Origin: a virus
Length of the DNA: 64,000 bases
Strand: one strand, 5' to 3'
Virus record (IMG/VR): IMGVR_UViG_3300030103_003268
Coordinates: 30,477-94,476 of that record
Shown: positions 1 to 64,000 of the stretch, piece after piece
How the letters are laid out: the number at the start of each line of letters is the position of its first letter
Numbering within the stretch: position 1 is the stretch's first letter
The notes under the pieces: generated by a model
Seen by the model: only the letters and a program-made list of their open reading frames with translations
Told to the model about the DNA's origin: nothing
Databases searched by the model: none
Program-made: the position numbers and the translations under genes

Positions 1-2
1 AT

Positions 3-638
3 ATCATACGCAATTACCGTGGTCAAGTAGTATTGACTTCTATTAACCAAAAATCTGTTCCTAAAGAAATTAAGGATATGTGTAAAATAAAAAGAGCAGG
101 TTCTCATAATTTTCTTGAGGAAGAAATTAAAGAAATCGCTCCAAATAGCGAGAGTCCTTTCTCTTTAGATAGAGATACCTATTCTATTGTGAATGGTTTT
201 CTCAAGGAGAGAAATAGAGACTTGGTTGCCGAAATATTATGGTTTAACAAACCATCAGACACACAGATTTTATCATGGTTGTCTGAAAATATGCACCCTA
301 ATAGGTTAATTTTTGTTGATGGAAGAGTTAAGCGAAGATGGAGCCAAAAGTATTTTTATGAAATGCTTGCTTATTCTCATATAGGCGGTTTTGTTGGACA
401 ACTAAATATGCCAAAAAGAAGAGCCTATTCACAGATACCCAAACTAGCGAGAAGATTGGGAGTTAAAAACCAAAGGCTTCTTCCTGATTTATTGAAGGAT
501 GAAGCATTTAAGGAACAAGCAAAAAAGAAACTCAACAATGCTGAGTGTCGTTTGCTTAAAATTGGTGAAAAGAGGCGTAGAAAGAAAACTACGCCAGTAG
601 TAGCCACACAAACAGTATTGGAGGAATACTATGCCTAG
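3..638 (+). CDS. Replication factor C large-subunit-like protein, 5'-truncated by window edge
   Basis: Frame is open from position 3; C-terminal PIP-box-like QTVLEEYY; lies upstream of RFC small subunit. Confidence 0.55.
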   Translation: MIRNYRGQVVLTSINQKSVPKEIKDMCKIKRAGSHNFLEEEIKEIAPNSESPFSLDRDTYSIVNGFLKERNRDLVAEILWFNKPSDTQILSWLSENMHPNRLIFVDGRVKRRWSQKYFYEMLAYSHIGGFVGQLNMPKRRAYSQIPKLARRLGVKNQRLLPDLLKDEAFKEQAKKKLNNAECRLLKIGEKRRRKKTTPVVATQTVLEEYYA

Positions 639-861
639 AACAAGAGGAATGAAACTAGCAATAAAGGAAGCAGAAAAAATTCTAAGAGAAAAAGGGCCGA
701 TGACGGCAGATGAATTAAAGTCTACTTTAATATCTCTACCTAAATTAAAAAATACCTGTATTACTACACATAGATTGGCTCAACATCTTAAAAGAAAGCC
801 CTTTAGTGTATTTGATAGGTTAAATAATAACACTAAGATATATGCAATCGCAGAGGAATAA
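631..861 (+). CDS. Small basic protein, possible winged-helix DNA-binding protein
   Basis: 76 aa; ILREKGPMTADEL pattern typical of wHTH; overlaps upstream gene. Confidence 0.45.
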   Translation: MPRTRGMKLAIKEAEKILREKGPMTADELKSTLISLPKLKNTCITTHRLAQHLKRKPFSVFDRLNNNTKIYAIAEE

Positions 862-863
862 AT

Positions 864-1772
864 ATGTTATGGACAGAAAAATATAGACCAAAAAAATTAA
901 ATGAAGTAATAGGACAAGAACACTTTGTTTCTGATGCAAGAGGTTGGGTTGAAGAAAATAATATGCCCAATATCTTGTTATACGGAAATCCTGGAAATGG
1001 TAAAACAGGAGCAGGATTAACAATTGGAAGAGAAATCTTAGGTGATTCTTTTCAAGATAATTTTGTTGAAGTAAATGCTTCTGATGATAGACGATTAGAG
1101 AATGTGCGAACAACAATTAAGAATATCGCTCAAAGTGGAACAATAGGTGATGCACCATTTAGAATCGTATTATTAGATGAAATGGATGGTATGACAACTG
1201 ATGCCCAAAATGCACTAAAGCGTATCATGGAACGGTATGCAAGTAATATTCGTTTCATTATTACCTGCAACGATAGAAATAAGATTATCTTTGCATTACA
1301 AAGTAGGTGTGCAAATTATCACTTTAAGCCACTCTCTAATGAGGCTGTTTTAGAAGTATTAACTTCAATTCTCAAGGCTGAAGAAATAACCCGATTCTCT
1401 GTTGATGAATTGGACTCCTTTATATATGCTATGAATGGTGATATGCGGAGGGCGATTACAGAACTGCAAGCGGCAAAGGCCAGCAATTCTACCCTCAAAA
1501 GGCAAATTGAAGCGGGATTAAACGAATACAAAAAATTGTTAATGAAAATTGTAAATAAAGAAAAATTCGCATTAAGCACAATACACGATTTCTTACATAA
1601 CGGATTTACTATCCGTGAAATTTGTATTGGCTTGCATGATGCGGTAATTCAAACTGAATTAGAAAGTAATATCAAATTCAAAATTTTAAGAACCATAGGA
1701 GAAAGCGAATGGCGTTCAACCACTATGACTCCCAAGGTTTTAGCATCTTGGCTAATAAGCCAATTATCATAG
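864..1772 (+). CDS. rfcS: Replication factor C small subunit (clamp loader)
   Basis: WTEKYRP, Walker A GNPGNGKT, NASDDR, Walker B LLDEMD, LQSRC, GDMRRAI. Confidence 0.95.
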   Translation: MLWTEKYRPKKLNEVIGQEHFVSDARGWVEENNMPNILLYGNPGNGKTGAGLTIGREILGDSFQDNFVEVNASDDRRLENVRTTIKNIAQSGTIGDAPFRIVLLDEMDGMTTDAQNALKRIMERYASNIRFIITCNDRNKIIFALQSRCANYHFKPLSNEAVLEVLTSILKAEEITRFSVDELDSFIYAMNGDMRRAITELQAAKASNSTLKRQIEAGLNEYKKLLMKIVNKEKFALSTIHDFLHNGFTIREICIGLHDAVIQTELESNIKFKILRTIGESEWRSTTMTPKVLASWLISQLS

Positions 1773-1794
1773 ATTTGGACAAAGAAAAATAAAT

Positions 1795-3030
1795 ATGGAA
1801 GTGAAAAACATGCAAGAAAACATGAAAGCAGAAATTGAAAAGGGCGCACAGGCTATCGGCTTGAGCGTTGAAGAAGCGAAGAACAAGTTTGAAGAGATTT
1901 GTTCCGAAAACAGCATTGAAACAACAAACCCTATCGCTAAGGGTCTTTGGCGAAACTTTGTTGCGAATGTGAAGCGAACACAGAATAACGATGGTGATGA
2001 AAAGAAAGATAATGATTCTTTCTACAAAGCAGCCTTTGGCTTCTTTGTGTCATTGGATGCACCAAGAGACATGATGGCTTGGAACAGAATGAAAGCAAAA
2101 GAGGAATTTATGCGTGATTCTGATAATGCTCTTGAGCAAGGTATTGTGGCTATTGCTTCGCAAAATGCCCTTGGTAAGTGGGTTGTTTCCCGCTATCACA
2201 ATGGAGAATACAATGAGAAGACTATTTCCACTCTTCCTTCGGGAGCAGAAGAAACAGAAGATGGTCGCTTCTTTATCCCATTGGATAATACTGCTACCTA
2301 CATGAATGGTGGTAAAAACAATAATTACGGTAAGCCTCTTCCAGCAGAACAAATGCGACGAAGCGGTATTTTCTTTGGTTCAATTGGAACAGGAGAAATG
2401 AAACCGTATTTCTTCTCCTACAAAAATCAAGGCGGGGTAGATTTTGCACCAAATACTTTTGAATGGGTGCATTTCCTTTGCGTTGCTAACGACAATGGAA
2501 CTGACATTTACGGTGCTAAAGATTTGACTTTTAACAGTCTTTCTCTTAATGCAGAAATGAATCCCGATAATGAACTTTATCGTGATATGTCCACATTTGA
2601 CTTTGAGGACTGTCTGCGAGAAAACTTTGAATCTCATCTTGTTCCTCTCGTTGATATGGATAAAGCACACATTAACCGTCAAGCACTTCCTTCAAAGGAA
2701 CGATACATTATCACAGATGGAACAGTCTGTAATATGAATATGACTCCAACAAAGAACGGAAACAGAATCATTAACTTAACTGATTTAAATGCAGAAATGG
2801 ATTATGACTCTAGCGAGTCGGGCATTACTACTTGCTGGATTCCTGAGCATTTGACTCTTGACTTTGGTATTGGTTCTTCTGTCATAGTAATTGGCCGAAC
2901 AAGCCAAAGAACCACCGATGAAGGAGTTGAACCAACAACTATCAATGTTGCTGGTCTTTACTGCACTGTTCGCCATGGTTCAGTTGTTGAGGTTTCTGTT
3001 CCTGTTGAAGAGGACTTTGACTGGTTTTGA
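1795..3030 (+). CDS. Probable ssDNA-binding (RPA/OB-fold) protein
   Basis: C-terminal OB-fold-like segment (RIINLTD...TTCW...SVIVIGR); acidic-aromatic tail EEDFDWF like SSB tails; replication context. Confidence 0.55.
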   Translation: MEVKNMQENMKAEIEKGAQAIGLSVEEAKNKFEEICSENSIETTNPIAKGLWRNFVANVKRTQNNDGDEKKDNDSFYKAAFGFFVSLDAPRDMMAWNRMKAKEEFMRDSDNALEQGIVAIASQNALGKWVVSRYHNGEYNEKTISTLPSGAEETEDGRFFIPLDNTATYMNGGKNNNYGKPLPAEQMRRSGIFFGSIGTGEMKPYFFSYKNQGGVDFAPNTFEWVHFLCVANDNGTDIYGAKDLTFNSLSLNAEMNPDNELYRDMSTFDFEDCLRENFESHLVPLVDMDKAHINRQALPSKERYIITDGTVCNMNMTPTKNGNRIINLTDLNAEMDYDSSESGITTCWIPEHLTLDFGIGSSVIVIGRTSQRTTDEGVEPTTINVAGLYCTVRHGSVVEVSVPVEEDFDWF

Positions 3031-3093
3031 TTAAAACCAATCGTTGTGTAGTCGTTGGCGTTAATGACGGCCATAGAGGTGCGAAGCCTCTAT
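3022..3093 (+). promoter_or_regulatory. Three tandem hairpins in the intergenic region
   Basis: tggtttt/aaaacca, gtcgttg/taatgac (with G-U pairs), atagagg-tgcgaag-cctctat. Confidence 0.4.
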
Positions 3094-3112
3094 CTTAAAA
3101 AGGTGAAAAAAT

Positions 3113-3409
3113 ATGGAATACATTTACATTAGTAATTTTAATTCAGCGTTTATCGCTGAAGAATTTGTTATTAAGTCTGGTAGTTGGATTATTGATTTGA
3201 AAGATGTTCAATTCATGACTTACCGACTTAATGAAAGAGACGAGACTTCTTATCTTATCAACTTCCACATTGGAAGTAAAGAAACCAAAATAATGGTTGA
3301 TGATATTGAATCTGTAAAAGCGTTATTTAACTCTTGGACAGAGGCTAAAGGATTAGAAGTGGATTTTGAAGAAGAAGATATTAAAGGAGAAGTGAAAAAA
3401 TGGGATTAA
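3113..3409 (+). CDS. Hypothetical protein
   Basis: 98 aa ORF with AGGTGA RBS. Confidence 0.7.
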   Translation: MEYIYISNFNSAFIAEEFVIKSGSWIIDLKDVQFMTYRLNERDETSYLINFHIGSKETKIMVDDIESVKALFNSWTEAKGLEVDFEEEDIKGEVKKWD

Positions 3410-4221
3410 CTAGCAATAAAAATACGAGCGCAGTAGAAGAAGGGATGTCTCAAAATGCAAGAGTTATTGCATTTAGAGACAAACTAGCAAAACAAACGGA
3501 AGGAAGAAAAGCCCGAAGCAACCGTCTTATTTGTGGTGTTTGGGGAGAACCAAAGACAGTTAAAAGCGGTTTGGCTCTTGATTTTCCAAACAAACAAATC
3601 TATGTTTTGGATTGGGATGATGGTTGCGAACCAACTTGGAGACAAAACCATGAAATGACTGATAGGATTACTCTTTGGAATCCTGAAGTCCGAAACAAAA
3701 ATGGTGAATTGGATATTCAAAAGTCGGAAGCAAACTCAGAAGACTTTGTTTTATTTGTTAAATCAAAGATTGAAGAAGGAGAAGATTGTCTTTTTGTTTT
3801 TGACGGCGTAGATAAATGGCTTGATTGTTGCACATTAAATGTGACTGGCTCTTCAAAGATTGGAAAACCACAAAAGATGAAATTTGAATGGGGTAAAAGA
3901 AATGCACCGTTCTATTCTCTTTTGATGATGTGCAAGAATCTTAATTGCGACCAAATCTACATTACGCATTCAAAGGCTGATTATGGTGCAACTGGAGAAG
4001 TTATTGGCTCTAAACCTAACTGGCATAACTGGGGTGATTACCTGTATCAAATTATTACTACGAGAAGAACACGCAAAAAGAATGATGTTGTATATAAGGC
4101 TGAATTACTTAGCAGTAAAACCAACACCGAACTAGTGGGTAGGTCTTGGGAAACATTAACCGTTGGTAGTGGTAAAGTTTCTTGGGAAGGAATATCTGAA
4201 TTGCGTGAGGGATTAATTTGA
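3400..4221 (+). CDS. P-loop ATPase (AAA_24/Sak4/RecA-like recombination protein)
   Basis: Deviant Walker A WGEPKTVKS, VLDWDDG, Walker B FVFDG, YITH. Confidence 0.7.
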   Translation: MGLTSNKNTSAVEEGMSQNARVIAFRDKLAKQTEGRKARSNRLICGVWGEPKTVKSGLALDFPNKQIYVLDWDDGCEPTWRQNHEMTDRITLWNPEVRNKNGELDIQKSEANSEDFVLFVKSKIEEGEDCLFVFDGVDKWLDCCTLNVTGSSKIGKPQKMKFEWGKRNAPFYSLLMMCKNLNCDQIYITHSKADYGATGEVIGSKPNWHNWGDYLYQIITTRRTRKKNDVVYKAELLSSKTNTELVGRSWETLTVGSGKVSWEGISELREGLI

Positions 4222-4985
4222 AGTTCACAATTGATAGTGATACCCTAAAGAAAGCATTAGAAAGCGTTCAAGTAAGAGGCAAAGGAACAACCAATAGTGG
4301 TTTTGGCTCAACTAATTTTGGCACTTATGCCTATTTAGTGGCTGATACTGCTTCTATTGAAATTTGGAATGGAAATGCTACCTTTTGTGTTAAGATTAGT
4401 CTTGATGCTAATGTTGAAGAACAAGGCCGAGTTTGTTTTGATAGTGCAACCGTTATCCCTTATTTGAAAAACTTTGGCGGAGAGGACATCGTTTTCTCGG
4501 TTGGTGATTTCATTGTCATTAACTGCGGGACAAAAAAGGCTTCTATACCTTTGGTTGTTAATCACCCAAACGCTGATGCTATCTCAAGAATCCAAAACAT
4601 GTTGAATCCTGTTTCATATGAGATTCAGCCTCAGACTCTTTTTAACTTTGGTAAATCTAAGTTTGAAGGAGCATTTACGCTCACACAACGACAATTACAG
4701 GATGCAATTAAAGCCTGTGAACTGGTCAAAAGTGGAGTATATAAAATTGATTTTAATAATGGCTTGTTGAATATTTCAACACGACAAGATATTACAAATA
4801 AATACGAAGAAACAATAACTCCTGCTTTCCCTACCGGAGAACCTGCTACGATGGAGTTTAGTTCACCAATCTATGCTTTCTTTGAGAAAGACCAAATGTT
4901 GAATTTTTATGTAAAAGATGACTTTCCTCTTTTAGTAGTAGCCAATGATAGAATACTGTTGAAAGCACCACATATTTCAGGGTGA
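4218..4985 (+). CDS. pcna: DNA sliding clamp (PCNA-like)
   Basis: 255 aa two-domain size, MKFTIDSDTLKKAL start, DFPLLVV...LLKAP end; between RFC and PolB. Confidence 0.7.
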   Translation: MKFTIDSDTLKKALESVQVRGKGTTNSGFGSTNFGTYAYLVADTASIEIWNGNATFCVKISLDANVEEQGRVCFDSATVIPYLKNFGGEDIVFSVGDFIVINCGTKKASIPLVVNHPNADAISRIQNMLNPVSYEIQPQTLFNFGKSKFEGAFTLTQRQLQDAIKACELVKSGVYKIDFNNGLLNISTRQDITNKYEETITPAFPTGEPATMEFSSPIYAFFEKDQMLNFYVKDDFPLLVVANDRILLKAPHISG

Positions 4986-4991
4986 ATAATA

Positions 4992-6680
4992 ATGATAATT
5001 AGTAGAATGAATGATGGAAATAGAATATACAAATCGTGGAGAGAGAACGGAGAGAAGAAATATGAGATTATTCCTTTCCGGCCTTATTTTTATGTAAAGG
5101 AAGACAGCGCAGAACCATTTGAATATAAGCCGAGTAAATATATTAGTCGGGAATTTGAGTATGTTCGTGGTGATTGGGTTAATCTTAACAATGAACCTTT
5201 AAAGAAAGTAATTGTTGAGACTTCTCACGATATGCGAAAAGCAAAGGATATGTTCGGTGAAACCTATGAAGCCGATGTTCCTTTTCACTTTCGGTATTGT
5301 GTAGATGAATTACATGAAATGCCTGAATATAAAATGCGTAAGTGGTATTGGGATATGGAATGGCAACAAGGCGGTGAATATCACGACCAATTGACTACAA
5401 TTGTTGTTTATGATAACTATGATGAAGAATATCTTCAATGGAGTTGGTTTCCTAATGAATTTGAAGAGAATTTATATACGGGTGAAATGGATAAATCAAT
5501 TAGCAATTCATTACCAAAATTTAATTCTTGGGTTTTTGAAACTGAAAAAGATATGATTGAACATTTCTTTACAGAAATGATTATTTACGACCCCGATATG
5601 TTAATTGCTTGGTTTGGTCATTTTGCTGATTTACCAAAGTTGTTTGAACGGGCTTGTGCGGTGGGTCTTGACCCTCGCATTATTTCACCCACGGCGACCA
5701 TTAAGGGAGTAAAGACAGTAAAAGATGGCTATGAGTTTAAATATTCAGAGAAAGGTTTTTCTCCAATTGAACAACCTATTGGTGGGAGAATTACTCTTTC
5801 TTTGGACTTGGCATTTGAAAGACAATGGAATGATTCTCAAAGAGGAACACTACCTTCTCTTTCTCTTGATTATATCGGTGAAACTGTTCTTGATAAGAAG
5901 AAGTTAGTATCGGAAAAGTTTCCAGACACCAATGAATTTTATCGCAGGGCTTGGTTAGAAGATACAGAAACATATCTCAAGTATGCTTTGAGAGATGTTG
6001 AATTGATGGTTGAGATTGATGAAACTAACTTTTGTAGTGAAGCAATCCTTTCTCTTCAACGACTGTTGAAAGCACCATTTGATGCTTGTTTTTATGCAAG
6101 CCATATGGGTTCTATTTACTTTATGCGAAACGCTACTTGGAAAGCACCAACTGGTAGTAAAGTGGATAAAAGACAAGAATACGAAGGTGCGATGATTTAT
6201 GACCCATTAAGTGAAGAAACAAACGGATTACATTTAAATGTAGCCGCCTTTGATTTTGCTGGTCTATATCCTAGTATGATGATTGCTCGCAATATTAGTT
6301 GGGAAACTAAGTCAGTAGAACCTACTGAATTTGCGGTTAATATTCTCACCCCAAGAGACTTTAGCGAAACAAAGCATGAGCAGATACTTTATTACAAAAC
6401 AGATAAACTCGGCCTACTGCCGAGAGCCGTTCTTGAATTGAAGGAGTTGCGAAATGAATATAAACGACTGATGCGAGAGGCAAGAGAAACGGACAATGGC
6501 GAGTATGCAAAGTGGTATAACAATCAAATGGCAGTAAAGCGACTAATGGCCTCTTTTTATGGCATTGTTGCTTTTCAGGGCTTTGGTTGGGCTGATGTTG
6601 ATTTAGCGGCATCTATTACTGCAAGTGCAAGAGAAGCAATTAGATTAGCGGCCTTTGCTGCAAAGGAGATGGAAGAATGA
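4992..6680 (+). CDS. polB: Family B DNA polymerase, N-terminal part (3'-5' exonuclease, motifs A and B)
   Basis: YEADVPF, WDME (ExoI), YALRD (ExoIII), DFAGLYPS (motif A), KRLMASFYG (motif B); motif C absent. Confidence 0.93.
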   Translation: MIISRMNDGNRIYKSWRENGEKKYEIIPFRPYFYVKEDSAEPFEYKPSKYISREFEYVRGDWVNLNNEPLKKVIVETSHDMRKAKDMFGETYEADVPFHFRYCVDELHEMPEYKMRKWYWDMEWQQGGEYHDQLTTIVVYDNYDEEYLQWSWFPNEFEENLYTGEMDKSISNSLPKFNSWVFETEKDMIEHFFTEMIIYDPDMLIAWFGHFADLPKLFERACAVGLDPRIISPTATIKGVKTVKDGYEFKYSEKGFSPIEQPIGGRITLSLDLAFERQWNDSQRGTLPSLSLDYIGETVLDKKKLVSEKFPDTNEFYRRAWLEDTETYLKYALRDVELMVEIDETNFCSEAILSLQRLLKAPFDACFYASHMGSIYFMRNATWKAPTGSKVDKRQEYEGAMIYDPLSEETNGLHLNVAAFDFAGLYPSMMIARNISWETKSVEPTEFAVNILTPRDFSETKHEQILYYKTDKLGLLPRAVLELKELRNEYKRLMREARETDNGEYAKWYNNQMAVKRLMASFYGIVAFQGFGWADVDLAASITASAREAIRLAAFAAKEMEE

Positions 6681-7344
6681 AAGAATGTATTGTATGTAAA
6701 AAAACCTTTACTCATGGTCGTTCCGACAAAAAGGTTTGTAGCCTAGAATGCAAAAAAACTCATCTTAAAGAATATTCTGCTAAATGGAGAAAACAAAATA
6801 AAGAAACTCTTGCGATTAAAAAATCTGAATATCAAAAAAAGAATAGAAAGTATATTACAGAACGAAAGAAAAAATGGCGGGAAACGAAGAGGCCACCATT
6901 GGAAAACATTAAATGTAAGGAATGTAATAAACTCTTTACGCCAACAACGAGGGCTAAAAAAATTATTTTCTGTTCAAGAAAATGTCAGTTTAATAATTGG
7001 CAAAAACAACCTAAAAACAAACTTAATTGGGCAGTTCAAGACGCAGTAAGAAGAGGTATGAAAGGCATTATTCATAAAAGTATATACTTTGAAGGGCTAT
7101 CCTTCACTATGGAAGAACTGAGAACTCATTTAGAAAACCAATTTGATGATTGGATGAATTGGGATAATCACGGTCTTTGGCACATAGACCATATTAAACC
7201 CGTAGCCTCCTTTGATTTTACATCTATGGAGGATGAAGACTTCAAGAAGTGTTGGGCTTTAGAAAACTTACAGCCACTTAAAGACACAGAAAATATGAGA
7301 AAGAATCATTATTACTATAAAGCAAAGGAGATGGAAGTATGAAA
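6660..7344 (+). repeat. 23-bp direct repeat flanking the HNH gene (6660-6682 and 7322-7344)
   Basis: gcaaaggagatggaag[a/t]atgaaa, one mismatch. Confidence 0.85.
6677..7342 (+). CDS. HNH endonuclease with N-terminal Cys-rich zinc-binding repeats (putative homing endonuclease)
   Basis: CIVC..CSLEC, CKEC..CSRKC; WHIDHIKP...NLQPL...ENMRK. Confidence 0.88.
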   Translation: MKECIVCKKTFTHGRSDKKVCSLECKKTHLKEYSAKWRKQNKETLAIKKSEYQKKNRKYITERKKKWRETKRPPLENIKCKECNKLFTPTTRAKKIIFCSRKCQFNNWQKQPKNKLNWAVQDAVRRGMKGIIHKSIYFEGLSFTMEELRTHLENQFDDWMNWDNHGLWHIDHIKPVASFDFTSMEDEDFKKCWALENLQPLKDTENMRKNHYYYKAKEMEV

Positions 7345-7512
7345 ACAAAATACATTACAGTAAAAGTGTCTTATGACACAGAAGAAACATGGGATATTAC
7401 TATGCAAGAAGTGAAAGAGATATTTCAAATGATGAACAATCTTAAACGGAATGCAATCATTACTGATATTGAACAGGGAGTGAATGAAAATGATGATGGA
7501 CAGGACGAATGA
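7339..7512 (+). CDS. Small hypothetical protein (57 aa), not in ORF track
   Basis: MKTKYITVKVSYDTEETWDITMQ...GQDE; ATGA overlap with HNH stop. Confidence 0.65.
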   Translation: MKTKYITVKVSYDTEETWDITMQEVKEIFQMMNNLKRNAIITDIEQGVNENDDGQDE

Positions 7513-7621
7513 ATTGCTGGAGGAATTATTGATGATGATTAGCAGAAGCAATAAAATATTAATGATGGTTAATGTAGTTAATATCGCAACAATTATTACA
7601 TTACTGGTGGTGGTATTATGA
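7484..7621 (+). CDS. Small protein with C-terminal transmembrane segment (45 aa), not in ORF track
   Basis: MKMMMDRTNELLEELL...NVVNIATIITLLVVVL; overlaps neighbours. Confidence 0.6.
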   Translation: MKMMMDRTNELLEELLMMISRSNKILMMVNVVNIATIITLLVVVL

Positions 7622-7812
7622 AGGATGAAGAATTTTACTTTGAAACATTGAAAGAAATAAAGAAAATGAAAGAGCACCTAGAAGAAGAATTAGAGGACTT
7701 AGAAATCAAACTGCGTTCTCTTAAATTAGTTAAAAGACAGATTATGGAACTTCAAGATGAAGTTGCTAAAATGCAAAAACAACCTGTTGGTATGCTTTTT
7801 ACTTTGAGATGA
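7618..7812 (+). CDS. Small coiled-coil protein
   Basis: 64 aa heptad-rich ORF, ATGA overlap. Confidence 0.6.
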   Translation: MKDEEFYFETLKEIKKMKEHLEEELEDLEIKLRSLKLVKRQIMELQDEVAKMQKQPVGMLFTLR

Positions 7813-7816
7813 TAAT

Positions 7817-8710
7817 ATGAAAGTAGTTTATGGACATACAGATTCTATCTATGTGCAGATAGATTCGGTGGAACAAGCACAAAAATCAATTAAAAAGATT
7901 GAGGCAAAAGTGCGTGAGAGTTTTCCTAATGTAATGGGATTAGACAATCATCCTGTTGTTCTTGAGTTTGAGAAGTATTATTCGGCATTGGGTGTAGGAA
8001 CAACCAAAAACAGAAATGCAGGTTTAGTATCTTGGGAAGATGGAGAATGGTTAGAAAAGCCAAAGTTTAGCATGACTGGCTTTACGGCAAAGCGAGTTAG
8101 TGAAACAAAATTAGCAAAGAGAGTTCAAACTAATACTCTTAAAATGTGGGTTGAAGGTAAAACACAAGCAGAAATTGTGCAATACTTACACAGAGAATAT
8201 ACAACCGTTCTTGATGGGCAGATTAGCATAATGCCTCTTATTAAAAGAAGTCGTCTAAGGAAAAATCGTTTCACAGTAAAATGCCCTGAATGTAAAACAC
8301 AGTATCATTTGCGTGATTGTGTTCATTTAAAGCATGAAGTTTGTGAAAAGTGCGCTACTCCAACAAAACAATTTACTACTCTTGAGGGAAAGAAGCCGAC
8401 AATTGGTTCAGGTATTGCTGGCGTTTTATATGCTTGGGAAAAGAAAGATGCTAATTTTGATGACTCTTATATTTACTTAAAAGTAAAGGGTGTAAATGAT
8501 TTTTATACGCATCCTTTAACGCATGAAAGGCGAGAAGTTGAATACATATCAGGCACAACCGCTAAGGATTTAGGCAGTTGTAGAGCAGACTTAGCCTTCT
8601 ATTCGCAACAGGTTATCAAGAAGGCGGAACCCATTTTCAAGGCTATGGGATGGGACACATCGGCCATACGCACAGGAAAAATACAGTCAAGCCTTGACGA
8701 ATGGTGGTGA
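7817..8710 (+). CDS. polB: Family B DNA polymerase, C-terminal part (motif C, thumb, Zn-finger insert, PIP box)
   Basis: VVYGHTDSIYV (motif C), LEFEK, KNRNAG, CPEC/CEKC, C-terminal QSSLDEWW. Confidence 0.92.
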   Translation: MKVVYGHTDSIYVQIDSVEQAQKSIKKIEAKVRESFPNVMGLDNHPVVLEFEKYYSALGVGTTKNRNAGLVSWEDGEWLEKPKFSMTGFTAKRVSETKLAKRVQTNTLKMWVEGKTQAEIVQYLHREYTTVLDGQISIMPLIKRSRLRKNRFTVKCPECKTQYHLRDCVHLKHEVCEKCATPTKQFTTLEGKKPTIGSGIAGVLYAWEKKDANFDDSYIYLKVKGVNDFYTHPLTHERREVEYISGTTAKDLGSCRADLAFYSQQVIKKAEPIFKAMGWDTSAIRTGKIQSSLDEWW

Positions 8711-9626
8711 AAATATGAACACAGATGAAAAATACGAAGCAAGAATTAACTCAATGAGGCCATTTACCTATGATTGGAAAGCAGAAGATTATGACGACCC
8801 TTCAAAACCAATTCTAAAAATTAGCAAGTCTTCTCTTGTTGGTGCGTTTGCTTGGTGCAATAAAAAATATGAATTTTCATATATTCAAAGATTGCCTCAA
8901 GACCAAACAGAAGCCATGAGAAAGGGAACAATTCTTCACAATAACCGTGAAGAATTTTTTAATGTGTTTGATATTAAGAAAGCCGAAAGTATGAATAATA
9001 CTGAAGTGCTTGAGTATTGCACATCACTTATGCCTATTGATGATTATTTTGATATTTCCTTGACTGTTGCTGCATTTGAAGCACAACGGTTTATAGAAGC
9101 AAGAAGTGAAGGAAGAGTTGATGAATACTTACCTGTTATTAACGAGCGAATGTTTGATTGTGAAATTACTGTTCCTCAAAATGTAAGTAAGAAATATCCT
9201 TTACAAAGGGATTATGTTGTGAGACTTCAAGGGATTATTGACCGTGTGTTTATTGAAAACGGCAAATTGATTCCGTTTGAATATAAAACAGGCGGTTGGA
9301 AAGACTCAAAGTATAGCAGTATGCGTCAAGAGATGGCTTTCTATCAAGTGATGATTGAAAATGCTCCCGAAGAAGTGCTTGAAAAACACGGCCTAACAAA
9401 AGACATGGAAGTATCTCATTGGGGTTGGTATTATCCAGCCGCTAATCACATCACTGTTGAACCAGTTAAAAAGCGGTCAATGACTGCACTTTGGGATAAT
9501 ATTGCTAAGTTGATTTACACTTATGAACAAGGGGAATTTCCCACTAGTTTCTGGAGACAAACCTGTTCTAATTGGTGTTCCTTTTATGGTATTTGTCCTG
9601 CGGCACAAGAGGATGCGTGGTTATAA
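8694..9626 (+). CDS. Cas4/RecB-like PD-(D/E)XK exonuclease with Fe-S cysteines
   Basis: GTILH, GIIDRV...EYKTG, QxxxY, one N-terminal plus three C-terminal Cys (CSNWCSFYGIC); start may be at 8715. Confidence 0.85.
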   Translation: MTNGGENMNTDEKYEARINSMRPFTYDWKAEDYDDPSKPILKISKSSLVGAFAWCNKKYEFSYIQRLPQDQTEAMRKGTILHNNREEFFNVFDIKKAESMNNTEVLEYCTSLMPIDDYFDISLTVAAFEAQRFIEARSEGRVDEYLPVINERMFDCEITVPQNVSKKYPLQRDYVVRLQGIIDRVFIENGKLIPFEYKTGGWKDSKYSSMRQEMAFYQVMIENAPEEVLEKHGLTKDMEVSHWGWYYPAANHITVEPVKKRSMTALWDNIAKLIYTYEQGEFPTSFWRQTCSNWCSFYGICPAAQEDAWL

Positions 9627-9997
9627 TGAAAGATTTAATTGAAAAGAAAGTGCTTGGAAGAAATTGGACATTCAATGAGATTTCTAATCTCAATGATACA
9701 GTAGCCAATCTATCGCAAGATATTTATTCAGAAATGTCTATTATTGAGAAATTTAAATTGGTTCAGGACTTAAGAATCAAAGACGATTATGTAGGAGCAT
9801 ATTTTGAAGATGTGCTTAAATTAACAGTAATGACAGTCTTAAATGGCGAAATTGCTATGACAATCAAACAACTGCTCAATGGAGCAACAATTAATTTTGG
9901 AGGTAATACAAATGAAATTTCCGAGGGAAGTATGGGCGGGAAGCCACATCAAGAACGCCCCACAAATGAAAAGAAAAGTCGTCTTAGCGAGGAATGA
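9626..9997 (+). CDS. Hypothetical protein
   Basis: ATG overlaps upstream stop (MKDLIEKKVL...). Confidence 0.6.
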   Translation: MKDLIEKKVLGRNWTFNEISNLNDTVANLSQDIYSEMSIIEKFKLVQDLRIKDDYVGAYFEDVLKLTVMTVLNGEIAMTIKQLLNGATINFGGNTNEISEGSMGGKPHQERPTNEKKSRLSEE

Positions 9998-10952
9998 CTA
10001 TGCTAACTTTATTAATGCTCAAAATAACAGGACGAATGTATATACTACGGTCTATGATTTCCAGCATTTTTCGGAGAAAGCAAAGGTAGAATCCTCAGTA
10101 ATTATTGATAGAATCTTTCTTGATTTTGATGCACATGAAGATGAATTAGATTTGGCTTGGAGGGATGTTAAAGTGGTAATGCAATTAGTCCATCAAAAAG
10201 ATTATCTACATACGCTTTTCTTTTCAGGTCGTGGTTTTCATCTATTTTTGTTTGGTAAAAAAACAAATAATATGAGAAATGTGCAAACTCTTTTCCGGGA
10301 AATTAAAGCCTATTTATCATCAAAAGTTGGTAGCAAAAATAGCCTTGATGATAGAGTAGGACAAACAACGAGATTACGCCGTATTCCAAATACTGTGAAT
10401 ATGTCATCTTCAGATGAAAATGGTAATCCTTATTATTGCATACCCCTGACACGATTTGACCTTATGTGTGAAGTTGAAGATATTCTTGAAATTGCTAAAG
10501 AGCCACGCCTTATCCCCTTCCAAAAGGGCGGAAAAAATGAGGTCGTGTTTCCCGATGCACCCCCCATTGAGGCGGTAGAAGGCGAAGTATCGGTTCCCGA
10601 TACAGTAGGAAAACTCCCAATGTTGCCTTGTTTGCATAATGCAGTAATGACGGAGAATCCCTCGCATATGGCGAGAGCATACCTTGTTTCTTGGTATCGT
10701 GATTTGCTTTCGGGCTATCGTGATTTGTCTTCAGGACAAGAGAAAATGAAAGTGCTTGACTTAACTGTTGAAGAACTTGAAAGAGTTTTTGCTGATTCTG
10801 ATTCAGTATGGCTTGATTGGGATAAAAATGAAACGAGAAAACATGCAAGATTTACAGTATTCAATAACTACAATACGCCACATTGTGATAAATTAATCAG
10901 CGAAGGATTTTGTGTAGGTAAATGTTGGAGGTATTCAAATGCTAGTAATTGA
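9912..10952 (+). CDS. priS: Archaeo-eukaryotic primase, catalytic domain fused to PriL-like Fe-S C-terminal domain
   Basis: FLDFD, FSGRGFHLF, RLRRIPNT; LPCL...HMAR...CDKL...CVGKC; GGAGGT RBS before ATG 9912. Confidence 0.88.
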   Translation: MKFPREVWAGSHIKNAPQMKRKVVLARNDYANFINAQNNRTNVYTTVYDFQHFSEKAKVESSVIIDRIFLDFDAHEDELDLAWRDVKVVMQLVHQKDYLHTLFFSGRGFHLFLFGKKTNNMRNVQTLFREIKAYLSSKVGSKNSLDDRVGQTTRLRRIPNTVNMSSSDENGNPYYCIPLTRFDLMCEVEDILEIAKEPRLIPFQKGGKNEVVFPDAPPIEAVEGEVSVPDTVGKLPMLPCLHNAVMTENPSHMARAYLVSWYRDLLSGYRDLSSGQEKMKVLDLTVEELERVFADSDSVWLDWDKNETRKHARFTVFNNYNTPHCDKLISEGFCVGKCWRYSNASN

Positions 10953-11628
10953 TTCAAGAGAGAAGTCCAAATTGGCTAAACTAGTTATGCAAAAAGCAAA
11001 GGGCTTAAATATACAATACGAACAGCGTTGGATTGAGATAGGCGACTATATCTACGATGATGTTTGTTTTGAAGCAAAATCAACAACCGACTTTTTAGGT
11101 TCAGTAATGACAAAAAGATTATGGACTCAAATTGATAATATGGATAGGCACTATAAAACAAATGTAGTGATTATTCATGGTAGTCTTGATGAAGCAATTA
11201 TTAATGTAGTTGAAAACTCGGAAAGCAAAATGCCCATCGGAACAAGAAGCATCATGCTCAATAATAAATTTCTCGGTGCAATTGGTAGGCTAATTCTTGA
11301 TACAGATGTAAAACCAGTATGGGTTGAAACAGAAGAAGAGGCGGCTTTGATTATTACAGCAGTATGCAAAATGAAACCAATGACAAGAGATGTGATTGCA
11401 CCTCAAGTATTTAAAAGATTAACTACTGATGATTTGCGGCTAGATTTATTGTCTAGTATTAAAGGAGTATCAATTAAGAAGGCAAAAGAACTAATAAAAC
11501 AATTTGGTTCTATTATGGAAATAGGTGAGTGTTCGGAATATGAACTACAAGCCATTGAAGGAATCGGAGAAACCTTAGCCAAAAGAATACTCTCCACATT
11601 AAACTCAGAAGAGAAGGTGAAAATATGA
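10939..11628 (+). CDS. XPF/ERCC4-family structure-specific nuclease with HhH
   Basis: IDSRE, GDY, EAKSTTDF; IKGVS/IEGIG HhH motifs. Confidence 0.9.
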   Translation: MLVIDSREKSKLAKLVMQKAKGLNIQYEQRWIEIGDYIYDDVCFEAKSTTDFLGSVMTKRLWTQIDNMDRHYKTNVVIIHGSLDEAIINVVENSESKMPIGTRSIMLNNKFLGAIGRLILDTDVKPVWVETEEEAALIITAVCKMKPMTRDVIAPQVFKRLTTDDLRLDLLSSIKGVSIKKAKELIKQFGSIMEIGECSEYELQAIEGIGETLAKRILSTLNSEEKVKI

Positions 11629-13088
11629 ATGAAGAATATAATGAAGAAGAATACATGGAAATATTTGAAACAAACGCAGGTGTTTTCAGCGAAGCCTTGC
11701 CTAAAGTCGTTAGAGACTTTCAATCATCAGCAGTTGAAGTATCACACTACAATGATATTCCTGCTGGTATTAGTTTCTTTAATATCCTTGGCCAAGTAGT
11801 GAAAGATTTTATCACAATTCCTAATGGAAGAAACCATGAAGATACCCGAATCCACTTTTGTTGGGTTCAAACAAGCGGAACTGGCAAATCTACTATGTGG
11901 AACTTTGTTGGGCCAGTGGCAGAAAAAACATTTGCGATGATTAATTCTGCAAACAATCATCCTCCTTTTGTTCGTAATAATCTACCAATGAATCGTATTT
12001 TCAATACATTCGGTGTGACTGATTATACAGATTCAGTTCTTATTGGCGGATATGATAAAGAAGTAGATGATGATGGCGAAATTGAATATCAAAGAAGGCC
12101 AGGAGTTTTAGAAGGAAATGGTCTTGCTCATTGGGATGAATTTGAATATTCAGGTATCTTTAAGCAAAGCCAGCATAAAGAAAACTCAATTGTTTATCTC
12201 AATACTTTGATGAACTCATTAGCGGGCGAATCTTGGATTATTTCTAAGGCTTTGACTTCTTTTGGTGGCATGATTATGGAATGTTTTTGTGAGCGTTCAG
12301 TATTGGCTATGACTTATCCACCTAGTAATCTTAATGATGTAATGGCTGAAAAGGGTGTTCTTCAAAGAATGCTTTTGTATGTTTGGGAAGTTCCTGAGTT
12401 TATTCAACACAAGATGCGTCTTGAACAAATTGAGAAAGCAGGAACCGTTGAAGAAGTTAATCAACCAATTGATAAATATGCGAATGCTTTGTATAAGATT
12501 TATGAATTAACCCGTGAAAGATTCAATCAAGTCGGTGGCGACCCACTTAAAACTATGAAATATACTCAAGACTTTAATCAAGTTCTAAGACTTGAATACG
12601 AAAGTATGCGTATGTATCTTCAAAACACCCGACCCGATGTTGCTAAAATTGCGGGTAATTTTACCACCCGTTTGATGAAGATTCTGTATAAAATGTCTGT
12701 TCTTTGTAGTGTTGCATCTGCTCCTTCAATTAAAGATAAAGACCAACAATTCATTGTTACTGGGCATAATGTCCGTCAAGCAGCAACAATTGTCCGACAG
12801 TGTTATATGACATTGGTTGATTGGCTAGAGCGAAGCCTACGAGCGAAGCGCAAGAGCATAGCCGAAAACTCGCTTGAATCAGTCTTTATGGATATTTATA
12901 ACAAAATGAAGAAAGATGACGATGGTTTCGTCAATAAGACTACTCTCTTAACAGAAGTCCGAACAAAGGCTAAAAAATCAAGAGCGCAAGTGTATAGACA
13001 CTTTGATGTTATTAGACACAAGTTTGAAGAACAAAAAGGGCCAAGCAATAGGACTTACATTAAGTTGATAAGGAGTGATGAAGAATGA
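11625..13088 (+). CDS. MCM-like AAA+ replicative helicase
   Basis: Walker A QTSGTGKS, PGVL...LAHWDEF Walker B, LQRM arginine finger-like, C-terminal wHTH. Confidence 0.7.
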   Translation: MNEEYNEEEYMEIFETNAGVFSEALPKVVRDFQSSAVEVSHYNDIPAGISFFNILGQVVKDFITIPNGRNHEDTRIHFCWVQTSGTGKSTMWNFVGPVAEKTFAMINSANNHPPFVRNNLPMNRIFNTFGVTDYTDSVLIGGYDKEVDDDGEIEYQRRPGVLEGNGLAHWDEFEYSGIFKQSQHKENSIVYLNTLMNSLAGESWIISKALTSFGGMIMECFCERSVLAMTYPPSNLNDVMAEKGVLQRMLLYVWEVPEFIQHKMRLEQIEKAGTVEEVNQPIDKYANALYKIYELTRERFNQVGGDPLKTMKYTQDFNQVLRLEYESMRMYLQNTRPDVAKIAGNFTTRLMKILYKMSVLCSVASAPSIKDKDQQFIVTGHNVRQAATIVRQCYMTLVDWLERSLRAKRKSIAENSLESVFMDIYNKMKKDDDGFVNKTTLLTEVRTKAKKSRAQVYRHFDVIRHKFEEQKGPSNRTYIKLIRSDEE

Positions 13089-13312
13089 AGTGGGAAAACA
13101 CATACCTAGTGTTTCAAGTTGAAAAGGGGCCAAAAGTGATTATTGATACTCTAAACACTTATGGCGACGATGGATGGGAATGTTGTTCGCAACTAATTGT
13201 TGCGAATAAGCAAATCGTGTGCTTTTTAAAGCGACGAACCGATACTGACGAGGAACCAAAGGTGAACAAGGAAGAAGAAAAGATTAGCAAACTTTGGTCT
13301 AACGGTGAATGA
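13085..13312 (+). CDS. DUF4177-like small protein
   Basis: MKWE...LNTYGDDGWE...FLKR pattern. Confidence 0.65.
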   Translation: MKWENTYLVFQVEKGPKVIIDTLNTYGDDGWECCSQLIVANKQIVCFLKRRTDTDEEPKVNKEEEKISKLWSNGE

Positions 13313-13907
13313 TATGTCTGTATTGGCTATTGATTTGGAAACCAAAAATATGTCGTATGACATTGGTGGTTTCGGTAATACGCATATGTTTCAAGTTTCA
13401 ACCGTAGCAACATGGGATGGAAATAATGGAACGGTTTATGTTGATGAACCTGTTGAATCGTTTGCTAAGTCGGGCCATACCGTAAAGTCCCTATCCGAAC
13501 TTAAATATGATTTAGATAATCATTTTCAAAAGGGAGGACTATTGTTAGGGCACAATATTAAAGGGTTTGATTTGCCTGTTCTTAGAGATGCGATGGATAT
13601 TTATTGCATTAATAAGTATATCAAAGAAGAGCAATTTATTGATACTTCAAGAATCCTGTTAAAAGAACACGGTGAAAGATTTCAACTAAAAAATCTAGTT
13701 AAATGCACCATGAATGATGCTAAATTAATGGAAAGTGCTGATGCACCTAAATTATGGAAGATGGGTCAATATGATGATGTAGTTGAGTATTGTATGAAAG
13801 ATACTCAATTAGTCTATGACCTTTGGAAATACGGACAAGATAACGGTATTGTTAAAGCCTTTTCCTTAGAAAAGGGAGAACATAAAGAATTAGAGGTGAT
13901 GTGGTAA
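13305..13907 (+). CDS. DEDD/RNase H-like 3'-5' exonuclease
   Basis: AIDLET, GHNIKGFD, YCMKD. Confidence 0.85.
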   Translation: MNDMSVLAIDLETKNMSYDIGGFGNTHMFQVSTVATWDGNNGTVYVDEPVESFAKSGHTVKSLSELKYDLDNHFQKGGLLLGHNIKGFDLPVLRDAMDIYCINKYIKEEQFIDTSRILLKEHGERFQLKNLVKCTMNDAKLMESADAPKLWKMGQYDDVVEYCMKDTQLVYDLWKYGQDNGIVKAFSLEKGEHKELEVMW

Positions 13908-14053
13908 TGACGACATGGGAATGGATTGGTTTATTCTTTTTCATCAGCGTTTTAATGCTTCTATTCTTTGCCGCTTTCGGTGGAACAAATATCACCGATG
14001 AAAGCGTTGAAGAATACATGAAGCGGCTGATGGGCGAAGATAGCCAAAAGTGA
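13907..14053 (+). CDS. Small membrane protein (48 aa), not in ORF track
   Basis: MTTWEWIGLFFFISVLMLLFFAAFGG...; GAGGTGA RBS. Confidence 0.65.
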   Translation: MTTWEWIGLFFFISVLMLLFFAAFGGTNITDESVEEYMKRLMGEDSQK

Positions 14054-14057
14054 TGAT

Positions 14058-14201
14058 ATGGGATTGAAGCAAGAATGTTTCTACTGTAAAGAAAAAACAG
14101 TAGCAAGACGATTACTTGGCTTTTATGTCGGTTCTACTGAACAGACAAAGTTATGGGAATGCCGAGCCTGTAATGCCATTTGGTCGGAAAAAACAAATTG
14201 A
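14058..14201 (+). CDS. Small zinc-ribbon protein (47 aa), not in ORF track
   Basis: CFYC...WECRACNAIW. Confidence 0.65.
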   Translation: MGLKQECFYCKEKTVARRLLGFYVGSTEQTKLWECRACNAIWSEKTN

Positions 14202-14232
14202 GGGGGAGCGTATGCTCCCTCTCTTTTTTTTT
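14200..14232 (+). terminator. Hairpin plus T-run terminator at the convergence of the two arms
   Basis: gagggggagc-gtat-gctccctctc followed by nine T. Confidence 0.75.
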
Positions 14233-14273
14233 GGTTTTTCAACTTTTGTGAATTTTTTAAAAATTCATTAATC

Positions 14274-14378
14274 CTATTTTTTGTTCGTCCAAATGACGAG
14301 GTTTTGCTCTGGTTCAATTGCGAACCAAGTTATAACAAACCCAAATACAAAACTTAGTAGAAATAAATAAAATATCAT
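14274..14378 (-). CDS. Small membrane protein (34 aa), last gene of the late arm
   Basis: MIFYLFLLSFVFGFVITWFAIEPEQ...; ATGA overlap with fibre stop. Confidence 0.5.
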   Translation of the reverse strand: MIFYLFLLSFVFGFVITWFAIEPEQNLVIWTNKK

Positions 14379-16240
14379 GAAATTAACCCAGTAGTTGTTA
14401 AAGCCGTAATTAATGCATCTAACTTAGTTCTAAGATTAGTAATTTCTTGTTCTACATTAGCCAAATAAAGCCCTTGGTCTGAGGTAAATAACCCTGTTGC
14501 CGTAGGGTCTACGAAACCAGCCCCCGCAGTAGGATTAATAGCATTACCTCCTAAAGCACCAACAGATTGCCGAGTAGCGGGAGAAATACCATAAAAACCT
14601 ACATTGGAACCATCATGATTTAAACTACCATCTATTTCAATGTCTCCACCTGAACGAATACTTCCAACAACTAATCTTCCTTGAATATGTCTTCCATTAC
14701 CCGTTATTCCGGTAATGTCGGTTGTAGAAACAATGTTAAAGGCAGAATAATTATTACTGCTACCTACTCCTAGATTATCATGTGCTGTATTGTCTGCATC
14801 TGCCACAGCATCATTTAAAACCCAACCATCCTCTTGAAAGTTATTTTTAAGAAAAACCTCAATATTGTTTGTTGCATTTGCTATTTGTATTTGCAGAACT
14901 GCCCCATCATAAGTAGAGCCTTCTTTGATTCTTACTGCGCTAATACCTACCGTAGAGAAATGACTGGCATGTTCAACACTTATTCCATTTCCATTCCCCG
15001 CACCAAACAAATGACTGGCTGTTAAAATAATACTTTGATGTCTTGAAGAATCGGTATTTCTAATAAAAAATGTTCCTATTCCCCTTTGTTGTTGATTTGC
15101 TGATGAGCCATTACCTGCTCCATTCCACCCATCAATGTGAGCAATAGTGTGATAGCCAGTTGCTATATCGTCTGATAAATCTTGAAATTGGTTATACTGA
15201 ACCCCATCAATTTGTATATCGCCACTAGCCCTAATATTACCAGAAACAGTCAATTTTTCTGAAGGAGCATTTGTGCCAATACCCACATTTCCTGCATCAT
15301 CAATTCTCATTCTTTCTGCTATTCCTGCATTTGCGTTATTAGTTGAAAATACTAAACTTCCATCATTAACTCCATCTGCCTCATTAACTGCGCTAATTCT
15401 TGCACCGACATAAGAAGTAGGGCCGTTAGAATCATAATTTTCTAAATCAATTCTAGCGTAATCAGTTCCCGCTGCGTTTCTTGCCCCTTCTATGCTTAGC
15501 GTTCTTGTTTGTCCCGAATCAACACTTCTTGAAATTGCTGTATCACCTTTCACTTCTAATTTGGCTGTGGGTGCTGTTGCCCCAATACCTACTCTTGAAG
15601 ATGAACCATCTACTCTCATTACTTCTGTTGATGCTCCGCCATCATTTGCTTTAAAAATAATATCCTTATCTTGCTCTAAAGCCTCAATTTCAATATCTCC
15701 AGCGTTGCTTTGAATTGTTAAACCCTCAGTATAGCCAGAATTGTCTCTACCAATGCTTAAACTGTTTTCAGTTTTATTAACAGTAAGATATTGAATACCT
15801 ACATTCGCAGTTCCGTTATGGGTAATAACCGCAATAATAGTGTCTCCTGCCGTATATTCAGGAACTTTATCAGCCGCAGTAGGGTTTCTTAAAACAACCG
15901 TTGATGTATCGGGAGTTGAGCCATTACTATCTTCATCACTTTCAATTGGGGCAACTAGTAAATGATAACCATTTGTATGTGTTGAACTTAAGGTCAAATT
16001 ATTAGCCCCAAGAACAGATAACTTTCTACCATCACGAAAAACAACTCCTGCGCTTACATCAATTTGTGTTGCGCTATCAACAGTAATGTTAAAACCACTA
16101 ATTGCATAGTTTTGACCTAAACCATGTGATAGTGCTTTAACTATCCCAGTATGGGGAAAATCTACACCATCTTCAATTTGATTTGGTGTTCCATGTGTGC
16201 TTTGTCCATAAAAGTTCGGATTATTTACCATATTACTCAA
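14375..16240 (-). CDS. Tail fibre / receptor-binding protein
   Basis: Repeated (E/R)MRIDxxGxVGIGxxAPxxKLxVxG motifs; Gly/Asn/Ser-rich; end of tail module. Confidence 0.75.
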   Translation of the reverse strand: MSNMVNNPNFYGQSTHGTPNQIEDGVDFPHTGIVKALSHGLGQNYAISGFNITVDSATQIDVSAGVVFRDGRKLSVLGANNLTLSSTHTNGYHLLVAPIESDEDSNGSTPDTSTVVLRNPTAADKVPEYTAGDTIIAVITHNGTANVGIQYLTVNKTENSLSIGRDNSGYTEGLTIQSNAGDIEIEALEQDKDIIFKANDGGASTEVMRVDGSSSRVGIGATAPTAKLEVKGDTAISRSVDSGQTRTLSIEGARNAAGTDYARIDLENYDSNGPTSYVGARISAVNEADGVNDGSLVFSTNNANAGIAERMRIDDAGNVGIGTNAPSEKLTVSGNIRASGDIQIDGVQYNQFQDLSDDIATGYHTIAHIDGWNGAGNGSSANQQQRGIGTFFIRNTDSSRHQSIILTASHLFGAGNGNGISVEHASHFSTVGISAVRIKEGSTYDGAVLQIQIANATNNIEVFLKNNFQEDGWVLNDAVADADNTAHDNLGVGSSNNYSAFNIVSTTDITGITGNGRHIQGRLVVGSIRSGGDIEIDGSLNHDGSNVGFYGISPATRQSVGALGGNAINPTAGAGFVDPTATGLFTSDQGLYLANVEQEITNLRTKLDALITALTTTGLIS

Positions 16241-16595
16241 CCTCCAACAATATAAACAGTTCTAATGTTTCTGTTGTGGAAAATGGGCCAACTCCTTGAA
16301 AGTTGGTTCTATATACCATTTTTTTATCATTTGGGGCAGGATTACCTGTGTTTCTAAAAAGACCAACTTCACGAATAACTTGTCCTTGAATATTCTGCCC
16401 ATCTACTGACACTTTAACTTCAATAACATTTAATGTGGAATTTGTAATTGTTAATGTTGTAGAGGCGGATAAAGGAACATCTAAATCGGTAGCAGTTGGA
16501 CTAGTAGCATTTCCCCCAAGTCCAATTTTTGCGGTATCAAAGAGGTTATCTTTAATATGTGTGGCAATCAATGTTTTTAATTCATCTGTAATCAT
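16233..16595 (-). CDS. Tail/baseplate protein (fibre-collar-like)
   Basis: IGLGG...TDLDVPL...IREVGLF pattern. Confidence 0.55.
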   Translation of the reverse strand: MITDELKTLIATHIKDNLFDTAKIGLGGNATSPTATDLDVPLSASTTLTITNSTLNVIEVKVSVDGQNIQGQVIREVGLFRNTGNPAPNDKKMVYRTNFQGVGPFSTTETLELFILLEVE

Positions 16596-19500
16596 GCTAA
16601 ATCTTCCTCCACTAAATCAGTAATTGTGATTGCTCCACCTGTAAATCCTAAAGCAGTAGTAAATCCTAACGCTGCTCCAAAGCCGAGAGTCCGACCTGCG
16701 CCTCCCGCACTTCTCTTCCGAACCAACAATTTAAGTTCTTTGGTGTCCACAGTATCAAGGAAATTAAAAGAGACTTCTTGCGTGTTTAAGTCGTTGCTTC
16801 TCAATGCTGCTTTTGTTTCTTTACTTGAAATCAGCAGTTCAGAGAAAACATCGGAAAGGTCTTTACTGTATCGGCCAAGTTGTAGTTTGATAAAGCCTGT
16901 TAATTGGTGTTCCATTTCCAATACAATAAATTCATTCATTTCAATGTTCTCTCTTGGGATAAACACATTTACAATATCACCGACTCGCAGTTGGCTTATT
17001 CCTTTGTTTTGCATAGTAAAGGATAATTTTTGATTAAGACGAGAATGAATCTGTAAAAGGTTAGTAGCCTTTTTATCTACTTCTTCTTGAGTTAGTAAAG
17101 TGTTATCTACCACTTCTAATGTCTTTCGCCCTCTTTTTTGTATTGAGCGCAAGTCTTTGCGAATGGCTTTATGTGCATTTCCATATACATTAATTTCGTT
17201 AAAGAAATCAAAGAGAGTTGAAACTTTATCAAATTCAGAAATTAAAAATTCTCCACTATCATCAATGGTGATATTCGTTCTTAAAGAATTTTCGCTTTCA
17301 GGGAAAATCTTAAACACATTGTTTTCCTCAACAAGTTTCATATTCTTTCTATCAAGAATATATCGTATTGCAGAATATAAATCTACACCTTGATAGTTGG
17401 GTGCTAAATACATCGGTGTGTCCGTTGAAGTAGTTGTAAATTCAATTCCTTCTTGCTCAAGTAATTCGTTGATAAGGTCTTCACCTTCAAGACCAATACT
17501 TACTGTTGAACCAATACAGGCTCTTGTTGGGTCAATTTTTAATTGCTCATTTGATGAAGCAGTAAAGGTTTCCGAAACAGAAACAACTCCTTTAGCATTA
17601 AACATTTCATTTAAAACTATGGAATGTAATGTGCTTCTTATTGTTTTTGAAGAAGTTTGTATTCTTTTGGAATTTTTTCCATCAGAATAATACAGAGAAT
17701 AATCTCCTGTTGGTAAAATATTAGTAAATTGCTCAGAGTCTTCAATTACAATTCCGTCATCTGTTGATTGTTTATCTAAATCAATGGCGACAAACATTGA
17801 AAGAACGCCTTCATCCCGATAAGAGTTATCTCCCGATTTATCATTTCCATCTTTATAGAAATAACTTTCTTTTTCGTCTATATACACTTCATTTTTATTT
17901 GCTTTTTTAGTGTATTCAGATTTTAATGTATTAAGGTGTAATTCTTTAGGCATGAAATCATAAAAGCAAGTTTCGTTAGGTTGAAGTATTCTATATGCTC
18001 CTGCGGCTAAAGCCCTATCTGTAATTAAGTGATGCTCGTCAATATCGCCATTATTGACTTCATGCGAGACTACATGAATCAATTGAGAAACTCTTACCTC
18101 TTGCATACTCTTTGCTAAATCTTTTGTTCCAGTTGAAACAGAAGTTCCGACAATATCTCGGCCCGCTTCAGGAACAAGATAACATCCCGTCAAATCAATA
18201 AACTTTAAGAAACAATTATGTTTATCACTAGTTGCTACATCAATAGCATTTTTGTGTAAATTGCCATTAGAAGAATTAATTGTTCCTGTCGTGAAATTGG
18301 CTGGAGTAGATGTTTGTAAAAATAATCTTGGCTTAAAGACCATCATCGCCCCATCAGCAGTATATGGTCTTGAGGTGGTGTATGAAGTGCTAGTATCGCC
18401 TACATATTCAAAGCCCTTAAAATGAGCATCGCTTTGTAGAATAAGGTGTTCATCAGCATTAACTGTTATTTCCCCGACTCCTTTCAAAATCTGAGTAGTA
18501 TTACCTTCTGCCAATTTAAATGCGCCCGCATCCTCAATTCCAAATCTATCTAAGACAACACCAATTAGACCATTATATGGCTTACCATGAATATTTGAAA
18601 AATAGTGTCCTAATGGTCTTATTGGAAATGTATCTGCACTAGAAGATAGTGTTGAATAGTTTCCAGATTCAAATGCAATAGGCAAAACAATTTCTGTATC
18701 TACTGGAATAGAAAGAACAGTTGCCCCTGAACCAGTATCATTTGCTACTGCGGCGGCATCTGCTGGATTAGAAACAGCAGTAGCATCGCTCCCATATCCG
18801 CTTGTTTCAGGAATAACGCAACATTTAAGTGGATGGAACTTAAATCTATCCAATTGATGAAAAGAATCTTTTTCATTTCTTCCTTTCAAAAATGTTCCTG
18901 TTAATCCAGTTATTACAATAGCCTTTGAAGCCGCAGAACCATTATTAGTCAATATTCCAGCAGAAGTAAGTGTGTGGGCAGTTCCAGTAGATGTTCCTGA
19001 TTTTGCTCCTATAAATTGTCCCTTTTCATCAAAAATATTAGTAGTATCATTAATTGTGACTGAGGTTGTAAAGTTAATGGTTGTTCCACTAATGCTAGCA
19101 ATATTTCCTATTACCGTAATTGAAGAACCTGTCAAACTTACAACGCTAGCAAGGCTTTCAGGAATTCTCTTAGGAATTTCTTTTTCAGGATTTACTGGAT
19201 TAAAAAGAAAATCTACACATAGTTCTGTAAGTCTCATCAATCCAAATCTCTTGAGTTTAGATAAATCAGTTTCGCTAGAAAATGACAGCGTTTGGAATTT
19301 TTCATCTTTTAATAATTGTCTTTTTCCAGACTCTAATGTAGAGTCTCCTACATTTTTATTATCAATTAAAAATAAATTATAGTTATTTAAAGTTTTAGAC
19401 ATACTTCCGCCTATTGAGTGCATTAAACTATCTTTTCTTAGACTACTATAAGGTAAAATATCACTATTTACATATAAAAATAACCTAGCGACTGATTCAT

Positions 19501-22500
19501 CTATATGAATATATCTAGCATATTTTTCTAAAGTCCCAAATGCACCACCAATAACAGTATAGTAATAATTTACTGATTCATTAGCACTAGTAAATATTCT
19601 TGTGTTGTTTAAATTAGAACCAAAGGGGCTATGATAGCCTCTTTCATCGGGAGGTAAAACCCTATAAGAACTATCTGTCTTATTAGCATTGTTGATATTA
19701 GATGAACCAGTGTTGGGTTTAAATCTATAAGAACTGGCATAAGTGTTTAGTTGAGATTTTCTAGGATAAAAACTAGGAAAACGAGAGTTAGACTTTTTAA
19801 TAAGAGGATTGTTTAATGTAAAATTACCAAAACCGATTTCTCTAGTTTTATAGTATGGTTGTCCAAAACGACTAGTGTTATCTCCTGCAACAGTTGTGCT
19901 TTCTACATTTAGTGGAACTGAGCCGCTAGCCCTTACTGTGGGATGAGGACGAGTTAAAATTTTACCTCCCCATAAGTGGGAGCCATTGACTAAAAGTAAA
20001 TCACTAACTGGTTTGTCAATTTTATGTATGGTTTCACTAACAGAAAAATTATGTATAGTTCTATCTAAATAGATTCTAACTAGCACAGAAGAGGTTGTCT
20101 TAACTAATTTATCAAAAACTAAACCAACGAATGTTTTATTTGCACCAACAAACAAAGCATCTCCTATTTCTAAAGTGTAGGCATTTGCATTAGCAATATC
20201 AAAAAAGTTATCATTTGTAGAACTATCAACAGCACTTACTGTTCCTACTTCTGTAAATGTAAAATCACTAGTATCTGTAAAATAATTTGTTTTTCTACCC
20301 AAAGTGATAGGAATATACGGGGCTAATTCAATTTCTGTAATATTGTCTTTCTTTGAAGTAGAAACAACTTCAAAATCAATTAAAGTATTTACAGTATCAA
20401 AGGATGATTCTCCTGCACTACCATGTTCGTCCTTTAATTTTGATTGAAAAGCAAAGTCATTTGAAATAGATGATGGCTTATGAATTGCATATCCAATTGC
20501 GCCAGCACTTGCATTTGCACTACTTGAAACCAAAGAGTCGCTTTCAACACCGCTTGACATTGTGATTTTGTTTCCTGATGTAAAAATTAATCCTTTATTA
20601 GCGGCTCCTGTAAGAGAAGAGGGTTTGCTTGTAGCAAGATGGGATGAACCAAGTGCCTTTGAGAGAATGTAATTCTTTTCTGACTCTTTGTAAATTTTAT
20701 CTCCTGCTGAAACGCTAGTAAGTAGTCCCGTTGATATATTTATTTGTTGTAATACACTAGAGCCTCCACCAGAATAATCACTAAAAGAAGTTATTTCTCC
20801 TAAAAAGCCATTTTCTACAAATATTTTATCACCTGCAACTAAAGGTGAATCAAAACCCTCGGCAATCATTTCTGTTTTTATAAAGGTTGAACCAACAGAA
20901 CTTGCTAAAACCGAACCTGCGGGAACAGCAGATTGTAATTTATTATATGGACTATTACTAGAATAAATAATATCTTCACTAAACAAAGTATTTAGATTTA
21001 CAATAGGAGAAAGTAATTTGCTAAACTTGTCTCTACCCTGAATTTCCATAATAGTCTGCCCATTCTCCTTTCTATTTTCAATATTTTCAACTTCGCCGTT
21101 AAATCTTTCAATAAAGATTTGATATTGTCCTTTAGTAAAACTTAACGGGTTAGTATGATATGAGTCTGTATCAAATGATAAAGTAATCATTCCTTTTGTG
21201 GCATCACAAGCAGTAATAGTAGCAAATCTTTCATTATGATTTAATGATGTAAAAGAGACATACATCTTGCTAAACCTACCATTTAGTAGTGAAATATCAA
21301 GCATAAGTGTCCCGTCAGTTGCGTTATATGCTCGCCTGTTAAGCACATCTCCGCTTGTTGGGGTCGTGGACTGTGCGGCGAAAACCCCGTCGTTCTCCGT
21401 TCTTACATAGGGGTGTGTGGATGATTGGAAGGTTATCTCTTGGGTTGTTCCCGACAAGCCAGCAATAGACTGAACAATTAAAATATTATCTCCTAACTTG
21501 ACCTCATCTCCTGCATTTAGAACATCATCTAAATTATATTGAGTATTGAAAGAAAATACTGCATTAGAAGTCTTTGAACTATATGTTGCGGCTAAAGGAA
21601 AAAATTCGTTCATATCACCACGATGAATATTATGTCGCACACGGTATGCGTCAAATTCTTTCACCTTTCTCGGCATAATTCTGCCGTTATCAATAATAGA
21701 TGTCTCTGCAAACCCACCCTTTCCATCAATTGATTCTGTATTTGTGTGGTCATAAATATTGTAAAGAAGATTAGATTTAGTCGGTGAAAAATCATAACTT
21801 AGGTATCGTAGGGGGCCGGTGAATGTAGGAGTAGAAATAACATCGTCTGCGATTCTTCTTGCATTAATGTGGCTTTGCTGATAATTTGTTGTATCCTCCA
21901 CAATTGTTCCTCCTTCATTATAGGTGCAATTTATGGATTGTGCCGCATCCAAATCTCTTAGTTTATCAGTCAATTTTATCTTGTATGAGAATCTGCTGTA
22001 ATCTACAACAGACTTACCAAAGTCTTGCATCGTAGTAAAAACTTTACAATTATCTGCATTTGATAGTGTATAACTGTTGGCTGTGCCGCTTTCCCTCATA
22101 GCGTAAAACTTGCGATTATGGTTCAACTCATTGGGCTTATCCAAACTATCATTATAGAAATAAAATAGCGGTCTTGCCACTGCCATTCTTCTCCACAATT
22201 CTCCTTCAAAATCATTTGATGAAGAACCTAAACTATCATCTTGGAGCATGCCCATTGAGACAGCAACAATGCTTCCATTCTTGGTCATTTGGAAAATAAT
22301 GAACTTGGTATCTTTTGGGATTTCATTTCCTAACTTCGGTTCAAATTCAAAAGCATCACCATATTCGTCTTCTGTTAAAACCTCAGTAATTTTAGCAAAG
22401 TGATGTTGGTATGGAGTGTCCGAATAAAGCAAAACAAAATAATCATTATCTGTTAAGTTAGTAGCAGTAGGGTTAAATCTAATCCCTGTCGTGGTCAATG

Positions 22501-22699
22501 AATCATAGCATTTGATTCTAAATCCCTTCGTTGTATTTAGATTAGAATTTTCTGTAATGGTTCCTCCCCAACCAGTAATCGCAACAGAAGTGTCTTCTGT
22601 TGTAATTGCAGTATATATTCTATGCCCGTCTGTTGGGCTACTGTCCTTCAAATAAGGATTTGTTGGGGCATTAAAAATGTCATCTAATGTCAAAGCCAT
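16592..22699 (-). CDS. Large tail tip / hub / host-recognition protein (2035 aa)
   Basis: Size, Ser/Thr-rich beta content, IQGRD and LRVGDIVNV hub-like motifs, position after tape measure. Confidence 0.7.
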   Translation of the reverse strand: MALTLDDIFNAPTNPYLKDSSPTDGHRIYTAITTEDTSVAITGWGGTITENSNLNTTKGFRIKCYDSLTTTGIRFNPTATNLTDNDYFVLLYSDTPYQHHFAKITEVLTEDEYGDAFEFEPKLGNEIPKDTKFIIFQMTKNGSIVAVSMGMLQDDSLGSSSNDFEGELWRRMAVARPLFYFYNDSLDKPNELNHNRKFYAMRESGTANSYTLSNADNCKVFTTMQDFGKSVVDYSRFSYKIKLTDKLRDLDAAQSINCTYNEGGTIVEDTTNYQQSHINARRIADDVISTPTFTGPLRYLSYDFSPTKSNLLYNIYDHTNTESIDGKGGFAETSIIDNGRIMPRKVKEFDAYRVRHNIHRGDMNEFFPLAATYSSKTSNAVFSFNTQYNLDDVLNAGDEVKLGDNILIVQSIAGLSGTTQEITFQSSTHPYVRTENDGVFAAQSTTPTSGDVLNRRAYNATDGTLMLDISLLNGRFSKMYVSFTSLNHNERFATITACDATKGMITLSFDTDSYHTNPLSFTKGQYQIFIERFNGEVENIENRKENGQTIMEIQGRDKFSKLLSPIVNLNTLFSEDIIYSSNSPYNKLQSAVPAGSVLASSVGSTFIKTEMIAEGFDSPLVAGDKIFVENGFLGEITSFSDYSGGGSSVLQQINISTGLLTSVSAGDKIYKESEKNYILSKALGSSHLATSKPSSLTGAANKGLIFTSGNKITMSSGVESDSLVSSSANASAGAIGYAIHKPSSISNDFAFQSKLKDEHGSAGESSFDTVNTLIDFEVVSTSKKDNITEIELAPYIPITLGRKTNYFTDTSDFTFTEVGTVSAVDSSTNDNFFDIANANAYTLEIGDALFVGANKTFVGLVFDKLVKTTSSVLVRIYLDRTIHNFSVSETIHKIDKPVSDLLLVNGSHLWGGKILTRPHPTVRASGSVPLNVESTTVAGDNTSRFGQPYYKTREIGFGNFTLNNPLIKKSNSRFPSFYPRKSQLNTYASSYRFKPNTGSSNINNANKTDSSYRVLPPDERGYHSPFGSNLNNTRIFTSANESVNYYYTVIGGAFGTLEKYARYIHIDESVARLFLYVNSDILPYSSLRKDSLMHSIGGSMSKTLNNYNLFLIDNKNVGDSTLESGKRQLLKDEKFQTLSFSSETDLSKLKRFGLMRLTELCVDFLFNPVNPEKEIPKRIPESLASVVSLTGSSITVIGNIASISGTTINFTTSVTINDTTNIFDEKGQFIGAKSGTSTGTAHTLTSAGILTNNGSAASKAIVITGLTGTFLKGRNEKDSFHQLDRFKFHPLKCCVIPETSGYGSDATAVSNPADAAAVANDTGSGATVLSIPVDTEIVLPIAFESGNYSTLSSSADTFPIRPLGHYFSNIHGKPYNGLIGVVLDRFGIEDAGAFKLAEGNTTQILKGVGEITVNADEHLILQSDAHFKGFEYVGDTSTSYTTSRPYTADGAMMVFKPRLFLQTSTPANFTTGTINSSNGNLHKNAIDVATSDKHNCFLKFIDLTGCYLVPEAGRDIVGTSVSTGTKDLAKSMQEVRVSQLIHVVSHEVNNGDIDEHHLITDRALAAGAYRILQPNETCFYDFMPKELHLNTLKSEYTKKANKNEVYIDEKESYFYKDGNDKSGDNSYRDEGVLSMFVAIDLDKQSTDDGIVIEDSEQFTNILPTGDYSLYYSDGKNSKRIQTSSKTIRSTLHSIVLNEMFNAKGVVSVSETFTASSNEQLKIDPTRACIGSTVSIGLEGEDLINELLEQEGIEFTTTSTDTPMYLAPNYQGVDLYSAIRYILDRKNMKLVEENNVFKIFPESENSLRTNITIDDSGEFLISEFDKVSTLFDFFNEINVYGNAHKAIRKDLRSIQKRGRKTLEVVDNTLLTQEEVDKKATNLLQIHSRLNQKLSFTMQNKGISQLRVGDIVNVFIPRENIEMNEFIVLEMEHQLTGFIKLQLGRYSKDLSDVFSELLISSKETKAALRSNDLNTQEVSFNFLDTVDTKELKLLVRKRSAGGAGRTLGFGAALGFTTALGFTGGAITITDLVEEDLA

Positions 22700-23862
22700 T
22701 AATCATCCACCTCCTCAAATCGTAAATATAAAACAGTATTATTTAAATTAGGCATCAAGTTATTAATTGCACTAAATTCAGTTTTTTTAATATTCATGAT
22801 ACTTAACTCATGTAATTCTCCCATGAATTGATTATTTGTAGTGGCCGAATTAGCCCCTGTTGCACCTCCACCATTCGCACCAATATAGAAATCTTCTCCT
22901 TCCATTGTAAAAGAATCCGTTTGAGTATGCGTTCCTGTTTTAACTATTCTTCCGTTAAAAAAGACTAGTGCCTCTTTATTTTCATTATCCCAAGAACAAG
23001 CAATATGATAAGTATTGTTTATGTAAGAAGGCTCAAAGAAATCATTATGTATAAATATTTCACTACCTGAAGGAACAGAAATAGAAGGGTCAGCCTTCAA
23101 TGTTAGGCTAGTCCCATTTGCTGAATGCACAAGACCAAAAGAAGTAAAATTAAATCCATCTCTAATAAATACTTCTTTACCATCAAAAACATATGTATTC
23201 GCATTTGATAGATTAGCGACCTTACTAGAAAAGGCACTTGTAGTAGAACCAATTGATTTATATTTTACCTTTCCGTCTTCTTCAAAGCCCTTTTCTACAA
23301 AAGAATCATATTGGTTTCCAAGATTAGGAATAATCACCGCATCGCTCGTAAAGTATTCCATTGAAGCAGTTCCTAATTTAATTCCTACTTTAATTTTGTA
23401 TCTTGCTGGATTATTCTCATTGTGTAAAGTATCATTTACTAAACTCACTTGAAAGTTGGTGCTATGAAAAATTCTCATTTCATGTGTAATTCTACTGGCT
23501 CTTGGTAAATATAATTCACTTTGAAAATTATTTTCTTCCGTAGCAGTAAAAACTGCTTGACTTAATCCAGGCATTATTTTCTTATTATGTGCATCAAAAG
23601 AATGACCACTACCAATAGGGGCCTGATTAATATTTGATGGCTTACTGATAGAACCTGCTGTTCTGTAAGTCCCGTAGCCGTTAATTTCATATGGTGTTAA
23701 AACACACTCAAAGGTAAAATTATTATCTAAATTCCAAAGACCATAGGGAATACCTGTTCCAGTTGAAGCAATATTATCTGTATAATCTAAGGTCAAAAAA
23801 CCATTACACATAATTGGAAAAACAAGAGAGCGTTGTTTTCCTGTAAAAATAGCATATGACAT
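22699..23862 (-). CDS. LamG/concanavalin-like domain tail protein
   Basis: YHIACSWD...FFNG...FYIG...FMGELHELSI. Confidence 0.75.
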   Translation of the reverse strand: MSYAIFTGKQRSLVFPIMCNGFLTLDYTDNIASTGTGIPYGLWNLDNNFTFECVLTPYEINGYGTYRTAGSISKPSNINQAPIGSGHSFDAHNKKIMPGLSQAVFTATEENNFQSELYLPRASRITHEMRIFHSTNFQVSLVNDTLHNENNPARYKIKVGIKLGTASMEYFTSDAVIIPNLGNQYDSFVEKGFEEDGKVKYKSIGSTTSAFSSKVANLSNANTYVFDGKEVFIRDGFNFTSFGLVHSANGTSLTLKADPSISVPSGSEIFIHNDFFEPSYINNTYHIACSWDNENKEALVFFNGRIVKTGTHTQTDSFTMEGEDFYIGANGGGATGANSATTNNQFMGELHELSIMNIKKTEFSAINNLMPNLNNTVLYLRFEEVDD

Positions 23863-23871
23863 AATAAAACC

Positions 23872-24495
23872 TCAAGGAAGAACATTGGCTACGACAAATT
23901 CTAAAGAAAACGAAACATCAATACTTTCACCTGTCATCTCATAAGAAAAACTTTGAATAAACCCGCTTAGTCCCTTTGATGTGGAAGAGGTAGGAAATGA
24001 AAATGAACCAACTACATTTGTATTATCCTTTTCTAAAGCATTTCCTCTTGCTCTAAAGGTTAAAGGAATTTGGACTGTGCTTGCTCTTGCTGCATAATTT
24101 TCATCAACCTTTGAATCTATTAAAACAACTAATTGATTAATTGCTTGATAAGAAGCCAGACCTGTTGAATCAACACCAGATGCAATCATTTGAGCCACTT
24201 CTTGCGCTGTAAAAGTTAGGTTAGTCGCACTTCCGCCTGATTTAGTGTGGCTTCTTCTTATTTCTGTATCAACAATAATTCCATTTAATGAAATTCTTTT
24301 ATTAGACATTCCTAAATCTAAAGCAACGGTAGTAGATTCTCCTGTTGCTAAACCGCTTAAAGGAACAGGAATAGCAGGAATCGTTTTATCAACCGAAACA
24401 CTTACGCTATTTACCTTCAATGGAATAGTATCAATTGTTGCACTACTACCGCTATGCTTTTGTAATTTTAGATATACATAACTCATTTTAATCAC
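23872..24495 (-). CDS. Distal tail protein-like
   Basis: Directly after tape measure; beta-rich. Confidence 0.5.
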   Translation of the reverse strand: MIKMSYVYLKLQKHSGSSATIDTIPLKVNSVSVSVDKTIPAIPVPLSGLATGESTTVALDLGMSNKRISLNGIIVDTEIRRSHTKSGGSATNLTFTAQEVAQMIASGVDSTGLASYQAINQLVVLIDSKVDENYAARASTVQIPLTFRARGNALEKDNTNVVGSFSFPTSSTSKGLSGFIQSFSYEMTGESIDVSFSLEFVVANVLP

Positions 24496-26171
24496 CTAAA
24501 TGTGCTTGAAGAAGTGCTTCTGTTAATTTTGGAATTAATCATGCGACCAATTTCATCTGCCATTCTACGCATTTCTGCCTTTGAAGAATCTTTTGCATTA
24601 ACAGTAATGTTGAAGTTATTTACAACAGATTTTCCTCCAACCATCTTTTTGCTATCTCGGTTGGAATGAACTCTTGCTCCTCTCGGCAAATTTACCAATT
24701 CTGGGCCTTTTTCGCCAACAACAGTTAATCCTCCTTGAGCGATACCTCCGTTAGCCATAAAGGGTATTTTATCTGTAATTGTTCTCATAAATCTATACAT
24801 TATAACTCCAAGCAGACCCGCTAACCAAACAGGCGCACCCATAATGAAAGCACCCACTAGAACAATAAAACCAGCAACTCCCGCAATATATCCTATTTTT
24901 TCCGAAAAATTACTTCCTACACCTCTAAGGTAGTCTGTAAATCTTATCCATCCTTGTTTAAAGAATTCTACAAATATCCCACCTATGAATAATAGACCTG
25001 CTCCAATAATTCCAACTGCTACACCGATAATACCAACAGCAATTTTAATCATACCATCTATAACATCAGATAGGTTTCCATCACCGAAAAAGCCATTCCA
25101 TATATCAGTAATCCCTGACCAAATCATAGAAATTGAACCCATTATTACTTGACCTGCTAATTTTATTGCTGGTAATGCTTCTTTAAATGCCGCTATCAAT
25201 GTTTTTCCAATTGTCTTGTATAAGATATAAAAGACGGTTAGGGTCAGAGTCATATATATTGTAGCCTTTAAGAAAAATTGAAGAGCCTTCAAAAAGAAAC
25301 GAGCAATATTTTTTGGCTGTAATGCTGTGAATACATTATTCATCGCTAAAATCGCCCTGCCTATTTTGGTTTTTTCTAATATTTTATTTCTTCTTCTTTC
25401 CATGTCATAGGTTCTTTTTTGCTGCTTTTTAAGTAGGGTTTTTAAGTAGTCAGGTTGTTTGCCTTTCGCTTCTAATTTTCTAATTGATACTAGTAGGTCT
25501 TTTTCATCTTTTTTTGATTGTTTTATTTTTCTTGTTCTTTCAAAATCTTTACCTACTACTTTTGTTATTCCGCCCAACCCTTTCTTAAAATCACCTAAAG
25601 TCATTTTAGGTAATTTGGCAAGACCGACCATTCCAGCCGCAAGAGTAGAAAATAGGCTACTGCTCTCTTTATTTGCGCCCGAAGCACTATCTCTAACGGC
25701 TCTTACTGCACTTCCCATACCATTGAAAGCAGTTGCCACTTTATTGACTAATCTAAACATTCCAGGCGGTAAAAACCCATACATAAATCTTCTAGCAGAA
25801 GCGGCCTCAAAACCAAGTAATCTAACCTCTTCTTTTGTTGAAGTCATAAAAGTAGCAAGGTATTCTAAGGTTGTTCCTCCCGCTTTTCTATAATCTCTAA
25901 GGCTTTTTATGCCAAAAGTTAGCATATCATTATTTAGTTTTAAAGTTGTATTAAGAATTTTAGTTCTCTTTTTTAACCCTTCTTCGTCCTGAACTGTTTC
26001 TCTTAATTCTTGTTTATTTAATTTCTTAAGTTTTAATGCTTCCTCTTGAGTTTTATTTAAATTATCATAATATTTTTTCATAGACGCTAACGCCTTATTC
26101 ATTTCATTTAATGAATCTGTTAAGGTATTAGTTTCTTGAGTCAAAACGGTGACATTACTCATATCTATCAC
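24492..26171 (-). CDS. Tail tape measure protein
   Basis: Helical N-terminus, hydrophobic segments, C-terminal ANGG...VGEKGPELV motif; follows chaperone. Confidence 0.8.
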   Translation of the reverse strand: MIDMSNVTVLTQETNTLTDSLNEMNKALASMKKYYDNLNKTQEEALKLKKLNKQELRETVQDEEGLKKRTKILNTTLKLNNDMLTFGIKSLRDYRKAGGTTLEYLATFMTSTKEEVRLLGFEAASARRFMYGFLPPGMFRLVNKVATAFNGMGSAVRAVRDSASGANKESSSLFSTLAAGMVGLAKLPKMTLGDFKKGLGGITKVVGKDFERTRKIKQSKKDEKDLLVSIRKLEAKGKQPDYLKTLLKKQQKRTYDMERRRNKILEKTKIGRAILAMNNVFTALQPKNIARFFLKALQFFLKATIYMTLTLTVFYILYKTIGKTLIAAFKEALPAIKLAGQVIMGSISMIWSGITDIWNGFFGDGNLSDVIDGMIKIAVGIIGVAVGIIGAGLLFIGGIFVEFFKQGWIRFTDYLRGVGSNFSEKIGYIAGVAGFIVLVGAFIMGAPVWLAGLLGVIMYRFMRTITDKIPFMANGGIAQGGLTVVGEKGPELVNLPRGARVHSNRDSKKMVGGKSVVNNFNITVNAKDSSKAEMRRMADEIGRMINSKINRSTSSSTFR

Positions 26172-26398
26172 ATTCCTTTCATATTAGATTTAGATTGTTT
26201 TTCTATCTTATCCATCTCTTCTTTTTCTAATTCCATCATAACTTTATGAACTGACAATAAATCTATAACAAGAGAACTCGGCATTTTATAGATTTCTAAC
26301 GGGCTTATTGCTAATGCTTTCGCTAAAGTATAAACGATAATCAAGGAAATATCTTCAGGGGAACCTTGTCTTCCCTTGAATACCCCCTTTAGTCTTCG
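26168..26398 (-). CDS. -1 frameshift extension of tail assembly chaperone (gpGT-like)
   Basis: 76-codon open -1 frame (RRLKGVFKG...SPLEIYKMP...MKGM) starting at slippery A AAA AAC. Confidence 0.8.
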   Translation of the reverse strand, partial: RRLKGVFKGRQGSPEDISLIIVYTLAKALAISPLEIYKMPSSLVIDLLSVHKVMMELEKEEMDKIEKQSKSNMKGM

Positions 26399-26766
26399 TT
26401 TTTTTCTTCATCCTCCTCTAACGCCGAAAACGGGTTTGGGAGAATTTCTTTCAACTGATTGCCGATATACGGCGTGAGTCGTAAAATGTCAATCGCAGAA
26501 AGACTTGGTTCAGTCTTTACTACGAAATTTTCAACCATGAATCTAAACATAGCGTTTAGGTCTAACTCCATGTCTTGACGCTTTGCATCAATCTTCATCA
26601 TGGCGTTCATGGCCTTATCAACCTCAAGCCATGTGGGTTCTTTTACCCAGACTTTGAGGTATTCTTCTTTCTCAGGTGCTACACGAATATAGTGTAGTTT
26701 TGGCTCGGTTAGTGCAAATAGCACACTCTTATCTGATACAATTTTTTTGTTCAACATTTTATCCAC
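26389..26766 (-). CDS. Tail assembly chaperone (gpG-like); start probably ATG 26757
   Basis: Between tail tube and tape measure; ends EEKNED across slippery heptamer. Confidence 0.75.
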   Translation of the reverse strand: MDKMLNKKIVSDKSVLFALTEPKLHYIRVAPEKEEYLKVWVKEPTWLEVDKAMNAMMKIDAKRQDMELDLNAMFRFMVENFVVKTEPSLSAIDILRLTPYIGNQLKEILPNPFSALEEDEEKNED

Positions 26767-26806
26767 CTTTTATACCAACAAACAAACAAACGGTGTTGGT
26801 GGAATA

Positions 26807-26905
26807 TTATTCTGCTAACTTAGATTTTTTAGTAGTCTCTTTCTTAACCTTCTTTTTCTTAGATGCTTCTCTAATCAAGCGACCTTTTTCTGCTTTGGAA
26901 ACCAT
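26807..26905 (-). CDS. Small basic peptide (32 aa), not in ORF track
   Basis: MVSKAEKGRLIREASKKKKVKKETTKKSKLAE; GGGTGA RBS. Confidence 0.5.
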   Translation of the reverse strand: MVSKAEKGRLIREASKKKKVKKETTKKSKLAE

Positions 26906-26909
26906 TTAA

Positions 26910-28574
26910 TCACCCCTGCAAAACCCAATGAGTCTTAACTGTGCATGAGTTTAATGTTCTCGGCATAACTGTTCCTTCAACGGTAATTGGGCCTTTATCA
27001 TCAGGAATAGTAAAGTTTGCAGAACTAAGGAAATAGTCTTGGAACTTCATCAAAATCTGTTCTCCATTTGCTTTATCAAATTGTAGAGTTAAGAGAGTAT
27101 CTGTTGCACTACCTACTTCTGTTTGATTTAACAATTCTTCAAACAATTTATCATCAGTCACCATAGCAGTAAAAGAAACTTCATAGGTTCTTTGTGCTGG
27201 AATAGCGTCTTTGATTGATTTATTACCAATACCCACAAATCTCTTGTCTTGAAGATTATTGTTGATGGTCAAAGTAAGGTTTGTAATTTTCAAGAACTGT
27301 TGTCCAAATACGCTGAACAATCCACTTGAAAAGAAGAAAGGCTCTAAAAATTCAGCATCTTTATCAGTTGTGCTTGAGTCATTGGCTTGCTCAAAATTAA
27401 ATAATTGACGATTATCAGTAATTCCGCCTCTTGCTTCATAATTTTCATCTTGCTCTAATTTGTGAACTGCTCTTGCATTTAAGTCAAGAGTCATTTTAAT
27501 TTCTTCATTTTCGTTAGCCGTCATTGTTAAGGTATTGACTCGGTTTCCTCTAGCAATACGAACAAAAGTAGTATCTTCTGAACCGGATGCAGTATTCGTA
27601 GTTAATGTGCTAGTCTTAGCCAAAGTTTGTTCTAAAGCAAAAGAAGGTAGTTTTTCACCATTTGCTTCTTCAAATTTGTAAGTAATTGGGTTTGTTAAAG
27701 CAGTTGCAGTAGTAGTTGTTCTATTGACTAATTCTGTAGTTGCCGCAGTATCAAATCCGTTAAGAAGAGGTGGGAGTAAAGTATCTGATGCTCTCGCTGT
27801 TTTGTAAAAGATTGGGCCTTGTTCTAAAAATGTAGTAATTGTGTGTTCTCCAGTAGCATTAGATGATTCAAGATAAACATGCCGTCTATCATCAACAGTA
27901 GGAGTTCCATGAGCATTTAATACATCAGCAGGAGAATGACCCGAAGGGTTCCCAAATGTAGCAGTAATTTCTGTGCATCGTCCCAAAGCATAATATAGAA
28001 AAGCACCATGATTTGCGACAAGATTAAGATTTGCTGCACCTGCGGTTTCAATGCCTTTATATTGATAAGTATAGTTTCTTGAACCACCGAGAGACAAATT
28101 TAATTGTTTCATCTCTACCTCAACATCAGGGAAGGTAGCACTTTCAAGAATACCTAACCAATTATCAGCATTAAGCCTCTTTGTGTTAGTAGACTTTTCA
28201 CCAACGCAAGGTGCGCCATATCCTCTAATATGAATAAAATCCCCAGAAATAATTGTTCTTGGGTCAGGGCTTAAAGTAATATCATTGTCAGTATTACTAG
28301 TAATGGTATGGGTAGAAATAACAGTTGTCTGTGCGGCATTTGCATATAATTCAACAATGCAACCCACATATAAGTTATTAACCATCAAGAAATGAGTTGC
28401 CCAACTACTATGGACTTTTACTGTATTTGTATTTGCGGCGTTATCTCCGCTTCCTGTGCTGTTTGAATGGTCAAGTGGAATATACAAATCCACTTCGGGA
28501 ACCATTGTTAAACTTGCTTGACTTCCTAAAAATATATCTTCTGCGCTCATGTTATTTCTCCCCCTTCCTAACAA
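26910..28574 (-). CDS. Major tail tube protein
   Basis: ITNLTLTINNNL...QRTYEVSFT...IPDDKGPITVE tube-like C-terminus; position. Confidence 0.75.
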   Translation of the reverse strand: MLGRGRNNMSAEDIFLGSQASLTMVPEVDLYIPLDHSNSTGSGDNAANTNTVKVHSSWATHFLMVNNLYVGCIVELYANAAQTTVISTHTITSNTDNDITLSPDPRTIISGDFIHIRGYGAPCVGEKSTNTKRLNADNWLGILESATFPDVEVEMKQLNLSLGGSRNYTYQYKGIETAGAANLNLVANHGAFLYYALGRCTEITATFGNPSGHSPADVLNAHGTPTVDDRRHVYLESSNATGEHTITTFLEQGPIFYKTARASDTLLPPLLNGFDTAATTELVNRTTTTATALTNPITYKFEEANGEKLPSFALEQTLAKTSTLTTNTASGSEDTTFVRIARGNRVNTLTMTANENEEIKMTLDLNARAVHKLEQDENYEARGGITDNRQLFNFEQANDSSTTDKDAEFLEPFFFSSGLFSVFGQQFLKITNLTLTINNNLQDKRFVGIGNKSIKDAIPAQRTYEVSFTAMVTDDKLFEELLNQTEVGSATDTLLTLQFDKANGEQILMKFQDYFLSSANFTIPDDKGPITVEGTVMPRTLNSCTVKTHWVLQG

Positions 28575-28579
28575 ACTTA

Positions 28580-29092
28580 CTAGGGAATAGATAATGCGAA
28601 TCTTTTTGCTTCTAAATTGACTTTATATCCGAATAAACGCTTGGCTCTATCATTTGATTCGCTTCTTGAACCAACAAACAACTGATTGAACTTTGAGCCA
28701 TCACTTGCTGTATAGCCCTTGCGCTTACCCTCAAGAACCCTACGAAGAATCAAGTATATAGCCCTTAGCCTGTCTTTTCCGTGTGAGGCATCAGCACCGC
28801 CTCGCTCATCGTGGAGAACCCGAATATGAAGGGTAAAGGAATAAGTTTCATTTCTTACATCATAATGAATTGTTGGGTATGTAATTGACTGTGAATCTTC
28901 AAAAACAACAATTGTTGCAGGTGTTCTACTTAAATCAACACGAACACCTTTATTGGCAGACAATGTTCTAATATCAATAAAATCTGGCGTAACGGCGTGG
29001 TCTGAACTAATTTCTCCTGCACTTACAAGAGCAGTGGCATTAGACGACCAATTGTTTGATAACAAATCTAAGAGAAGAGAGACTTCATCCAA
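28580..29092 (-). CDS. Tail terminator/completion protein
   Basis: Size and position upstream of tail tube. Confidence 0.55.
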   Translation of the reverse strand: MDEVSLLLDLLSNNWSSNATALVSAGEISSDHAVTPDFIDIRTLSANKGVRVDLSRTPATIVVFEDSQSITYPTIHYDVRNETYSFTLHIRVLHDERGGADASHGKDRLRAIYLILRRVLEGKRKGYTASDGSKFNQLFVGSRSESNDRAKRLFGYKVNLEAKRFALSIP

Positions 29093-29283
29093 TTTTCCAC
29101 CTCCGCATTAATTTGTTTTTCAATTGATTTTTGATATTCTTCTAAAGCAAACTTCATTACTTCATCATCACTAAAACCAATATCAATTCCTAATGATTCC
29201 GAAACGGCTTGCATGGCTAACTGTCTTTCTTTTTGAATAGTCAATAACTGGTCAAATGCAGAGAGGTCAATCTTAATTGCCAC
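29068..29283 (-). CDS. Hypothetical protein
   Basis: 71 aa ORF in neck region. Confidence 0.55.
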   Translation of the reverse strand: MAIKIDLSAFDQLLTIQKERQLAMQAVSESLGIDIGFSDDEVMKFALEEYQKSIEKQINAEVENWMKSLFS

Positions 29284-29285
29284 AA

Positions 29286-29498
29286 TTAATACCCCTCATG
29301 ATAATAATCTCCATATGCTCTTGCATCTGCCGAATCATTTAATAAGTCTAATTTACAATCTTCACAAAGATTTTCAGGTTCGTAGCCCATTTCTCTAGCC
29401 ATTTTATTACCCATTTCATCATATTGGCTATATGTAGCAGGTTGTTTCTTACAGCGAACACACATATTTTTAATTATATTTTTCCACATAATAATCAA
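29286..29498 (-). CDS. Small Zn-finger protein with WxxIIK leader
   Basis: MWKNIIK; CVRC...CEDC. Confidence 0.6.
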   Translation of the reverse strand: MIIMWKNIIKNMCVRCKKQPATYSQYDEMGNKMAREMGYEPENLCEDCKLDLLNDSADARAYGDYYHEGY

Positions 29499-30811
29499 TC
29501 CAAGAAATAAACTAAATCTCCCTTGCCTTTCAAAATATCCATAGCCTCTTTACGAAGTATATCATACTTTTCTTTTGTTGAAATATTACCACCCGATTCG
29601 GTAATTAGAATACTTTGGTCGTCATGCCGGATAATTTCAGAAGCAACTAACTTAGTCGTTGCTTCGTGAATTGCAGACGGCACTCTATTATCACCGGCAA
29701 TATATGAAACAATAACTGAATTATTTCTATGATAGGGATAGTCCTTCAAAAAGAAAATACGCCCCTCTTCATTAATTGTCCAGAAATCACCAAGCCTTCT
29801 TAAGTCTTCTTTATCTGTAAATACTTCTATTGTGCAAACTGTCGGTATTTCATTTTCTGTGGTAAATGTTAATGGTGTTGAAAATGCTCCGCCCGTTGAG
29901 GAATGACTCAAAGTAATAGTTGTTGAATCTACAATAGCAGCAATTGTGGTTGAAGTCACTATATTAACTGCTCCGCTAACCACCATACCTACTGCTAATT
30001 TGCTAGAATCAGCAACAGTAAGGTTTGTTGAGTTATTGCCCGAACATGACTGTTTTATGGTGGCCTTGATGACACAATCTGCCCCATCATCCCCCGAAAG
30101 TAGGGATGAGATGAGAATTTGTTTCCCGTTTGACTTGGCCTTCGCACCATAGAAAAAGTCAGAAATGGCTAGATTAGAAGAAATAAGACTTTTTGGTGCA
30201 GTTGCTTTAGTAAATTGAGACATTGAAGGAAAAGACTCGTTTATTAAAGAAACAATATCATTAGCGGTAGTTTTTATTCCAAAGGTTGTATTGAATTCAT
30301 CATTTCCTAAACTACTAACATCAACTTCGCTTTTCATTTCAAAAGATACGCCACTATTAGGCAACTGAAGAATAATAGAATGCAAGTCTCTATAATTGTC
30401 TTGTAGAGTAATTTTTGCTTGAGCCGAAGCAATTTCAATATATTGACTTCCTTGCCACAATTGAAGAGAAACAATCTTTCTTACCTTCATCTTTGATAAT
30501 TGCACAAAACCGACATGACCTCCATAATACGCCTTATGCGGGAGGCGAGAAAATTCAAAGTTATGGTGTTCATCCTTTGTGATAATTGGTCGGTATGAAC
30601 GCTTCACCTTGTCATCAACAATACCCTCCACCCTTTTGATGATTGACCCGACTTGAGCCAATGTGGGGAAGGTAGATGCTGAAAAAGCGGGAACTTGTAA
30701 GAGATTCGCAACCTCAGTAGCGTTGGTATAATGTCCTCTTCCATCCGAATATAGCGGATTAATTTCCGTAAAATCGCTAGGCGAGATTGTTTGTCCCATT
30801 TCAAGCACCAA
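29495..30811 (-). CDS. Head-tail adaptor with inserted domains
   Basis: YTNATEVANLL N-terminus and VSYIAG...VPSAIHEATTKLVA C-terminus typical of gp6/gp15-type adaptors. Confidence 0.65.
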   Translation of the reverse strand: MVLEMGQTISPSDFTEINPLYSDGRGHYTNATEVANLLQVPAFSASTFPTLAQVGSIIKRVEGIVDDKVKRSYRPIITKDEHHNFEFSRLPHKAYYGGHVGFVQLSKMKVRKIVSLQLWQGSQYIEIASAQAKITLQDNYRDLHSIILQLPNSGVSFEMKSEVDVSSLGNDEFNTTFGIKTTANDIVSLINESFPSMSQFTKATAPKSLISSNLAISDFFYGAKAKSNGKQILISSLLSGDDGADCVIKATIKQSCSGNNSTNLTVADSSKLAVGMVVSGAVNIVTSTTIAAIVDSTTITLSHSSTGGAFSTPLTFTTENEIPTVCTIEVFTDKEDLRRLGDFWTINEEGRIFFLKDYPYHRNNSVIVSYIAGDNRVPSAIHEATTKLVASEIIRHDDQSILITESGGNISTKEKYDILRKEAMDILKGKGDLVYFLD

Positions 30812-32507
30812 TCATTTTCTTTAAAGCCCGAATGTTTTTCTTTAGTTTATTAACATAATTAGCCATGGGCTTATTTTGACTTCTTCTTGCTCCACTTAAA
30901 TTAAATTCACCATGATTAGTCACTTCAAATTCTACTACAACAATAGAGTTTTTAAAGGCATCAATTAACCCATCTTTAGGAATAGGAACCATTGAAAACT
31001 TTTCTTTTCCAAAATCTGCGGCACTTCTTGTTTGAAAGGTTCTTTTAACTTTACCTTCCGAGTCTTCGGATTCATTAAACTGAAATACCGAAATTTCAGA
31101 TTTATAGTTATTCTTTTCTTCTTTGCTAAGATTCTTATATTCTTCTTCGGAAATAAAAATCTTACTTCCATCTTTATTTTTCTTAGTTTTATGACTGAAT
31201 GCCTTTTTAGATTGTTCTTCAATTTGTTCAGGAGTTAAACCCTTACCACTAAAATCTTCAATATTTTTCATTGCGTCAAGAGCCATATCTTTATAAGTCT
31301 GTTCGGTCTTTTTTGAGTTTTTAATAGTAGCATAACATTTTACAGAAAAGACAGCATCGGGAACAACTAAAAATTTGTTAAGTATTCTCATAATGGCTTC
31401 TTCATTATCAATAAAGAATCCTTCGGGTGTTCCTGAACTGCCGTCAAATGGAAACTTAACTCTTACTTCTCTTGTTGATTCTGCAAAAGTATAAAAATAA
31501 TATTTATCACCTATCTGGACAATATCTTCTTCTCTCATTAAATCTGTCCTATTTAAATCCATTCGTGCGGCTGAAATAACTACAATGTTTAAATCCTCAG
31601 TAAGTCCGGTGGGCATAGGCATTTTTTCTCCTACCTGCTCAAACATTTTATTACCATCTTCATCTTCTACTAATTTCATTTCAGTAATAGTGTTTTTACT
31701 TTCAAATTCGCCTGAAATTTGTTCAATGTGTTTTTCGGGTAAATCAAAAGCATAATCAAAGGTTTCTTTTCCTATTTTTGACTTGGTATTTCTTTCTCTA
31801 AAAGCGGCCTCTTGTCCTGTCTCTTCTAGGATAAAATCAGTTTTTGCAGCAATTAAAGCCCCTTCATCGAAAAAAGGAAATCTGGCTTCCATATGTGCTT
31901 TTAATCCGCTTATATCTGAATCAAAACCATAAGTATATTTTCCTTCTTGGCCTACTCCTTTATGTTGGCGAATAGTAATATCATAAGAAACATCAAAGTC
32001 ATCTACTTCTAGTTTCTTACCTTCTTCTGTTTGTTCTATTTTCTTTAGTTTATTTTTAGCATACCAAGATTCAAAGTCAAAATCTGGCAATTTAGTAATT
32101 CCGCTTTGAATAAAAGAAACATCTGTCCCTCTAAGCCTACCCAAAACTCTATTATTAGACAAGTCTTTTAATTTTTTATTTTTAATAAACTCTACATTTG
32201 CAGTATTTGGTTTAGGTTCTTGTCCTTGCTTTCTTCTCAATTGAGAAAATCGGTTCCAACCACTAGGCTCTTTCTTTAATTCTTCTTCTAAAGAATCATC
32301 TAAAACTGTTTCTAATATAGACTTTAGTTCTTCATCTAATTTTTCTAAATTAACTTCGCTTTCTTCTACGCTTTCCCTAGCAATCCTTAGTTTATTACGA
32401 AAAGATTTTTGTCCTTCTGTAATATAATCTCTCATTTGAGTTTGAACATAATCTTTAGATTTGGGTAGAGAAAGAGTTTGATTACCCCATCTAAAACTAA
32501 CAGACAT
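30801..32507 (-). CDS. Hypothetical protein (568 aa, charged)
   Basis: Long ORF, GAGGTGA RBS. Confidence 0.7.
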   Translation of the reverse strand: MSVSFRWGNQTLSLPKSKDYVQTQMRDYITEGQKSFRNKLRIARESVEESEVNLEKLDEELKSILETVLDDSLEEELKKEPSGWNRFSQLRRKQGQEPKPNTANVEFIKNKKLKDLSNNRVLGRLRGTDVSFIQSGITKLPDFDFESWYAKNKLKKIEQTEEGKKLEVDDFDVSYDITIRQHKGVGQEGKYTYGFDSDISGLKAHMEARFPFFDEGALIAAKTDFILEETGQEAAFRERNTKSKIGKETFDYAFDLPEKHIEQISGEFESKNTITEMKLVEDEDGNKMFEQVGEKMPMPTGLTEDLNIVVISAARMDLNRTDLMREEDIVQIGDKYYFYTFAESTREVRVKFPFDGSSGTPEGFFIDNEEAIMRILNKFLVVPDAVFSVKCYATIKNSKKTEQTYKDMALDAMKNIEDFSGKGLTPEQIEEQSKKAFSHKTKKNKDGSKIFISEEEYKNLSKEEKNNYKSEISVFQFNESEDSEGKVKRTFQTRSAADFGKEKFSMVPIPKDGLIDAFKNSIVVVEFEVTNHGEFNLSGARRSQNKPMANYVNKLKKNIRALKKMIGA

Positions 32508-32517
32508 TCATTTCACC

Positions 32518-33168
32518 TCACATTAACCATTTAGCCCAAGCCGCACCCTTTTGGATTGCTGCACTTAAATGAAGCCCGCTTGAAGGAGGCTCATAACTCA
32601 TTTGTCCTTGAGCATCAATCCAATAAGGACGACCATATCCATCTGTTCCGTTTGGAGGAATAGGGTAGCCTGTTCCATTGTTCATGGCTCCTTGCATTTG
32701 CTGATACTGTTGAGTATTTCCAGTAACATTGGCTAAAGCCATCCCTGCTGATGGCTGTTGCATACCTCCGCCATTAAATCCTTGTGATTCAAGATATTGC
32801 TGTTTAGCCATCTTTCTCTGCATAACAACTTCAGTATTGATTGCTGACTGTAATAACTTTTGAATATCTAAGTCAATATTTTCTTGAGTAATTCTTTCAT
32901 ATTCACGGAGAGCATCTCTATTTATTGTAAGGCTGCTCCCATTAGAATCAAAACTTAACTTAGCCAACATTTGAGAAACAACTCTTTCAACAACATCTTC
33001 CATCAACTTTTCAAGAGCAATTAAGAATTGTTCTCCATGATATTGAAAAAATTCTTCAACATGATTTTCTTGTAATGAAAGTAAATTGTTCACTGTTTTA
33101 AACTGTGTATCGCTTTGTGCTTGAACTGCACCCAACACGGTGCTATTGCTTGTCCCTAGTATTCCCAC
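32518..33168 (-). CDS. Hypothetical Gln/Gly-rich protein with amphipathic C-terminus
   Basis: 216 aa; ends AAIQKGAAWAKWLM. Confidence 0.7.
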   Translation of the reverse strand: MGILGTSNSTVLGAVQAQSDTQFKTVNNLLSLQENHVEEFFQYHGEQFLIALEKLMEDVVERVVSQMLAKLSFDSNGSSLTINRDALREYERITQENIDLDIQKLLQSAINTEVVMQRKMAKQQYLESQGFNGGGMQQPSAGMALANVTGNTQQYQQMQGAMNNGTGYPIPPNGTDGYGRPYWIDAQGQMSYEPPSSGLHLSAAIQKGAAWAKWLM

Positions 33169-33170
33169 TT

Positions 33171-33839
33171 CTATTCCTCCTTAATTTTCTGTTCTTCTGG
33201 TAATTCGTTTTGTGCTTGAACACCGTTCTTTAGCATCAAATGGTTTAGCCTCTCTGTCATAATGTTCATTTCTGCAATTAAGCGAATGACTTCATCGGTG
33301 GCCGTCTTTGTGTCTGCTAAGGCGGGTGGGGTTATAAACCAACCTGCCGCCGTAAGGGACATAACATCTTCCTTTGTTAGTGTTTTAATTGGGCCACCTT
33401 TAAGCATTTTAGGCATTCTTGGTTTAAAGGCACTAAATTCAAGCCCATGTTTATCTGCTAAAATCTGTTGTTGTAGCATTTCTAGTTGCATATAAATTGA
33501 AGCATGTTTAGGGCAATAAGTTCCCATTAATGGCCTTCCTTTAACCACTCCATCTAAAGGCATAGGTGGCCGCATATAATCTCCTTGTTCCCAAATGTGA
33601 TGGAAACCACAAACAACACATCTATCCTTAAGGTTAAATTTCTTTCCATACTTGATACCTAGAAACTTTTTTGGTTCTGCCTTTAAAACCAATTTGAGTT
33701 CTTTTAGTTGAGTCTTAGGTTTATATGAAATAAACTTGTATTCTTGCACAACACCGCTTGCTCTTGCCTGTTGAAGTGGCGAAAGCGAAGGATTAAATTG
33801 CTGTGGAGCGTTTTGTCCTATAATATTGTTTTGATACAT
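33171..33839 (-). CDS. Hypothetical protein with CxxC...CxxH zinc site
   Basis: CVVCG...YCPKH. Confidence 0.7.
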   Translation of the reverse strand: MYQNNIIGQNAPQQFNPSLSPLQQARASGVVQEYKFISYKPKTQLKELKLVLKAEPKKFLGIKYGKKFNLKDRCVVCGFHHIWEQGDYMRPPMPLDGVVKGRPLMGTYCPKHASIYMQLEMLQQQILADKHGLEFSAFKPRMPKMLKGGPIKTLTKEDVMSLTAAGWFITPPALADTKTATDEVIRLIAEMNIMTERLNHLMLKNGVQAQNELPEEQKIKEE

Positions 33840-33844
33840 AATAA

Positions 33845-34525
33845 TCAGTAGTCCTTTATCATTGTAGTAATTCCTCTATAAACCATTTCAGGGTCAGATT
33901 TTGCAGATACAATATATTTGAAACAAGGTATTCCTTTATCGTTTAACTTTCTCATACCGTATTTAAATGGTTCAAAAATTTCGTGTTTATCTATTTCTTG
34001 ATTTTCGGCTAATGGATATTTTTTTCCCCAAATATCATATTTATTTGCCCAAATTCCAACTGCCATAGGAAAATCAGAGTCTCTTTTCTTTTTACCGTTT
34101 GACCAATTATTTGAAATTATTGAATCTACTAAAAATTTCCATGCTAGTTGATGGTCTAAGTTTGAGTTGCTATCCAAATGCCTATGGTCAATCATAAATA
34201 TAACATACTTAACTTTTCTATTTTGCATGTCTTTTTCCCATTCTTTCCAGTAAATTGCTTCTCCACCAATATCTGCGCTTCTTACTGTATGCGAATCTCC
34301 GTCTATTTTGACATTTTTTCTCGTTGCTCTATGTCTTCCAACGGTTCTTTCTTGTATTTGTGGGACTTCTCCTCTTGTTCTTAATTGATGACTAAGAGTT
34401 GTTTTACCGACCATTGTTGCTCCATAAACCCCAAAATTAATAGCATGAATCTTTTTGTAAAATCCTATGATTGCTTCACCTACAAGAATAGCAAAACCTG
34501 TCATTAAAGACATTAATGCCCCCAC
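33845..34525 (-). CDS. Small GTPase, Ras superfamily (Arf/Sar-like)
   Basis: G1 GATMVGKTT, G2 T (ERT), G3 DIGG, G4 NKYD, G5 SAK; hydrophobic N-terminal helix. Confidence 0.88.
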   Translation of the reverse strand: MGALMSLMTGFAILVGEAIIGFYKKIHAINFGVYGATMVGKTTLSHQLRTRGEVPQIQERTVGRHRATRKNVKIDGDSHTVRSADIGGEAIYWKEWEKDMQNRKVKYVIFMIDHRHLDSNSNLDHQLAWKFLVDSIISNNWSNGKKKRDSDFPMAVGIWANKYDIWGKKYPLAENQEIDKHEIFEPFKYGMRKLNDKGIPCFKYIVSAKSDPEMVYRGITTMIKDY

Positions 34526-34731
34526 CCGTTTAACAAAGTGTCAAACAGAAAACCCATGATATTTATATCAAAAACACCAAGAATGTTTCCAACAAGGAAG
34601 CCTGAAAGACAAACGCATGAACCCCAAAAAAGCATCCTCATTTTCAAAAAGAAAATGTCAGCAGAATGCGCTCTTTGTTGATTATAAGCGTAGTCCGAAT
34701 CGGAAAAGCCCATTATGTCTCCAAAGACCAC
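34513..34731 (-). CDS. Small membrane protein
   Basis: Hydrophobic segment MLFWGSCVCLSGFLVGNILGVF. Confidence 0.7.
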   Translation of the reverse strand: MVFGDIMGFSDSDYAYNQQRAHSADIFFLKMRMLFWGSCVCLSGFLVGNILGVFDINIMGFLFDTLLNGWGH

Positions 34732-34742
34732 TTCTTCACCGC

Positions 34743-35126
34743 CTATTGTAGTGCGGCTAAGAACTCGTTTCCTACGCTATTTTCTTCTTCCTGTTGAATA
34801 GGTTGATAGAAAGTAGTGTTGTATTGCTTTGCGCTTTCACGCATTTTAACTCTTTGTTGTTCGTCCCTAGCCTTTCTTTCCCAGTATGCCGCAATTTTAC
34901 GGTCTAAGAGCCAAAGTTCAATTCTATCATTAAGAGATAAGTCAAAAATAGCCTTCATTACCATTATTGCCCCAATGGTGCCTAGACCGAATAGAACAGA
35001 ATGAGCCAATGGGCCATAAGGAAAATTCATTCCAAATGCCGCATATGCCCAAACATTTGTTCCGCTTAAAGCACCAACAAACAGAATTGTCATAATTAGA
35101 CGAGTATCTTGACTTAATGCTGCCAT
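34743..35126 (-). CDS. Two-TM membrane protein with charged C-terminus
   Basis: Two hydrophobic helices followed by charged helix. Confidence 0.7.
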   Translation of the reverse strand: MAALSQDTRLIMTILFVGALSGTNVWAYAAFGMNFPYGPLAHSVLFGLGTIGAIMVMKAIFDLSLNDRIELWLLDRKIAAYWERKARDEQQRVKMRESAKQYNTTFYQPIQQEEENSVGNEFLAALQ

Positions 35127-35135
35127 TTTAACACC

Positions 35136-35417
35136 TCAAGCAAAATGAATGAAAGTATTGGCGTTGCCTGATGTTTCTTCATAAAATAGTCCAGAAGAAC
35201 AAATAACACCATGCATATCATATTCAACTTGTGTAATAGCCGCACCATCCAGATTTAAACGGGCTAATTCTTTACCCGTATTATCGGTTCCATCAAATAC
35301 CTTAATTTGACACGGTGCGCCACTATCGTTATTAACATGAATAGAAATTAATTTACATTTTCCTGTAAATACTTGCTTATTTGCTGTTAAAAGACCACTA
35401 CTTCTGCAACTCGGCAT
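35136..35417 (-). CDS. Small beta-rich virion protein
   Basis: 93 aa, downstream of capsid genes. Confidence 0.55.
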   Translation of the reverse strand: MPSCRSSGLLTANKQVFTGKCKLISIHVNNDSGAPCQIKVFDGTDNTGKELARLNLDGAAITQVEYDMHGVICSSGLFYEETSGNANTFIHFA

Positions 35418-35478
35418 GATTCATCACTTCCGTTCAAACTATCTATGAGGCATCACCCTCTTAACCCTATCGCTAGGA

Positions 35479-35799
35479 TTATTCAGTCAAAGTAGACTTT
35501 TTGCTCTTAGCGGGCGTTTTCTTTGCCTTTGCTTTAGCGGGGAGTAGATATGCACACAATTTGTCATGTGTGTCAAAATCCTCACCCAAAGCCCTACTCA
35601 ACCGAGTTAAGAGAGAAGGTTCTAATTGCTTTAATTGTTTCCTATCGCTTTCAGCAAAGGAAATATCAAGGCATAAATCACCTAAATACCGCAAAGCGTC
35701 TTGAGCAGGAACATCTAATGTAATATCCCTACTCAAGACTTCGCCATTAACCCAGAGATTTTTTGACCTAGAACCCCTAGCAAGTTTAATTGTTGCCAA
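35479..35799 (-). CDS. Hypothetical protein with basic tail
   Basis: 106 aa, GAGGTGA RBS with TTG start. Confidence 0.6.
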   Translation of the reverse strand: MATIKLARGSRSKNLWVNGEVLSRDITLDVPAQDALRYLGDLCLDISFAESDRKQLKQLEPSLLTRLSRALGEDFDTHDKLCAYLLPAKAKAKKTPAKSKKSTLTE

Positions 35800-35809
35800 T
35801 TAACTCACC

Positions 35810-36175
35810 TCAGAGTTGCCCAAAGACTCTCAATCTAAATTGCATTCCGCTATGAGTTCCACCATCTGCAACTTCAGCAGGAGTGGCCTGTAAAGCATCA
35901 ACAATCAGTAATGTAAATGAGGTTGCGCTGGTATAACTTCCATTTGCTCCAGAAATCACAAAGGTTGGATAAAACTTTACATTACTAGTTCCAGTATGGG
36001 AAACAGCAGTAATTGTCTTTAATCCAAAATTACTAGCACTAAGAACAACTCCAGAAGCATCATAGGTTGAAACATCAAGTAGAGCATCAACCATATATTC
36101 ATCGCCATTTGCTCTTGGTTTGGTAAAACCCTTGTGGTCTGCTAACAGACTAACCGTAAAAATTTCTTCTGTCAT
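35810..36175 (-). CDS. Probable capsid decoration/minor capsid protein
   Basis: Immediately downstream of MCP; beta-rich 121 aa. Confidence 0.55.
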   Translation of the reverse strand: MTEEIFTVSLLADHKGFTKPRANGDEYMVDALLDVSTYDASGVVLSASNFGLKTITAVSHTGTSNVKFYPTFVISGANGSYTSATSFTLLIVDALQATPAEVADGGTHSGMQFRLRVFGQL

Positions 36176-36184
36176 TTAATCACC

Positions 36185-37546
36185 TCAAAGCAAGTTGGTA
36201 ATCTTTCCTTGACCCTTGAAGTAAGAACAACCAGTTTCAGCCATTGTGCGGTAAAGAGCCTTGTTTCCAAGGTTGCCGACACCGAATGGGTTTCCGTTGC
36301 TGATACCGTCTTCAAAGTATTGAGTTGGCTTCATCACAGATAGCCACAAATGGTCAGTATCAAGGAACAACATATCGCTAATTAGGCTTGTATTTCTTCC
36401 AGTAGAAGGCATAGCCGCAACAGGAATCAAAGGAATGTCGTAGTAAGTAGAAACGCGGAATCCGACTTCTTGACCCTTAACACCACGAACACCGTTCACA
36501 GTTGGAACGATTTCCTTTCTATCCATAAATCGCTCTTGAGCCTGAAGCAAGTCAGAAAGCGTTTGAAGCGTATCATATCCCGTAAGAATGACCTTTGGCG
36601 AACCACCAGCAACACGAAGTCTGCGAACCATGTCGTTAATCACAGTTAGCGTCAATTGTCGTGCTTCTGTTGAAAGGTAGCCATCTCCGAAAGAAACTTC
36701 TGCATCCAAATACTCGTTTCCTGAATCACTTCGTTGTTTTCCGTAAAGATGGTCAATTGCTTGGTCAGTAGCAGTATCAACAAGGTTTCCACCAGAATCG
36801 TCAGCCAATTCGGTAATTTCAGCCGAGTTGCTTACAATCTTGTAAAGAGAAGTATATCCTCTATCAATAGCGTTTGTTGTGGCGTATGATGTAGTTGGGG
36901 AATAGTTCTCCAAAGGCATAACAAGCATTTGATTCTGGACTTCCGCGTGATGCTTACCCATATCCTCTCTCAATTGAGCACGAATATCACCGATACCATC
37001 GTCAATTTGAGCCATTTCCATAGCCAACTCACTGAAAGCGAATTGATGAGCAATGATTTTTGGGCTGGTAAAGAGCGTATCATACTCAGGAGCAATTGAA
37101 ATCAAACCATCTGTGTTTGAATCAAGACTGGCGTTTTCGGGAACACCACCGATACGGTCAGCACGAAGGGCATCAAGACCATACAAACCATCAGAAAGAG
37201 CCGTATTGGAAGCGGCGGTAATATCAAGGAAATTACCAGCACCGCCAGCAGGTCGCTTCTTTAGGATTCTCCAACCACTTGAAGAATAAGGTCGCTTTGC
37301 GATAACAGACAATGCGTTGCATTCTCGGTTTAGCATAGACCAGACTTTTTGACCATAAATCTTATTGTAAAGATTACCAGCAATACCCGTCGTTACGCCA
37401 GCGGCGTTTATTGCGCCATCGTGAGCGACATGAATACCGCTAACGGTTCCTGCCGCTTTGAGCAATTGGTTGCTAATATGACCAGTTGCGCCCGTTCCGT
37501 ATGTTGCTGCTTCTAAATCTGCAATAGTGTTAATATATCCTACCAT
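36185..37546 (-). CDS. Major capsid protein (HK97 fold)
   Basis: 453 aa after protease; GGVPEN, PKIIAHQF, YYDIPLI, FLDTDHL; strong RBS. Confidence 0.85.
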   Translation of the reverse strand: MVGYINTIADLEAATYGTGATGHISNQLLKAAGTVSGIHVAHDGAINAAGVTTGIAGNLYNKIYGQKVWSMLNRECNALSVIAKRPYSSSGWRILKKRPAGGAGNFLDITAASNTALSDGLYGLDALRADRIGGVPENASLDSNTDGLISIAPEYDTLFTSPKIIAHQFAFSELAMEMAQIDDGIGDIRAQLREDMGKHHAEVQNQMLVMPLENYSPTTSYATTNAIDRGYTSLYKIVSNSAEITELADDSGGNLVDTATDQAIDHLYGKQRSDSGNEYLDAEVSFGDGYLSTEARQLTLTVINDMVRRLRVAGGSPKVILTGYDTLQTLSDLLQAQERFMDRKEIVPTVNGVRGVKGQEVGFRVSTYYDIPLIPVAAMPSTGRNTSLISDMLFLDTDHLWLSVMKPTQYFEDGISNGNPFGVGNLGNKALYRTMAETGCSYFKGQGKITNLL

Positions 37547-37557
37547 GTTAAATCACC

Positions 37558-38802
37558 TCAAAGGTTTCCTCCAACCATTTTATGAATATCAGCCCAATCC
37601 ATTTCGGCTAATTCTTCCATTGTGGGGAGTTTGACGGCGGCTTCCTCTTGAGCCTTAATGATGTTATCTCTCTCAGTCGTCAAAGACTTTCGGAGAGAAG
37701 CAAATTCATTCTTAAGAGAAGCGATTTCGCTTTGAGCATCATATTGAGCCTTAGCAAGAACATTTTCTCTTGAAGAGGTTTCAGCCTTGAAGCGAGCCTC
37801 AAATTGCTTTTGGAGGTTGTCGTAGGCTAACTTTTCAAGTTGTTCTTGACGGAAAGCATCGTAAGCCTTCTCAATGTTGCCAACGCTCAAATCAAGAGTT
37901 TCTAACTCTTCATTGTTGAATGCCTTAACAACTGGCAAATCAGAAGCCTTTGGTCGGCCTCCCTCAATGACGATTCTATCAGCAGGTTCGCCAATTTCTA
38001 CACCTGCTCCATCAAGAGTAGAGACATAGGCTTTGGCTTCATCATCCATAAATTCGCCCTTCTCATTCATCATCTTGTCTTTCTCAGACATCATTTTGTC
38101 CTTCTCAGACATCATGTTTTCGTCTTCCATCAACTTTTCCGACATCATTTTTTCGTCTTCCATGTCCATGTTTTCTTCTTCTTCTTCCTTTCTTAGCATA
38201 TTGACTTCTTCCATAAGAGCGTCAAGTTCCGCTAATGCTTTTTCAATTTTGGTCATATTTTTCACCTTTTTTGTTTTTTCTTGTTTTAAAATATCAAATT
38301 TTGCTTCTGGGTTAATTCCTTTCTCACAAATTGTGACTTCATGTAATTCTAACTTTGAAATTTCGTTGTATTGTCCAAATTCATCATTGGTTTTCTTTAC
38401 TTTTTCTAAAGCCTGTCCTCCAATACTAAAACTTCTTAATGAACCTTTTCTAATGCCTCTGTTAATTTCTTTGGCCTTTTCAATATCATCTCTTAATTTG
38501 ATTACTACAAAAAATCCTACATCATCAACTTCTGTTTTGAATAATCTTCCTGATTTATCTCGGTATGATTCAACTACTTCTCCGACTTGAACATTTGAAT
38601 GATTGGTCATTACATTTCTAAACTTTGGGTTCTCCATGTATTTATTTACCGCTTCTTTAAGGGCTTTGAGTGTGATTAAATCATTTTGCTTATCAACGAT
38701 TTCAATGCTTGCATATCCTCCAATCATCAAGTCGTCTTGGCTTTTTAGAATCCTGAAATCGTGAGCGTTGTTCCTCATCACCGCAGAAGTCATTCTTCTC
38801 AA
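37558..38802 (-). CDS. Prohead protease fused to scaffold region
   Basis: IGGYASIEIVDKQND, H(SN), SFSIGG, LHEVTICEKGINP; coiled-coil C-terminal half. Confidence 0.9.
   Translation of the reverse strand: MRRMTSAVMRNNAHDFRILKSQDDLMIGGYASIEIVDKQNDLITLKALKEAVNKYMENPKFRNVMTNHSNVQVGEVVESYRDKSGRLFKTEVDDVGFFVVIKLRDDIEKAKEINRGIRKGSLRSFSIGGQALEKVKKTNDEFGQYNEISKLELHEVTICEKGINPEAKFDILKQEKTKKVKNMTKIEKALAELDALMEEVNMLRKEEEEENMDMEDEKMMSEKLMEDENMMSEKDKMMSEKDKMMNEKGEFMDDEAKAYVSTLDGAGVEIGEPADRIVIEGGRPKASDLPVVKAFNNEELETLDLSVGNIEKAYDAFRQEQLEKLAYDNLQKQFEARFKAETSSRENVLAKAQYDAQSEIASLKNEFASLRKSLTTERDNIIKAQEEAAVKLPTMEELAEMDWADIHKMVGGNL
38070..38170 (-). repeat. Short tandem coding repeat (MMSEKDK) in protease/scaffold linker
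   Basis: KMMSEKLMEDENMMSEKDKMMSEKDKMMNEK, ~21-nt unit. Confidence 0.7.
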
Positions 38803-38809
38803 CCCTAAC

Positions 38810-38835
38810 TACCTGTTATCCAGTATATAAAGAAC
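38810..38835 (-). promoter_or_regulatory. Putative archaeal TATA box upstream of protease-MCP genes
   Basis: TTTATATA on - strand about 25 nt upstream of the protease ORF. Confidence 0.45.
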
Positions 38836-38837
38836 AC

Positions 38838-41765
38838 CTATTCTTCGGTGGGAAGGGGCAATTTGTTATACCTATCTTCATAGATATTCCACTTTCCTTC
38901 ATCCCCTTCCTTATCCGCAGGTGTTTGTTTGTAGCCAGTCCAAGCAAGCCACATTTTTTCTCCATCCACATCTAACACTCTATAATGCATTTTTGTTTCA
39001 AACTTACTGCCTTTCAAGAAATATTCATGGTAGCCATCCCTTTGAATACCTAAACTAATTTTGCCTGAATCTACTAATTTACCCTTAGTTACCGTTTTTG
39101 CTACTTCTGCTGGATATTTACCTGCCGCACCAAATAAGTCAAACATTTCTTCTTCGTTTTCAATATTGATAGTCCAAAACATATTTTCTGTTTTTAAGCC
39201 AATAGCGAAAGTTAAATTATCATCCTCTCTTGCGTAGATTTTAAATTCACCCTCTCTTAATTCTTTAGGAGTTTTATATTCCCCTTCAACTGCTTTAATA
39301 TCTTCTTTTAGCATAGCATATTTATCATCAAATCCACTCCCATATCGGCAGTTTTTATATTCTTCCGCTATCTCTTCAGTAGTCTTAATTTCTGTTGCTT
39401 CTTCATATAAAACATCACAATCCTTAATTGCAAAAATATCATCTCTAAAATCTTTTATTTCTTCTTCAACGCTATTTGTGCTTACTCTAAGTTTTTGTTT
39501 AACTGCTTCCCAACCGTCTTCTTCAACCTTTGCTTTCAATTGTTTTTCATATTGAGAAATAAGATTTTCCCTAAGTCTTTTACAACAATCTCCGTCAGTA
39601 TCTACATCAATTTGAATTACATCTTCTTTTTCTGCTTCATCAGCAATTTCTTTCATTCCTATTAACTCAGCCATTTTAGTAAAACTCTTTTTGATTTCTT
39701 CTTCTTGCATGATTTTGTCATCATCAGCAGAGAGTTTATCTTCTCTCTCACTGATACCATCTCTAAGAATAGCCCATTTTTTTAACTTCTTTTCATCAGA
39801 ATCAAGAACCTGTTCATATAAATCATTATGTTTTTCTTTTAAGAAATTATGTAATTGTCTTGGAGTTTGTTCTCCATTCATTTTTAAGTGTTGAAAAATA
39901 GCGACAGTTAATTCACTTTGTTTAGTTTTCATAATATCAATGGCTTGTTGTTTCCACATATCTAAGTCCATTGTAGCATTCTTAGACATTAGATTATCTT
40001 CTTCATAACCATAAATAGTAAAACCGTCTAAATCATATTTAATGATAACATTTGCTTCTCCGTGAATGTGGTCTGTAATCTTAACTCCTTTTGTAAATGC
40101 TTCAACATTATAGTTAAGAGACTTTTTAGTGTCTTGAGAAAGTAATTCTAAAGTAATTAACTTATCAGGATATTCAACTTCAGGAATTTCAATTGGTTTA
40201 GCAGAAAACAAACTAAACCCATCTCCTTTCTTTTTGACTTCATCAACCTTAACTCGGATAATTTCCCCAACATCAACAGCCATTTTTGTATTTAAAGCCT
40301 TACCCACATTCAAGTATTGCTTCTTATCAACTTCAACTGTTCCTTCCATTTCACCTGTGATTGGCCCAACTCCAACAGTATAAGAATATAAATTGCTTTT
40401 TGTCTTTTTCTTTTCTAATACAATAACATCTAGGTCAACAAACTTCTTTAATTTAATCCACTTAGGATTTTTCTTTGTTCCTATGTAATAAGTTGAAGTA
40501 GCGTCTTTAATAACAACTCCTTCCGATGCAGGATTTTTCATAATTTCATCAGCATACTTTTCTATGTCTTTTAAATTATCCGCTTGTCGTGTATCCTTTT
40601 TTGAAGGATAAGCGATTGCCTCACTAGTCTTTGAAGAATAATTGTTGAATAAAATTGTCATTCTACTTTCTAACTCTTCATCAGCAAGAGTCTGGGACTC
40701 ATGGCGAATAATATCAAAAACATGACATCTTAGTTTAGCATCTTTATATTTTCCTTTAAATACATGAGCGATTGTATCTGCTCTATGAAGGGGGTCATCG
40801 CCGTCAAAAAGAACTAATTCTGCATCAAAGATACAGTCTCCATATTCTTTTTTCTTTAATTCCTCAACTTGTGCTTTACATTTATCAGTAATATCTTTCT
40901 CATTATAAGAATAAACTTTTACTTTATCGTCAATTTTGTGTAGTTGAACTCTCATTCCATCAAATTTTTCTTGAACATACCAATTGCCACTAAATCCTTT
41001 TAATTCTTTAATATCATCCACTTCAAAAATTCTATACATTGGTTTATTAGGAACAATAAATTGGGAAATAGATTTTTTCTCATCACTTGGGATAGATTTT
41101 TTAACGCCCTCAATATCAGTGATGGTTGCCCATTCTTCTTTATTATTCTTAGATAAGAAAATTAATTCCAACATATCCATAGCAGCCCTTACTTTAGATT
41201 CAACTTTCTTTGAGTCTTTTCCATCCCCATAATGCTCAATAATATACAGGGCTATGTCGTCCACTTCTAGGTCAAGCCCCATAAGACCCTCCGTAATTGT
41301 GTCGGGAGTCATGTCTTTAACCCTGTAAATGTCATCAGATAGTGCTTTATTGTCGTCCCTTATAGCATAATGCACAAATTTAACCATGCTTTCGGGATTA
41401 TCTAGCAATTCTTCAAGGACACTATCCTTGAACATGGCGGCGAAGGGGTCGGCTACGATGGACGAAGAATACCTTAAAAGTTTAATATTTTCATAAAGTT
41501 CTTTGGCTTGGCGTGAAGAAGGGTCTTTGACATCTTTATCGTCTAAATCCTTTTCATCAATAAAGTTTTTCATTTCTTTGCCAGCCGCATCTGCCTCATT
41601 ATATGATTCAACAATGTTATCAACTGCTTTACGCCAGCGACCCGAATATTCTGTTGGGTCTTGCCTTGCAGATAAATAGGCTACCCGTGTCTTTTCAAAG
41701 AGACGAAGAATTTCTTGAGAAGGTTGTTTATCCTTCTCAATAGAAGCCAATTTCATACGAATCAT
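38838..41765 (-). CDS. lig: Multidomain ATP-dependent DNA ligase
   Basis: QEKFDGMR (motif I), FDAELV, FDII, EGVVIKD, WIKLK, OB domain; large extra N- and C-terminal regions. Confidence 0.9.
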   Translation of the reverse strand: MIRMKLASIEKDKQPSQEILRLFEKTRVAYLSARQDPTEYSGRWRKAVDNIVESYNEADAAGKEMKNFIDEKDLDDKDVKDPSSRQAKELYENIKLLRYSSSIVADPFAAMFKDSVLEELLDNPESMVKFVHYAIRDDNKALSDDIYRVKDMTPDTITEGLMGLDLEVDDIALYIIEHYGDGKDSKKVESKVRAAMDMLELIFLSKNNKEEWATITDIEGVKKSIPSDEKKSISQFIVPNKPMYRIFEVDDIKELKGFSGNWYVQEKFDGMRVQLHKIDDKVKVYSYNEKDITDKCKAQVEELKKKEYGDCIFDAELVLFDGDDPLHRADTIAHVFKGKYKDAKLRCHVFDIIRHESQTLADEELESRMTILFNNYSSKTSEAIAYPSKKDTRQADNLKDIEKYADEIMKNPASEGVVIKDATSTYYIGTKKNPKWIKLKKFVDLDVIVLEKKKTKSNLYSYTVGVGPITGEMEGTVEVDKKQYLNVGKALNTKMAVDVGEIIRVKVDEVKKKGDGFSLFSAKPIEIPEVEYPDKLITLELLSQDTKKSLNYNVEAFTKGVKITDHIHGEANVIIKYDLDGFTIYGYEEDNLMSKNATMDLDMWKQQAIDIMKTKQSELTVAIFQHLKMNGEQTPRQLHNFLKEKHNDLYEQVLDSDEKKLKKWAILRDGISEREDKLSADDDKIMQEEEIKKSFTKMAELIGMKEIADEAEKEDVIQIDVDTDGDCCKRLRENLISQYEKQLKAKVEEDGWEAVKQKLRVSTNSVEEEIKDFRDDIFAIKDCDVLYEEATEIKTTEEIAEEYKNCRYGSGFDDKYAMLKEDIKAVEGEYKTPKELREGEFKIYAREDDNLTFAIGLKTENMFWTINIENEEEMFDLFGAAGKYPAEVAKTVTKGKLVDSGKISLGIQRDGYHEYFLKGSKFETKMHYRVLDVDGEKMWLAWTGYKQTPADKEGDEGKWNIYEDRYNKLPLPTEE

Positions 41766-42298
41766 CTATTTCTTTCGTATTCAGAATCTAAAGTTTCTCC
41801 TGAATAGTCAGAATCATATGCAATAGTTTGTTCAGGGACTTTAGATAACTCTTCCTCTAAGTCTTTTAATTTAGAAGTGATACGAGTCATTTCTTGCATC
41901 ATTCTACTTTGTTCTTCTGGTTTAGCGTCTTTAATTTGTTTAGATAAACCAGTAAGCATAGCAGAAAGACCATCAATTTGACCAATAAGTTTCATTCTTT
42001 GTTCATGGTCTAGCATAGGATTAGTTTCATAATCTTCAGGTAAAATATTCTTTAGAATACTAACCATTTTTGTAATTTCGCCAGCATAAGCATGAAGAGT
42101 AGTTGGCCCATCATTTGATTCTGCCTTGTAGTTGTAATTTTCAGCCTTTGGTCGCTTCAATTTAACTGCTTCCGAATCATCATCCATAGGATTTCTATTG
42201 TTATCCATTAAGGATTGATAAAGCATTTCTTTTGCTTCTCTTGCTTTTTGAATCATAATGCTAATTTGTCGTTCTTCTCTTGTTACTCTTTCAGGCAT
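41762..42298 (-). CDS. Hypothetical protein
   Basis: 178 aa helical ORF. Confidence 0.65.
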   Translation of the reverse strand: MPERVTREERQISIMIQKAREAKEMLYQSLMDNNRNPMDDDSEAVKLKRPKAENYNYKAESNDGPTTLHAYAGEITKMVSILKNILPEDYETNPMLDHEQRMKLIGQIDGLSAMLTGLSKQIKDAKPEEQSRMMQEMTRITSKLKDLEEELSKVPEQTIAYDSDYSGETLDSEYERNR

Positions 42299-42303
42299 TT
42301 AAA

Positions 42304-42549
42304 TCACTCCATCTTTGAAACCATTTTATGAATATCTGACCAATCCATGCTAGAAACATCAGTAGTGGGTAATGAGTCAAAACCACCAACGGTATTATCC
42401 ATAGCAGGAGTAGGGCTATTAGAAACAACTAAACCAGCCTTAGTCAAAAGACTGTCCTTTGCATAGATTGTCTTTTCTAATGCTTCAACCTTTGCGGTCA
42501 AAGCCTTAATAATTTCTAAAACATCTTTGTTAATACTTTCTTCTGTCAT
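42304..42549 (-). CDS. Small scaffold-like protein sharing the protease C-terminal motif
   Basis: Coiled coil plus MDWSDIHKMV. Confidence 0.7.
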   Translation of the reverse strand: MTEESINKDVLEIIKALTAKVEALEKTIYAKDSLLTKAGLVVSNSPTPAMDNTVGGFDSLPTTDVSSMDWSDIHKMVSKME

Positions 42550-42554
42550 TTAAA

Positions 42555-42806
42555 TCACATTCCAAACTTTTCTTTGCATCTTTCTCTTGCTTTAGCATAA
42601 TCTTCTTCAGACATTCCGCCTCTTCCAAATTGTTGGTTTAAACGGTCAATACAAGCAAGATAACTTGAAGCATCTAAACTACTTCCCCTCATGGGCTTTC
42701 TTCTGCTTCCGCCCTTGAATCCTCTTGCGCTCATTCCTCTTGCTTTATTCAAATCACCCGAACAACCGCAACCGCATCCTGCTTTTAAAATTTCTTTCCA
42801 ACTCAT
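42555..42806 (-). CDS. WxxILK-leader small protein
   Basis: MSWKEILKAGCGCGC. Confidence 0.7.
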   Translation of the reverse strand: MSWKEILKAGCGCGCSGDLNKARGMSARGFKGGSRRKPMRGSSLDASSYLACIDRLNQQFGRGGMSEEDYAKARERCKEKFGM

Positions 42807-43171
42807 TTCTTATCCTCTCCTTTTCCTCTTGGATGAACTAAATCTCGCAATTGGCGATAGAGTAATTCATACTCCTTACGCAACTTCGTAGCGGTGGCTA
42901 CAATATCAATGTTGCGCTCATCCATTGATTTCATTTTCTTATTTAACTTCTTATCTGATTTAATCAGTTCTAATTCTCTAAGAGTAGAAATAAGTTCGCC
43001 TAATTTAGTAAAATCTTGACCAAAAAATTCTGTTGGTTCTGCGGCTTGAAGAGTTTTCTTTAATCTCTTTCTTCCTTTAGCATCTAAAGAATCAAGAAGT
43101 TTTTTAGGCTCTTGTTTCTTCTCCTTTAGAATAAAGTTATCACCTTCACCGTAGTAGTCCCAAGTCATCAT
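42803..43171 (-). CDS. Hypothetical protein
   Basis: 122 aa, basic helical. Confidence 0.65.
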   Translation of the reverse strand: MMTWDYYGEGDNFILKEKKQEPKKLLDSLDAKGRKRLKKTLQAAEPTEFFGQDFTKLGELISTLRELELIKSDKKLNKKMKSMDERNIDIVATATKLRKEYELLYRQLRDLVHPRGKGEDKK

Positions 43172-44829
43172 TCTTCCTCCTTTGGCGGTTCTTGGAAAAT
43201 ATTCTTAGATTCCTTTGTTGGTAAATTCTTAGGCATTTTATCCTTAATTTTACTTTCAATGAAATTAACAACTTCTTGCAGTTCTTCTGCCTTTTCTTCA
43301 TACTTCTTGGCTAAGTCATCAATCTTTTTTGCGGCATCTACATCAAGTGTTGGTGCGCCTTCAAAGAATCCTCCATCTGCTTCAAGAACTAACTTAGCAT
43401 CAGGATTACTCATCAAATACCCCGTCAGCCCTTCTTCAATGTTGTCCTCGGCTTTAGAACTAAGTTCTCCCATTTGTTTAGCGTATCTACTTAAATCAAA
43501 AGCAATATTTGCTCCTTTAGTTAATTGTTCTTTAATTTCCGGCAAGGGGTCGCCTTCTTTAAATATATTCAAAATAGTGCTAAACTCTTTTAAAGTAGGC
43601 TTTAATCTATCAAAGGTATCTAAATCAACTTGAAGTCTCTCTAATTTTCTTTCCTCCGCCTTGAGTTCCTTTTGCAGTTCTTCCTTAGCATCTTCAATGT
43701 GCTTTTCTTTATTATTATCAATGTCCTTAATCATAGAACTGATTTCTTTAATTGAAATTATTTTTTCTTCACGATTCCCCTTAGCCCCTGTAGCCATGAT
43801 TCTTCGCAAAGCAGCATTTAATTTACCAACTTGTCTAGCAACTAAATCATCAGGGTTTTGTAAAGTCTCTTTAATCACTTCTATTTTTTCTTCAATAAAT
43901 ACTTTAGTATTCAAAATCCCAGTAGTGTATTTCTGTGTAGCCTTAATTCTTCGTAATGCTCTGTCATATTCTCTATTGATACCGACCTTAGCAGTGCTCT
44001 TTTTTGCTCGTTGAAGCATACGAAGTCTCTCATCCTTTACCTTTTTTCTAGGGACTAGAGTTCTAGGTTCTCTCTTCCATCTTTGTTTATGAATAGTTCT
44101 AAAAACTTCTAGAAAGTCAATTGTTTCTCCATCAACATCAAATTCGGTATTTACAACATCATTAAGTAATCCTTGTAAATTGTCTACATCAATGTCTGGG
44201 CCTTTCTTAACTTCTTCTCGGCCTCCCTTTGTATATTTATACATCTTGCCTGAAAGAACCCCATCAACTAAAATATTTTCATATTTTTCTATCAAAAAGT
44301 TATTATCCTTTTTTAATTGTGTTAGAACACCCAATAGACTACTAGAATTAGTAGAGGTAGCACCTAATCTTGAATAACTCTGCATAATTCCTCTAACAGA
44401 GAGTTTTCCATCTTTTCTTGATACTTTCGCATCAGAGGCAATCTCCATCAAAATATCTGCCTGAAATCTTAAATTTGATAAAATTTTATAGGCTGATGCT
44501 TCTTCAACAGACCTATTAAACTCTTGACCATATCTGTTTTCTGCTATTCTAGCATCTATTTGTGCTTGTTCATCAGCACTATCAACAGGAGCAGAATAAT
44601 CTTCTTCTTCACTTGCTCTTGAAGAACCGGCTTCATCTTCTTCTTGTTTAGCAATAGAAATATACTTACGATAAGAAATCATATTTTGAGCATTCATATT
44701 TTCAATCAGCGATTCTTTAATTAAAGAAGCACTAGCCTTTTCTTTAACCAAAATAGATGTATTATCATCTAATTCCGCTTTACTTAAAACATTAAGCAAA
44801 GATTTATCTTTGGCTAATTCTAAAAACAT
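43168..44829 (-). CDS. Large coiled-coil protein (possible internal virion protein)
   Basis: 553 aa, helical, between portal and ligase. Confidence 0.65.
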   Translation of the reverse strand: MFLELAKDKSLLNVLSKAELDDNTSILVKEKASASLIKESLIENMNAQNMISYRKYISIAKQEEDEAGSSRASEEEDYSAPVDSADEQAQIDARIAENRYGQEFNRSVEEASAYKILSNLRFQADILMEIASDAKVSRKDGKLSVRGIMQSYSRLGATSTNSSSLLGVLTQLKKDNNFLIEKYENILVDGVLSGKMYKYTKGGREEVKKGPDIDVDNLQGLLNDVVNTEFDVDGETIDFLEVFRTIHKQRWKREPRTLVPRKKVKDERLRMLQRAKKSTAKVGINREYDRALRRIKATQKYTTGILNTKVFIEEKIEVIKETLQNPDDLVARQVGKLNAALRRIMATGAKGNREEKIISIKEISSMIKDIDNNKEKHIEDAKEELQKELKAEERKLERLQVDLDTFDRLKPTLKEFSTILNIFKEGDPLPEIKEQLTKGANIAFDLSRYAKQMGELSSKAEDNIEEGLTGYLMSNPDAKLVLEADGGFFEGAPTLDVDAAKKIDDLAKKYEEKAEELQEVVNFIESKIKDKMPKNLPTKESKNIFQEPPKEEE

Positions 44830-44838
44830 TTAAAAACC

Positions 44839-45063
44839 TCAAAAAGGAATATTTTCTTTCTTTCCCCTTTTCTTTGGTGGTAGAAGAATAACATCAGGAT
44901 TATCAGAAGATGTCGGTAAAGCCTTATGTGTAGTATCTTCTGGTAATCCAACAGACATATCACGATTCTTTTTTACCTTATTATTTTCTTGTGCTGTTAA
45001 AGCCTTAATTTGGGCTAACTCCTTAGTCAATCTTCTTTGCTTTTGGTGCAAGTCTTCGCTCAT
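44839..45063 (-). CDS. Hypothetical protein
   Basis: 74 aa. Confidence 0.6.
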   Translation of the reverse strand: MSEDLHQKQRRLTKELAQIKALTAQENNKVKKNRDMSVGLPEDTTHKALPTSSDNPDVILLPPKKRGKKENIPF

Positions 45064-45374
45064 ATTTTTTCCTCCAATGTTCCTTGTGTTCTTTCTAAGA
45101 TAGAAATTAAATCTTCTTTAGACATTTGACCGATTCTGTCCATAACCATATCTACTAAATCAGTTCTTGTCATTTCTGCTAATTGAGACATTTCTTCATC
45201 AAACATTGAATCCATATCATCTGTTCTTCCCATAGAAGAAGCAGGTTTTCCACCAGCCATTCTAACCGGAGGCTTTCTTCTTTCAGGACTTCTGCTTCTT
45301 CTATTAGGGTCTAATTCCCTAATAGGTCTAGTTCTCGCTTTGATAATATTTTCCCAATTATTCATTTTAACCAA
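45060..45374 (-). CDS. WxxIIK-leader small protein
   Basis: MNNWENIIKA. Confidence 0.65.
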   Translation of the reverse strand: MVKMNNWENIIKARTRPIRELDPNRRSRSPERRKPPVRMAGGKPASSMGRTDDMDSMFDEEMSQLAEMTRTDLVDMVMDRIGQMSKEDLISILERTQGTLEEKI

Positions 45375-47007
45375 CTCTTCTCTCAGTTCTTGTATCAGTA
45401 TTTTGATTTCCAGCCTCTAAGGGCAGACCTGCCATTCTCTTATCTGGCCCTACGCTCATTCTGCTTTTATTTCTTGTGGCCGGTGGGTTCTCTTGAGGCT
45501 TCCCTCCACCCTGCATAGCCTGTTCTTGCATCTGTCCCATCTGTGAGGCATCTATGTTTGTTCCTGCATAGGGGTCAGTTTGAGCCTGTTCCCCTTCACC
45601 TTCTGTCGGGGGTTTTCCTTCGGGTTCAGGCTTCTTGAAAGTGAATTGTCCATCTTCATCCATATCAACTTCAAATCCTAAATTTTTAGTTGATGCAGCA
45701 ATATTGACTTCAATTTCACGCTTACGAAGAATAGCAATTTCGTCTTCTTCTTCGCTCGGCGGTAGTTTTAAATCCCAATCAGTAATACCAAATTGCTTCA
45801 CAAGGAATGGAAAAACATAGTTATTGTAGACAGTCTGTGCTTTTTGAACTGCTCTATTTGTTACGAGGATTTGCATGCCTTCATTGTTTAATCCACCACT
45901 AGTAGTATTATCAGCCATGAATACTTTACTCACGCCATAAAAAGCAGAAATCCTATCTCTTAAATCATCCTTAACTGAAACATAATCCATTTCCTTAAGA
46001 CTATCCATGAACTTAATCCACTCAACTGCCCCTTTTCCGCCTTCTGCTTCAATACCCATGACTGGAATGAAGTGCGGGTCGGCTTCCATCTTTTCTTTAA
46101 CCGACCTCCAAAATGACCGCATAGAGTCCATGTTTCTTGTTTGAACTGCAAGTAAGCCCCTTGGCATTCGGCTCTTTGTGTAAGACTGATTGACATAATT
46201 TTCCATAGCAATAAGAGTCATAATATTGTTAAATAGCGTAATAACAGGAGACATACCATAAAGACGAGAAGGGCTGTATTTACTGAAGTGCAACACTTCA
46301 CCCTTTAAGAAATGCTGGTCTTCTCCATTTACTCTATTAACATAATGAACAGGGAATAGACTGCTACCACAAACTTCACATTTTTCATGCGGGTCTTGAT
46401 GAATAACACGGCGATGATTTACACAGGTAAAACCCTTTGTTCCTCTTTGTCCATTTTCATCTGAATAAATAAACATTGTCACAGGGTCGCCACGATAAAC
46501 TTCTTTAATACGATGCATTCTAATTTTACCATTACCGTCAATAAAATATTCTTTGACAAGAACAATGTAAGCATCGTCCATAATGTTTAAATCATCTTCA
46601 AGTTCCTGTAAGACATCAATAAATAACTGCTCAGACTTATTGACATATCCTTCAATAAATTTTTCTGCATATTCTAGTTGCTTAACATCGGGAATCTTAA
46701 GGTCTGGGCTTTTACAACGAGAACATTCTTGAACAGGTCTTTTGTGTTCTTTACCACAACTATTACATCGTGCTTCGTATGCTTTCTCCCAAACATACCC
46801 TCTTCTAAATACTTCCTGCTTTAATTGAGTAATACAGGTTCTCGCAATAACAGATTGATTAACGATATTATAGATGATTGGGCCAGTCATCATGTGATTT
46901 GTTTCTCTTTCCTGAATACCCATATTGTAGACTTTTCTATCAGCAGGTTTAGGTGTTTGTCTCCTAAAGAGATTAGTTATGCTAAATCTTCTTTTTTCTT
47001 CAACCAT
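45367..47007 (-). CDS. Portal protein with Zn-finger insertions
   Basis: EVLHF...LYGMSP, ISAFYGVS; CNSC/CSRC and CVNH/CEVC inserts; position between TerL and protease. Confidence 0.85.
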   Translation of the reverse strand: MVEEKRRFSITNLFRRQTPKPADRKVYNMGIQERETNHMMTGPIIYNIVNQSVIARTCITQLKQEVFRRGYVWEKAYEARCNSCGKEHKRPVQECSRCKSPDLKIPDVKQLEYAEKFIEGYVNKSEQLFIDVLQELEDDLNIMDDAYIVLVKEYFIDGNGKIRMHRIKEVYRGDPVTMFIYSDENGQRGTKGFTCVNHRRVIHQDPHEKCEVCGSSLFPVHYVNRVNGEDQHFLKGEVLHFSKYSPSRLYGMSPVITLFNNIMTLIAMENYVNQSYTKSRMPRGLLAVQTRNMDSMRSFWRSVKEKMEADPHFIPVMGIEAEGGKGAVEWIKFMDSLKEMDYVSVKDDLRDRISAFYGVSKVFMADNTTSGGLNNEGMQILVTNRAVQKAQTVYNNYVFPFLVKQFGITDWDLKLPPSEEEDEIAILRKREIEVNIAASTKNLGFEVDMDEDGQFTFKKPEPEGKPPTEGEGEQAQTDPYAGTNIDASQMGQMQEQAMQGGGKPQENPPATRNKSRMSVGPDKRMAGLPLEAGNQNTDTRTERRVG

Positions 47008-47060
47008 GAATCACACCCCCTGTTTTAATGCTACGCTATCCTCGCCTATGAACGCTTCGG

Positions 47061-47327
47061 TTATGGCCTTCCGCTATCCTCAATATCATACCTTTCATTA
47101 CTTGAACGCAGCATTTCTTCTAAAATACCTTTCAAATAAGAGGCTCTATTTTGGGGCCGCTTGAATCCTAGTTTTAAGTAATAAATAACCATTCTTTTAT
47201 TAATGTCTGCTAAGTTAGAAAACTTAACATATTTCTTTCTATCTCTAGGTAATTCATCATTTAGAATACCCTCTTTTAGTTGTTTCCAAGACATTTTAGC
47301 CTTCATAATTAATAGGGTTTCGTCCAT
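47061..47327 (-). CDS. Hypothetical protein
   Basis: 88 aa. Confidence 0.55.
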   Translation of the reverse strand: MDETLLIMKAKMSWKQLKEGILNDELPRDRKKYVKFSNLADINKRMVIYYLKLGFKRPQNRASYLKGILEEMLRSSNERYDIEDSGRP

Positions 47328-47473
47328 AACATCGCCTCATCTATTTTACAAGTTAAACATCTATTTGAAATAATCTCAGTCTTACATCTTCTACAAACGG
47401 TTGCATATCTAATTTTCTTTGGTAGTTTTGTTCTTACCTTATGTTTAAAAATATCATAGTGTTTGCGGGGCAT
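47309..47473 (-). CDS. Small Zn-finger protein (54 aa), not in ORF track
   Basis: MPRKHYDIFK...CRRC...CLTC. Confidence 0.6.
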   Translation of the reverse strand: MPRKHYDIFKHKVRTKLPKKIRYATVCRRCKTEIISNRCLTCKIDEAMLWTKPY

Positions 47474-47763
47474 TAACAATTCCACCTTCTTCTGGCGGCT
47501 CTTGCTTTTTCGCTGTAAGTTCCATCTGCTCGCTTAAATCCTCTTGACCTAGCACAAAAAGATTTACGCCTCTTTGCTGCTTTACCGCCAGGTTTTAATT
47601 TACTTGGTTTTTTGGTGACTGGACGCTTTAAATTAGCACCCGTTTCTCTTTTGAATTTAGCACGACCCTTAGCACTTAATCCACCCGTTCTTGCGTGAAT
47701 CTTTTTATTGTAGCCTTTAAAGGGCTTCTTTTTCTTTTTAAGAATATTCTGCCATTCCTCCAT
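47473..47763 (-). CDS. Very basic protein with WxxILK leader
   Basis: MEEWQNILKK; GGLSAKGRA...NLKRP...RRKSFCAR...RRWNC. Confidence 0.75.
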   Translation of the reverse strand: MEEWQNILKKKKKPFKGYNKKIHARTGGLSAKGRAKFKRETGANLKRPVTKKPSKLKPGGKAAKRRKSFCARSRGFKRADGTYSEKARAARRRWNC

Positions 47764-47772
47764 TATATCACC

Positions 47773-48141
47773 TCAATATGCGGGTCTTCGGAAATCGCTA
47801 TCAGTCGGCATTCTTGGACTTAGGCTTGTTTTCATTCCTTGTCTTGCCTGTTGTGCTTGTTGTTGTCCTTTTTGTTGTTGCCTTTGTGCTTGAGAAATCC
47901 CCCGTTGAATAGTTTGAAGGCCAACAAAGACATTTCCTTGATTTTTAAGATAATTAGTTAGAACCGAAGAATATACGCCTAAAGAACCTTTTGCTTGATT
48001 ATACGCATTTAAATCATTTTGATTTTGAAACTTAATCCCATCAGCAGTAAATTGGGCTTGTTGTTGTCTCCTGCCAAAAAATTTCTCAATATCTTCTGGT
48101 TTCGCTTTTAAAATTTCTTTCCAATCATTCATACTTTTCAC
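47773..48141 (-). CDS. Gln-rich protein with WxxILK leader
   Basis: MNDWKEILKA. Confidence 0.65.
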   Translation of the reverse strand: MKSMNDWKEILKAKPEDIEKFFGRRQQQAQFTADGIKFQNQNDLNAYNQAKGSLGVYSSVLTNYLKNQGNVFVGLQTIQRGISQAQRQQQKGQQQAQQARQGMKTSLSPRMPTDSDFRRPAY

Positions 48142-48700
48142 CTATCATATAGCCTAATTTTTTTCCTGCTTCAATATCGCTTGGATAATGACTTCCCATT
48201 TGCATTCTTGATAAAGAAATTCTGTCAGCCATTTCTTTAAGTTCTTTCTTCTTATCTGGATATTCCTTTCCTAATACTTTCTCTAAGCCATGGGCAAGCA
48301 TTGAATGTCCACTTGGGAATGCAGGAGTGTCGTCTGTTTTTGTTTTTGTTGTTTGAATCTTGTCTGAAATTTCGTGAGGTCTTGGTCTTTGATATTTCAT
48401 TTTTAAGGAGATAGCATAGTAGTTTATATCCTTCATAAAATCATCATAATCCTTTTTATTAGCATCAACTATTTTAAACATTTCTATTTCTGGTTTCAAA
48501 TCAGAATCTTTCATTTGTTTCGGTGTAAGTTTTTTCTTTTCCATAACACTTAATATAGCAGGTATTTCTGTTTCCTCTTTTGGATAACTCATTTTTGGAA
48601 TATCTAATTTTATTTTTGGACTTCGTTGTAAAATTTTAGTTTTATCCTTTGATAATTTTCCTTGCCAAGTTCTTTTCTTAAGGATAGAAAACCAATTCAT
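48125..48700 (-). CDS. PAP2-superfamily phosphatase with WxxILK leader
   Basis: KxxxxRPRP, FPSGH, SRxxxGxHYPSD; MNWFSILKK. Confidence 0.85.
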   Translation of the reverse strand: MNWFSILKKRTWQGKLSKDKTKILQRSPKIKLDIPKMSYPKEETEIPAILSVMEKKKLTPKQMKDSDLKPEIEMFKIVDANKKDYDDFMKDINYYAISLKMKYQRPRPHEISDKIQTTKTKTDDTPAFPSGHSMLAHGLEKVLGKEYPDKKKELKEMADRISLSRMQMGSHYPSDIEAGKKLGYMIGEKYE

Positions 48701-48704
48701 TTTC

Positions 48705-49127
48705 TCACCTATTTTCTTCTTTAAATCTTGAACTAGTTTCAGGAACGGGGTTCTTTCCTTCTAATTTTCTTCTTGTTGCTTCGGCACTATTCATATCATG
48801 AATTTGATAAGAGTTTTTATTGTCATCAGGTTCTTCATCTTCTTCAACAATTTGGTATTGATAACTTGGTGCGCCTAATACTTCAAATATTCCTCTATCT
48901 AATACAACACATCTTCCTATGTATTGGTCGCCCATAACAGTCCAAGGTTGAGGATTTCCCCTAGTTCTCATAACATATCTTAAATTTTGAAGTGCGTCTT
49001 CCCTTGTTGGAAAAATAGTTTCTCCATCATCATCTGAAACAGCATTCCAATTACGCATTCTGCTAGTAGCCTCACCCTTTATCATGGCCTTGAAACCATT
49101 CTGCTTGATAACGGATTTCCATGTCAT
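48705..49127 (-). CDS. Hypothetical protein with WxxVIK leader
   Basis: MTWKSVIKQ. Confidence 0.65.
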   Translation of the reverse strand: MTWKSVIKQNGFKAMIKGEATSRMRNWNAVSDDDGETIFPTREDALQNLRYVMRTRGNPQPWTVMGDQYIGRCVVLDRGIFEVLGAPSYQYQIVEEDEEPDDNKNSYQIHDMNSAEATRRKLEGKNPVPETSSRFKEENR

Positions 49128-49268
49128 TTACTCGCTTCCTTTTACTTTCTTAACATATTCACGAATTCTTTTGGCCTGACTAGTGTGCATAGCAATTGCT
49201 TTATCTAATTCTTTAGCAATCTTTTCCAATTCGCTTACATCTTGTTTTAGTATTTCTTCCCACTTCAT
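49128..49268 (-). CDS. Small protein with WxxILK leader (46 aa), not in ORF track
   Basis: MKWEEILKQDVSELEKIAKELDKAIAMHTSQAKRI... Confidence 0.7.
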   Translation of the reverse strand: MKWEEILKQDVSELEKIAKELDKAIAMHTSQAKRIREYVKKVKGSE

Positions 49269-49606
49269 TTTTTCATCCTCTCCGTTTTTCTTTTACTTGA
49301 TTCTTTTCTTGCTAAGGCTACTTTATGTGCCGCATTTAATCTTTTCTTTGCTTCTGGGTCTTTTGCTCTTTTTGCTGCTACCCTTGCTCTTTGTTCAACT
49401 AAATTAATAATTTGTGATTGTCTCTTATGTGGCTTTGATTTAAATGATGAACTTGAAAATGTTTCTCTTACATCTTTTGCAGTTTTGAATTTTACAGAAA
49501 CAGTATCTTTTGGATTTTCATCTGTATATAATCTTCTTGCTGAACCCTTTGGTTTTTTTCCTGTTCCTTTCTTCGGGTCTTTCTTTAAAACATTAATCCA
49601 ATTCAA
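49265..49606 (-). CDS. Basic protein with WxxVLK leader
   Basis: MNWINVLKKDPKKGTGKKPKGSARRLYTDENPKDTV. Confidence 0.75.
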   Translation of the reverse strand: MNWINVLKKDPKKGTGKKPKGSARRLYTDENPKDTVSVKFKTAKDVRETFSSSSFKSKPHKRQSQIINLVEQRARVAAKRAKDPEAKKRLNAAHKVALARKESSKRKTERMKK

Positions 49607-50139
49607 GGTGAACCCTTCCTTCTTTTATATGTTTTACAAGCAGAACAAGTTGGCCTACATCTTCTTTTGGTTCCTTTAGAAGCGTCCTTTCTTCCACAGG
49701 GCTTTGGCCCACCCTTTGAACCACATGAACCGCAATCAATCCATCCGCCTTGAGTTTTACCACCCTTTGATTCTTTTCCGCCTCTTCTTGAGAACCAACC
49801 ATGAAGTCCTTCGCTTTTTTCTCTTTTGAAATTGTCTCCGCCCTTAAACATTTGGTCATAAAACTTTTGATTTTCTTTTTCACAGTCATCTCTTGTTTGA
49901 AGGATTTCCATAAAGGCTTTACTTTGTTCAGGGTCAAATTCTCCATATTTCATATGAGTGTCAATATAATTATCTAGTTGCTCACAAGATAACCCACTAA
50001 TTCTATTTAATCCGAAGGTAGGCATTTTTCTTTCATCTTCTAAGAAATCTAAGAGTTTTCTTCTAACAACCTCACAACACAATTCATTAGGATTTATCCT
50101 AACATTTTTGAGGATGTTTTTCCAAGACATCAGTATCAC
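49603..50139 (-). CDS. Two-module protein with WxxILK leader (CC..C..C module plus basic Cys-rich module)
   Basis: MSWKNILK; LCCEVVR...; GLHGWF...GGWIDC...PCGR...CRPTC. Confidence 0.7.
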   Translation of the reverse strand: MILMSWKNILKNVRINPNELCCEVVRRKLLDFLEDERKMPTFGLNRISGLSCEQLDNYIDTHMKYGEFDPEQSKAFMEILQTRDDCEKENQKFYDQMFKGGDNFKREKSEGLHGWFSRRGGKESKGGKTQGGWIDCGSCGSKGGPKPCGRKDASKGTKRRCRPTCSACKTYKRRKGSP

Positions 50140-50309
50140 TTCTTTTTGGATTTATTTCCCCAGTTTGCTGCACCGACTTTACGGCAACGAACAAGTGCGC
50201 CTGAAGCGTATGCAGAAGGCCATTTCTTATAACGGCTTCGCACCTTATGATAACAGGCATCTTTTTCTTTTTTTAGCATTTCAAACCATAGGGTCGTCGT
50301 ATCTTGCAT
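50136..50309 (-). CDS. Small basic protein (57 aa), not in ORF track
   Basis: MQDTTTLWFEMLKKEKDACYHKVRSRYKKWPSAYASGALVRCRKVGAANWGNKSKKK; GGAGG RBS. Confidence 0.75.
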   Translation of the reverse strand: MQDTTTLWFEMLKKEKDACYHKVRSRYKKWPSAYASGALVRCRKVGAANWGNKSKKK

Positions 50310-50339
50310 CTTTGTTTCCTCCTTGATATAAATTAGAAA

Positions 50340-52163
50340 TCATAAACCTATGTTTCCATACTTTTCAATATAAAGTTTAATATATTTTTGCATTCTTCCA
50401 ATTGCATAACTATAATTTTGCTGAGAACGAAGCATTATATCTGCAAGTTTTAACTCTTTGAATATTTTTATTCCTTCATCGTCTAAATCTTCTGGTTTAT
50501 TTTCTAAGAGTTTTTTAGTGGTTGAAATAATATGTTCCACTTCTTTATCGCCTAAACCTTTTTTATCTCTTAAGTAAGGTGTTGAACTTTTAACAATATT
50601 ATAATCAAAATTAAAAATTAAACTCTTATATTTTTTTTCTAAATATTCCTGAATTACATCGTAATTCTGTGACCAAGAGTTTTGTTCTATATCAATAGGA
50701 AGCCCTTGGCTGTGTAGGCTTGCTAAAGATACAGTAAAATCTTCTTTCATAGTTTCTTCATCATCATCAAGACGAATATTCCTAATTTCAACTTTTTCAG
50801 ATTTGATAATCGTCCCAATGTTTTCTAATGAATCCATCACCGACATTTTACAATTATCAGTGTATTTTTGAATGTCTTCAAGATTGATGTTTTCCTTAGA
50901 CCAATCAAATCCTACATGGTCTTTATGATTCTCCCACTTCATAAGTTTAAAAATTTCATCACAGCGACCTTTATACCATTCAGCCTTTTTGTAAGATTTC
51001 TTCATACGAATAAGTTCTAACAACAACTTAGCATTACCTTTCTTTAATCTAAAATGAGGTAAGCATTTAACTAATAATTTAGAAACATCATCTTGAGAAT
51101 AAAAGTTTAATCTATTAATTAAACGAGTTGCCTGTGGAGATTTTTGGTCTAGGTGCATACGACCAAAACCAAGAGACTTGTGCATTTCTTGCATAAAAGC
51201 CTTACCTCTTTCCCCTGTTGCGACTAATCCCACTCTTGGATTCATATTACGGTCAAGAGTAATATAACCATCCGAATCAATAAATGCGGCAGTATAAGCC
51301 CAAATATTTTTCTTAATCATAGAAGGCACTTTGTAATAAGAACCTTTTATTGAAGTAATATCTAGTTTCTTAATAGCCTTTGAAATGGAATTAGGGCTTG
51401 ATGATTTATGTAAATCAGTAGGCATTCTTTCGTGTATAGCAGAAGCATTAATTCCTGGATTTTCACAAACAGTTTTAAGTATGAAATCTTGCTTTCTTTC
51501 TCTTTTTGATTTTGTAAGAGACTGGTCAGTAATTTTAGAAATAGTATTTCTAAAATCCCTTTTAGCAGAAGACATGGTTTTATGAAGTTCACTATACTTT
51601 TGATTATATGGCATTCCAGTTTGCTCTAATTCTGCTTCCCAGTATTTACAAAGAGCATCAATTGTCTCTCTTCTTAAATCAGAACTCTTCATCTTATGAA
51701 GTTTAGATAAATCTTTTTCATTATATCTCATCTTTCTTAATGGAGTTTCATAATCGTTTAACCAAGTAATAGAACTAATACACTTATTCAAATGGTCTGT
51801 ATAAGCATCAATCATTGTATCAATTGCTTTAGACATTCGTGTTCGGTGTTCTCCCTTTAATGCACGACGAGACTTTCTCATCTTTCTAACTAAGTCTGGA
51901 ATAGTATGGTCTTGAACAATGTATTCATTTGGAAAAGAGGCTAATTTTTTTCTTGCATCACTAGCATTGATGTTAAGACTTGAAGACAATTTAGTTATTT
52001 CCTCATGTTCAGACATTATATAAGAATCACTGAAGATACTCTTTAATTCAGTGTCTAATTGTTCCTCTATGGTATCTTTCACCTCTTCCTCTTCTTCATC
52101 TAAATCGGCTAAACGGTTCATTTGTTCAGCCGCTTGACGGTATTTATCTGCTTGTTCTGTCAT
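50340..52163 (-). CDS. Multidomain protein containing a LAGLIDADG endonuclease-like domain
   Basis: AYTAAFIDSDGYI; LPHFRLKK; preceded by wHTH-like ENPGI. Confidence 0.75.
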   Translation of the reverse strand: MTEQADKYRQAAEQMNRLADLDEEEEEVKDTIEEQLDTELKSIFSDSYIMSEHEEITKLSSSLNINASDARKKLASFPNEYIVQDHTIPDLVRKMRKSRRALKGEHRTRMSKAIDTMIDAYTDHLNKCISSITWLNDYETPLRKMRYNEKDLSKLHKMKSSDLRRETIDALCKYWEAELEQTGMPYNQKYSELHKTMSSAKRDFRNTISKITDQSLTKSKRERKQDFILKTVCENPGINASAIHERMPTDLHKSSSPNSISKAIKKLDITSIKGSYYKVPSMIKKNIWAYTAAFIDSDGYITLDRNMNPRVGLVATGERGKAFMQEMHKSLGFGRMHLDQKSPQATRLINRLNFYSQDDVSKLLVKCLPHFRLKKGNAKLLLELIRMKKSYKKAEWYKGRCDEIFKLMKWENHKDHVGFDWSKENINLEDIQKYTDNCKMSVMDSLENIGTIIKSEKVEIRNIRLDDDEETMKEDFTVSLASLHSQGLPIDIEQNSWSQNYDVIQEYLEKKYKSLIFNFDYNIVKSSTPYLRDKKGLGDKEVEHIISTTKKLLENKPEDLDDEGIKIFKELKLADIMLRSQQNYSYAIGRMQKYIKLYIEKYGNIGL

Positions 52164-52172
52164 ATAAATACC

Positions 52173-53609
52173 TCAAAAGTTCAAGCCTATGGTGGACGAA
52201 AAGCCCTGTTGTGGTCGTTGTGGCTCATCTCCAAACAGCCCTAAATCGTCAAGGAGTATGAAGTTATCCGAGGCTTGGTATGTGGCCGCATTTGCTAAGG
52301 CGAGGCTCATCACCATGTCGTCGTGCGCCCCAATTCCTTCAAACTTCCCTCGTTCAGTAATCGCAAACATTGACAATTCCTCAATCAATAAAGAAGAAAC
52401 CTTTCTACTTTCTTCATTGCCGTATGGGAAGTTAATCTTGCCATTTTCAAGAGACATTTGTAAATTGAGAATAATCTCCTGTTTCTTTCTTCGGGTTGTG
52501 TCAAAGTCATGGACATTCACATCAGCAACTTGACGAAGTTCTTGAGTAAATGATTTAGCGAATGTGTTTGTTTCAAAAAGAATAACTTCGGGCCTAAACA
52601 CTTGATTTAGTAATTTTACCTTTTGGATGTTTTCTCGGAACTGAACATTTTTTGCTCGGTCAATATACACAATAGATTTATTTTCGTTCTCGTCCATTTC
52701 AAGAACAGTAATGACATTGTAATCTCCATCAGTAGAAATAGCAGGGTCTACACCTATGAAGTATTTATATCCTTCACGCTTCAATGGCTTCAAAACCAAA
52801 TCTTTATTCTTTGCATTATCTAAATGTTCGGGATTAAATAGAGATGTTCCAGTTGAAATCGGAACGCACATATATTCCCGTGTGAACATTAATGAACCAA
52901 CTTCTGCCTTACGAGCCATCAATGCTTCGTAGTTCCATCGGTCAGGCCACAACGGTTCGTTTAGTGCATTTAGACAGGGATAAGTATTTACCGTATAAGC
53001 AGGATTTTCTGCTAATTGTTGATAAATATCTGTATAACTAAAAGGCGTTCCAATAACACGCAAAGAAGCGGTGTGGTGAAGTGTTGGAATCATATCACCA
53101 TAAAACCAATCAGTCACTTTTTGAATACCTGTCATACTAAACTCTTTCAAAGGGTCGTCAATAACAATTTCTTGAGGGTGAAGTCCACGAATCTGTGAAC
53201 CAACCGACCTTTCAAGGATTTGGTTTCCATTGGTTAATGTAATGTTTCCAATAGCCCAACCTCTTGCGGGTTTAAATTTCTTAAGCATCGGGTGGGTGAA
53301 CATTTTATCAATGTCTCTCATGTGAACGAGGGTCTGCTTTTGGTTAGAAGAAATGTAAAGCATTTGATATGGTGGCTCTTCAAAAATTAATTTCCATACG
53401 ACCCAACTGTGCATAAATACAGATTTACCGTGGTCGCGTGAACAGATGATAACTGTTCTTTGGGTAGAGTTCATTAATTCGTGCCATTCTTGGATGTAGG
53501 AAGGAAAATCAAAACCTAACACATTTTGAAAGAAATAGGGAAATGAATTGCGGGACAATTGCATATCCATCTCATGTTCAAAATTGAAGGCTTCTAACTC
53601 CATTGTCAT
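52173..53609 (-). CDS. terL: Terminase large subunit
   Basis: SRDHGKS Walker A, IVIDD Walker B, IGTP, GVDPA nuclease, HDDMVMSLALA. Confidence 0.93.
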   Translation of the reverse strand: MTMELEAFNFEHEMDMQLSRNSFPYFFQNVLGFDFPSYIQEWHELMNSTQRTVIICSRDHGKSVFMHSWVVWKLIFEEPPYQMLYISSNQKQTLVHMRDIDKMFTHPMLKKFKPARGWAIGNITLTNGNQILERSVGSQIRGLHPQEIVIDDPLKEFSMTGIQKVTDWFYGDMIPTLHHTASLRVIGTPFSYTDIYQQLAENPAYTVNTYPCLNALNEPLWPDRWNYEALMARKAEVGSLMFTREYMCVPISTGTSLFNPEHLDNAKNKDLVLKPLKREGYKYFIGVDPAISTDGDYNVITVLEMDENENKSIVYIDRAKNVQFRENIQKVKLLNQVFRPEVILFETNTFAKSFTQELRQVADVNVHDFDTTRRKKQEIILNLQMSLENGKINFPYGNEESRKVSSLLIEELSMFAITERGKFEGIGAHDDMVMSLALANAATYQASDNFILLDDLGLFGDEPQRPQQGFSSTIGLNF

Positions 53610-55192
53610 TCCTCTTCTTTCTTATTTTGTTCACTTTCTTTTAAGTCTCTCAGTCGTGCCTGTTCCCTATCATCGGCTTCCTTCAAGTTCATTAAGAATT
53701 TTTTGTATTCAACCACAACTGCTTCAATTCTAGCAGCCATTCTTATCTTTTTCTTTTCTTTGAATCCCTTATTTGCTGTTCTTGCATTAATCATATTCTT
53801 TGCGAATTTATCTATTCCAAGAGTTTGCATTTGTTCTAAGTTCTTTAAATGTTCTTTTCTGGTTAATCTAAAGGATTCTCTATCTCCTCGTTCTGTCTTT
53901 ATATCAGCAATTCTAATGCTATTTATCCAGTTTTGATACTCAACTTGTGCTTCTTGGTAGTCTGTTCTTCTCGCAGAAGCCTCAGAAAATCGTGCTTCGG
54001 CCTCTTCTATTCTTTTTTGCCTTGCCTTATCATCCTTTATATGTTCAGAATGGCCCGCATAATCTCCGCCTTCATGTCCCCTTTTAATCCCAGTTCCCCA
54101 AATATCATAAAATGTATTGAAAGAAGACAATGGATAACTCTGAGTAGTTGGTCTTACGCTGTCTAAAAATATTAAAACCTTTTTTAAGGGATTTCTCCAC
54201 ATAGACTTTCTATCAAATTTATTTTTATCTTTGCCTACAATTGGTGAAGAACTACTCAACATATCAGTTCCTTCATTATAATTTTGTGGAAAAGGAGCAA
54301 ATGTAATATAAGCAAAATCTTCGGGATTGTCTGTCAAATAAGCCCAACCCGCAGTTCTAGGACTTGATTCTCTTATTTTATCAGCCAACTCAGGTAAAAG
54401 GTCTGTTCTTTTTGCAGCAGGATGGTCTGCAATTCTTTTACTTTTTGCTCTTACAAGATAATGTGGTCTATAAGCAATATTATGTTCTTTGCTATATTTG
54501 TGAGGATTGTCATTGTCTTTTCTAGCGGTGCTGAGTATTTCAGTTTCATTGTCAGTGTCATCTAACATTGTATTGAATGTGCTATCTGGTAAAATCTTTA
54601 AAATATTTTTCCAAGACTTTTCAAGGGTTTCTTGTTTAAAAAGATTAAACCATGAGGGCGCAGGGTCGTCAAGATAAACACACTTCGCAAACTCACCCTT
54701 TCCACGAATATTACGAATAGCCCAATTACCATTAGGGTATGCACTATTCCATTCATTTACTACTGATTCAGGGAGCAATTGCTTCATTTGTTCCCAATTT
54801 TCACTATCTGGAAAAGCCCATCCATTCTGTTTTGCAGTAGCAATCCAACGAGCATTATCTCCATCCCTGTGTCCAAAAGCAGCAACTAAGGGCTTAGATT
54901 GGTTTAACTGTGGCTCTCTCGCATCTTGTAATGCACGATTATTTCCACCAATCTGCCTTCCTTCGGCAGAAGCATACATTCCACCAACAACAGTATGAGA
55001 AGGATGTTCTTTAAAACCAACTGTTGATATTGCCTTATCTTCATCATTTACACGAATAAGCCAATTGTCTAAAGCATAAAGACCAGTTTCTAAATCCTTT
55101 CTGCGAGTATATGGGTCGTCAGGATTATCCTGAGCAAACCTTCTTTTCATATCTTCATATGAAAAAATCGCAGGAAGAACCTTAACCATCAA
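53606..55192 (-). CDS. Two-part protein: possible GNAT-like N-terminal domain, internal WxxLFK/WxxILK motifs, second domain
   Basis: VGGMYASAEGRQIGG; SWFNLFKQ and SWKNILKI. Confidence 0.6.
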   Translation of the reverse strand: MMVKVLPAIFSYEDMKRRFAQDNPDDPYTRRKDLETGLYALDNWLIRVNDEDKAISTVGFKEHPSHTVVGGMYASAEGRQIGGNNRALQDAREPQLNQSKPLVAAFGHRDGDNARWIATAKQNGWAFPDSENWEQMKQLLPESVVNEWNSAYPNGNWAIRNIRGKGEFAKCVYLDDPAPSWFNLFKQETLEKSWKNILKILPDSTFNTMLDDTDNETEILSTARKDNDNPHKYSKEHNIAYRPHYLVRAKSKRIADHPAAKRTDLLPELADKIRESSPRTAGWAYLTDNPEDFAYITFAPFPQNYNEGTDMLSSSSPIVGKDKNKFDRKSMWRNPLKKVLIFLDSVRPTTQSYPLSSFNTFYDIWGTGIKRGHEGGDYAGHSEHIKDDKARQKRIEEAEARFSEASARRTDYQEAQVEYQNWINSIRIADIKTERGDRESFRLTRKEHLKNLEQMQTLGIDKFAKNMINARTANKGFKEKKKIRMAARIEAVVVEYKKFLMNLKEADDREQARLRDLKESEQNKKEEE

Positions 55193-55195
55193 ACA

Positions 55196-57691
55196 TCACC
55201 TAAAAGATGCTTTGATTAGATAAACTTGTTCACTACTGATACCATATTCTCTTGAGATATTCTCATGAGAATCAATAGCCTTAACGATTTGTTCAACTTC
55301 AAACGAAGTCAAGTCAATATTATCTTCAACCTGCATCTGAGTAATCATCTTATTAACTCCATAATCGTTCATAGGAATTTGGTTATAAATTACTTTCTTC
55401 CCTAATTCTTCTCTAATGGCATCATGGGCCTTCAATAACTTGTGAAGAAGAACAGGCAAGTCCACTTGAGCAGATTCAAAGATAGCCTTTAATCTATTAT
55501 ATGCTGCCTTTTTAGCAGGACTTCCTTTTGTTAAAATACCTTGGTTCATATCTAACCAATGAGGCAAGGCAAATACAGCGAAGGGTTTTCTAGCATAAAA
55601 ATCTTTAAAGAAGTCTTCACTTCTTTCAACAATGGTTTTGCCCGCAAATTTATTGTTCGCTCTCTTCATATCGCCAGTTTCTTGCATATAATGATAAAGT
55701 AGTGCTGCCGCATAGTTGTCATTCTTTTCTTCTGTTTTGCTTCCGAAAATATTAGTTAATGCATCAGCAAACTCTTCTGCATCACTAATAATTTCAGTTC
55801 CAATCTTAACTTCAGGCATAAAAATACTATCTAAGAAATCAGCAACTGCGTTCATATCACCGACATCAATTTCTTCTCTTGAGCCAGCAAATAAAGTGTC
55901 ATAAGCACCAGACATAACAGTATCTAACCCTAAATCAAGACTTAATGTTTGTATTACCTTTGAACCGATGCCTGATGCAAAAGAGGGCATTTCAATGGGT
56001 AGCATACCACTATAAATAGGGTCAAAATAATATTTAATAGCAGAATCCATCATTTTCTGAAGTTCTTCTTTAAATCCTTGTAGTTCTCCTCTCATAGTTC
56101 CCTTTTGATTTAAAGACAACGGAACAGCCCCACCACTAATTTGACCGACAGTTGAACCTTTACCTTCATAATAATCAAATTGGCTTCCCCTTCCTCTTCC
56201 TTTAGAACTTCTTGCATCAACTTCAGCAATAAAGTCTTCATCTGATAAAATATCATATAAGTCATTAAAAAATTCTCTAATCGCAGGAATATTTTCCGAG
56301 CCTATCATTTCTCCTTCGCCAACAGAACGGAACTTATCTTTATTACCATACATTTTAGCAAATTTAGTGTTATCTAAAACAGAAACAGGTAAAGCCTGAA
56401 CAGGAGCATCTCCTTCACTAAGAATGTGAGTATCAACCGTTTGTTCTAACCATTCTTCAATGTCCACTTGAGTTTCTAAAGAAACCCCCTCTCCCTCGTC
56501 CAAATACTCAATCATATCTTCAAGCATCTCTTTAATTTCCGATTCCATTCTTGAGTTAATGGCTATTAATTTTTCTCCTCTAACATATTCGTAAATTAAT
56601 AGTGGGTCTGCCTGAGAAATAAGTGCATCGTATTCTTCTTCCCAAGTTGTTTTCTGTTGTAATTCTTCTTCCCATTCAGAAACATCAAGGTCAATTGCTC
56701 CGCCTTGGGTGCTACTTCCAGACGCTAAGGAAGATTCAAGATATCTAAGCATTTGAGCATTTACATCTCCTTCCATACCCGATTCATCAGCATATCCAGT
56801 TTGAGAGGTGTCTTTATCCATCATTCGGTCAATAGCCAACTTGTGAACAACAATGTTAAAGAACCTATGATAGCCGGATTCAAATGGGCGAGTGATGTCT
56901 TCAAACTCAGCAATATATTCTAAATTTATACGGCCATCAAGAATTTGTTTATATAGTTTATTAAATTTATTTTGAATTTCTTCAGGGAAGTCAATATTTT
57001 CAACTTCAATAAAGAAATTAGCCATATCTTCTTCAAACTGTTCATAAAGTTTCCCAATTCCTGCCCAATAATTATATACTTTTTTACGGACAGATTTTTT
57101 AGACACATCAGTTGCTCCTAAAAAGTCGTTCATATTAATTTTAAACTCTTTATATTCAGCAACATCTAAAGTATCTTCAAGGGCTTCTTGAATTAATTCT
57201 AAATTGTGTCTAAAGTTTTCAGGCAACTTAACAGCCTTATTTGATACGATTGCATTTATTTCTTGTAGCACATCTTTTCTAGGATTTCTAATATCAATTC
57301 TTCCTTTGATTTTATTACTAGTCAATTGAACAGAAGTAATCCTTGCACCTTGATTATACATATTTAAACGCAAAAATGGCTTAACTACCTCTTCCATGCT
57401 ACTTGAAGCAAGTTCGGTTTTCTTTGCCTTTTTTCCTTTCATTTGTTCTCTAATGTGCTTTCTTGCTCCTTTGGCTTTTCCAGCAATTTTACTAAAAGCA
57501 AGTTTTCTTGCACCCTCTTCTTCAATTAAACGAGCCTTATCCTTTAAGGCATTAGTAAATCTAGTAACAATACTTGCGATTTCTGTTCTTTGTTCTGACT
57601 TATCGGAAAGAGCCAAACCTTCAACTCTTTCGGGAGATAAATTAAGCATTTCCTTTTCTTCTGGAGTTAAAAGTATCGTTTCCTCTGTCAT
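55196..57691 (-). CDS. Large acidic protein (possible internal virion protein)
   Basis: 831 aa ORF. Confidence 0.7.
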   Translation of the reverse strand: MTEETILLTPEEKEMLNLSPERVEGLALSDKSEQRTEIASIVTRFTNALKDKARLIEEEGARKLAFSKIAGKAKGARKHIREQMKGKKAKKTELASSSMEEVVKPFLRLNMYNQGARITSVQLTSNKIKGRIDIRNPRKDVLQEINAIVSNKAVKLPENFRHNLELIQEALEDTLDVAEYKEFKINMNDFLGATDVSKKSVRKKVYNYWAGIGKLYEQFEEDMANFFIEVENIDFPEEIQNKFNKLYKQILDGRINLEYIAEFEDITRPFESGYHRFFNIVVHKLAIDRMMDKDTSQTGYADESGMEGDVNAQMLRYLESSLASGSSTQGGAIDLDVSEWEEELQQKTTWEEEYDALISQADPLLIYEYVRGEKLIAINSRMESEIKEMLEDMIEYLDEGEGVSLETQVDIEEWLEQTVDTHILSEGDAPVQALPVSVLDNTKFAKMYGNKDKFRSVGEGEMIGSENIPAIREFFNDLYDILSDEDFIAEVDARSSKGRGRGSQFDYYEGKGSTVGQISGGAVPLSLNQKGTMRGELQGFKEELQKMMDSAIKYYFDPIYSGMLPIEMPSFASGIGSKVIQTLSLDLGLDTVMSGAYDTLFAGSREEIDVGDMNAVADFLDSIFMPEVKIGTEIISDAEEFADALTNIFGSKTEEKNDNYAAALLYHYMQETGDMKRANNKFAGKTIVERSEDFFKDFYARKPFAVFALPHWLDMNQGILTKGSPAKKAAYNRLKAIFESAQVDLPVLLHKLLKAHDAIREELGKKVIYNQIPMNDYGVNKMITQMQVEDNIDLTSFEVEQIVKAIDSHENISREYGISSEQVYLIKASFR

Positions 57692-59976
57692 TCTTCCTCA
57701 TCTCCTGTGTCTTTAATGATTCCAAGCCTTTGAAATTGAGTGTTTGCTACGATTACTTTATTGTCTGGGAAATTTTGTGGCTTATTTACAAACTCTTCCA
57801 GACGGGCTTTAAACGCAACAATGATGCTTTCTTTGATATTAGATATAATGCTTGGCATTTTCTTATTTAATTCTCTTGCGGCATCCTTGGCCTCTTGCGA
57901 ATCGGGGTTATCGTCTATGGTCTTAAACGCTTCCCTGACTTCTTCATTTCCAGCCAGTTCATCTACTTGAGCAAAGAAACTAAGGCTTCTTTCGGGAGTA
58001 ATTGATTCTAAAGCGGTGGCTTTGTTTGCCATTTCATCCGCAAGCCCTAAAAGTCCTCCCTGAGAAGACAATTTTTTACCAGTAGATAATAAATATTGTT
58101 CAAAATTGTCCATATTTAATAATTCTTCACGAAGAGCGTCAAGTTGTTGAGTCATATCAATTTGTTCTTTACCTTGTGCTCTTTTTTCTGCTTGTTGAAG
58201 CCGTTGCTCAAGATTCTTAATCTTTTCATCGGCTCGCCGCTTAGATTCTTCTTTTGTTGCTCCTGCTCTTTGTTTTCTAGCAGTAATCAATTTTTCCTTT
58301 AATCCAGCAACCGTTGTTTCTGTTGCTTGTCTTTGATTATCTGAAGTTTCAGCAGTTCTGCCCTTAATGTCTGCCTTGTATGCTTCTTCGGGAGAAATAA
58401 TGTCTCCTTCAACATTAAATACTGCATAATTAGCAAACTGTTTTCCATCTCCTTCAACCGTTAGCATTTGCCCCGACTCATCATATTGTTTATTTCCCTT
58501 TTCATCAAGGTCAGGTGCGATAAACTTTGCTTTTCGCCCATCTTTAAAATACTCCACAGAATATTCATCTTCTTCAGGTTCGGGATTGCCTTCACCTGCT
58601 GGAACTCTTGTTAAACCTGCCGATTTTAAATATTTTTCATAAGCAGTGGCCTCTTTAATTGTAAAATTACCTTCAAGGAATTGTAAAGACTCTCTTTGTT
58701 TCTCTAATGCGGCTTCGCTGATAGAAGTTTCTAATCTATCGCTTTCTTTAATGGTGTTTCTAATTTCAGCAGTAATCTTTTTTCTTGATTTTGTATTAAC
58801 ATCATCAATTCTAAATGGACGGACTCTAATCCCGTCTTTTGTAGTTGTTTCTCCATCAACTAATGCTTGATAAATCCCATCAATGATTTGTTCTGTGGCT
58901 TGTTCTTCTGTAAGGTTCTGTTGGATTCTTAAGGCATCAAAGAAAGGTTTTTCCCATTCATTGGGAAACTCATTTGTCAAAATAATTTGAACAAATGGGT
59001 TCACATTCATTGATTTTGTGCTAGATTTTGCTAAAAATATGACATTTGCGAAGGAAGCACCGTTCTCAAAGTTTTTTGGCTTAAATGCTTCAATACTTCC
59101 AGGAATTTTATTAACTGCTCTAATATATTTTATAACAGACGCGCCAGTAAAGGGTTCAACTATGGCTTTTCTTTCTTGTGAAGCAACAAAAATCTTTTTT
59201 CTGCGAACCATATCATCAACTTCAACAGTTTCGCTACCCGAAACGAACAACATTTTAGTATTTGTCTTACTTCCATCAGGATTTCTCATAATTTTATTGT
59301 AAGTTTTCTTAACTTTGTCTTTTTGCTTAATGGTAGCGTCATCGTCAATGATTTCTTTTGTCTTTTTATTTCTCTTTGGAACCATTAGAGCGACAAGTTC
59401 GCCATTATTCTTTAAATCTGTTAAAATAGAGCCTTCTTTCAGTTCCCCTTCAATTGCTTCGGCAAAATCGGCCAAAAGTTTTTCATTTTGTGGGGGATTT
59501 TCAAACATAATTACAGATTGTCCTGATTTTTCACGCAAAATGTCTAGGGCATCTCTAATATCTCGGTTTCTTTTAAGTGTTCTTGTTGATAAATCAGCAT
59601 TTTGCTCAATATTTTCTAAAATTTCATTGACTTTTTGCTCATCATCGTTTCTTTTGGCTTCCATAGCCTCACGAAGAAGTTTTCTTACATCATCAATTGT
59701 CATAAAACTAGCGGCTTCTTTCAGTTTTTGAACATTTTCTTTCATTTGGTCAAGAGTTTGGTCGCCCATTGGTGGTTTTGAGTAAAGTCTATGAAGTTCT
59801 TCTATATTTAATTGACCTGTTTCTACACTTCTTAACAATTCTTTGAGTTTTTGTGGGGGAGTTTTGAGATTTTGAATGTCCTGAATGGCTTTTTCCATTT
59901 GTTTTGAACTAGCAATAACTAATCCCAGCATCGGTTTATTGACTGGAATCATTTTCAGTTGCTCAAACCAACTCAT
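57688..59976 (-). CDS. Large protein with W-leader; true start probably ATG 59976
   Basis: MSWFEQLK preceded by the repeated RBS element. Confidence 0.7.
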   Translation of the reverse strand: MSWFEQLKMIPVNKPMLGLVIASSKQMEKAIQDIQNLKTPPQKLKELLRSVETGQLNIEELHRLYSKPPMGDQTLDQMKENVQKLKEAASFMTIDDVRKLLREAMEAKRNDDEQKVNEILENIEQNADLSTRTLKRNRDIRDALDILREKSGQSVIMFENPPQNEKLLADFAEAIEGELKEGSILTDLKNNGELVALMVPKRNKKTKEIIDDDATIKQKDKVKKTYNKIMRNPDGSKTNTKMLFVSGSETVEVDDMVRRKKIFVASQERKAIVEPFTGASVIKYIRAVNKIPGSIEAFKPKNFENGASFANVIFLAKSSTKSMNVNPFVQIILTNEFPNEWEKPFFDALRIQQNLTEEQATEQIIDGIYQALVDGETTTKDGIRVRPFRIDDVNTKSRKKITAEIRNTIKESDRLETSISEAALEKQRESLQFLEGNFTIKEATAYEKYLKSAGLTRVPAGEGNPEPEEDEYSVEYFKDGRKAKFIAPDLDEKGNKQYDESGQMLTVEGDGKQFANYAVFNVEGDIISPEEAYKADIKGRTAETSDNQRQATETTVAGLKEKLITARKQRAGATKEESKRRADEKIKNLEQRLQQAEKRAQGKEQIDMTQQLDALREELLNMDNFEQYLLSTGKKLSSQGGLLGLADEMANKATALESITPERSLSFFAQVDELAGNEEVREAFKTIDDNPDSQEAKDAARELNKKMPSIISNIKESIIVAFKARLEEFVNKPQNFPDNKVIVANTQFQRLGIIKDTGDEEE

Positions 59977-59992
59977 TGTAATCTCCCCTGTT

Positions 59993-60304
59993 TCACATAC
60001 CCATCCTACTATAATAAGAGGTATCAAGATGGAAATGTCCACCACCAAAATCGACGATATACCCAAATTGCTTAACTCTATCAATGTCGGAATTAAATTT
60101 CGCTCTCGTATCTAAAAGTTTTTTATAGAGTTCAATAAACTTATCAGAAGAAATGTTGTTTTCCATATCCTTAATCAAATTCATAAATCCTTTGCGGTCT
60201 TGGGGTGCAAGTTTATATGCCATTTTTTCAAAGGACTTTTCTAACTTAGCAACAAGTGTGTTTCTTTTGGCTCTTTCGTTTTTTAAGATAATTTCCCAAC
60301 TCAT
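59993..60304 (-). CDS. WxxILK-leader cassette protein
   Basis: MSWEIILKN. Confidence 0.7.
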   Translation of the reverse strand: MSWEIILKNERAKRNTLVAKLEKSFEKMAYKLAPQDRKGFMNLIKDMENNISSDKFIELYKKLLDTRAKFNSDIDRVKQFGYIVDFGGGHFHLDTSYYSRMGM

Positions 60305-60320
60305 TGTAATTTCTCCTGCA

Positions 60321-60512
60321 TCAATCTAAACTTTGGTCTGTTGCATCAATTGTTATTGTTTTACCAACCAATTTCTTAATTTTTCCATCCAATACTAAGG
60401 CGACCATTTCTCCCGTATCAGCAATTGTTAAACTACCCGAAACACCTTTTTGGGAAGAACCATCGTCGTAATTTAGAACTAATTTATTTTTTAATATATC
60501 TTCCCAACTCAT
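60321..60512 (-). CDS. WxxILK-leader cassette protein
   Basis: MSWEDILKN. Confidence 0.7.
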   Translation of the reverse strand: MSWEDILKNKLVLNYDDGSSQKGVSGSLTIADTGEMVALVLDGKIKKLVGKTITIDATDQSLD

Positions 60513-60529
60513 TGTAATCTCTCCTGCAT

Positions 60530-60952
60530 TTATGGCAATTTTATCTGATTGATGGTTTCCACAATTTTTCTTTGAAGTTCTTCAGTTATTTCATCCACCC
60601 AATCGTATTTATTCCGATACATCCAACCGGAATCCCAATTTCCATTTCTCCTACTAACAGTAAATGTTGGCTTAAGCCCCCACCTTCTATTGGACTCTGC
60701 TGGTAATTTAGTGAATCTAACATATGCCTTAATATGTTCATCTTCTTTTTCTTCTTCTGGATAAAATGTAAGTTTAATGTCAATTAGCATATTGCCTCGT
60801 TTTGTCCTTTTATTAACTTCTAGTTCCCCATAAGGGTTTAAACGGGGCTTATTGGGAGTGTTACGATATTCTTCAATAAGAGAGTTGATTTTATTTTTTA
60901 TTGGTTCAATAAGTAAAGTAAGTTCTTGTTTCAATATATTTTTCCAAGTCAT
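60530..60952 (-). CDS. WxxILK-leader cassette protein
   Basis: MTWKNILKQ. Confidence 0.7.
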   Translation of the reverse strand: MTWKNILKQELTLLIEPIKNKINSLIEEYRNTPNKPRLNPYGELEVNKRTKRGNMLIDIKLTFYPEEEKEDEHIKAYVRFTKLPAESNRRWGLKPTFTVSRRNGNWDSGWMYRNKYDWVDEITEELQRKIVETINQIKLP

Positions 60953-61623
60953 TGTAATCTCTCCTGCATTTTACTTTTTATGTCCAGCCAAATCTCAGGA
61001 TTGTTCTGTGCTAATACTTCTTGAACAATTTGCATCTGTGCGATAACGATAGTATCTTGTCTCTTATGAATCAATTTACCCTTGAACTCCATAAGATACT
61101 TCAAAGATTCTCTAATCTCTCTTGCTAACTTAGTTAGGGCATCAATCATCCTTGGGTCAAGGTCATTACCCAAATCATTGAACACTTGCTCTAAACGCAT
61201 ATCTAACTTCTGCACATTGTTTGAAAGCAAATCAACTTCATTTACTTCCTTTTTTGCTATCATCATGGCCGCAGATTCTTGGACGATTGGTGCCAAGTGG
61301 TGCTTCATGTGGCGTTGCACCTGTGTTTTTGTGGTGCCTAGCGCAGAAGAAACAGCCTCACTTGAGATATTACCTTCTTTTAGTGCTTGTTCGTAGTGTT
61401 TCCTCATTGGGTCTGTGCATAGAACACATTGAGGATTTGACGACATTTTGTATTCGCCCATGTGGTTTCTTTGATGTTGTGCCGCAGTTCCACTTCTCCA
61501 GTTATGAATAGTGTCTAATTCATCGCAAGTCGCCTGTCCTGTTTCAAGGGCAGATTCAAGTTCTTCCCTGTTCGGTGCTTGACAAAGACCACAACGCTTA
61601 CGATTAACTGTCATATCAATCAT
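60949..61623 (-). CDS. Probable terminase small subunit (duplicated CxxC...HxxxH Zn/HTH units)
   Basis: CGLC...HQRNH and CVLC...HMKHH, helical C-terminus; upstream of TerL. Confidence 0.6.
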   Translation of the reverse strand: MIDMTVNRKRCGLCQAPNREELESALETGQATCDELDTIHNWRSGTAAQHQRNHMGEYKMSSNPQCVLCTDPMRKHYEQALKEGNISSEAVSSALGTTKTQVQRHMKHHLAPIVQESAAMMIAKKEVNEVDLLSNNVQKLDMRLEQVFNDLGNDLDPRMIDALTKLAREIRESLKYLMEFKGKLIHKRQDTIVIAQMQIVQEVLAQNNPEIWLDIKSKMQERLQ

Positions 61624-61864
61624 CCTTTAATTGGTCTAAATATTTTTGATATTGAGCAATTTTCTTTTTACAATGTTCTTTAATGTATTTAATGTCTTTT
61701 TGAACTTCTACATCGCTTCTTTGTTCATCATTCATACCCATAATATGCTCAACATAATTGTTAAATTCATTAGGGGTGTCGCCCATTGAACCCCAAAATT
61801 TACTTTTAGAATAAATAGGGTGATAATTTTTTTTACTAAATTTCTTTATTTCATCTTTCCACAT
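61616..61864 (-). CDS. Small protein with W-leader variant
   Basis: MWKDEIKK. Confidence 0.6.
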   Translation of the reverse strand: MWKDEIKKFSKKNYHPIYSKSKFWGSMGDTPNEFNNYVEHIMGMNDEQRSDVEVQKDIKYIKEHCKKKIAQYQKYLDQLKDD

Positions 61865-61865
61865 T

Positions 61866-63029
61866 TTACTCTCTCCATAAAAGTTGTTGCCACATTTTAG
61901 AAATAACCTTTTGATTAGGATTCAATTTAAAATCATCATCTTGATATGTTTTTGGATATTTTTCTCTTGCTGTTTTTCTATAATCAAAACCAGTCTTTCT
62001 ATCATTTTGCCATGCTCGGAAACCATTCGGTGCTTTGTTGGTATTTTTTCGCTTTAGGGCTCTATCAACTAAATTTATGATAGGTAAAGCAGTAAGTGTA
62101 ATTCCAGTAACTGTTCCAGTTAAAGAATCCTTTTTTCCTTCTTCGCCCAAGTTGCTTACCCTTCTTGCTAGTGATTGTTCTTTAGCATTAGGCTTAATTT
62201 GAAAGTTTGTGGCTTTTAATTCAGAACGAACCTTATTTGTGAGTAGCCTTCCTCCAGCATTCCAGTAGGTATTACTACGAACAATTTTATTAAAAAATTC
62301 TTCAACAGACCGAATACCATCAACTTCACCATCAAATTGTGGAGGGATTCTCTCAACCTCAACTTCAATTTCCATATCATCAAGGTCTTCTACTGCTTGC
62401 TTCATAATCCACAAAAGACCTCTAGGATTCGCAAACTTTGTTTTAACTTTTGAGAATAATGCTTGATGGGGAGGATTTCCTCCCTCAAAACCATCAATGT
62501 TAATAACATGGGCTAACCATTCATCGGGAACTTTTGTTACGCCTTTATTTCTTTTAGCATACCATTCTGTCGCATAATGTCCTTGAACTTTACGGGGTCT
62601 TTTCTTTTGACCTGTTTTGGTTTTATCAACCTCAGTAAAAAGAATAAATGCGGGGTCACGCGCTGGCCCTTTTCCACCAGCATCGTCACCTTCACGGTAA
62701 TAACTTTCTAATGTTTTTGCTTGTTCTTTAATAATTTCCTCATGCTCACCATCAAACAAATCATTATCAACAATTGCTTCAATAAATTCAATAAACTCAA
62801 TAGCGCCTTCACCATCACGGCCCTTGTTTCTACTTCCGGCACGAATGTTGTTCATCATGTGGGTTTTAAGAAACATATACAAATTAGGAACATTCTTAAC
62901 CTGCATGGCTGCGCCTGAAATACCTTGACAGGTCTGCCTCCAAGTGTTAAATTCGTTCACAAACTTAAACTCAGTTTGATTAACTTTATTTCCTTTATGG
63001 GGCTGAAAGTTCTTTTTCTTCTTACTCAT
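61866..63029 (-). CDS. Hypothetical protein
   Basis: 387 aa ORF. Confidence 0.7.
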   Translation of the reverse strand: MSKKKKNFQPHKGNKVNQTEFKFVNEFNTWRQTCQGISGAAMQVKNVPNLYMFLKTHMMNNIRAGSRNKGRDGEGAIEFIEFIEAIVDNDLFDGEHEEIIKEQAKTLESYYREGDDAGGKGPARDPAFILFTEVDKTKTGQKKRPRKVQGHYATEWYAKRNKGVTKVPDEWLAHVINIDGFEGGNPPHQALFSKVKTKFANPRGLLWIMKQAVEDLDDMEIEVEVERIPPQFDGEVDGIRSVEEFFNKIVRSNTYWNAGGRLLTNKVRSELKATNFQIKPNAKEQSLARRVSNLGEEGKKDSLTGTVTGITLTALPIINLVDRALKRKNTNKAPNGFRAWQNDRKTGFDYRKTAREKYPKTYQDDDFKLNPNQKVISKMWQQLLWRE

Positions 63030-63867
63030 CCTTCTTCCTCCGCTTCTTTCTACCCCTTACCACCTTATTAAACATAGCGGGGGCTGATGTCGTGCTAACT
63101 GCACCAGTCATTTTAAGTTCACTATCATTGAAAGTAATACTGCTGTTAGGAAATTTATCAGCCGCCTTTAGTTTCTCAAAGAAATTTTTGTGCTCTTTAC
63201 CATATCTCTTAAGCCAAGTATTGATGTTATCAGGCTCTATTACTGCACTAAAGGTTTCTCTTGGTTTCTGTGTTCTGGCTGTCACTTCAAGTTTTGCTAA
63301 TTTATTCTTAATTTTATCCTTAATAACGGCATTAACATTTAACGAATCTGTCAAGACTTCCGCCCATGCCACAAACTTGGTTAAATCATCAATAGATTCT
63401 TTTTCTGCTGTGCCTTTAATATTGAGTATATTTGCTAACATGGGAGGAATAACTCTCGTTCTTACGGCGGGGTGTTCTAAATATGACCTTATTCTATAAA
63501 AAATATTATCAGGGAATTGCCCAGTAAAAGCACCATATTCCTTTGCTGCGTCATCCATTGGTAATTGGTCTAATCCCATGGCCGCATGTGTCGCTTCGTG
63601 CATAATTGCTCTAACAACAAATTCTTGGATTTCTCTCTCAGTTGGTTCTCTTTCTAGTTTTTCCTTAAGATAATCATATATTTTTACATGATTGATTCTT
63701 ATTTCCTCTTCCATCAAATCTTTCAAAGCAGGAGCCTTTCCTGCCAAAATAGAATTAAATATTTCCTTAGAGTCTATTGGCGCGCCCGAAATGCCATAAT
63801 GCCCAAAACCCCGAATATCTTTATCAAAGTCAATATCCTCAACTTTAAGAATACTAAACCAAGACAT
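63022..63867 (-). CDS. Zincin-like metallopeptidase with WxxILK leader
   Basis: MSWFSILK (ATG 63867, GGAGG RBS); AIMHEATH...E motif. Confidence 0.7.
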   Translation of the reverse strand: MSWFSILKVEDIDFDKDIRGFGHYGISGAPIDSKEIFNSILAGKAPALKDLMEEEIRINHVKIYDYLKEKLEREPTEREIQEFVVRAIMHEATHAAMGLDQLPMDDAAKEYGAFTGQFPDNIFYRIRSYLEHPAVRTRVIPPMLANILNIKGTAEKESIDDLTKFVAWAEVLTDSLNVNAVIKDKIKNKLAKLEVTARTQKPRETFSAVIEPDNINTWLKRYGKEHKNFFEKLKAADKFPNSSITFNDSELKMTGAVSTTSAPAMFNKVVRGRKKRRKKDE

Positions 63868-63869
63868 GA

Positions 63870-63998
63870 TTATTCCTCCACTCTCATGGGGCAACTTGGG
63901 CTAAATGGCGGAGCAGGTAAATTTAGCGGGCATTTTTGGTATTTAACGACCATTTGCTGACAGCGACGACAATACCCAGTTTTTTGAACACGGCTTGC
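63870..63998 (-). CDS. Cys-rich small protein, truncated by window edge
   Basis: ...GYCRRCQQ...KCP...SCPMRVEE. Confidence 0.45.
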   Translation of the reverse strand, partial: ASRVQKTGYCRRCQQMVVKYQKCPLNLPAPPFSPSCPMRVEE

Positions 63999-64000
63999 GG

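Follow-up and report, generated by a model that had tools for sequence, protein, structure and literature searches.

Why should a virus begin a whole series of otherwise unrelated proteins with the same eight residues? The question is raised by a window of 64,000 nt (the whole stretch of DNA analysed here), which covers positions 30,477-94,476 of the IMG/VR record IMGVR_UViG_3300030103_003268. The whole genome, of 94.5 kb, is that of a magrovirus, an archaeal virus of the ocean. In the surface ocean few archaeal viruses are as abundant as the magroviruses. The viruses and their hosts are uncultured and most magrovirus genes are without known function.

A short N-terminal peptide on unrelated proteins

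The earlier note had listed 17 ORFs that begin with a common peptide, here called the tag. All 17 tags are present, 15 of them in the canonical form M-x-W-x-x-[IV]-[IL]-K and two in a degenerate form, and all lie on the minus strand:

63022..63867, minus: 281-aa tagged ORF, MSWFSILK, with an HExxH string, no Pfam family
61616..61864, minus: 82-aa ORF, degenerate tag MWKDEIKK
60530..60952, minus: 140-aa tagged ORF, MTWKNILK
60321..60512, minus: 63-aa tagged ORF, MSWEDILK
59993..60304, minus: 103-aa tagged ORF, MSWEIILK
57688..59976, minus: 762-aa tagged ORF, MSWFEQLK, long, helix-rich by eye
50136..50309, minus: 57-aa ORF, degenerate tag M-Q-D-T-T-T-L-W-F-E-M-L-K, in which W is residue 8
49603..50130, minus: 175-aa tagged ORF, MSWKNILK, Cys-rich
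49265..49606, minus: 113-aa tagged ORF, TTG start, (M)NWINVLK, very basic
49128..49268, minus: 46-aa tagged ORF, MKWEEILK
48705..49127, minus: 140-aa tagged ORF, MTWKSVIK
48125..48700, minus: 191-aa tagged ORF, MNWFSILK, basic linker of about 90 aa, then a soluble PAP2 phosphatase domain (residues 98-186)
47773..48132, minus: 119-aa tagged ORF, MNDWKEILK
47473..47763, minus: 96-aa tagged ORF, MEEWQNILK, DUF6321 domain (residues 24-91)
45060..45365, minus: 101-aa tagged ORF, MNNWENIIK, directly downstream of the portal gene and kept in 36 of 80 related loci
42555..42806, minus: 83-aa tagged ORF, MSWKEILK
29286..29489, minus: 67-aa tagged ORF, MWKNIIK, with CxxC pairs, among tail genes

The consensus in this virus comprises eight residues, M-[STN]-W-x-[DNES]-[IV]-[IL]-K. 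Behind the Lys no residue preference was found, and nothing is conserved further downstream. A six-frame scan of the window for the relaxed pattern W-x-x-[ILVMQ]-[ILVM]-K gave 24 matches, 22 of which fall in minus-strand frames; 16 of these 22 lie a few codons from a start codon and are followed by an ORF of at least 44 aa. Three additional tagged ORFs are located on the same strand outside the window, at genome coordinates 1-1260. At least 18 N-terminal copies are found in the one genome, as compared to 0.03 expected from the amino-acid composition of its 147 ORFs. The tag is confined to the morphogenesis-strand arm, as had been claimed, and not a single tagged ORF was found in the plus-strand replication arm. 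Many tagged genes precede the terminase gene, at the upstream end of the morphogenesis arm, and others lie between terminase, portal and protease. A search of the literature found no paper that describes the tag.

Could the conservation reside in the nucleic acid, either as a translation-start optimum or as a recombination handle for the shuffling of cassettes? Four adjacent starts (59970-60946) indeed share about 20 nt ahead of the ATG, ribosome-binding site included, which points to local cassette duplication. However, the synonymous codons for Ile, Leu and Lys differ between tag copies while the amino acids are constant. The tag is thus conserved as a peptide, not as a DNA repeat, a result that already contradicts an explanation at the nucleic-acid level. 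As copies of the motif are also found within proteins and at their ends, and as the same peptide is kept in loci of 29 to 46% GC, we regard such an explanation as scarcely credible.

The sequences behind the tag are unrelated to one another in BLAST clustering, as the earlier note had maintained, and the cargo consists mostly of ORFans. Only six of 149 scanned tagged families match Pfam at E values up to 0.001, and strong matches are limited to three (PAP2, pentapeptide repeat and DUF6943). In the window the PAP2 phosphatase named earlier is borne out by a domain match, and so is the DUF6321 domain; the tag sits outside both. Since DUF6321 occupies residues 24-91 of its protein, the tag together with the Lys run that follows it is an N-terminal add-on. 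The HExxH protease proposed earlier fared less well, as the 281-aa protein does contain the string but matches no Pfam family that would mark it as a protease. Nor are basic peptides, which the earlier note had listed, the rule among the cargo: 85 families are net positive versus 108 net negative, and the idea of a generally basic cargo was dropped.

Nearly all tagged families are soluble, with a hydrophobic stretch of even marginal strength in just two of 203. The hydrophobic core that follows the charged N-terminus (with a twin-Arg in Tat) of Sec, Tat and class III signal peptides was not found in the tagged families, and a signal peptide or membrane anchor of this kind was rejected for want of it. 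The tag might still act as a short amphipathic helix that fastens proteins to the cell membrane, as W, I and L would share one helix face and W-K-D-I-L-K also begins the dermaseptins of frogs, which are membrane-active helices. Yet eight residues are very short for this purpose, nothing amphipathic is conserved behind the Lys, and a conserved acidic or polar residue stands in the middle of the tag. Moreover, the tagged proteins are without other membrane features, and scaffold proteins end in the same pattern (see below). Membrane anchoring is therefore very unlikely.

Portability in related loci and a second tag type

The tag is found on at least 203 unrelated protein families, as judged by BLAST clustering, across about 190 related marine viral loci. 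Among the first 80 of these loci every second tagged family is a singleton. These 80 loci contain 539 motif matches on the gene strand versus 37 on the opposite strand. Within families of orthologues W, I/L and K are fixed while the flanking residues drift. Thus, the portability proposed in the earlier note extends, with the enrichment and the diversity of cargo, to related genomes, and the tag acts at the protein level.

The tag is restricted to this virus clade. The subtype M-[ST]-W-F-D-I-L-K has 30 matches in viral contigs, all of them marine and about 11-103 kb long, with up to 20 tags per 15 kb. For the same subtype, 596 Gb of prokaryote genomes yielded nine scattered single matches, which is about chance level and does not include any archaeal genome. 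This absence from cellular genomes, which had been named earlier as a check on host proteins, argues against a host sorting signal, and that candidate was rejected on the strength of this one subtype. The tag is also absent from distant relatives and from halovirus HVTV-1. In a phage collection only haloviruses match the virus, at 24% identity, and no named magrovirus record was found.

Other magrovirus lineages carry a second type of tag, M-[TN]-[AP]-F-D-x-A-W-x-L-L-K (type 2). The only feature common to both types is the hydrophobic-[LV]-K end.

Tag-like sites in the head-assembly proteins

The genes relevant to head assembly, together with the tag-like sites in their products, are as follows:

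53606..55192, minus: 528-aa protein, encoded just upstream of the terminase large subunit (TerL)
54635-54658, minus: internal tag copy PSWFNLFK in the 528-aa protein
54596-54619, minus: internal tag copy KSWKNILK in the 528-aa protein
52173..53609, minus: terminase large subunit, untagged, context
45367..47007, minus: portal protein, untagged, context
42304..42549, minus: 81-aa mini-scaffold, C-end M-D-W-S-D-I-H-K at 42325-42348
37558..38802, minus: prohead protease (S78) fused to scaffold, Pfam Peptidase_S78 match
38743-38757, minus: F-R-I-L-K ahead of the protease domain of the protease-scaffold
38284-38298, minus: F-D-I-L-K behind the protease domain of the protease-scaffold
37579-37602, minus: tail M-D-W-A-D-I-H-K of the protease-scaffold
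36185..37546, minus: HK97-fold major capsid protein, invariant N-Q-L-L-K30 at 37457-37471

A weight matrix of the tag was scored across all 28,371 octamers of the proteome. The best match away from an N-terminus is an internal copy in the 528-aa protein, which consists of a conserved N-terminal domain of about 180 aa, the internal tags and a variable C-terminal part. Second and third among the internal matches are two C-ends, that of the 81-aa mini-scaffold and that of the protease-scaffold, and the F-D-I-L-K border of the protease domain is also among the best non-N-terminal ones. The tag and the scaffold tail M-D-W-x-D-I-H-K are alike at five of eight positions and share the pattern M-x-W-x-[DE]-I-[LH]-K; both tails are conserved in about 160 related loci.

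The hydrophobic-L-K end of the tag moreover matches the flanks of the protease domain and the leader site of the capsid protein. The two sites beside the protease domain hold in 28 sequences that are 53-95% identical: F-x-I-L-K stands between a hypervariable leader and the domain, and F-D-I-L-K between the domain and a hypervariable linker. Equivalent hydrophobic-L-K sites are found in two more lineages and in the distant relatives that lack the tag. In the capsid protein N-x-L-L-K30 lies in a segment predicted to be disordered (pLDDT <50, monomer model) ahead of the HK97 fold, and a Lys followed by [AST]-D-x-P marks the junction of leader and fold in nearly the whole capsid-protein family. 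From the sequences a Lys-specific HK97-type (S78) protease is plausible. Then again, F-D-I-L-K lies within the stretch covered by the Pfam S78 model and may form a strand of the protease fold instead of a cleavage site. A structure model of the protease-scaffold, run to place F-x-I-L-K in either linker or fold, was too poor for this purpose (pLDDT 49), and a profile search found no solved structural relative of the protein.

Is the tag then merely a site at which a Lys-specific protease, the S78 prohead enzyme or another, recognises its substrate, that is, a short propeptide without a role in loading, whose removal activates or matures the carrier proteins? The hydrophobic-[LV]-K end shared by both tag types, and its recurrence at the protease-domain flanks and at the leader/fold junction of the capsid protein, would agree with this. 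A cut site alone, however, is insufficient to account for the W and the residues preceding the ILK end, which are as conserved as that end itself. Copies of the tag are also found internally and at C-termini, where a cut would remove merely two to three residues and make little sense; a docking module fits these copies better than a mere removable leader. In addition, the prohead protease of HK97 and T4 is normally active only inside the procapsid, so that its substrates must enter first. Taken together, a propeptide without a loading role appears distinctly improbable.

If tag and scaffold tail bound a shared receptor, they would be expected to co-vary across lineages, and such co-variation was not found. 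The type-2 lineages share their tag even though their scaffold tails differ (M-S-W-D-E-V-H-N-L versus G-W-R-A-A-E-M-L), and one type-2 lineage retains a scaffold tail of the A/B type. Tag and tail thus need not share a receptor. The hypothesis that the tag mimics the scaffold is not supported by this test in the type-2 lineages.

The missing co-variation would be expected if the tag were a docking peptide for a hub other than the capsid, be it a viral or a host factor (chaperonin, proteasome, unfoldase, or the replication or transcription machinery), which would organise, time or stabilise accessory and possibly early host-takeover proteins. The position of many tagged genes upstream of the terminase gene points the same way, as does the largely ORFan cargo with its enzyme-like and DNA-mimic-like members (PAP2, pentapeptide repeat), which is typical of host-takeover genes. 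The resemblance to the scaffold tails would then be a coincidence or reflect a shared helper. But the best internal matches of the proteome are exactly the two scaffold-type C-ends and a protease border, tagged genes are also interspersed among those for terminase, portal and protease, the tag subtype searched for in prokaryote genomes is at chance level there, and no candidate for such a hub was identified. We therefore consider a non-capsid hub unlikely.

A possible role in head loading and processing

We favour the reading, with a probability of roughly 0.55, that the tag is a loading and processing label of the head-assembly system, borne by a quickly changing set of soluble proteins, that resembles the capsid targeting sequence (CTS) of phage T4. 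As an amphipathic helix of one and a half turns, with W, I and L aligned on the same side, the peptide would dock the carrier protein onto a component of the assembling procapsid; candidate docking sites are the capsid protein (on its inner face), the core of the scaffold and the substrate groove of the protease-scaffold. The docked protein would thereby be enclosed in the head. The HK97-type (S78) prohead protease would then cut after the Lys of the tag, just as it would cut the hydrophobic-L-K sites that border its own domain and the one that ends with residue 30 in the capsid protein. The cargo, released inside the head, might then enter the host together with the DNA. Binding, packaging, cleavage and ejection of the tagged proteins are all steps that we infer.

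Several observations count against a loading tag. The many tagged genes at the upstream end of the arm could be early genes, a 95-kb virus would be unusual in packing about 20 kinds of cargo into each head, the position behind the Lys shows no preference, and the co-variation of tag and scaffold tail failed.

The tag resembles the T4 CTS, which is found on IPI-III and Alt, in being a short N-terminal peptide common to otherwise unrelated proteins, and the internal-protein locus of T4-type phages is polymorphic like the tagged gene set. In T4 the CTS, of 10-20 residues, brings these internal proteins into the prohead, after which the prohead protease removes it (PMC7411985). The T4 protease is of the gp21 type and cuts after Glu, whereas the magrovirus enzyme is a Peptidase_S78 (HK97 type) with a putative cut after Lys; homology to the T4 machinery (gp21-type protease, Glu-specific cut, core proteins) was not found. 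About four proteins carry a CTS in T4, as compared to about 20 tagged ones per magrovirus genome and at least 203 families. Furthermore, the magrovirus host is an archaeon, and the magrovirus motif, known from sequence alone, also occurs internally and at C-ends. The T4 parallel is an analogy only, as the proteases belong to different families. The Lys-specific analogue of T4 that the earlier note had envisaged is partly supported, by the sequence links to head proteins and by the Lys conserved where leader and fold of the capsid protein meet.

The magrovirus protease-scaffold and mini-scaffold end in a conserved short helix, comparable to the C-terminal capsid-targeting tails of HK97 gp4, SPN3US gp245 and the scaffolds of P22 and herpesviruses. 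In HK97 such a terminal peptide reportedly carries the protease into the prohead, a result said to be that of Duda et al. in 2013. A corresponding role has been proposed for the terminal peptide of SPN3US (PMC7411985). Different from such C-terminal tails, the magrovirus tag is N-terminal, resides on non-structural accessory proteins and does not co-vary with the tail. Encapsulins, which are among the fold matches of the magrovirus capsid protein (monomer model), load unrelated cargo into an HK97-fold shell by short terminal peptides that are hydrophobic with a basic end and bind a pocket on the inner side of the shell. These peptides, however, are mostly C-terminal, follow another consensus and are not known to be cleaved, and encapsulins are cellular compartments without DNA. 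In the giant phages phiKZ and SPN3US the prohead protease processes many proteins of the head interior, whose N-terminal propeptides have been proposed to target them (PMC7411985). Unlike the magrovirus tag, these propeptides comprise tens to more than 100 residues, share no single short motif and are cleaved after Glu.

A wider proposal, which we advance tentatively and hold to be rather doubtful, is that magroviruses possess a programmable system for protein delivery. Any soluble protein bearing a tag of 8-12 residues would be tethered in the procapsid, perhaps in the substrate groove of the protease-scaffold, cut after the Lys and injected with the DNA. Hundreds of interchangeable effectors, candidates for anti-defence or host takeover, would thus be directed against Marine Group II archaea, and different lineages would have arrived at type 1 and type 2 by re-inventing the tag, with a single ancestral protease specificity as the common basis.

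If the loading label is real, the tag could be used to load cargo into virus-like particles, and tag, capsid protein and protease-scaffold would together provide a simple experimental handle in a laboratory host. T4-style targeting would be extended to archaeal viruses with an HK97-type protease. For the magroviruses themselves, a single functional class would take in roughly one fifth of every genome's genes, together with ORFan families by the hundred, and its members would be candidates for proteins that reside inside the head and are possibly injected.

Distribution of the tag in the genome and its relatives

The viral record is a single contig of 94,476 bp, of which the window comprises bases 30477-94476. 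Its architecture matches that of the 'magroviruses', which infect Marine Group II archaea (PMC5434244): replication genes of archaeal type (clamp loader, sliding clamp, polymerase-like) are on the plus strand and a tailed-virus morphogenesis arm is on the minus strand. In IMG/VR, a portal at least 81% identical is encoded by over 400 contigs, and several of these are 94-96 kb long. The major capsid protein is modeled with an HK97 fold.

Genes of the morphogenesis arm (window coordinates, strand, product)
52173-53609, minus, terminase large subunit
45367-47007, minus, portal
38838-41765, minus, ATP-dependent ligase fusion, 975 aa
37558-38802, minus, S78 prohead protease fused to scaffold (protease-scaffold)
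36185-37546, minus, major capsid protein
26910-28574, minus, tail tube protein

The ligase-domain protein lies inside the head module immediately upstream of the protease. A 1313-aa 'zeta toxin' protein is similarly placed in halovirus HVTV-1, with a few genes between it and the prohead protease downstream; each of the two is a candidate large head-internal protein.

A six-frame scan of the window for W-x-x-[ILVMQ]-[ILVM]-K returned 24 matches, 16 of which immediately follow a minus-strand start codon. All 17 ORFs that the earlier note had listed as tagged are present, 15 with the canonical N-terminal peptide M-x-W-x-x-[IV]-[IL]-K (type-1 tag) and two with degenerate forms. Three further tagged ORFs, again on the minus strand, are found at genome coordinates 1-1260; given a circularly permuted record, they would be part of this arm too. 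The number of such N-termini expected in the genome from composition is 0.03. Inspection of the plus-strand N-termini bore out the claim that the replication arm lacks the tag (no gene carries it). As the Ile, Leu and Lys codons of the tag vary between copies, selection acts on the peptide, and that the tag is a feature at the nucleic-acid level is scarcely credible.

Two local observations concern the tagged genes of the window. At 59970-60946 about 20 nt before the ATG (GCAGGAGAGATTACA-ATG), ribosome-binding site included, are common to four consecutive tagged genes, which suggests local cassette duplication or recombination. At 47061-47327 an 88-aa ORF contains an internal Met followed by S-W-K-Q-L-K, tag-like but one residue short; this Met may be the true start.

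In 80 loci with related portals the motif was matched 539 times in gene-strand frames versus 37 times on the opposite strand, and 384 of the matches lie within five codons of a start. The same tag is carried by a second clade (capsid protein 64% identical, at least 599 loci). One member from each of 73 families gave the consensus M-[STN]-W-[KFEQ]-[DNES]-I-L-K, with no conserved residues after the Lys; orthologues of a family keep W, I/L and K fixed and drift in the residues that follow. The DNA pattern for M-[ST]-W-F-D-I-L-K occurs in 30 viral stretches versus about one expected, all on marine contigs (about 11-103 kb long, 29-46% GC), with up to 20 tags per 15 kb and on a single strand every time. 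The densest array seen, in IMG/VR 3300030332_000980, has 20 tagged genes on one strand of a 14.8-kb stretch. For this pattern, 596 Gb of prokaryote genomes yielded nine isolated matches in unrelated bacteria, about the number due to chance. No tags were found in archaeal viruses with about 45% identical capsid protein or in HVTV-1. The magrovirus papers searched make no mention of an N-terminal motif, and a literal literature search for six tag strings returned unrelated frog peptides only.

Cargo and position of the tag

Clustering of the protein parts behind the tag (cargo, at least 60 aa) produced 203 families with no relation to one another, in agreement with the earlier note's statement that the sequences after the Lys are unrelated; in the first 80 loci, singletons make up about half of the families. 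Six of the 149 family representatives scanned had a Pfam match at E <= 0.001, the three strong ones being PAP2, pentapeptide repeat and DUF6943. Net charge is without bias (85 families positive, 108 negative). A marginal hydrophobic stretch occurs in only two of the 203 families, and it appears very improbable that the tag serves as a membrane-binding helix. Pentapeptide-repeat proteins adopt a DNA-mimic fold in other systems; the tagged pentapeptide-repeat protein, and another cargo with a weak match to the HsdM N-terminus, hint at anti-restriction roles.

The tag is not confined to N-termini. In the family of the 528-aa protein encoded upstream of the terminase large subunit (53606-55192) the first 180 aa or so form a conserved N-domain, judged GNAT-like by eye. 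Next comes, invariably, P-x-W-F-N-L-L-K, and behind it stand variable, interchangeable C-terminal domains, which range from 10 to about 500 aa; one relative has its stop codon three residues past the motif. The protein has the look of a cargo fusion or a polyprotein. C-terminal tags of a second type (described below) also occur, for example A-F-S-L-A-W-N-L-L-K-S-E-stop. Since the tag is found at either end or in mid-protein, a docking peptide fits better than a leader that is only removed, and a pure processing site is distinctly unlikely. Docking could also be to a hub other than the capsid, which we consider possible but rather doubtful.

Resemblance to head-assembly proteins

Entry into the prohead is classically via terminal peptides of scaffolds and prohead proteases. 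We scored all 28,371 octamers of the proteome with a weight matrix derived from the tag. Among the best matches away from N-termini, the 528-aa protein contributes two internal copies, one of them K-S-W-K-N-I-L-K, which heads the list. The C-terminal tails of two proteins come second and third: M-D-W-S-D-I-H-K in an 81-aa protein (mini-scaffold, 42304-42549, minus strand) and M-D-W-A-D-I-H-K in the protease-scaffold. The remaining match is F-D-I-L-K, where the protease domain ends. The C-terminal tails of mini-scaffold and protease-scaffold are kept in both clades. Alignment of 28 protease-scaffolds with 53-95% identity shows two fixed motifs: F-x-I-L-K-S immediately before the protease domain, after a hypervariable leader, and F-D-I-L-K immediately after the domain, ahead of a hypervariable acidic linker. 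F-D-I-L-K falls within the Pfam S78 match, however, and instead of being cut it may form a strand of the fold.

In the capsid protein, residues 26-30 are an invariant N-x-L-L-K. They belong to the first 60 residues, ahead of the predicted HK97 fold, a segment that is disordered in the model (pLDDT <50 for residues 16-60). By eye, nearly all of 65 diverse capsid proteins have Lys followed by [AST]-D-x-P at the junction between fold and leader, the latter comprising 25-50 residues with h-x-D-h-E-x-x-Y-Y-G; in nearly all members of the family the motif extends to [AST]-D-x-P-h-h-[ST]-[ST]-T. The near-constancy of this Lys makes an ancestral Lys-specific maturation cut plausible, and the junction is a candidate for a maturation site common to the family. 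In HK97 itself, the capsid protein is cut after Lys103.

A second leader and the candidate receptors

Other magrovirus lineages, with genomes of 93-115 kb, carry a 12-residue leader, M-[TN]-[AP]-F-[DE]-x-A-W-x-[LVI]-[LV]-K (type-2 tag; 281 distinct N-termini in 80 IMG/VR loci versus about 0.1 by chance). About a third of these N-termini have Pro two residues past the Lys. We compared the protease-scaffolds of five type-2 genomes. Two (111-115 kb) have the tail M-S-W-D-E-V-H-N-L, like that of the present genome, and three (93-97 kb) the different tail G-W-R-A-A-E-M-L, with the mini-scaffold altered in step (E-W-E-A-A-E). All five have the same type-2 tag despite the two tail types; the tag thus does not co-vary with the scaffold tail, and a receptor common to both is unsupported beyond this genome's own lineage. 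The two tails themselves shift in parallel from one lineage to another (M-S-W-D-[DE]-[IV]-H versus [GE]-W-x-A-A-E), which would be expected of tails with a common binding partner.

Every tag and lineage has the hydrophobic-[LV]-K end in common, and this end is found again in protease flanks (S-I-L-K and F-S-I-L-K; F-L-L-K and Y-T-I-L-K) and capsid-protein leaders (S-E-L-L-K, T-D-L-L-K); in tag-less distant relatives the protease flanks read N-I-F-K or L-L-L-K, and F-x-V-L-K.

Taken together, we favor, at slightly better than even odds (about 0.55), the reading that the tag is a label for capsid loading and protease processing, whose cargo would be packaged, cleaved and ejected. In T4, a short N-terminal capsid targeting sequence is removed by the phage's protease (PMC7411985); the tag would be analogous to this sequence but not homologous. 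Candidate receptors are the capsid protein, through its inner face, the scaffold core, and the protease-scaffold, through its substrate groove; this third option would explain why the universal part of the tag is its protease-like end.

Follow-up and report, generated by a model that had tools for sequence, protein, structure and literature searches.

A conserved cassette with a predicted membrane-associated, Arf-like GTPase among the late genes of magroviruses

An N-terminal amphipathic helix is a defining feature of the Arf family of small GTPases (bioRxiv 10.1101/2024.02.28.582541), and one archaeal system for membrane vesiculation works through a small GTPase and its Zn-ribbon partner (ArvABC/OapABC; PMC10927574). 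SR-beta, a eukaryotic protein of the protein-targeting pathway, carries an Arf-like G domain on the cytoplasmic side of the membrane behind an N-terminal hydrophobic anchor. Among viruses, Ras-superfamily GTPases are encoded by giant viruses (mimivirus Rab, PDB 5xc5), where they are near copies of the host Rab in viruses of eukaryotes, and phage holin lysis cassettes bring together small proteins with one or two transmembrane (TM) segments and a charged C-terminal tail in a late cassette. To our knowledge, no holin system contains a GTPase. Magroviruses are among the most abundant surface-ocean viruses (PMC5434244, PMC11706807); egress of archaeal tailed viruses has been termed 'completely uncharacterized' (PMC10791045), and an egress system has not been described for the Magrovirales (PMC11706807).

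We analysed a window of 64,000 nucleotides from a complete ~94-kb magrovirus (Poseidoniales virus) genome, a tailed virus infecting the abundant marine group II archaea, in which a five-gene membrane module around a small GTPase had been predicted from the sequence. All five ORFs were confirmed on the minus strand, in the order TM127 (127 aa, 34743..35126) and TM72 (72 aa, 34513..34731), both recognized by ORF and hydropathy, followed by the Arf-like GTPase (222 aa, 33845..34513; ORF, motifs, profiles and AF2 model), an orphan zinc-site protein, Zn222 (222 aa, 33171..33839; ORF, alignment and neighbourhood), and a Gln/Gly-rich protein, QG216 (216 aa, 32518..33168; ORF, composition and HMM comparison). 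Intergenic gaps of −1 to 11 nt confirmed their tight linkage. The cassette runs in the direction of the late genes and is packed among them without gaps, with GAGGTG-like ribosome sites upstream of TM127 and of the flanking late genes; no terminator signal rose above background in the cassette. No mention of it was found in the magrovirus literature searched (supplementary tables lay outside the search), and some members of the GTPase family already carry the IMG label 'GTPase SAR1 family protein'.

The GTPase presented the complete G1–G5 motifs expected from the original prediction (G1, GATMVGKT; G3, DIGGE; G4, NKYD; G5, SAK; with the switch-I Thr within RTVG). G1, G3 and G4 were found in 140/140 distinct family sequences and formed invariant columns in the wide alignment of the family, and a G5-like motif was present in 133 of the 140. 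Translation most likely starts at ATG 34513 (222 aa) rather than at GTG 34525 (226 aa), because most homologues begin at the former position and because this ATG overlaps the stop codon of TM72 as TAATG. In the clade of the window GTPase the catalytic Gln of switch II is replaced by Glu, suggesting that hydrolysis may be slow or partner-dependent, and residues ~140–153 form a conserved polybasic/aromatic insert.

The hydrophobic N-terminal helix was also confirmed (KD 1.9 across 19 residues, Eisenberg <H> 0.71, muH 0.18), but the proposed analogy with the amphipathic helix of Arf did not hold: the helix is a hydrophobic segment of low moment, anchor-like and closer to that of SR-beta. Near-clade helices had an <H> of 0.71, a muH of 0.18 and a KD of 1.8–1.9; in the far clade the same moment (muH 0.18) accompanied an <H> of 0.51 and weak hydrophobicity (median KD 1.13), leaving it uncertain whether that clade has a true TM anchor. 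Lys-Lys follows the helix, which together with the positive-inside rule predicts a cytoplasmic orientation of the G domain at the host membrane.

Judged by its sequence, the protein truly belongs to the small GTPases, in their Arf/Sar/SR-beta/G-alpha branch, with GTP binding predicted from its motifs; motifs, profiles and predicted fold all supported the original assignment to Arf/Ras-like GTPases, and hydropathy the membrane-type N-terminus. In Pfam, the window GTPase matched only MMR_HSR1 (19.7 bits versus a cut-off of 21.9), accompanied by a weak NCBIfam small-GTPase match, while Arf (PF00025) gave no match at E up to 0.1 and did not reach its curated threshold. When 21 members of the wide family were compared with Pfam, Arf was matched by 7/21 (best E 1.9e-15), SRPRB by 6/21 and G-alpha by 3/21. 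A magrovirus-only profile matched solely Arf-type PDB chains, bar one RecA P-loop artefact (GerdArfR1 8oun, E 4.9e-5; Arl8/Arl10, E 5e-4 to 4e-3), and a profile of the wider family matched 8oun at E 1.2e-12 as well as Arl3, Arf1, G-alpha and SR-beta. Arf-type proteins (GerdArfR1, Arl8, Arl3, Arf1, SR-beta, G-alpha) are thus its nearest relatives at the profile level only. The AF2 model had a Ras-like fold (pLDDT 67, pTM 0.65) with poorly modelled switch regions; pLDDT was <50 in the interswitch, the region that in Arf proteins acts as a toggle linking nucleotide state to release of the helix. Foldseek related it with probability 1.00 to G-alpha Ras-like domains and Rab33, and VIA gave Z 10–11 to LokiRag, Gs, Arf6, SR-beta, Arl and Sar1 across 133–165 residues. 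The nearest named clusters in the Atlas were prokaryotic Arf-type G domains. No longer, fused forms of the GTPase turned up in a search for them, a result of little weight.

Compared with the Arf family (Arf1, Arl3, Arl8, Sar1 and the Asgard GerdArfR1, PDB 8OUN), the magrovirus GTPase likewise has a T-x-G switch I and a D-x-G-G switch II with a conserved Trp after it, and both have an N-terminal membrane-directed helix, although the magrovirus helix is hydrophobic and not amphipathic. The protein probably works like Arf, switching with its nucleotide at the membrane and recruiting partners there. It differs from Arf in being virus-encoded and ~40 residues longer, with the polybasic insert and, in the window clade, the Glu in place of the catalytic Gln; known Arf GAPs and GEFs have no relatives among its cassette partners. 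SR-beta may share the combination of G domain and anchor, the latter TM-like in the near clade but weak in the far clade, and its structures scored Z 10.0–10.7 in VIA (2fh5_B, 5ck4_A, 1nrj_B), tied with Arf, G-alpha and Rag; however, the window GTPase itself did not match SRPRB, and Pfam recognized no SR-alpha/SRX-like partner in any neighbour, the model of Zn222 being poor. The mimivirus Rab reached Z 9.0, but the magrovirus GTPase, in contrast to the giant-virus Rabs, belongs to an orphan family and to an archaeal tailed virus.

Upstream of the GTPase, TM127 has two TM-like segments (residues ~10–28 and ~43–61) and a highly charged C-terminal tail, whereas TM72 begins acidic and ends in a hydrophobic stretch of ~38 aa, without a charged tail. 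TM127 shows the general features of holins (small, with one to three TM segments, a charged C-terminus and late position), a layout that is holin-like by analogy although its features are generic; TM72 shares them except for the charged tail. No described holin family in Pfam or PHROG was matched by either protein, and TM127 had no match of any kind in Pfam, PHROG or PADLOC. Among the close loci, both were present in 78/80, with median identities of 83% for TM127, always two genes upstream of the GTPase, and 74% for TM72. Their counterparts by position in other clades measured 137–272 aa with one or two TM segments and 69–100 aa with mostly one TM segment, respectively. Homology of TM127 and TM72 with the far-clade membrane proteins was considered and rejected: far-clade HMMs matched nothing in the genome, and hhalign between clades failed. 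On sequence grounds the membrane proteins correspond between lineages by position only, suggesting that their tie to the core may be looser than gene order implies. By hydropathy, TM-like segments among the late genes were confined to TM127, TM72, the GTPase and three larger ORFs, one of 559 aa with internal hydrophobic stretches (24495–26171), one of 438 aa with a single marginal stretch (29495–30811) and one of 798 aa with an N-terminal stretch (57688–60084).

Downstream of the GTPase, the putative zinc site predicted for Zn222 appeared in the alignment as a conserved Cys3His pattern, C74-x2-C77 ... C109-P-x-H112 (CxxC...CxxH in the window clade), with invariant Cys74 and Cys109-Pro-x-His and a near-invariant G-R seven residues ahead of C109. 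Near- and far-clade proteins were related by hhalign (93.7% probability, E 2e-7), and the family comprised 1018 cluster representatives, none of which has a name or a Pfam domain. Zn222 had no Pfam match in 21 members, zero profile matches in the PDB and nothing above chance in the Atlas; its AF2 model was poor (pLDDT 58) and gave no fold match (all Z <5), and no GAP fold was recognizable in Pfam, PDB or fold searches. The zinc finger of ArfGAPs has the pattern CxxC-x16-17-CxxC and a catalytic Arg. We rejected Zn222 as such a finger: its spacing is C-x2-C-x31-C-x2-H, with C-x4-C in the far clade, and the Pfam comparison of the 21 members was negative.

The Gln/Gly-rich character predicted for QG216 was upheld, the protein being rich in Gln, Gly, Asn and Met around a conserved central helical domain, but its predicted amphipathic end was not, with a moment of 0.24 against a shuffle maximum of 0.45. 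The Trp/Ala-rich C-terminal tail was restricted to the window clade, and median identity was 82% across 70 close loci. An HMM of the far and third clades found QG216 alone among 140 genome ORFs (E 6e-5, next best 0.24), hhalign related it to its other-clade counterpart (56% probability, E 1e-4), and jackhmmer connected it to L161–L164. Profile comparison thus identifies QG216 as homologous to the protein that follows the zinc gene in other clades. PADLOC matched no defence system with any cassette protein of the near or far clade.

Synteny agreed with the idea of a five-gene unit. As far as the contigs reach, the five genes were co-conserved in every one of 80 close loci, which were chosen by GTPase similarity, inflating the GTPase's own identity figures. 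The same gene order was found in these 80 loci, in 84 distant loci and in the third clade; Zn222 adjoined or lay near the GTPase in 72/81 near-clade loci, the remainder being cut contigs, and the GTPase–zinc protein pair was retained in 84/84 distant loci. Four magrovirus lineages carry the GTPase with invariant catalytic motifs, the proteins of the three further lineages being ~30% identical to that of the window. In these three the layout consists of two small membrane proteins, the GTPase, a Cys/His zinc protein and a Gln/Gly-rich protein, with an extra small two-TM protein in the two that have most loci. By sequence comparison, the homologous core across the tested lineages is formed by the GTPase, the Cys3His zinc protein and the Gln/Gly-rich protein. 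Conservation of the cassette proteins equalled or exceeded that of the MCP while the upstream neighbours were far more variable, and the GTPase was one of the few proteins near the cassette recognizable in sequence between the compared clades. The cassette is specific to magroviruses and among the best-conserved parts of their genomes, and we hold with high confidence that it is a real, conserved, membrane-associated GTPase cassette.

From its anatomy, its position in the late operon and analogy, we infer a function in membrane remodelling, egress or the marking of an assembly site. The GTPase would be a membrane-anchored nucleotide switch late in infection, and in its GTP form would bring both downstream partners, the zinc and the Gln/Gly-rich proteins, to the membrane. 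The zinc protein, a candidate GAP or effector, carries a near-invariant Arg next to its zinc knuckle, and the three proteins would jointly govern the small holin-like membrane proteins. This would lead to a timed change in the host membrane, with opening or remodelling for virion release favoured over an assembly platform. On balance we favour an action of the cassette on the host membrane late in infection, while the whole reading, a late membrane-anchored GTPase switch acting on that membrane, falls just short of an even chance. A role in egress specifically is a tentative proposal, and it is equally doubtful that the cassette is a magrovirus egress machine in which the anchored Arf-like GTPase times or drives membrane opening by the small membrane proteins.

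ArvABC offers the best analogue for a possible mode of action, a comparison made at the level of the system. Its operon joins a small Arf-like GTPase bearing an N-terminal membrane helix to a protein that binds zinc and to another small protein, all working on the membrane of the archaeal cell; the magrovirus cassette has a like make-up and a proposed membrane target, and ArvA is assigned to Pfam MMR_HSR1, the best single-sequence Pfam match of the window GTPase. They differ in gene order, and the magrovirus cassette adds two to three membrane proteins. Phage lysis cassettes resemble it in the small membrane proteins and the late position, and in other magrovirus clades the cassette sits at the edge of the block of structural genes; it differs from them in having neither a holin-family match nor an endolysin. 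No holin or endolysin was matched (Pfam, PHROG) among ~30 mostly larger window ORFs scanned, and no wall- or S-layer-degrading enzyme lay near the cassette, the neighbours of TM127 and TM72 being the GTPase and orphan proteins.

If the egress reading is true, archaeal tailed viruses would gain their first known egress system, and Arf/Sar-type membrane remodelling a counterpart in viruses of prokaryotes. The cassette is a candidate for how magroviruses act on, or exit through, the membrane of the host, a concrete and cloneable one for a membrane-acting late function, and it is an instance in which a prokaryotic virus has taken up a small GTPase switch, and in which the orphan zinc protein may be a new kind of GTPase regulator.

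Genomic position bears on a different reading, in which the anchored GTPase and its partners would mark a site on the inner membrane face for building or joining heads, tails and packaging complexes, with the Gln/Gly-rich protein as a condensate-like matrix. In the window clade the cassette lies inside the morphogenesis operon, with the MCP (36185–37546) on one side and neck/tail genes on the other, the tail tube gene being at 26910–28574, so that the predicted position between head and tail genes held in this clade; it did not hold in the others. There, the cassette abuts a homologue of the window ORF 60949–61623 (putative terS), at the start of the packaging genes; in part of the far clade it directly follows a giant ORF of ~2200 aa, and in two complete records checked it was ~20 kb from the MCP. 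Its occurrence outside the head–tail interval in the further lineages indicates that it moves as a unit. Proximity to morphogenesis and packaging genes would suit an assembly site, as would the low-complexity composition of QG216 and of the far-clade zinc-protein N-termini, both rich in Gln, Gly, Asn and Met; however, the position relative to the structural genes is not fixed, and no cassette protein resembled known morphogenetic proteins in Pfam or PHROG. Tailed viruses are not known to need a membrane for assembly. We consider an assembly platform unlikely.

Less likely again is a viral GTPase that imitates, or vies with, a membrane GTPase pathway of the host, such as vesiculation of the Arv type, targeting of proteins or division, in variants that would stop division, block superinfection or produce decoy or carrier vesicles. 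Archaeal ArvA and its Zn-ribbon partner govern vesicle release (PMC10927574), and the predicted SR-beta-like anchor on an Arf-like G domain, with SRPRB matched in 6/21 family members, fits such takeover, but the cassette is packed with late structural genes, not early ones, and no cellular homologue was near enough to suggest mimicry. The ArvB/ArvC domains were absent from the genome: OapB (PF09846) and OapC (PF09845) had no match in the 94 kb, while Haloferax and Methanosarcina controls were detected.

The location among virion genes also agrees with the membrane proteins and the GTPase being packaged or tail-associated and acting on the next host's membrane at genome delivery, and some phages eject small membrane-active proteins. 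An entry function of this kind is nonetheless improbable: the GTPase requires cytoplasmic GTP, similarity to known ejection or tape-measure proteins was not found in Pfam or PHROG, and the M-W-x-x-I-L-K leader, which marks cassette genes inserted alongside in related viruses, occurred in 0/5 of the proteins.

That the GTPase gene is a recent acquisition from a host, or a decaying passenger, with no role of its own is virtually untenable, given 352 close cluster representatives in the family, four lineages with invariant catalytic motifs, cellular genomes that lack it and no composition anomaly. An exhaustive HMMER search returned 78 matches in 1.84 billion representative proteins, and of 185,579 species genomes only one had the GTPase, on a mis-binned viral contig, contrary to any recent host-derived singleton. 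None of the grounds named in the original prediction for abandoning it (genes that are not co-conserved, a protein without GTP binding, a host-derived singleton) was found, GTP binding being read from the motifs only. The GTPase forms, by its sequence distribution, a virus-only family so divergent that it stands apart. No PHROG family matched it, in keeping with the predicted rarity of small GTPases in tailed viruses, and the 'phages' collection gave no match. The distant members P0132, P0187 and P0169 had no match in IMG/VR, P0187 having none in metagenome contigs either, and the Atlas suggests that some of the most distant members (among P0159, P0169, P0181, P0184 and P0187–P0198) are bacterial Arf-type G domains.

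The gene content of the window, together with the GTPase homologue found in Poseidoniales virus YSH_150918 (gp088, 77% identity), identifies it as a magrovirus, a tailed virus of marine group II archaea. The window covers bases 30477–94476 of a virus record of 94,476 bases, rated complete by CheckV. Its replication arm, on the plus strand, encodes an RFC-like AAA+ protein and a split family B DNA polymerase (PolB), while the minus strand encodes an ATP-dependent DNA ligase fusion, portal, prohead protease, HK97-type major capsid protein (MCP) and tail tube protein. PolB is divided between two ORFs about 1.1 kb apart (4992–6680 and 7817–8710, plus strand), the exonuclease domain and the first part of the polymerase domain being in the N-terminal ORF and the rest of the polymerase domain in the other. 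The ligase domain (PF01068, E 6e-28) belongs to a 975-aa protein (38838–41765, minus strand) whose gene lies directly upstream of the prohead protease, in the head gene block and not in the replication arm. An ORF of 2035 aa occupies 16592–22699 (minus strand) in the tail region.

The five ORFs of the original prediction are present, all on the minus strand: TM127 (34743–35126), with two transmembrane (TM) segments and a charged tail, TM72 (34513–34731), the GTPase (33845–34513), Zn222 (33171–33839) and QG216 (32518–33168). Intergenic gaps range from −1 to 11 nt, the stop codon of TM72 (72 aa) and the start ATG of the GTPase overlap in the sequence TAATG, and most GTPase homologues begin at a Met matching this ATG (34513), giving a protein of 222 aa. 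GAGGTG-like ribosome sites were found upstream of TM127 and of the flanking late genes, and base composition is even throughout the region. The tight gaps, with no promoter-like or terminator-like signal above background in the cassette, suggest that it is part of a late operon predicted to run continuously from the capsid gene to the tail genes. Among the ORFs of this operon, TM-like segments were restricted to TM127, TM72, the GTPase and three others, of 559 aa (24495–26171, internal), 438 aa (29495–30811, single and marginal) and 798 aa (57688–60084, one at the N-terminus).

The central protein of the cassette is a genuine small GTPase. As claimed, its motif set is complete (G1 GATMVGKT, switch-I Thr in RTVG, G3 DIGGE, G4 NKYD and G5 SAK); G1, G3 and G4 are kept in 140/140 distinct sequences from three lineages, and in an alignment reaching down to 20% identity the only invariant columns were the GTPase motifs and the Asp ending strand 4. 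The position of the switch-II catalytic Gln is occupied by Glu in the near clade (the window and its 80 closest loci) and by Gln, Glu, Asp or His in the other clades. Single-sequence matches were all sub-threshold (MMR_HSR1, E 9e-4; TIGR00231, E 5.5e-5; Rab33B, E 0.085). In the AF2 model (pLDDT 67) a long helix at the N-terminus leads into a Ras-like domain; Foldseek matches of this model to Rab33 and the Ras-like domains of G-alpha had a probability of 1.00, and VIA-align gave Z 10–11 to Asgard LokiRag, Gs, Arf6, SR-beta, Arl and Sar1, with Der, EF-Tu-type and other G domains less than 1 Z unit behind the best matches.

Profile comparisons with PDB and Pfam point to Arf, in the broad sense, as the nearest family. 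A magrovirus-only profile matched GerdArfR1 (8OUN, E 4.9e-5; bioRxiv 10.1101/2024.02.28.582541) and Arl8/Arl10 (E 5e-4 to 4e-3) in PDB at E <0.01; the sole other match, a concatenated RecA, was rejected as a P-loop artefact. The wider GTPase profile retrieved 8OUN (1.2e-12), then Arl3, Arf1, Arl8, G-alpha and SR-beta. Pfam assigned Arf to 7/21 wide-family members (best E 1.9e-15), SRPRB to 6/21 and G-alpha to 3/21, the window GTPase itself falling below the Arf threshold. In the protein atlas its own clusters lie in viruses (Uroviricota), and the next named neighbours are prokaryotic Arf-type G domains. Arf proteins are defined by an amphipathic N-terminal helix (bioRxiv 10.1101/2024.02.28.582541). 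In the window GTPase the helix is hydrophobic, as originally noted, and not amphipathic, its moment being low (<H> 0.71, muH 0.18); as an anchor-like helix followed by Lys-Lys, it resembles SR-beta more closely than Arf. All magrovirus clades have, between helix 3 and strand 5, an insert that is polybasic and contains Trp; it is possibly a membrane-facing patch.

Searched exhaustively with an HMMER profile, 1.84 billion representative proteins yielded only 78 matches at E up to 0.001, many of them fragments of the GTPase family itself; the traceable full-length distant GTPases are on contigs of 59–104 kb, and none of the PHROG families matches the protein. Neither a host copy nor a singleton, the case that would have undermined the original prediction, was found: one of 185,579 species genomes carries the gene, on a 12.2-kb contig in a Maricaulis MAG that is the same as an IMG/VR viral contig. 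The MAG is labelled as an alphaproteobacterium, Maricaulis sp.; the placing of this magrovirus contig (L165, NZMJ01000024.1) in it almost certainly reflects faulty binning, not a host signal. Our literature search retrieved no paper pairing magrovirus with GTPase, and the main texts of the principal papers on magroviruses and on tailed viruses of archaea mention no GTPase. IMG labels some family members 'GTPase SAR1 family protein', and therefore the G domain has been seen by pipelines, though not discussed.

The proposed co-conservation of the five genes held in the 80 closest IMG/VR loci, where the order MCP, three small genes, TM127, TM72, GTPase, Zn222 and QG216 is kept wherever the contig reaches. 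Median identity to the window protein was 86% for the GTPase, a value inflated because the loci were picked by GTPase similarity, and, free of that bias, 83% for TM127, 82% for QG216, 77% for Zn222, 75% for MCP, 74% for TM72, 44–52% for the three upstream small proteins and 35% for the downstream 568-aa protein.

Two distant GTPases (P0133 and P0136), about 30% identical to that of the window, led to a far clade of 84 loci. Its records are complete viruses of 103–115 kb, with MCP 42–52% and PolB 30–33% identical to the window's. Gene order was kept in 84/84 loci: a 1-TM protein (170–272 aa), a small membrane protein (72–100 aa, one TM segment in most loci), the GTPase, often a small MazE/AbrB-type gene, the zinc protein (256–348 aa), the Gln/Gly-rich protein (190–272 aa) and a 2-TM protein (77–94 aa), the last being present in the 80 loci found with P0133 and absent from the four found with P0136. 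The predicted location between head and tail genes is correct for the near clade, with its capsid-to-tail operon, and not for the far clade, where the cassette adjoins a homologue of window ORF 60949–61623 and, in the two complete records checked, lies about 20 kb from MCP; the cassette therefore moves as a unit. A third clade, of metagenome contigs, has the same layout, with a 2-TM first protein of 136–138 aa.

The MazE/AbrB-type (SpoVT-AbrB) protein, of 54–89 aa, lies between the GTPase and zinc-protein genes in about 25 far-clade loci (among L127–L159, for example, L141:8740–8937 and L137:2306–2524), and its assignment is just over cut-off (PF04014, E 1.7e-5). In part of this clade (L084, L085, L118 and others) giant ORFs of 2200–2350 aa directly precede the cassette; that of L118 had no phmmer similarity to any ORF of the window's genome and no Pfam or PHROG match. 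In the third clade an additional gene separates the GTPase gene from the small membrane gene (L166:7229–7996, L168:868–1641, L171:6435–7178, L175:7217–7996); its product, of about 256 aa, is very acidic, has a long poly-Asp run and matched no family.

Alignment of near- and far-clade profiles with hhalign linked the GTPases (probability 99.9%), the zinc proteins (93.7%, E 2e-7) and the Gln/Gly-rich proteins (56%, E 1e-4), and an HMM of far- and third-clade Gln/Gly-rich proteins matched QG216 alone among the genome's 140 ORFs (E 6e-5; next best 0.24). The far- and third-clade membrane proteins are related to each other (86–97%), and neither hhalign nor HMMs run over the window's genome detected a relation of TM127 or TM72 to them. 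Judged by these links, the firm core is the GTPase, the zinc protein and the Gln/Gly-rich protein, with small membrane proteins always placed ahead. In Zn222, Cys74, Gly78 and Thr-Tyr-Cys109-Pro are invariant, and His112 and a Gly-Arg seven residues ahead of Cys109 nearly so, the near-clade pattern being CxxC...CxxH. Its family has 1018 cluster representatives, and the 120 listed are unnamed or 'hypothetical protein', with a Pfam domain in none; Pfam, PDB, atlas and fold searches with Zn222 returned nothing usable. QG216 has a conserved central helical segment flanked by low-complexity Gln/Gly/Asn/Met-rich stretches, and its C-terminal tail, supposed to be amphipathic, is not so by moment.

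Taken together, the GTPase is conserved, virus-specific and Arf-like, with a membrane-directed N-terminus. Its gene belongs to the late set, along with those of small membrane proteins and of two soluble partners that co-evolve with it. In late infection the GTPase would serve as a switch acting on the host membrane, a reading that, as a whole, we consider slightly short of evenly balanced. The nearest working analogue is a Haloferax operon in which the small GTPase ArvA, the Zn-ribbon protein ArvC and ArvB drive vesicle formation (PMC10927574); the Pfam models of ArvB and ArvC had no match in the window's genome, with controls positive, and therefore the cassette is not a member of the ArvABC system. 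Egress is its most likely purpose, albeit a doubtful one in itself. The players in egress of archaeal tailed viruses are described in a review as 'completely uncharacterized' (PMC10791045), the one proposal of a holin-like system concerns another order of Poseidoniales viruses (PMC11706807), and the layout of TM127 is typical of holins, but generic. Ranked after egress, use of the cassette as an assembly platform is unlikely, and its use in host takeover is improbable.

Related viruses carry additional genes inserted precisely at two points of the cassette, the TM72/GTPase and GTPase/Zn222 junctions (L012:5056–5688, L018:5503–5997 and 6675–7214, L024:6666–7130, L057:6666–7232 and others). Every insert opens with the leader M-W-[FKWE]-[NDKE]-I-L-K, and both sites have the look of hot spots for mobile genes of one leader-tagged family. 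The leader is on none of the five cassette proteins, which argues against a virion-borne role for them, a very improbable one. Window ORF 29286–29498 carries it too (MIIMWKNIIK).

Follow-up and report, generated by a model that had tools for sequence, protein, structure and literature searches.

A conserved gene in a marine archaeal virus is followed by a row of small, mutually dissimilar genes, and the last nucleotides of the conserved gene recur ahead of every one of them. The question raised by this locus is whether the recurring string is what allows genes to enter and leave the row, or what allows them to be expressed once they are there. The window analysed here is a stretch of 64,000 nucleotides (positions 30,477 to 94,476) from IMG/VR record IMGVR_UViG_3300030103_003268, the complete 94,476-bp genome of a magrovirus-like virus, a marine archaeal tailed virus. 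Magroviruses infect Poseidoniales (Marine Group II), which in the surface ocean are one of the most abundant archaeal groups. To our knowledge, neither these viruses nor their hosts have been cultivated. All genes of the array locus lie on the minus strand of the window, in what appears to be a polycistronic late operon, and a nucleotide search with the locus against deposited phage genomes gave no match.

The conserved gene encodes a protein of 224 aa, and its 3' end reads ATG CAG GAG AGA TTA CAA TGA, the stop codon overlapping the next start codon as ATGA. An earlier, sequence-only reading of this stretch had noticed that this end of about 21 bp recurs three more times, each time supplying a ribosome-binding site, a start codon and the opening codons of a W-leader; four copies were indeed recovered. 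The copies of the 21-24-nt string, ATGCAGGAGARATTACAATGA followed by nTTGG, carry 0-3 mismatches, lie on the minus strand and head genes of 140, 63, 103 and 762 aa (Table 1). Searched as the 24-mer GCAGGAGAGATTACAATGASTTGG, the string matches without mismatch at 60944-60967 and 60504-60527, with one mismatch at 60296-60319 and with two at 59968-59991. No further match with up to three mismatches was found in the window and none in 100 dinucleotide-preserving shuffles (0 expected by chance), while the 21-mer has no copy beyond these four in the whole 94,476-bp genome and none in a backwards control. That the string is a generic ribosome-binding site spread through the genome, the alternative which the sequence-only reading had itself raised, can be rejected: the four copies all lie at this locus, and the 12 other W-leader genes of the window differ from it at 7-14 of 21 positions.

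Each copy is built from the last 17-21 nt or so of the conserved gene (an AGGAG ribosome-binding site and an ATTACA spacer), an ATG, and the first codons of a leader of the form M-S/T-W-x-x-I-L-K, and the direct repeats at the junctions are about 24-45 nt long. The master copy runs into cassette 1, overlapping its ATG and the opening codons of its leader. Copy 2 directly follows the TAA stop of cassette 1 and keeps the mini-frame ATG CAG GAG AGA TTA CAA TGA intact, and copy 4, the most degenerate of the four, has lost the internal ATG. The four 61-nt junctions have no better secondary structure than shuffled sequences (z 0.03, 0.73, 1.21 and 0.09), and terminator-like sites do not exceed background, nor do bacterial promoter-like ones, as scored with a tool that covers no archaeal promoters. 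The 762-aa gene forms the right boundary of the array, a position conserved in relatives, where homologues with 22-86% aa identity lie 3' of the array; its product has no match in Pfam or PHROGs.

Table 1. Features of the cassette array, in positions of the 64,000-nucleotide window.
Feature	Position	Strand	Description	Basis
Conserved gene	60949..61623	-	224-aa protein; 'terS' of the sequence-only reading	ORF; alignment with 25 relatives
Repeat, master copy	60944..60969	-	ATGCAGGAGAGATTACAATGA, final 21 nt of the 224-aa gene including the stop	Sequence match
Cassette 1	60530..60952	-	140 aa, MTWKNILK leader, ORFan, family F47	ORF; family clustering
Repeat, copy 2	60504..60529	-	Exact 21-mer	Sequence match
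Cassette 2	60321..60512	-	63 aa, MSWEDILK leader, ORFan, family F48	ORF; family clustering
Repeat, copy 3	60296..60321	-	GAGAAATTACA variant	Exact to 21-mer pattern; 1 mismatch to 24-mer
Cassette 3	59993..60304	-	103 aa, MSWEIILK leader	Singleton family in the 74 arrays compared
Repeat, copy 4	59968..59993	-	Degenerate, AAACAGGGGAGATTACAATGA; heads the large gene	3 mismatches to 21-mer
Large gene	57688..59976	-	762-aa W-leader protein, MSWFEQLK	ORF

The comparison set consisted of 80 related IMG/VR loci (1.1 Mb), all from metagenome assemblies. The string has 158 matches in these loci, all on the coding strand and none on the opposite strand; 73 lie at the stop of the conserved gene, 83 follow it by no more than 2.5 kb, 2 precede it and 0 are farther off. 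The junction between the conserved gene and the first cassette is kept in 73 of the 80 loci. Complete arrays hold no cassette in 6 loci, one in 12, two in 20, three in 12, four in 12, five in 7, six in 2 and seven in 1, and the empty alleles (L021 and L023, for example), in which the conserved gene directly abuts the large gene, had been foreseen by the sequence-only reading together with the variable number and identity of cassettes. About 208 cassettes, identified with a chain caller that favours leader starts, fall into 129 families of which 79 are singletons, a precisely bounded hotspot of ORFan turnover across 74 genomes. Order varies too: family F1 occupies array positions 5, 4, 5, 1, 1 and 1, and only 11 of 119 same-family pairs have both neighbours in common. 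Nor do close relatives share an invariant gene set. The closest with readable arrays (L001, L002, L003 and L055) have conserved proteins 97-98% identical to that of the window, and their arrays and that of the window are all different.

The naming of the upstream gene as terS in the sequence-only reading is unsupported. The 224-aa protein has no TerS match in Pfam or PHROGs; the best hit of a PDB profile search was an unrelated protein at E 0.13, Foldseek with an AF2 model (mean pLDDT 65) returned nothing at E<=0.001, and tblastn against phages gave only E~1 matches to MarR regulators. Nor does the gene neighbour terL (52173-53609), which lies about 7.3 kb away beyond the array and genes of 762, 831 and 528 aa. 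The protein contains two CxxC...HxxxH modules with helix-turn-helix-like helices, followed by long helices, and ends in PEIWLDIKxxMQE(R/K)LQ; residues C11, C14, H50, H54, C66, C69, H105 and H109 are invariant in the alignment of 25 relatives. The model places the conserved Cys and His residues in two three-helix modules ahead of long helices, at low confidence, and we regard the product as a putative conserved zinc-finger/HTH-like protein of DNA-binding type.

Such a protein could in principle bind the tail of its own gene as a small terminase binds a pac-like site, the extra copies then serving as sites where the protein promotes synapsis and recombination. There is a precedent in phage T4 (PMC10893049), the master copy does lie at the 3' end of the protein's own gene, and the two conserved zinc/HTH-like modules and long helices would fit a DNA-binding oligomer. 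Against this stand the lack of terS homology by every method and the distance from terL, as well as the arrangement of the copies, which without exception keep to the coding strand, in phase with a start codon, and number from 1 to 7 across genomes, with a single copy in many. We consider a pac-like role quite improbable.

The breakpoints bear more directly on how the array changes. L022 and L023, whose two flanks each match at 94-96% identity, are told apart by a single 413-nt insert with a 27-nt direct repeat at its boundaries. The same repeat-bounded pattern is seen in L053/L054, L008/L013 and L040/L041, and between the window and L001, L055 and L057, as the sequence-only reading had predicted in placing the breakpoints at the repeat. 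Insertions or deletions of exactly one cassette and one repeat between genomes this similar are, on the sequence level, a signature of repeat-mediated recombination. Cassette 1 recurs at position 2 of L055 with 84% nucleotide identity, and the homology stops in the repeats at both ends. Cassette 2 recurs in L057 (81% nt, 76% aa), where the conserved proteins are just 65% identical. Of 119 same-family pairs, 21 have cassettes closer to each other than are the conserved genes of the same genomes, for example 84% against 57%.

Two statistics point the same way with less force. Of cassette-to-cassette nucleotide matches, 47% have a start codon no more than 30 nt from either end, against 4.5% under random placement, a figure limited to matches wholly within arrays (when the conserved gene is included, ends inside that gene dominate) and weakly discriminating because any gene-level presence or absence puts homology boundaries near gene ends. 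Internal copies differ from the tail of their own genome by 1.95 mismatches and from that of a random genome by 2.88 +/- 0.25 (0 of 2000 permutations), a concordance in which gene conversion and shared descent look alike.

Taken together, the loci compared display the repeat, its restriction to one locus, variation in cassettes, repeat-flanked indels, empty alleles and exchange across divergent backbones, and the sequence-only view of genes gained, lost and swapped as cassettes bounded by ribosome-binding site and leader is borne out in them. The probable explanation, in our judgement, is a hyperplastic cassette array in the late operon of a magrovirus-like virus, with cassettes shuffled by homologous recombination at the repeats. 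Between a conserved 224-aa gene on one flank and a large W-leader gene on the other, small ORFans would vary through deletion, duplication, insertion and reordering as repeats recombine, the partners being either co-infecting relatives or copies within replicating DNA, and the pathway is presumably general homologous recombination. Every product would remain in frame, translated and leader-tagged because the crossover falls within the unit of ribosome-binding site, start codon and leader.

The same unit invites a different explanation, namely that the repeat is kept mainly for expression, that turnover comes mostly from illegitimate recombination with selection for intact genes, and that the repeat marks the junctions and does not cause them. 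It could be a strong unit of translation initiation and coupling (a stop, a six-codon mini-frame and an ATGA restart), or a translational or RNA regulator could bind there. The copies are unstructured (z 0.0-1.2), as an open initiation region would be, they are most strongly conserved on AGGAG, ATG, TGG and AAA, and junctions are packed tightly, with ATGA or 17-nt spacing. Two-thirds of the relatives' junctions also lack a copy of the tail: only 29-36% of non-terminal junctions differ from the tail 21-mer of their own genome at 3 positions or fewer, and in the lineage below 60% identity 0 of 14 junctions copy the tail and arrays still vary (0-3 cassettes). Positions without such function (the ATTACA spacer and the upstream AAATGC) are, however, copied as faithfully as the ribosome-binding site, other leader genes of the same genome have quite different ribosome-binding contexts, and the indels of one cassette plus one repeat between near-identical genomes bear the mark of repeat-mediated recombination. 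Expression as the main reason for the repeat seems to us unlikely. With tail copies at about a third of the relatives' junctions and at none in the most distant lineage, the repeat would aid turnover without being required for it, and other routes of turnover must exist.

Shuffling at the repeat should also be weighed against the origin of the data. The small genes might be old tandem paralogues diverged past recognition, or the arrays might be chimeric assemblies joined at a short repeat. All cassettes do share leader and orientation, a few arrays hold paralogues (F23 twice in L005, F15 twice in L026), and several contigs stop in or beside the array. But junctions with 0-1 mismatches in 24 nt adjoin bodies that are dissimilar even as protein, a step unlike uniform divergence; the repeat, at no more than 45 nt, is shorter than usual reads; and arrays (L070/L071/L072; L010/L013) and cassette-plus-junction units recur in independent samples. 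Paralogy or misassembly is very hard to credit.

What the cassettes encode can be approached through their leader. With the leader removed, the three small genes of the window fall into separate BLASTP families, and an alignment of the 129 family representatives approaches invariance only at M1, W3 and K8. The leader is present on 199 of 208 cassettes, a share inflated by the leader-favouring caller, and a few cassettes lack it (85 aa in L005, 60 aa in L008 and 66 aa in L028). About 20 genes carry it genome-wide, against zero in a reversed-sequence control; its codons vary among the 12 W-leader genes of the window outside the array, and it is under selection at the protein level. The C-termini of the S78 protease-scaffold (...EMDWADIHKMVGGNL) and of an 81-aa protein (...SMDWSDIHKMVSKME) resemble the leader. 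From its likeness to the tail of the virus's own prohead protease-scaffold, we infer that the leader may be a capsid-targeting or processing peptide. The cassette products would then be packaged accessory proteins, possibly with anti-defence roles, by analogy with the internal proteins of T4, whose capsid-targeting leader the prohead protease removes. Pfam gave no match for the three window cassettes, and for the 129 representatives no recurrent family and two isolated weak matches only; the 140-aa product has only 6 clusters among 5.8 billion proteins, all leader-bearing and all unnamed. The further proposal of the sequence-only reading, that a captured ORF gains expression and tag in one step, is not supported for untagged ORFs: the five homologue clusters of this product all bear the leader already.

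A bolder form of this idea is that ribosome-binding site, start codon and leader make up a dedicated, self-propagating magrovirus 'cargo slot', at once recombination site, translation signal and capsid tag, which the 224-aa protein binds and at which it promotes exchange, as modelled on T4 gp16 at its pac site. We hold this to be a long shot. If it were true, any gene recombined into the slot would become an expressed, packaged and injected protein, and Archaea would have a cassette system for injected proteins that the virus itself encodes and that works with no integrase. Should the leader be a capsid-address tag, the array would be a catalogue of proteins delivered to the host at infection and these would be natural candidates for anti-defence functions, of which we know none in that archaeal system. 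Because the flanks are conserved, the diversity of cassettes in seawater could be surveyed simply, by PCR or with long reads.

A term search of magrovirus papers PMC5434244, PMC10160649 and PMC11706807 gave no mention of a variable or hypervariable region, a small terminase, an N-terminal feature, or a leader together with a cassette or repeat. As in integrons, promoterless unrelated cassettes share one orientation, vary in number and order and have a repeated site at each boundary. The repeat here, in contrast, is unstructured with no attC-like folded site, lies at the 5' end and carries a ribosome-binding site and start codon. The complete 94,476-bp genome contains neither a tyrosine recombinase (PF00589; the control was positive in 14 of 14 genomes) nor a serine recombinase (PF00239). 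The absence of a visible integrase remarked on by the sequence-only reading thus holds, and its 'integron-like' label is retained as an analogy only, since the absent integrase and the lack of an attC-type hairpin rule out membership. In T4, by the account of Wu, Wu & Black (1991) given in PMC10893049, the gene 16 pac site recombines with a short homology in gene 19 and amplifies the genes between. There too a short sequence from a gene's 3' end, in T4 that of a packaging-related gene, recombines with downstream copies and alters how many copies of the intervening genes are present, but the products here are different genes and not amplified copies of the same ones, and the upstream gene carries no terS signal.

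The promoter-early stem-loop (PeSL) of T4-type phages, an early promoter with a terminator stem-loop, is repeated between ORFans. Homologous recombination at this motif keeps shuffling within a safe locus, where the incoming gene remains expressed (Arbiol et al. 2010, PMC2839356; Comeau et al. 2014, PMC4122927). Here, likewise, a short conserved motif lies between non-essential ORFans of a hyperplastic region, and insertions, deletions and replacements between close relatives break within it. The PeSL is transcriptional (a sigma-70-like promoter and terminator), whereas the present repeat is translational (ribosome-binding site, ATG and leader), has no stem-loop, sits within an apparent polycistronic operon, duplicates a neighbouring conserved gene's coding 3' end and belongs to a virus of Archaea. 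Repeat-mediated modular shuffling would in this way extend from bacterial T4-type phages to archaeal viruses, its new aspect being a translational repeat that is a copy of a coding gene end. For the T-even phages, later accounts (PMC2839356, PMC3012670 and PMC12373910) of the work of Repoila et al. (1994) describe internal-protein (IP) loci, in T4 with a leader that directs capsid packaging and with IPs that are injected anti-restriction factors. Both cases involve many unrelated small proteins that have only an N-terminal leader in common, in a few highly variable loci flanked by repeated regulatory elements; the leader here is of another sequence with no detectable homology, its packaging, cleavage and injection are predictions, and the prohead protease is of the S78 (HK97-like) type. 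Of known systems, the closest to this array are shuffling at PeSLs and the polymorphic IP loci of the T-even group.

The stop codon of the conserved 224-aa gene overlaps the start of the next gene as ATGA, and every gene of the array region lies on the minus strand. The four genes downstream, three small genes (cassettes) and a large gene, all open with the leader M-S/T-W-x-x-(I/Q)-L-K. The sequence-only reading of this DNA stated that the tail string of the 224-aa gene recurs after the three small genes, and that each copy supplies an RBS together with the start codon and the opening codons of the leader. Both statements are correct as written, the RBS being AGGAG; four copies are present with 0-2 mismatches, and no fifth match to the 24-mer was found within the window, nor any in 100 shuffles. 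Copies 2 and 3 directly follow the preceding stop codon and keep the six-codon frame of the gene tail intact.

Features of the array and of related regions, in window positions
Feature	Position	Strand	Details
Conserved gene, 224 aa	60949-61623	-	3' end ATG CAG GAG AGA TTA CAA TGA
Cassette, 140 aa	60530-60952	-	first small gene
Cassette, 63 aa	60321-60512	-	second small gene
Cassette, 103 aa	59993-60304	-	third small gene
Large gene, 762 aa	57688-59976	-	after third small gene
24-mer GCAGGAGAGATTACAATGASTTGG, copy 1	60944-60967		0 mismatches
24-mer GCAGGAGAGATTACAATGASTTGG, copy 2	60504-60527		0 mismatches
24-mer GCAGGAGAGATTACAATGASTTGG, copy 3	60296-60319		1 mismatch
24-mer GCAGGAGAGATTACAATGASTTGG, copy 4	59968-59991		2 mismatches
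terL	52173-53609
Stretches without DNA match in closest complete relative, besides array	47749-48097, 48707-49265, 53604-54635, 61616-61852		mostly (three of four) small leader genes

The comparison set comprised 80 related IMG/VR loci (1.1 Mb), which were analysed with scripts. Scanned at ≤3 mismatches, the 21-mer ATGCAGGAGARATTACAATGA had 158 matches, on the coding strand every time: 73 at the conserved gene's stop codon, a further 83 no more than 2.5 kb downstream of it, 2 upstream and none beyond those zones. Relatives carry 0 to 7 small genes in the array, whose far end was set at the first gene of 500 aa or more after the conserved gene. With the leader stripped, BLASTP sorted about 208 cassettes into 129 families, 79 of them singletons; the chain gene caller used has a preference for leader starts, and a few leaderless cassettes escape it. 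Families reappear at different positions with different neighbours, and the arrays of the window and of relatives with readable arrays (L001, L002, L003 and L055) are all different though their conserved proteins are 97-98% identical. The variation in cassette number and identity anticipated from the window is thus present, as is the predicted empty allele: in L021 and L023 an ATGA overlap, as in the window, links the conserved gene directly to a gene recognisable as homologous to the 762-aa one. A large gene likewise directly follows the conserved gene in L019, L075, L058 and L060.

Breakpoints fall at the repeat, as had been predicted. L022 and L023, whose flanks match at 94-96% identity on either side, differ by a 413-nt insert that is exactly one cassette plus one repeat, lying between 27-nt direct repeats; the pairs L053/L054, L008/L013 and L040/L041 follow the same pattern, and in L007/L006 the switch point is the end of the leader codons. 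The window's 140-aa cassette occupies position 2 of L055 (84% nucleotide identity) and its 63-aa cassette occurs in L057 (81%, versus 69% DNA identity for the conserved genes), with homology stopping in the repeats in both cases. Of 110 cassette-to-cassette DNA matches, 47% had both ends no more than 30 nt from a start codon, versus 4.5% under random placement; the test discriminates weakly, since differences that involve whole genes always end close to gene borders. Cassettes were more alike than the conserved genes of their genomes in 21 of 119 same-family pairs (e.g. 84% versus 57%), which points to exchange between divergent backbones. Internal copies differ from their own genome's tail by 1.95 mismatches, versus 2.88 for a random genome's (0 of 2000 permutations). 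Recent duplication or gene conversion could explain this concordance, but so could shared descent. Repeat-bounded indels, variable arrays and empty alleles together support the reading of these genes as recombination cassettes.

About 20 genes genome-wide carry the leader (M-x(0-3)-W-x-x-[ILV]-[ILK]-K), all on the minus strand, whereas the reversed-sequence control of the genome gave none. They span window 29286-63867 and positions 255-1260 of the complete genome; the 762-aa protein is among them, as is one of 281 aa (63022-63867). That the string is a generic RBS is ruled out by the 12 leader genes of the window outside the array, which have 7-14 mismatches to the 21-mer; the whole 94,476-bp record holds only four copies of it, all in the array. 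Those 12 genes have different Shine-Dalgarno contexts and spell the same leader residues with different codons (e.g. TCT in place of AGT for Ser), which argues for conservation at the peptide level. Judged from these sequences, the leader is kept as a peptide, and the 21-24-nt string is kept as DNA at the array locus only. The second leader codon in the array, at window 60949-60952 and at internal junctions, always begins with A (AGT, ACT, AAT, ATT), as the ATGA overlap at the master junction requires; TCT or GAG is also used outside the array. This is a small sign that the internal junctions descend from the ATGA overlap junction.

The consensus of 137 internal junctions, a.aaat..AGGAGagATTAcA followed by ATGAgTTGG.AAgAtATA.T.AAA, indicates that similarity covers roughly -20 to +24. 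The array of the window is unusually homogeneous in that 3/3 downstream junctions are tail copies; among relatives, about one third of non-terminal junctions are within 3 mismatches of their own tail. None of 14 junctions reached that level in the L069-L079 lineage (ten loci, conserved protein <60% identical to the window's), where arrays are short and still hold 0-3 differing cassettes. Since these distant arrays vary without tail copies, the tail copy is a lineage-specific aid to turnover and not its only cause. Up to 7 cassettes occur in lineages with tail copies, versus 0-3 in the distant lineage.

The likeness to an integron proposed earlier did not hold up: neither a tyrosine nor a serine recombinase is encoded in the complete genome, and the junctions show no RNA structure (z 0.0 to 1.2). 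Terminator-like or bacterial-promoter-like sites are not enriched there. The simplest mechanism would therefore be general homologous recombination acting, inside an operon, on a short repeat that is translated, where a crossover anywhere in the RBS/ATG/leader unit would leave a gene in frame, translated and tagged. The capture of untagged foreign ORFs, also proposed earlier, is not supported: for the 140-aa cassette, a set of 5.8 billion proteins yielded only six clusters, and the five homologues retrieved all have the leader and are close to it in length. The genomes are metagenome assemblies throughout and individual cassette orders could be chimeric; a general assembly artefact is opposed by identical arrays in independent samples (L070/L071/L072 and L010/L013) and by a repeat shorter than normal reads. 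Several related contigs (L025, L027, L029, L055, L059, L061 and L067) break off in the conserved gene or no more than about 1 kb past it, which fits strain heterogeneity breaking short-read assemblies.

Over 100 IMG/VR contigs encode the conserved 224-aa protein, with 55-99% identity in the 80 that were kept. It has two modules with an invariant CxxC...HxxxH, then long helices. The label terS given to it earlier is not supported, as none of the methods applied linked it to a small terminase and its gene is not adjacent to terL; we treat it as a putative conserved zinc-finger/HTH-like protein. Its C-terminal region has an invariant W-L in a near-constant P-E-I-W-L-D-I-K motif that lies eight residues before the end (window 60952-61000, minus strand), directly upstream of the repeated tail. 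Given the similarity of this motif to the N-terminal leader and also to the tail of the protease-scaffold protein, the DNA-binding-type protein may be a capsid-targeted protein too.

Encapsidation of the HK97 protease is directed by its C-terminal tail. Here, the C-termini of the S78 protease-scaffold protein (...EMDWADIHKMVGGNL) and of an 81-aa protein (...SMDWSDIHKMVSKME), at window 37558-37605 and 42304-42350 on the minus strand, resemble M-S-W-x-D-I-L-K, and with the HK97 precedent these tails make it plausible that the leader is a capsid address. Compared with its closest complete relative, to which it is about 87% identical in the remainder, window 44-64 kb lacks DNA matches at the array and at four other stretches. 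As most of these stretches are small leader genes, gene turnover seems to be concentrated on leader-tagged genes genome-wide.

The IMG/VR record that contains the window (bases 30477-94476) is 94,476 bp and rated 100% complete. Gene products recognised in the window are a portal, S78 prohead protease, HK97-type capsid protein and tail tube protein, along with a replication factor C-like clamp loader, a split family-B DNA polymerase, a PD-(D/E)XK nuclease and an ATP-dependent ligase. The polymerase lies in two ORFs (4992-6680 and 7817-8710; window 4992-8710, plus strand); between them are a 221-aa Cys-rich ORF (6677-7342) and a further stretch of about 470 nt. The nearest match of the capsid protein is in haloarchaeal tailed viruses (24% identity), and published magroviruses agree with this virus in gene set and genome size (PMC5434244). 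A keyword search of magrovirus papers (PMC5434244, PMC10160649, PMC11706807) gave no mention of a hypervariable leader/cassette locus of this kind.

The array is a case of phage genome plasticity, and a solidly interesting one for the biology of archaeal viruses. By analogy, its nearest counterparts are the modular shuffling mediated by promoter-early stem-loop (PeSL) cassettes in T4-type phages (PMC2839356, PMC4122927) and the internal-protein (IP) loci of T-even phages. T4 internal proteins have only an N-terminal packaging leader in common, are encoded at polymorphic loci and are injected as anti-restriction factors (PMC3012670, PMC12373910, PMC2839356). Additionally, the T4 gene 16 pac sequence is described as recombining with a short homologue in gene 19 (PMC10893049), an intriguing if weakly supported parallel. 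The likeness to the IP loci lies in similarity confined to the leader and in polymorphic loci; the packaging leader and injection are features of T4 and putative here. In contrast to these systems, the repeat described here is translational, not a promoter-terminator, and derives from the coding end of the adjoining conserved gene, and the array is found in an archaeal virus.
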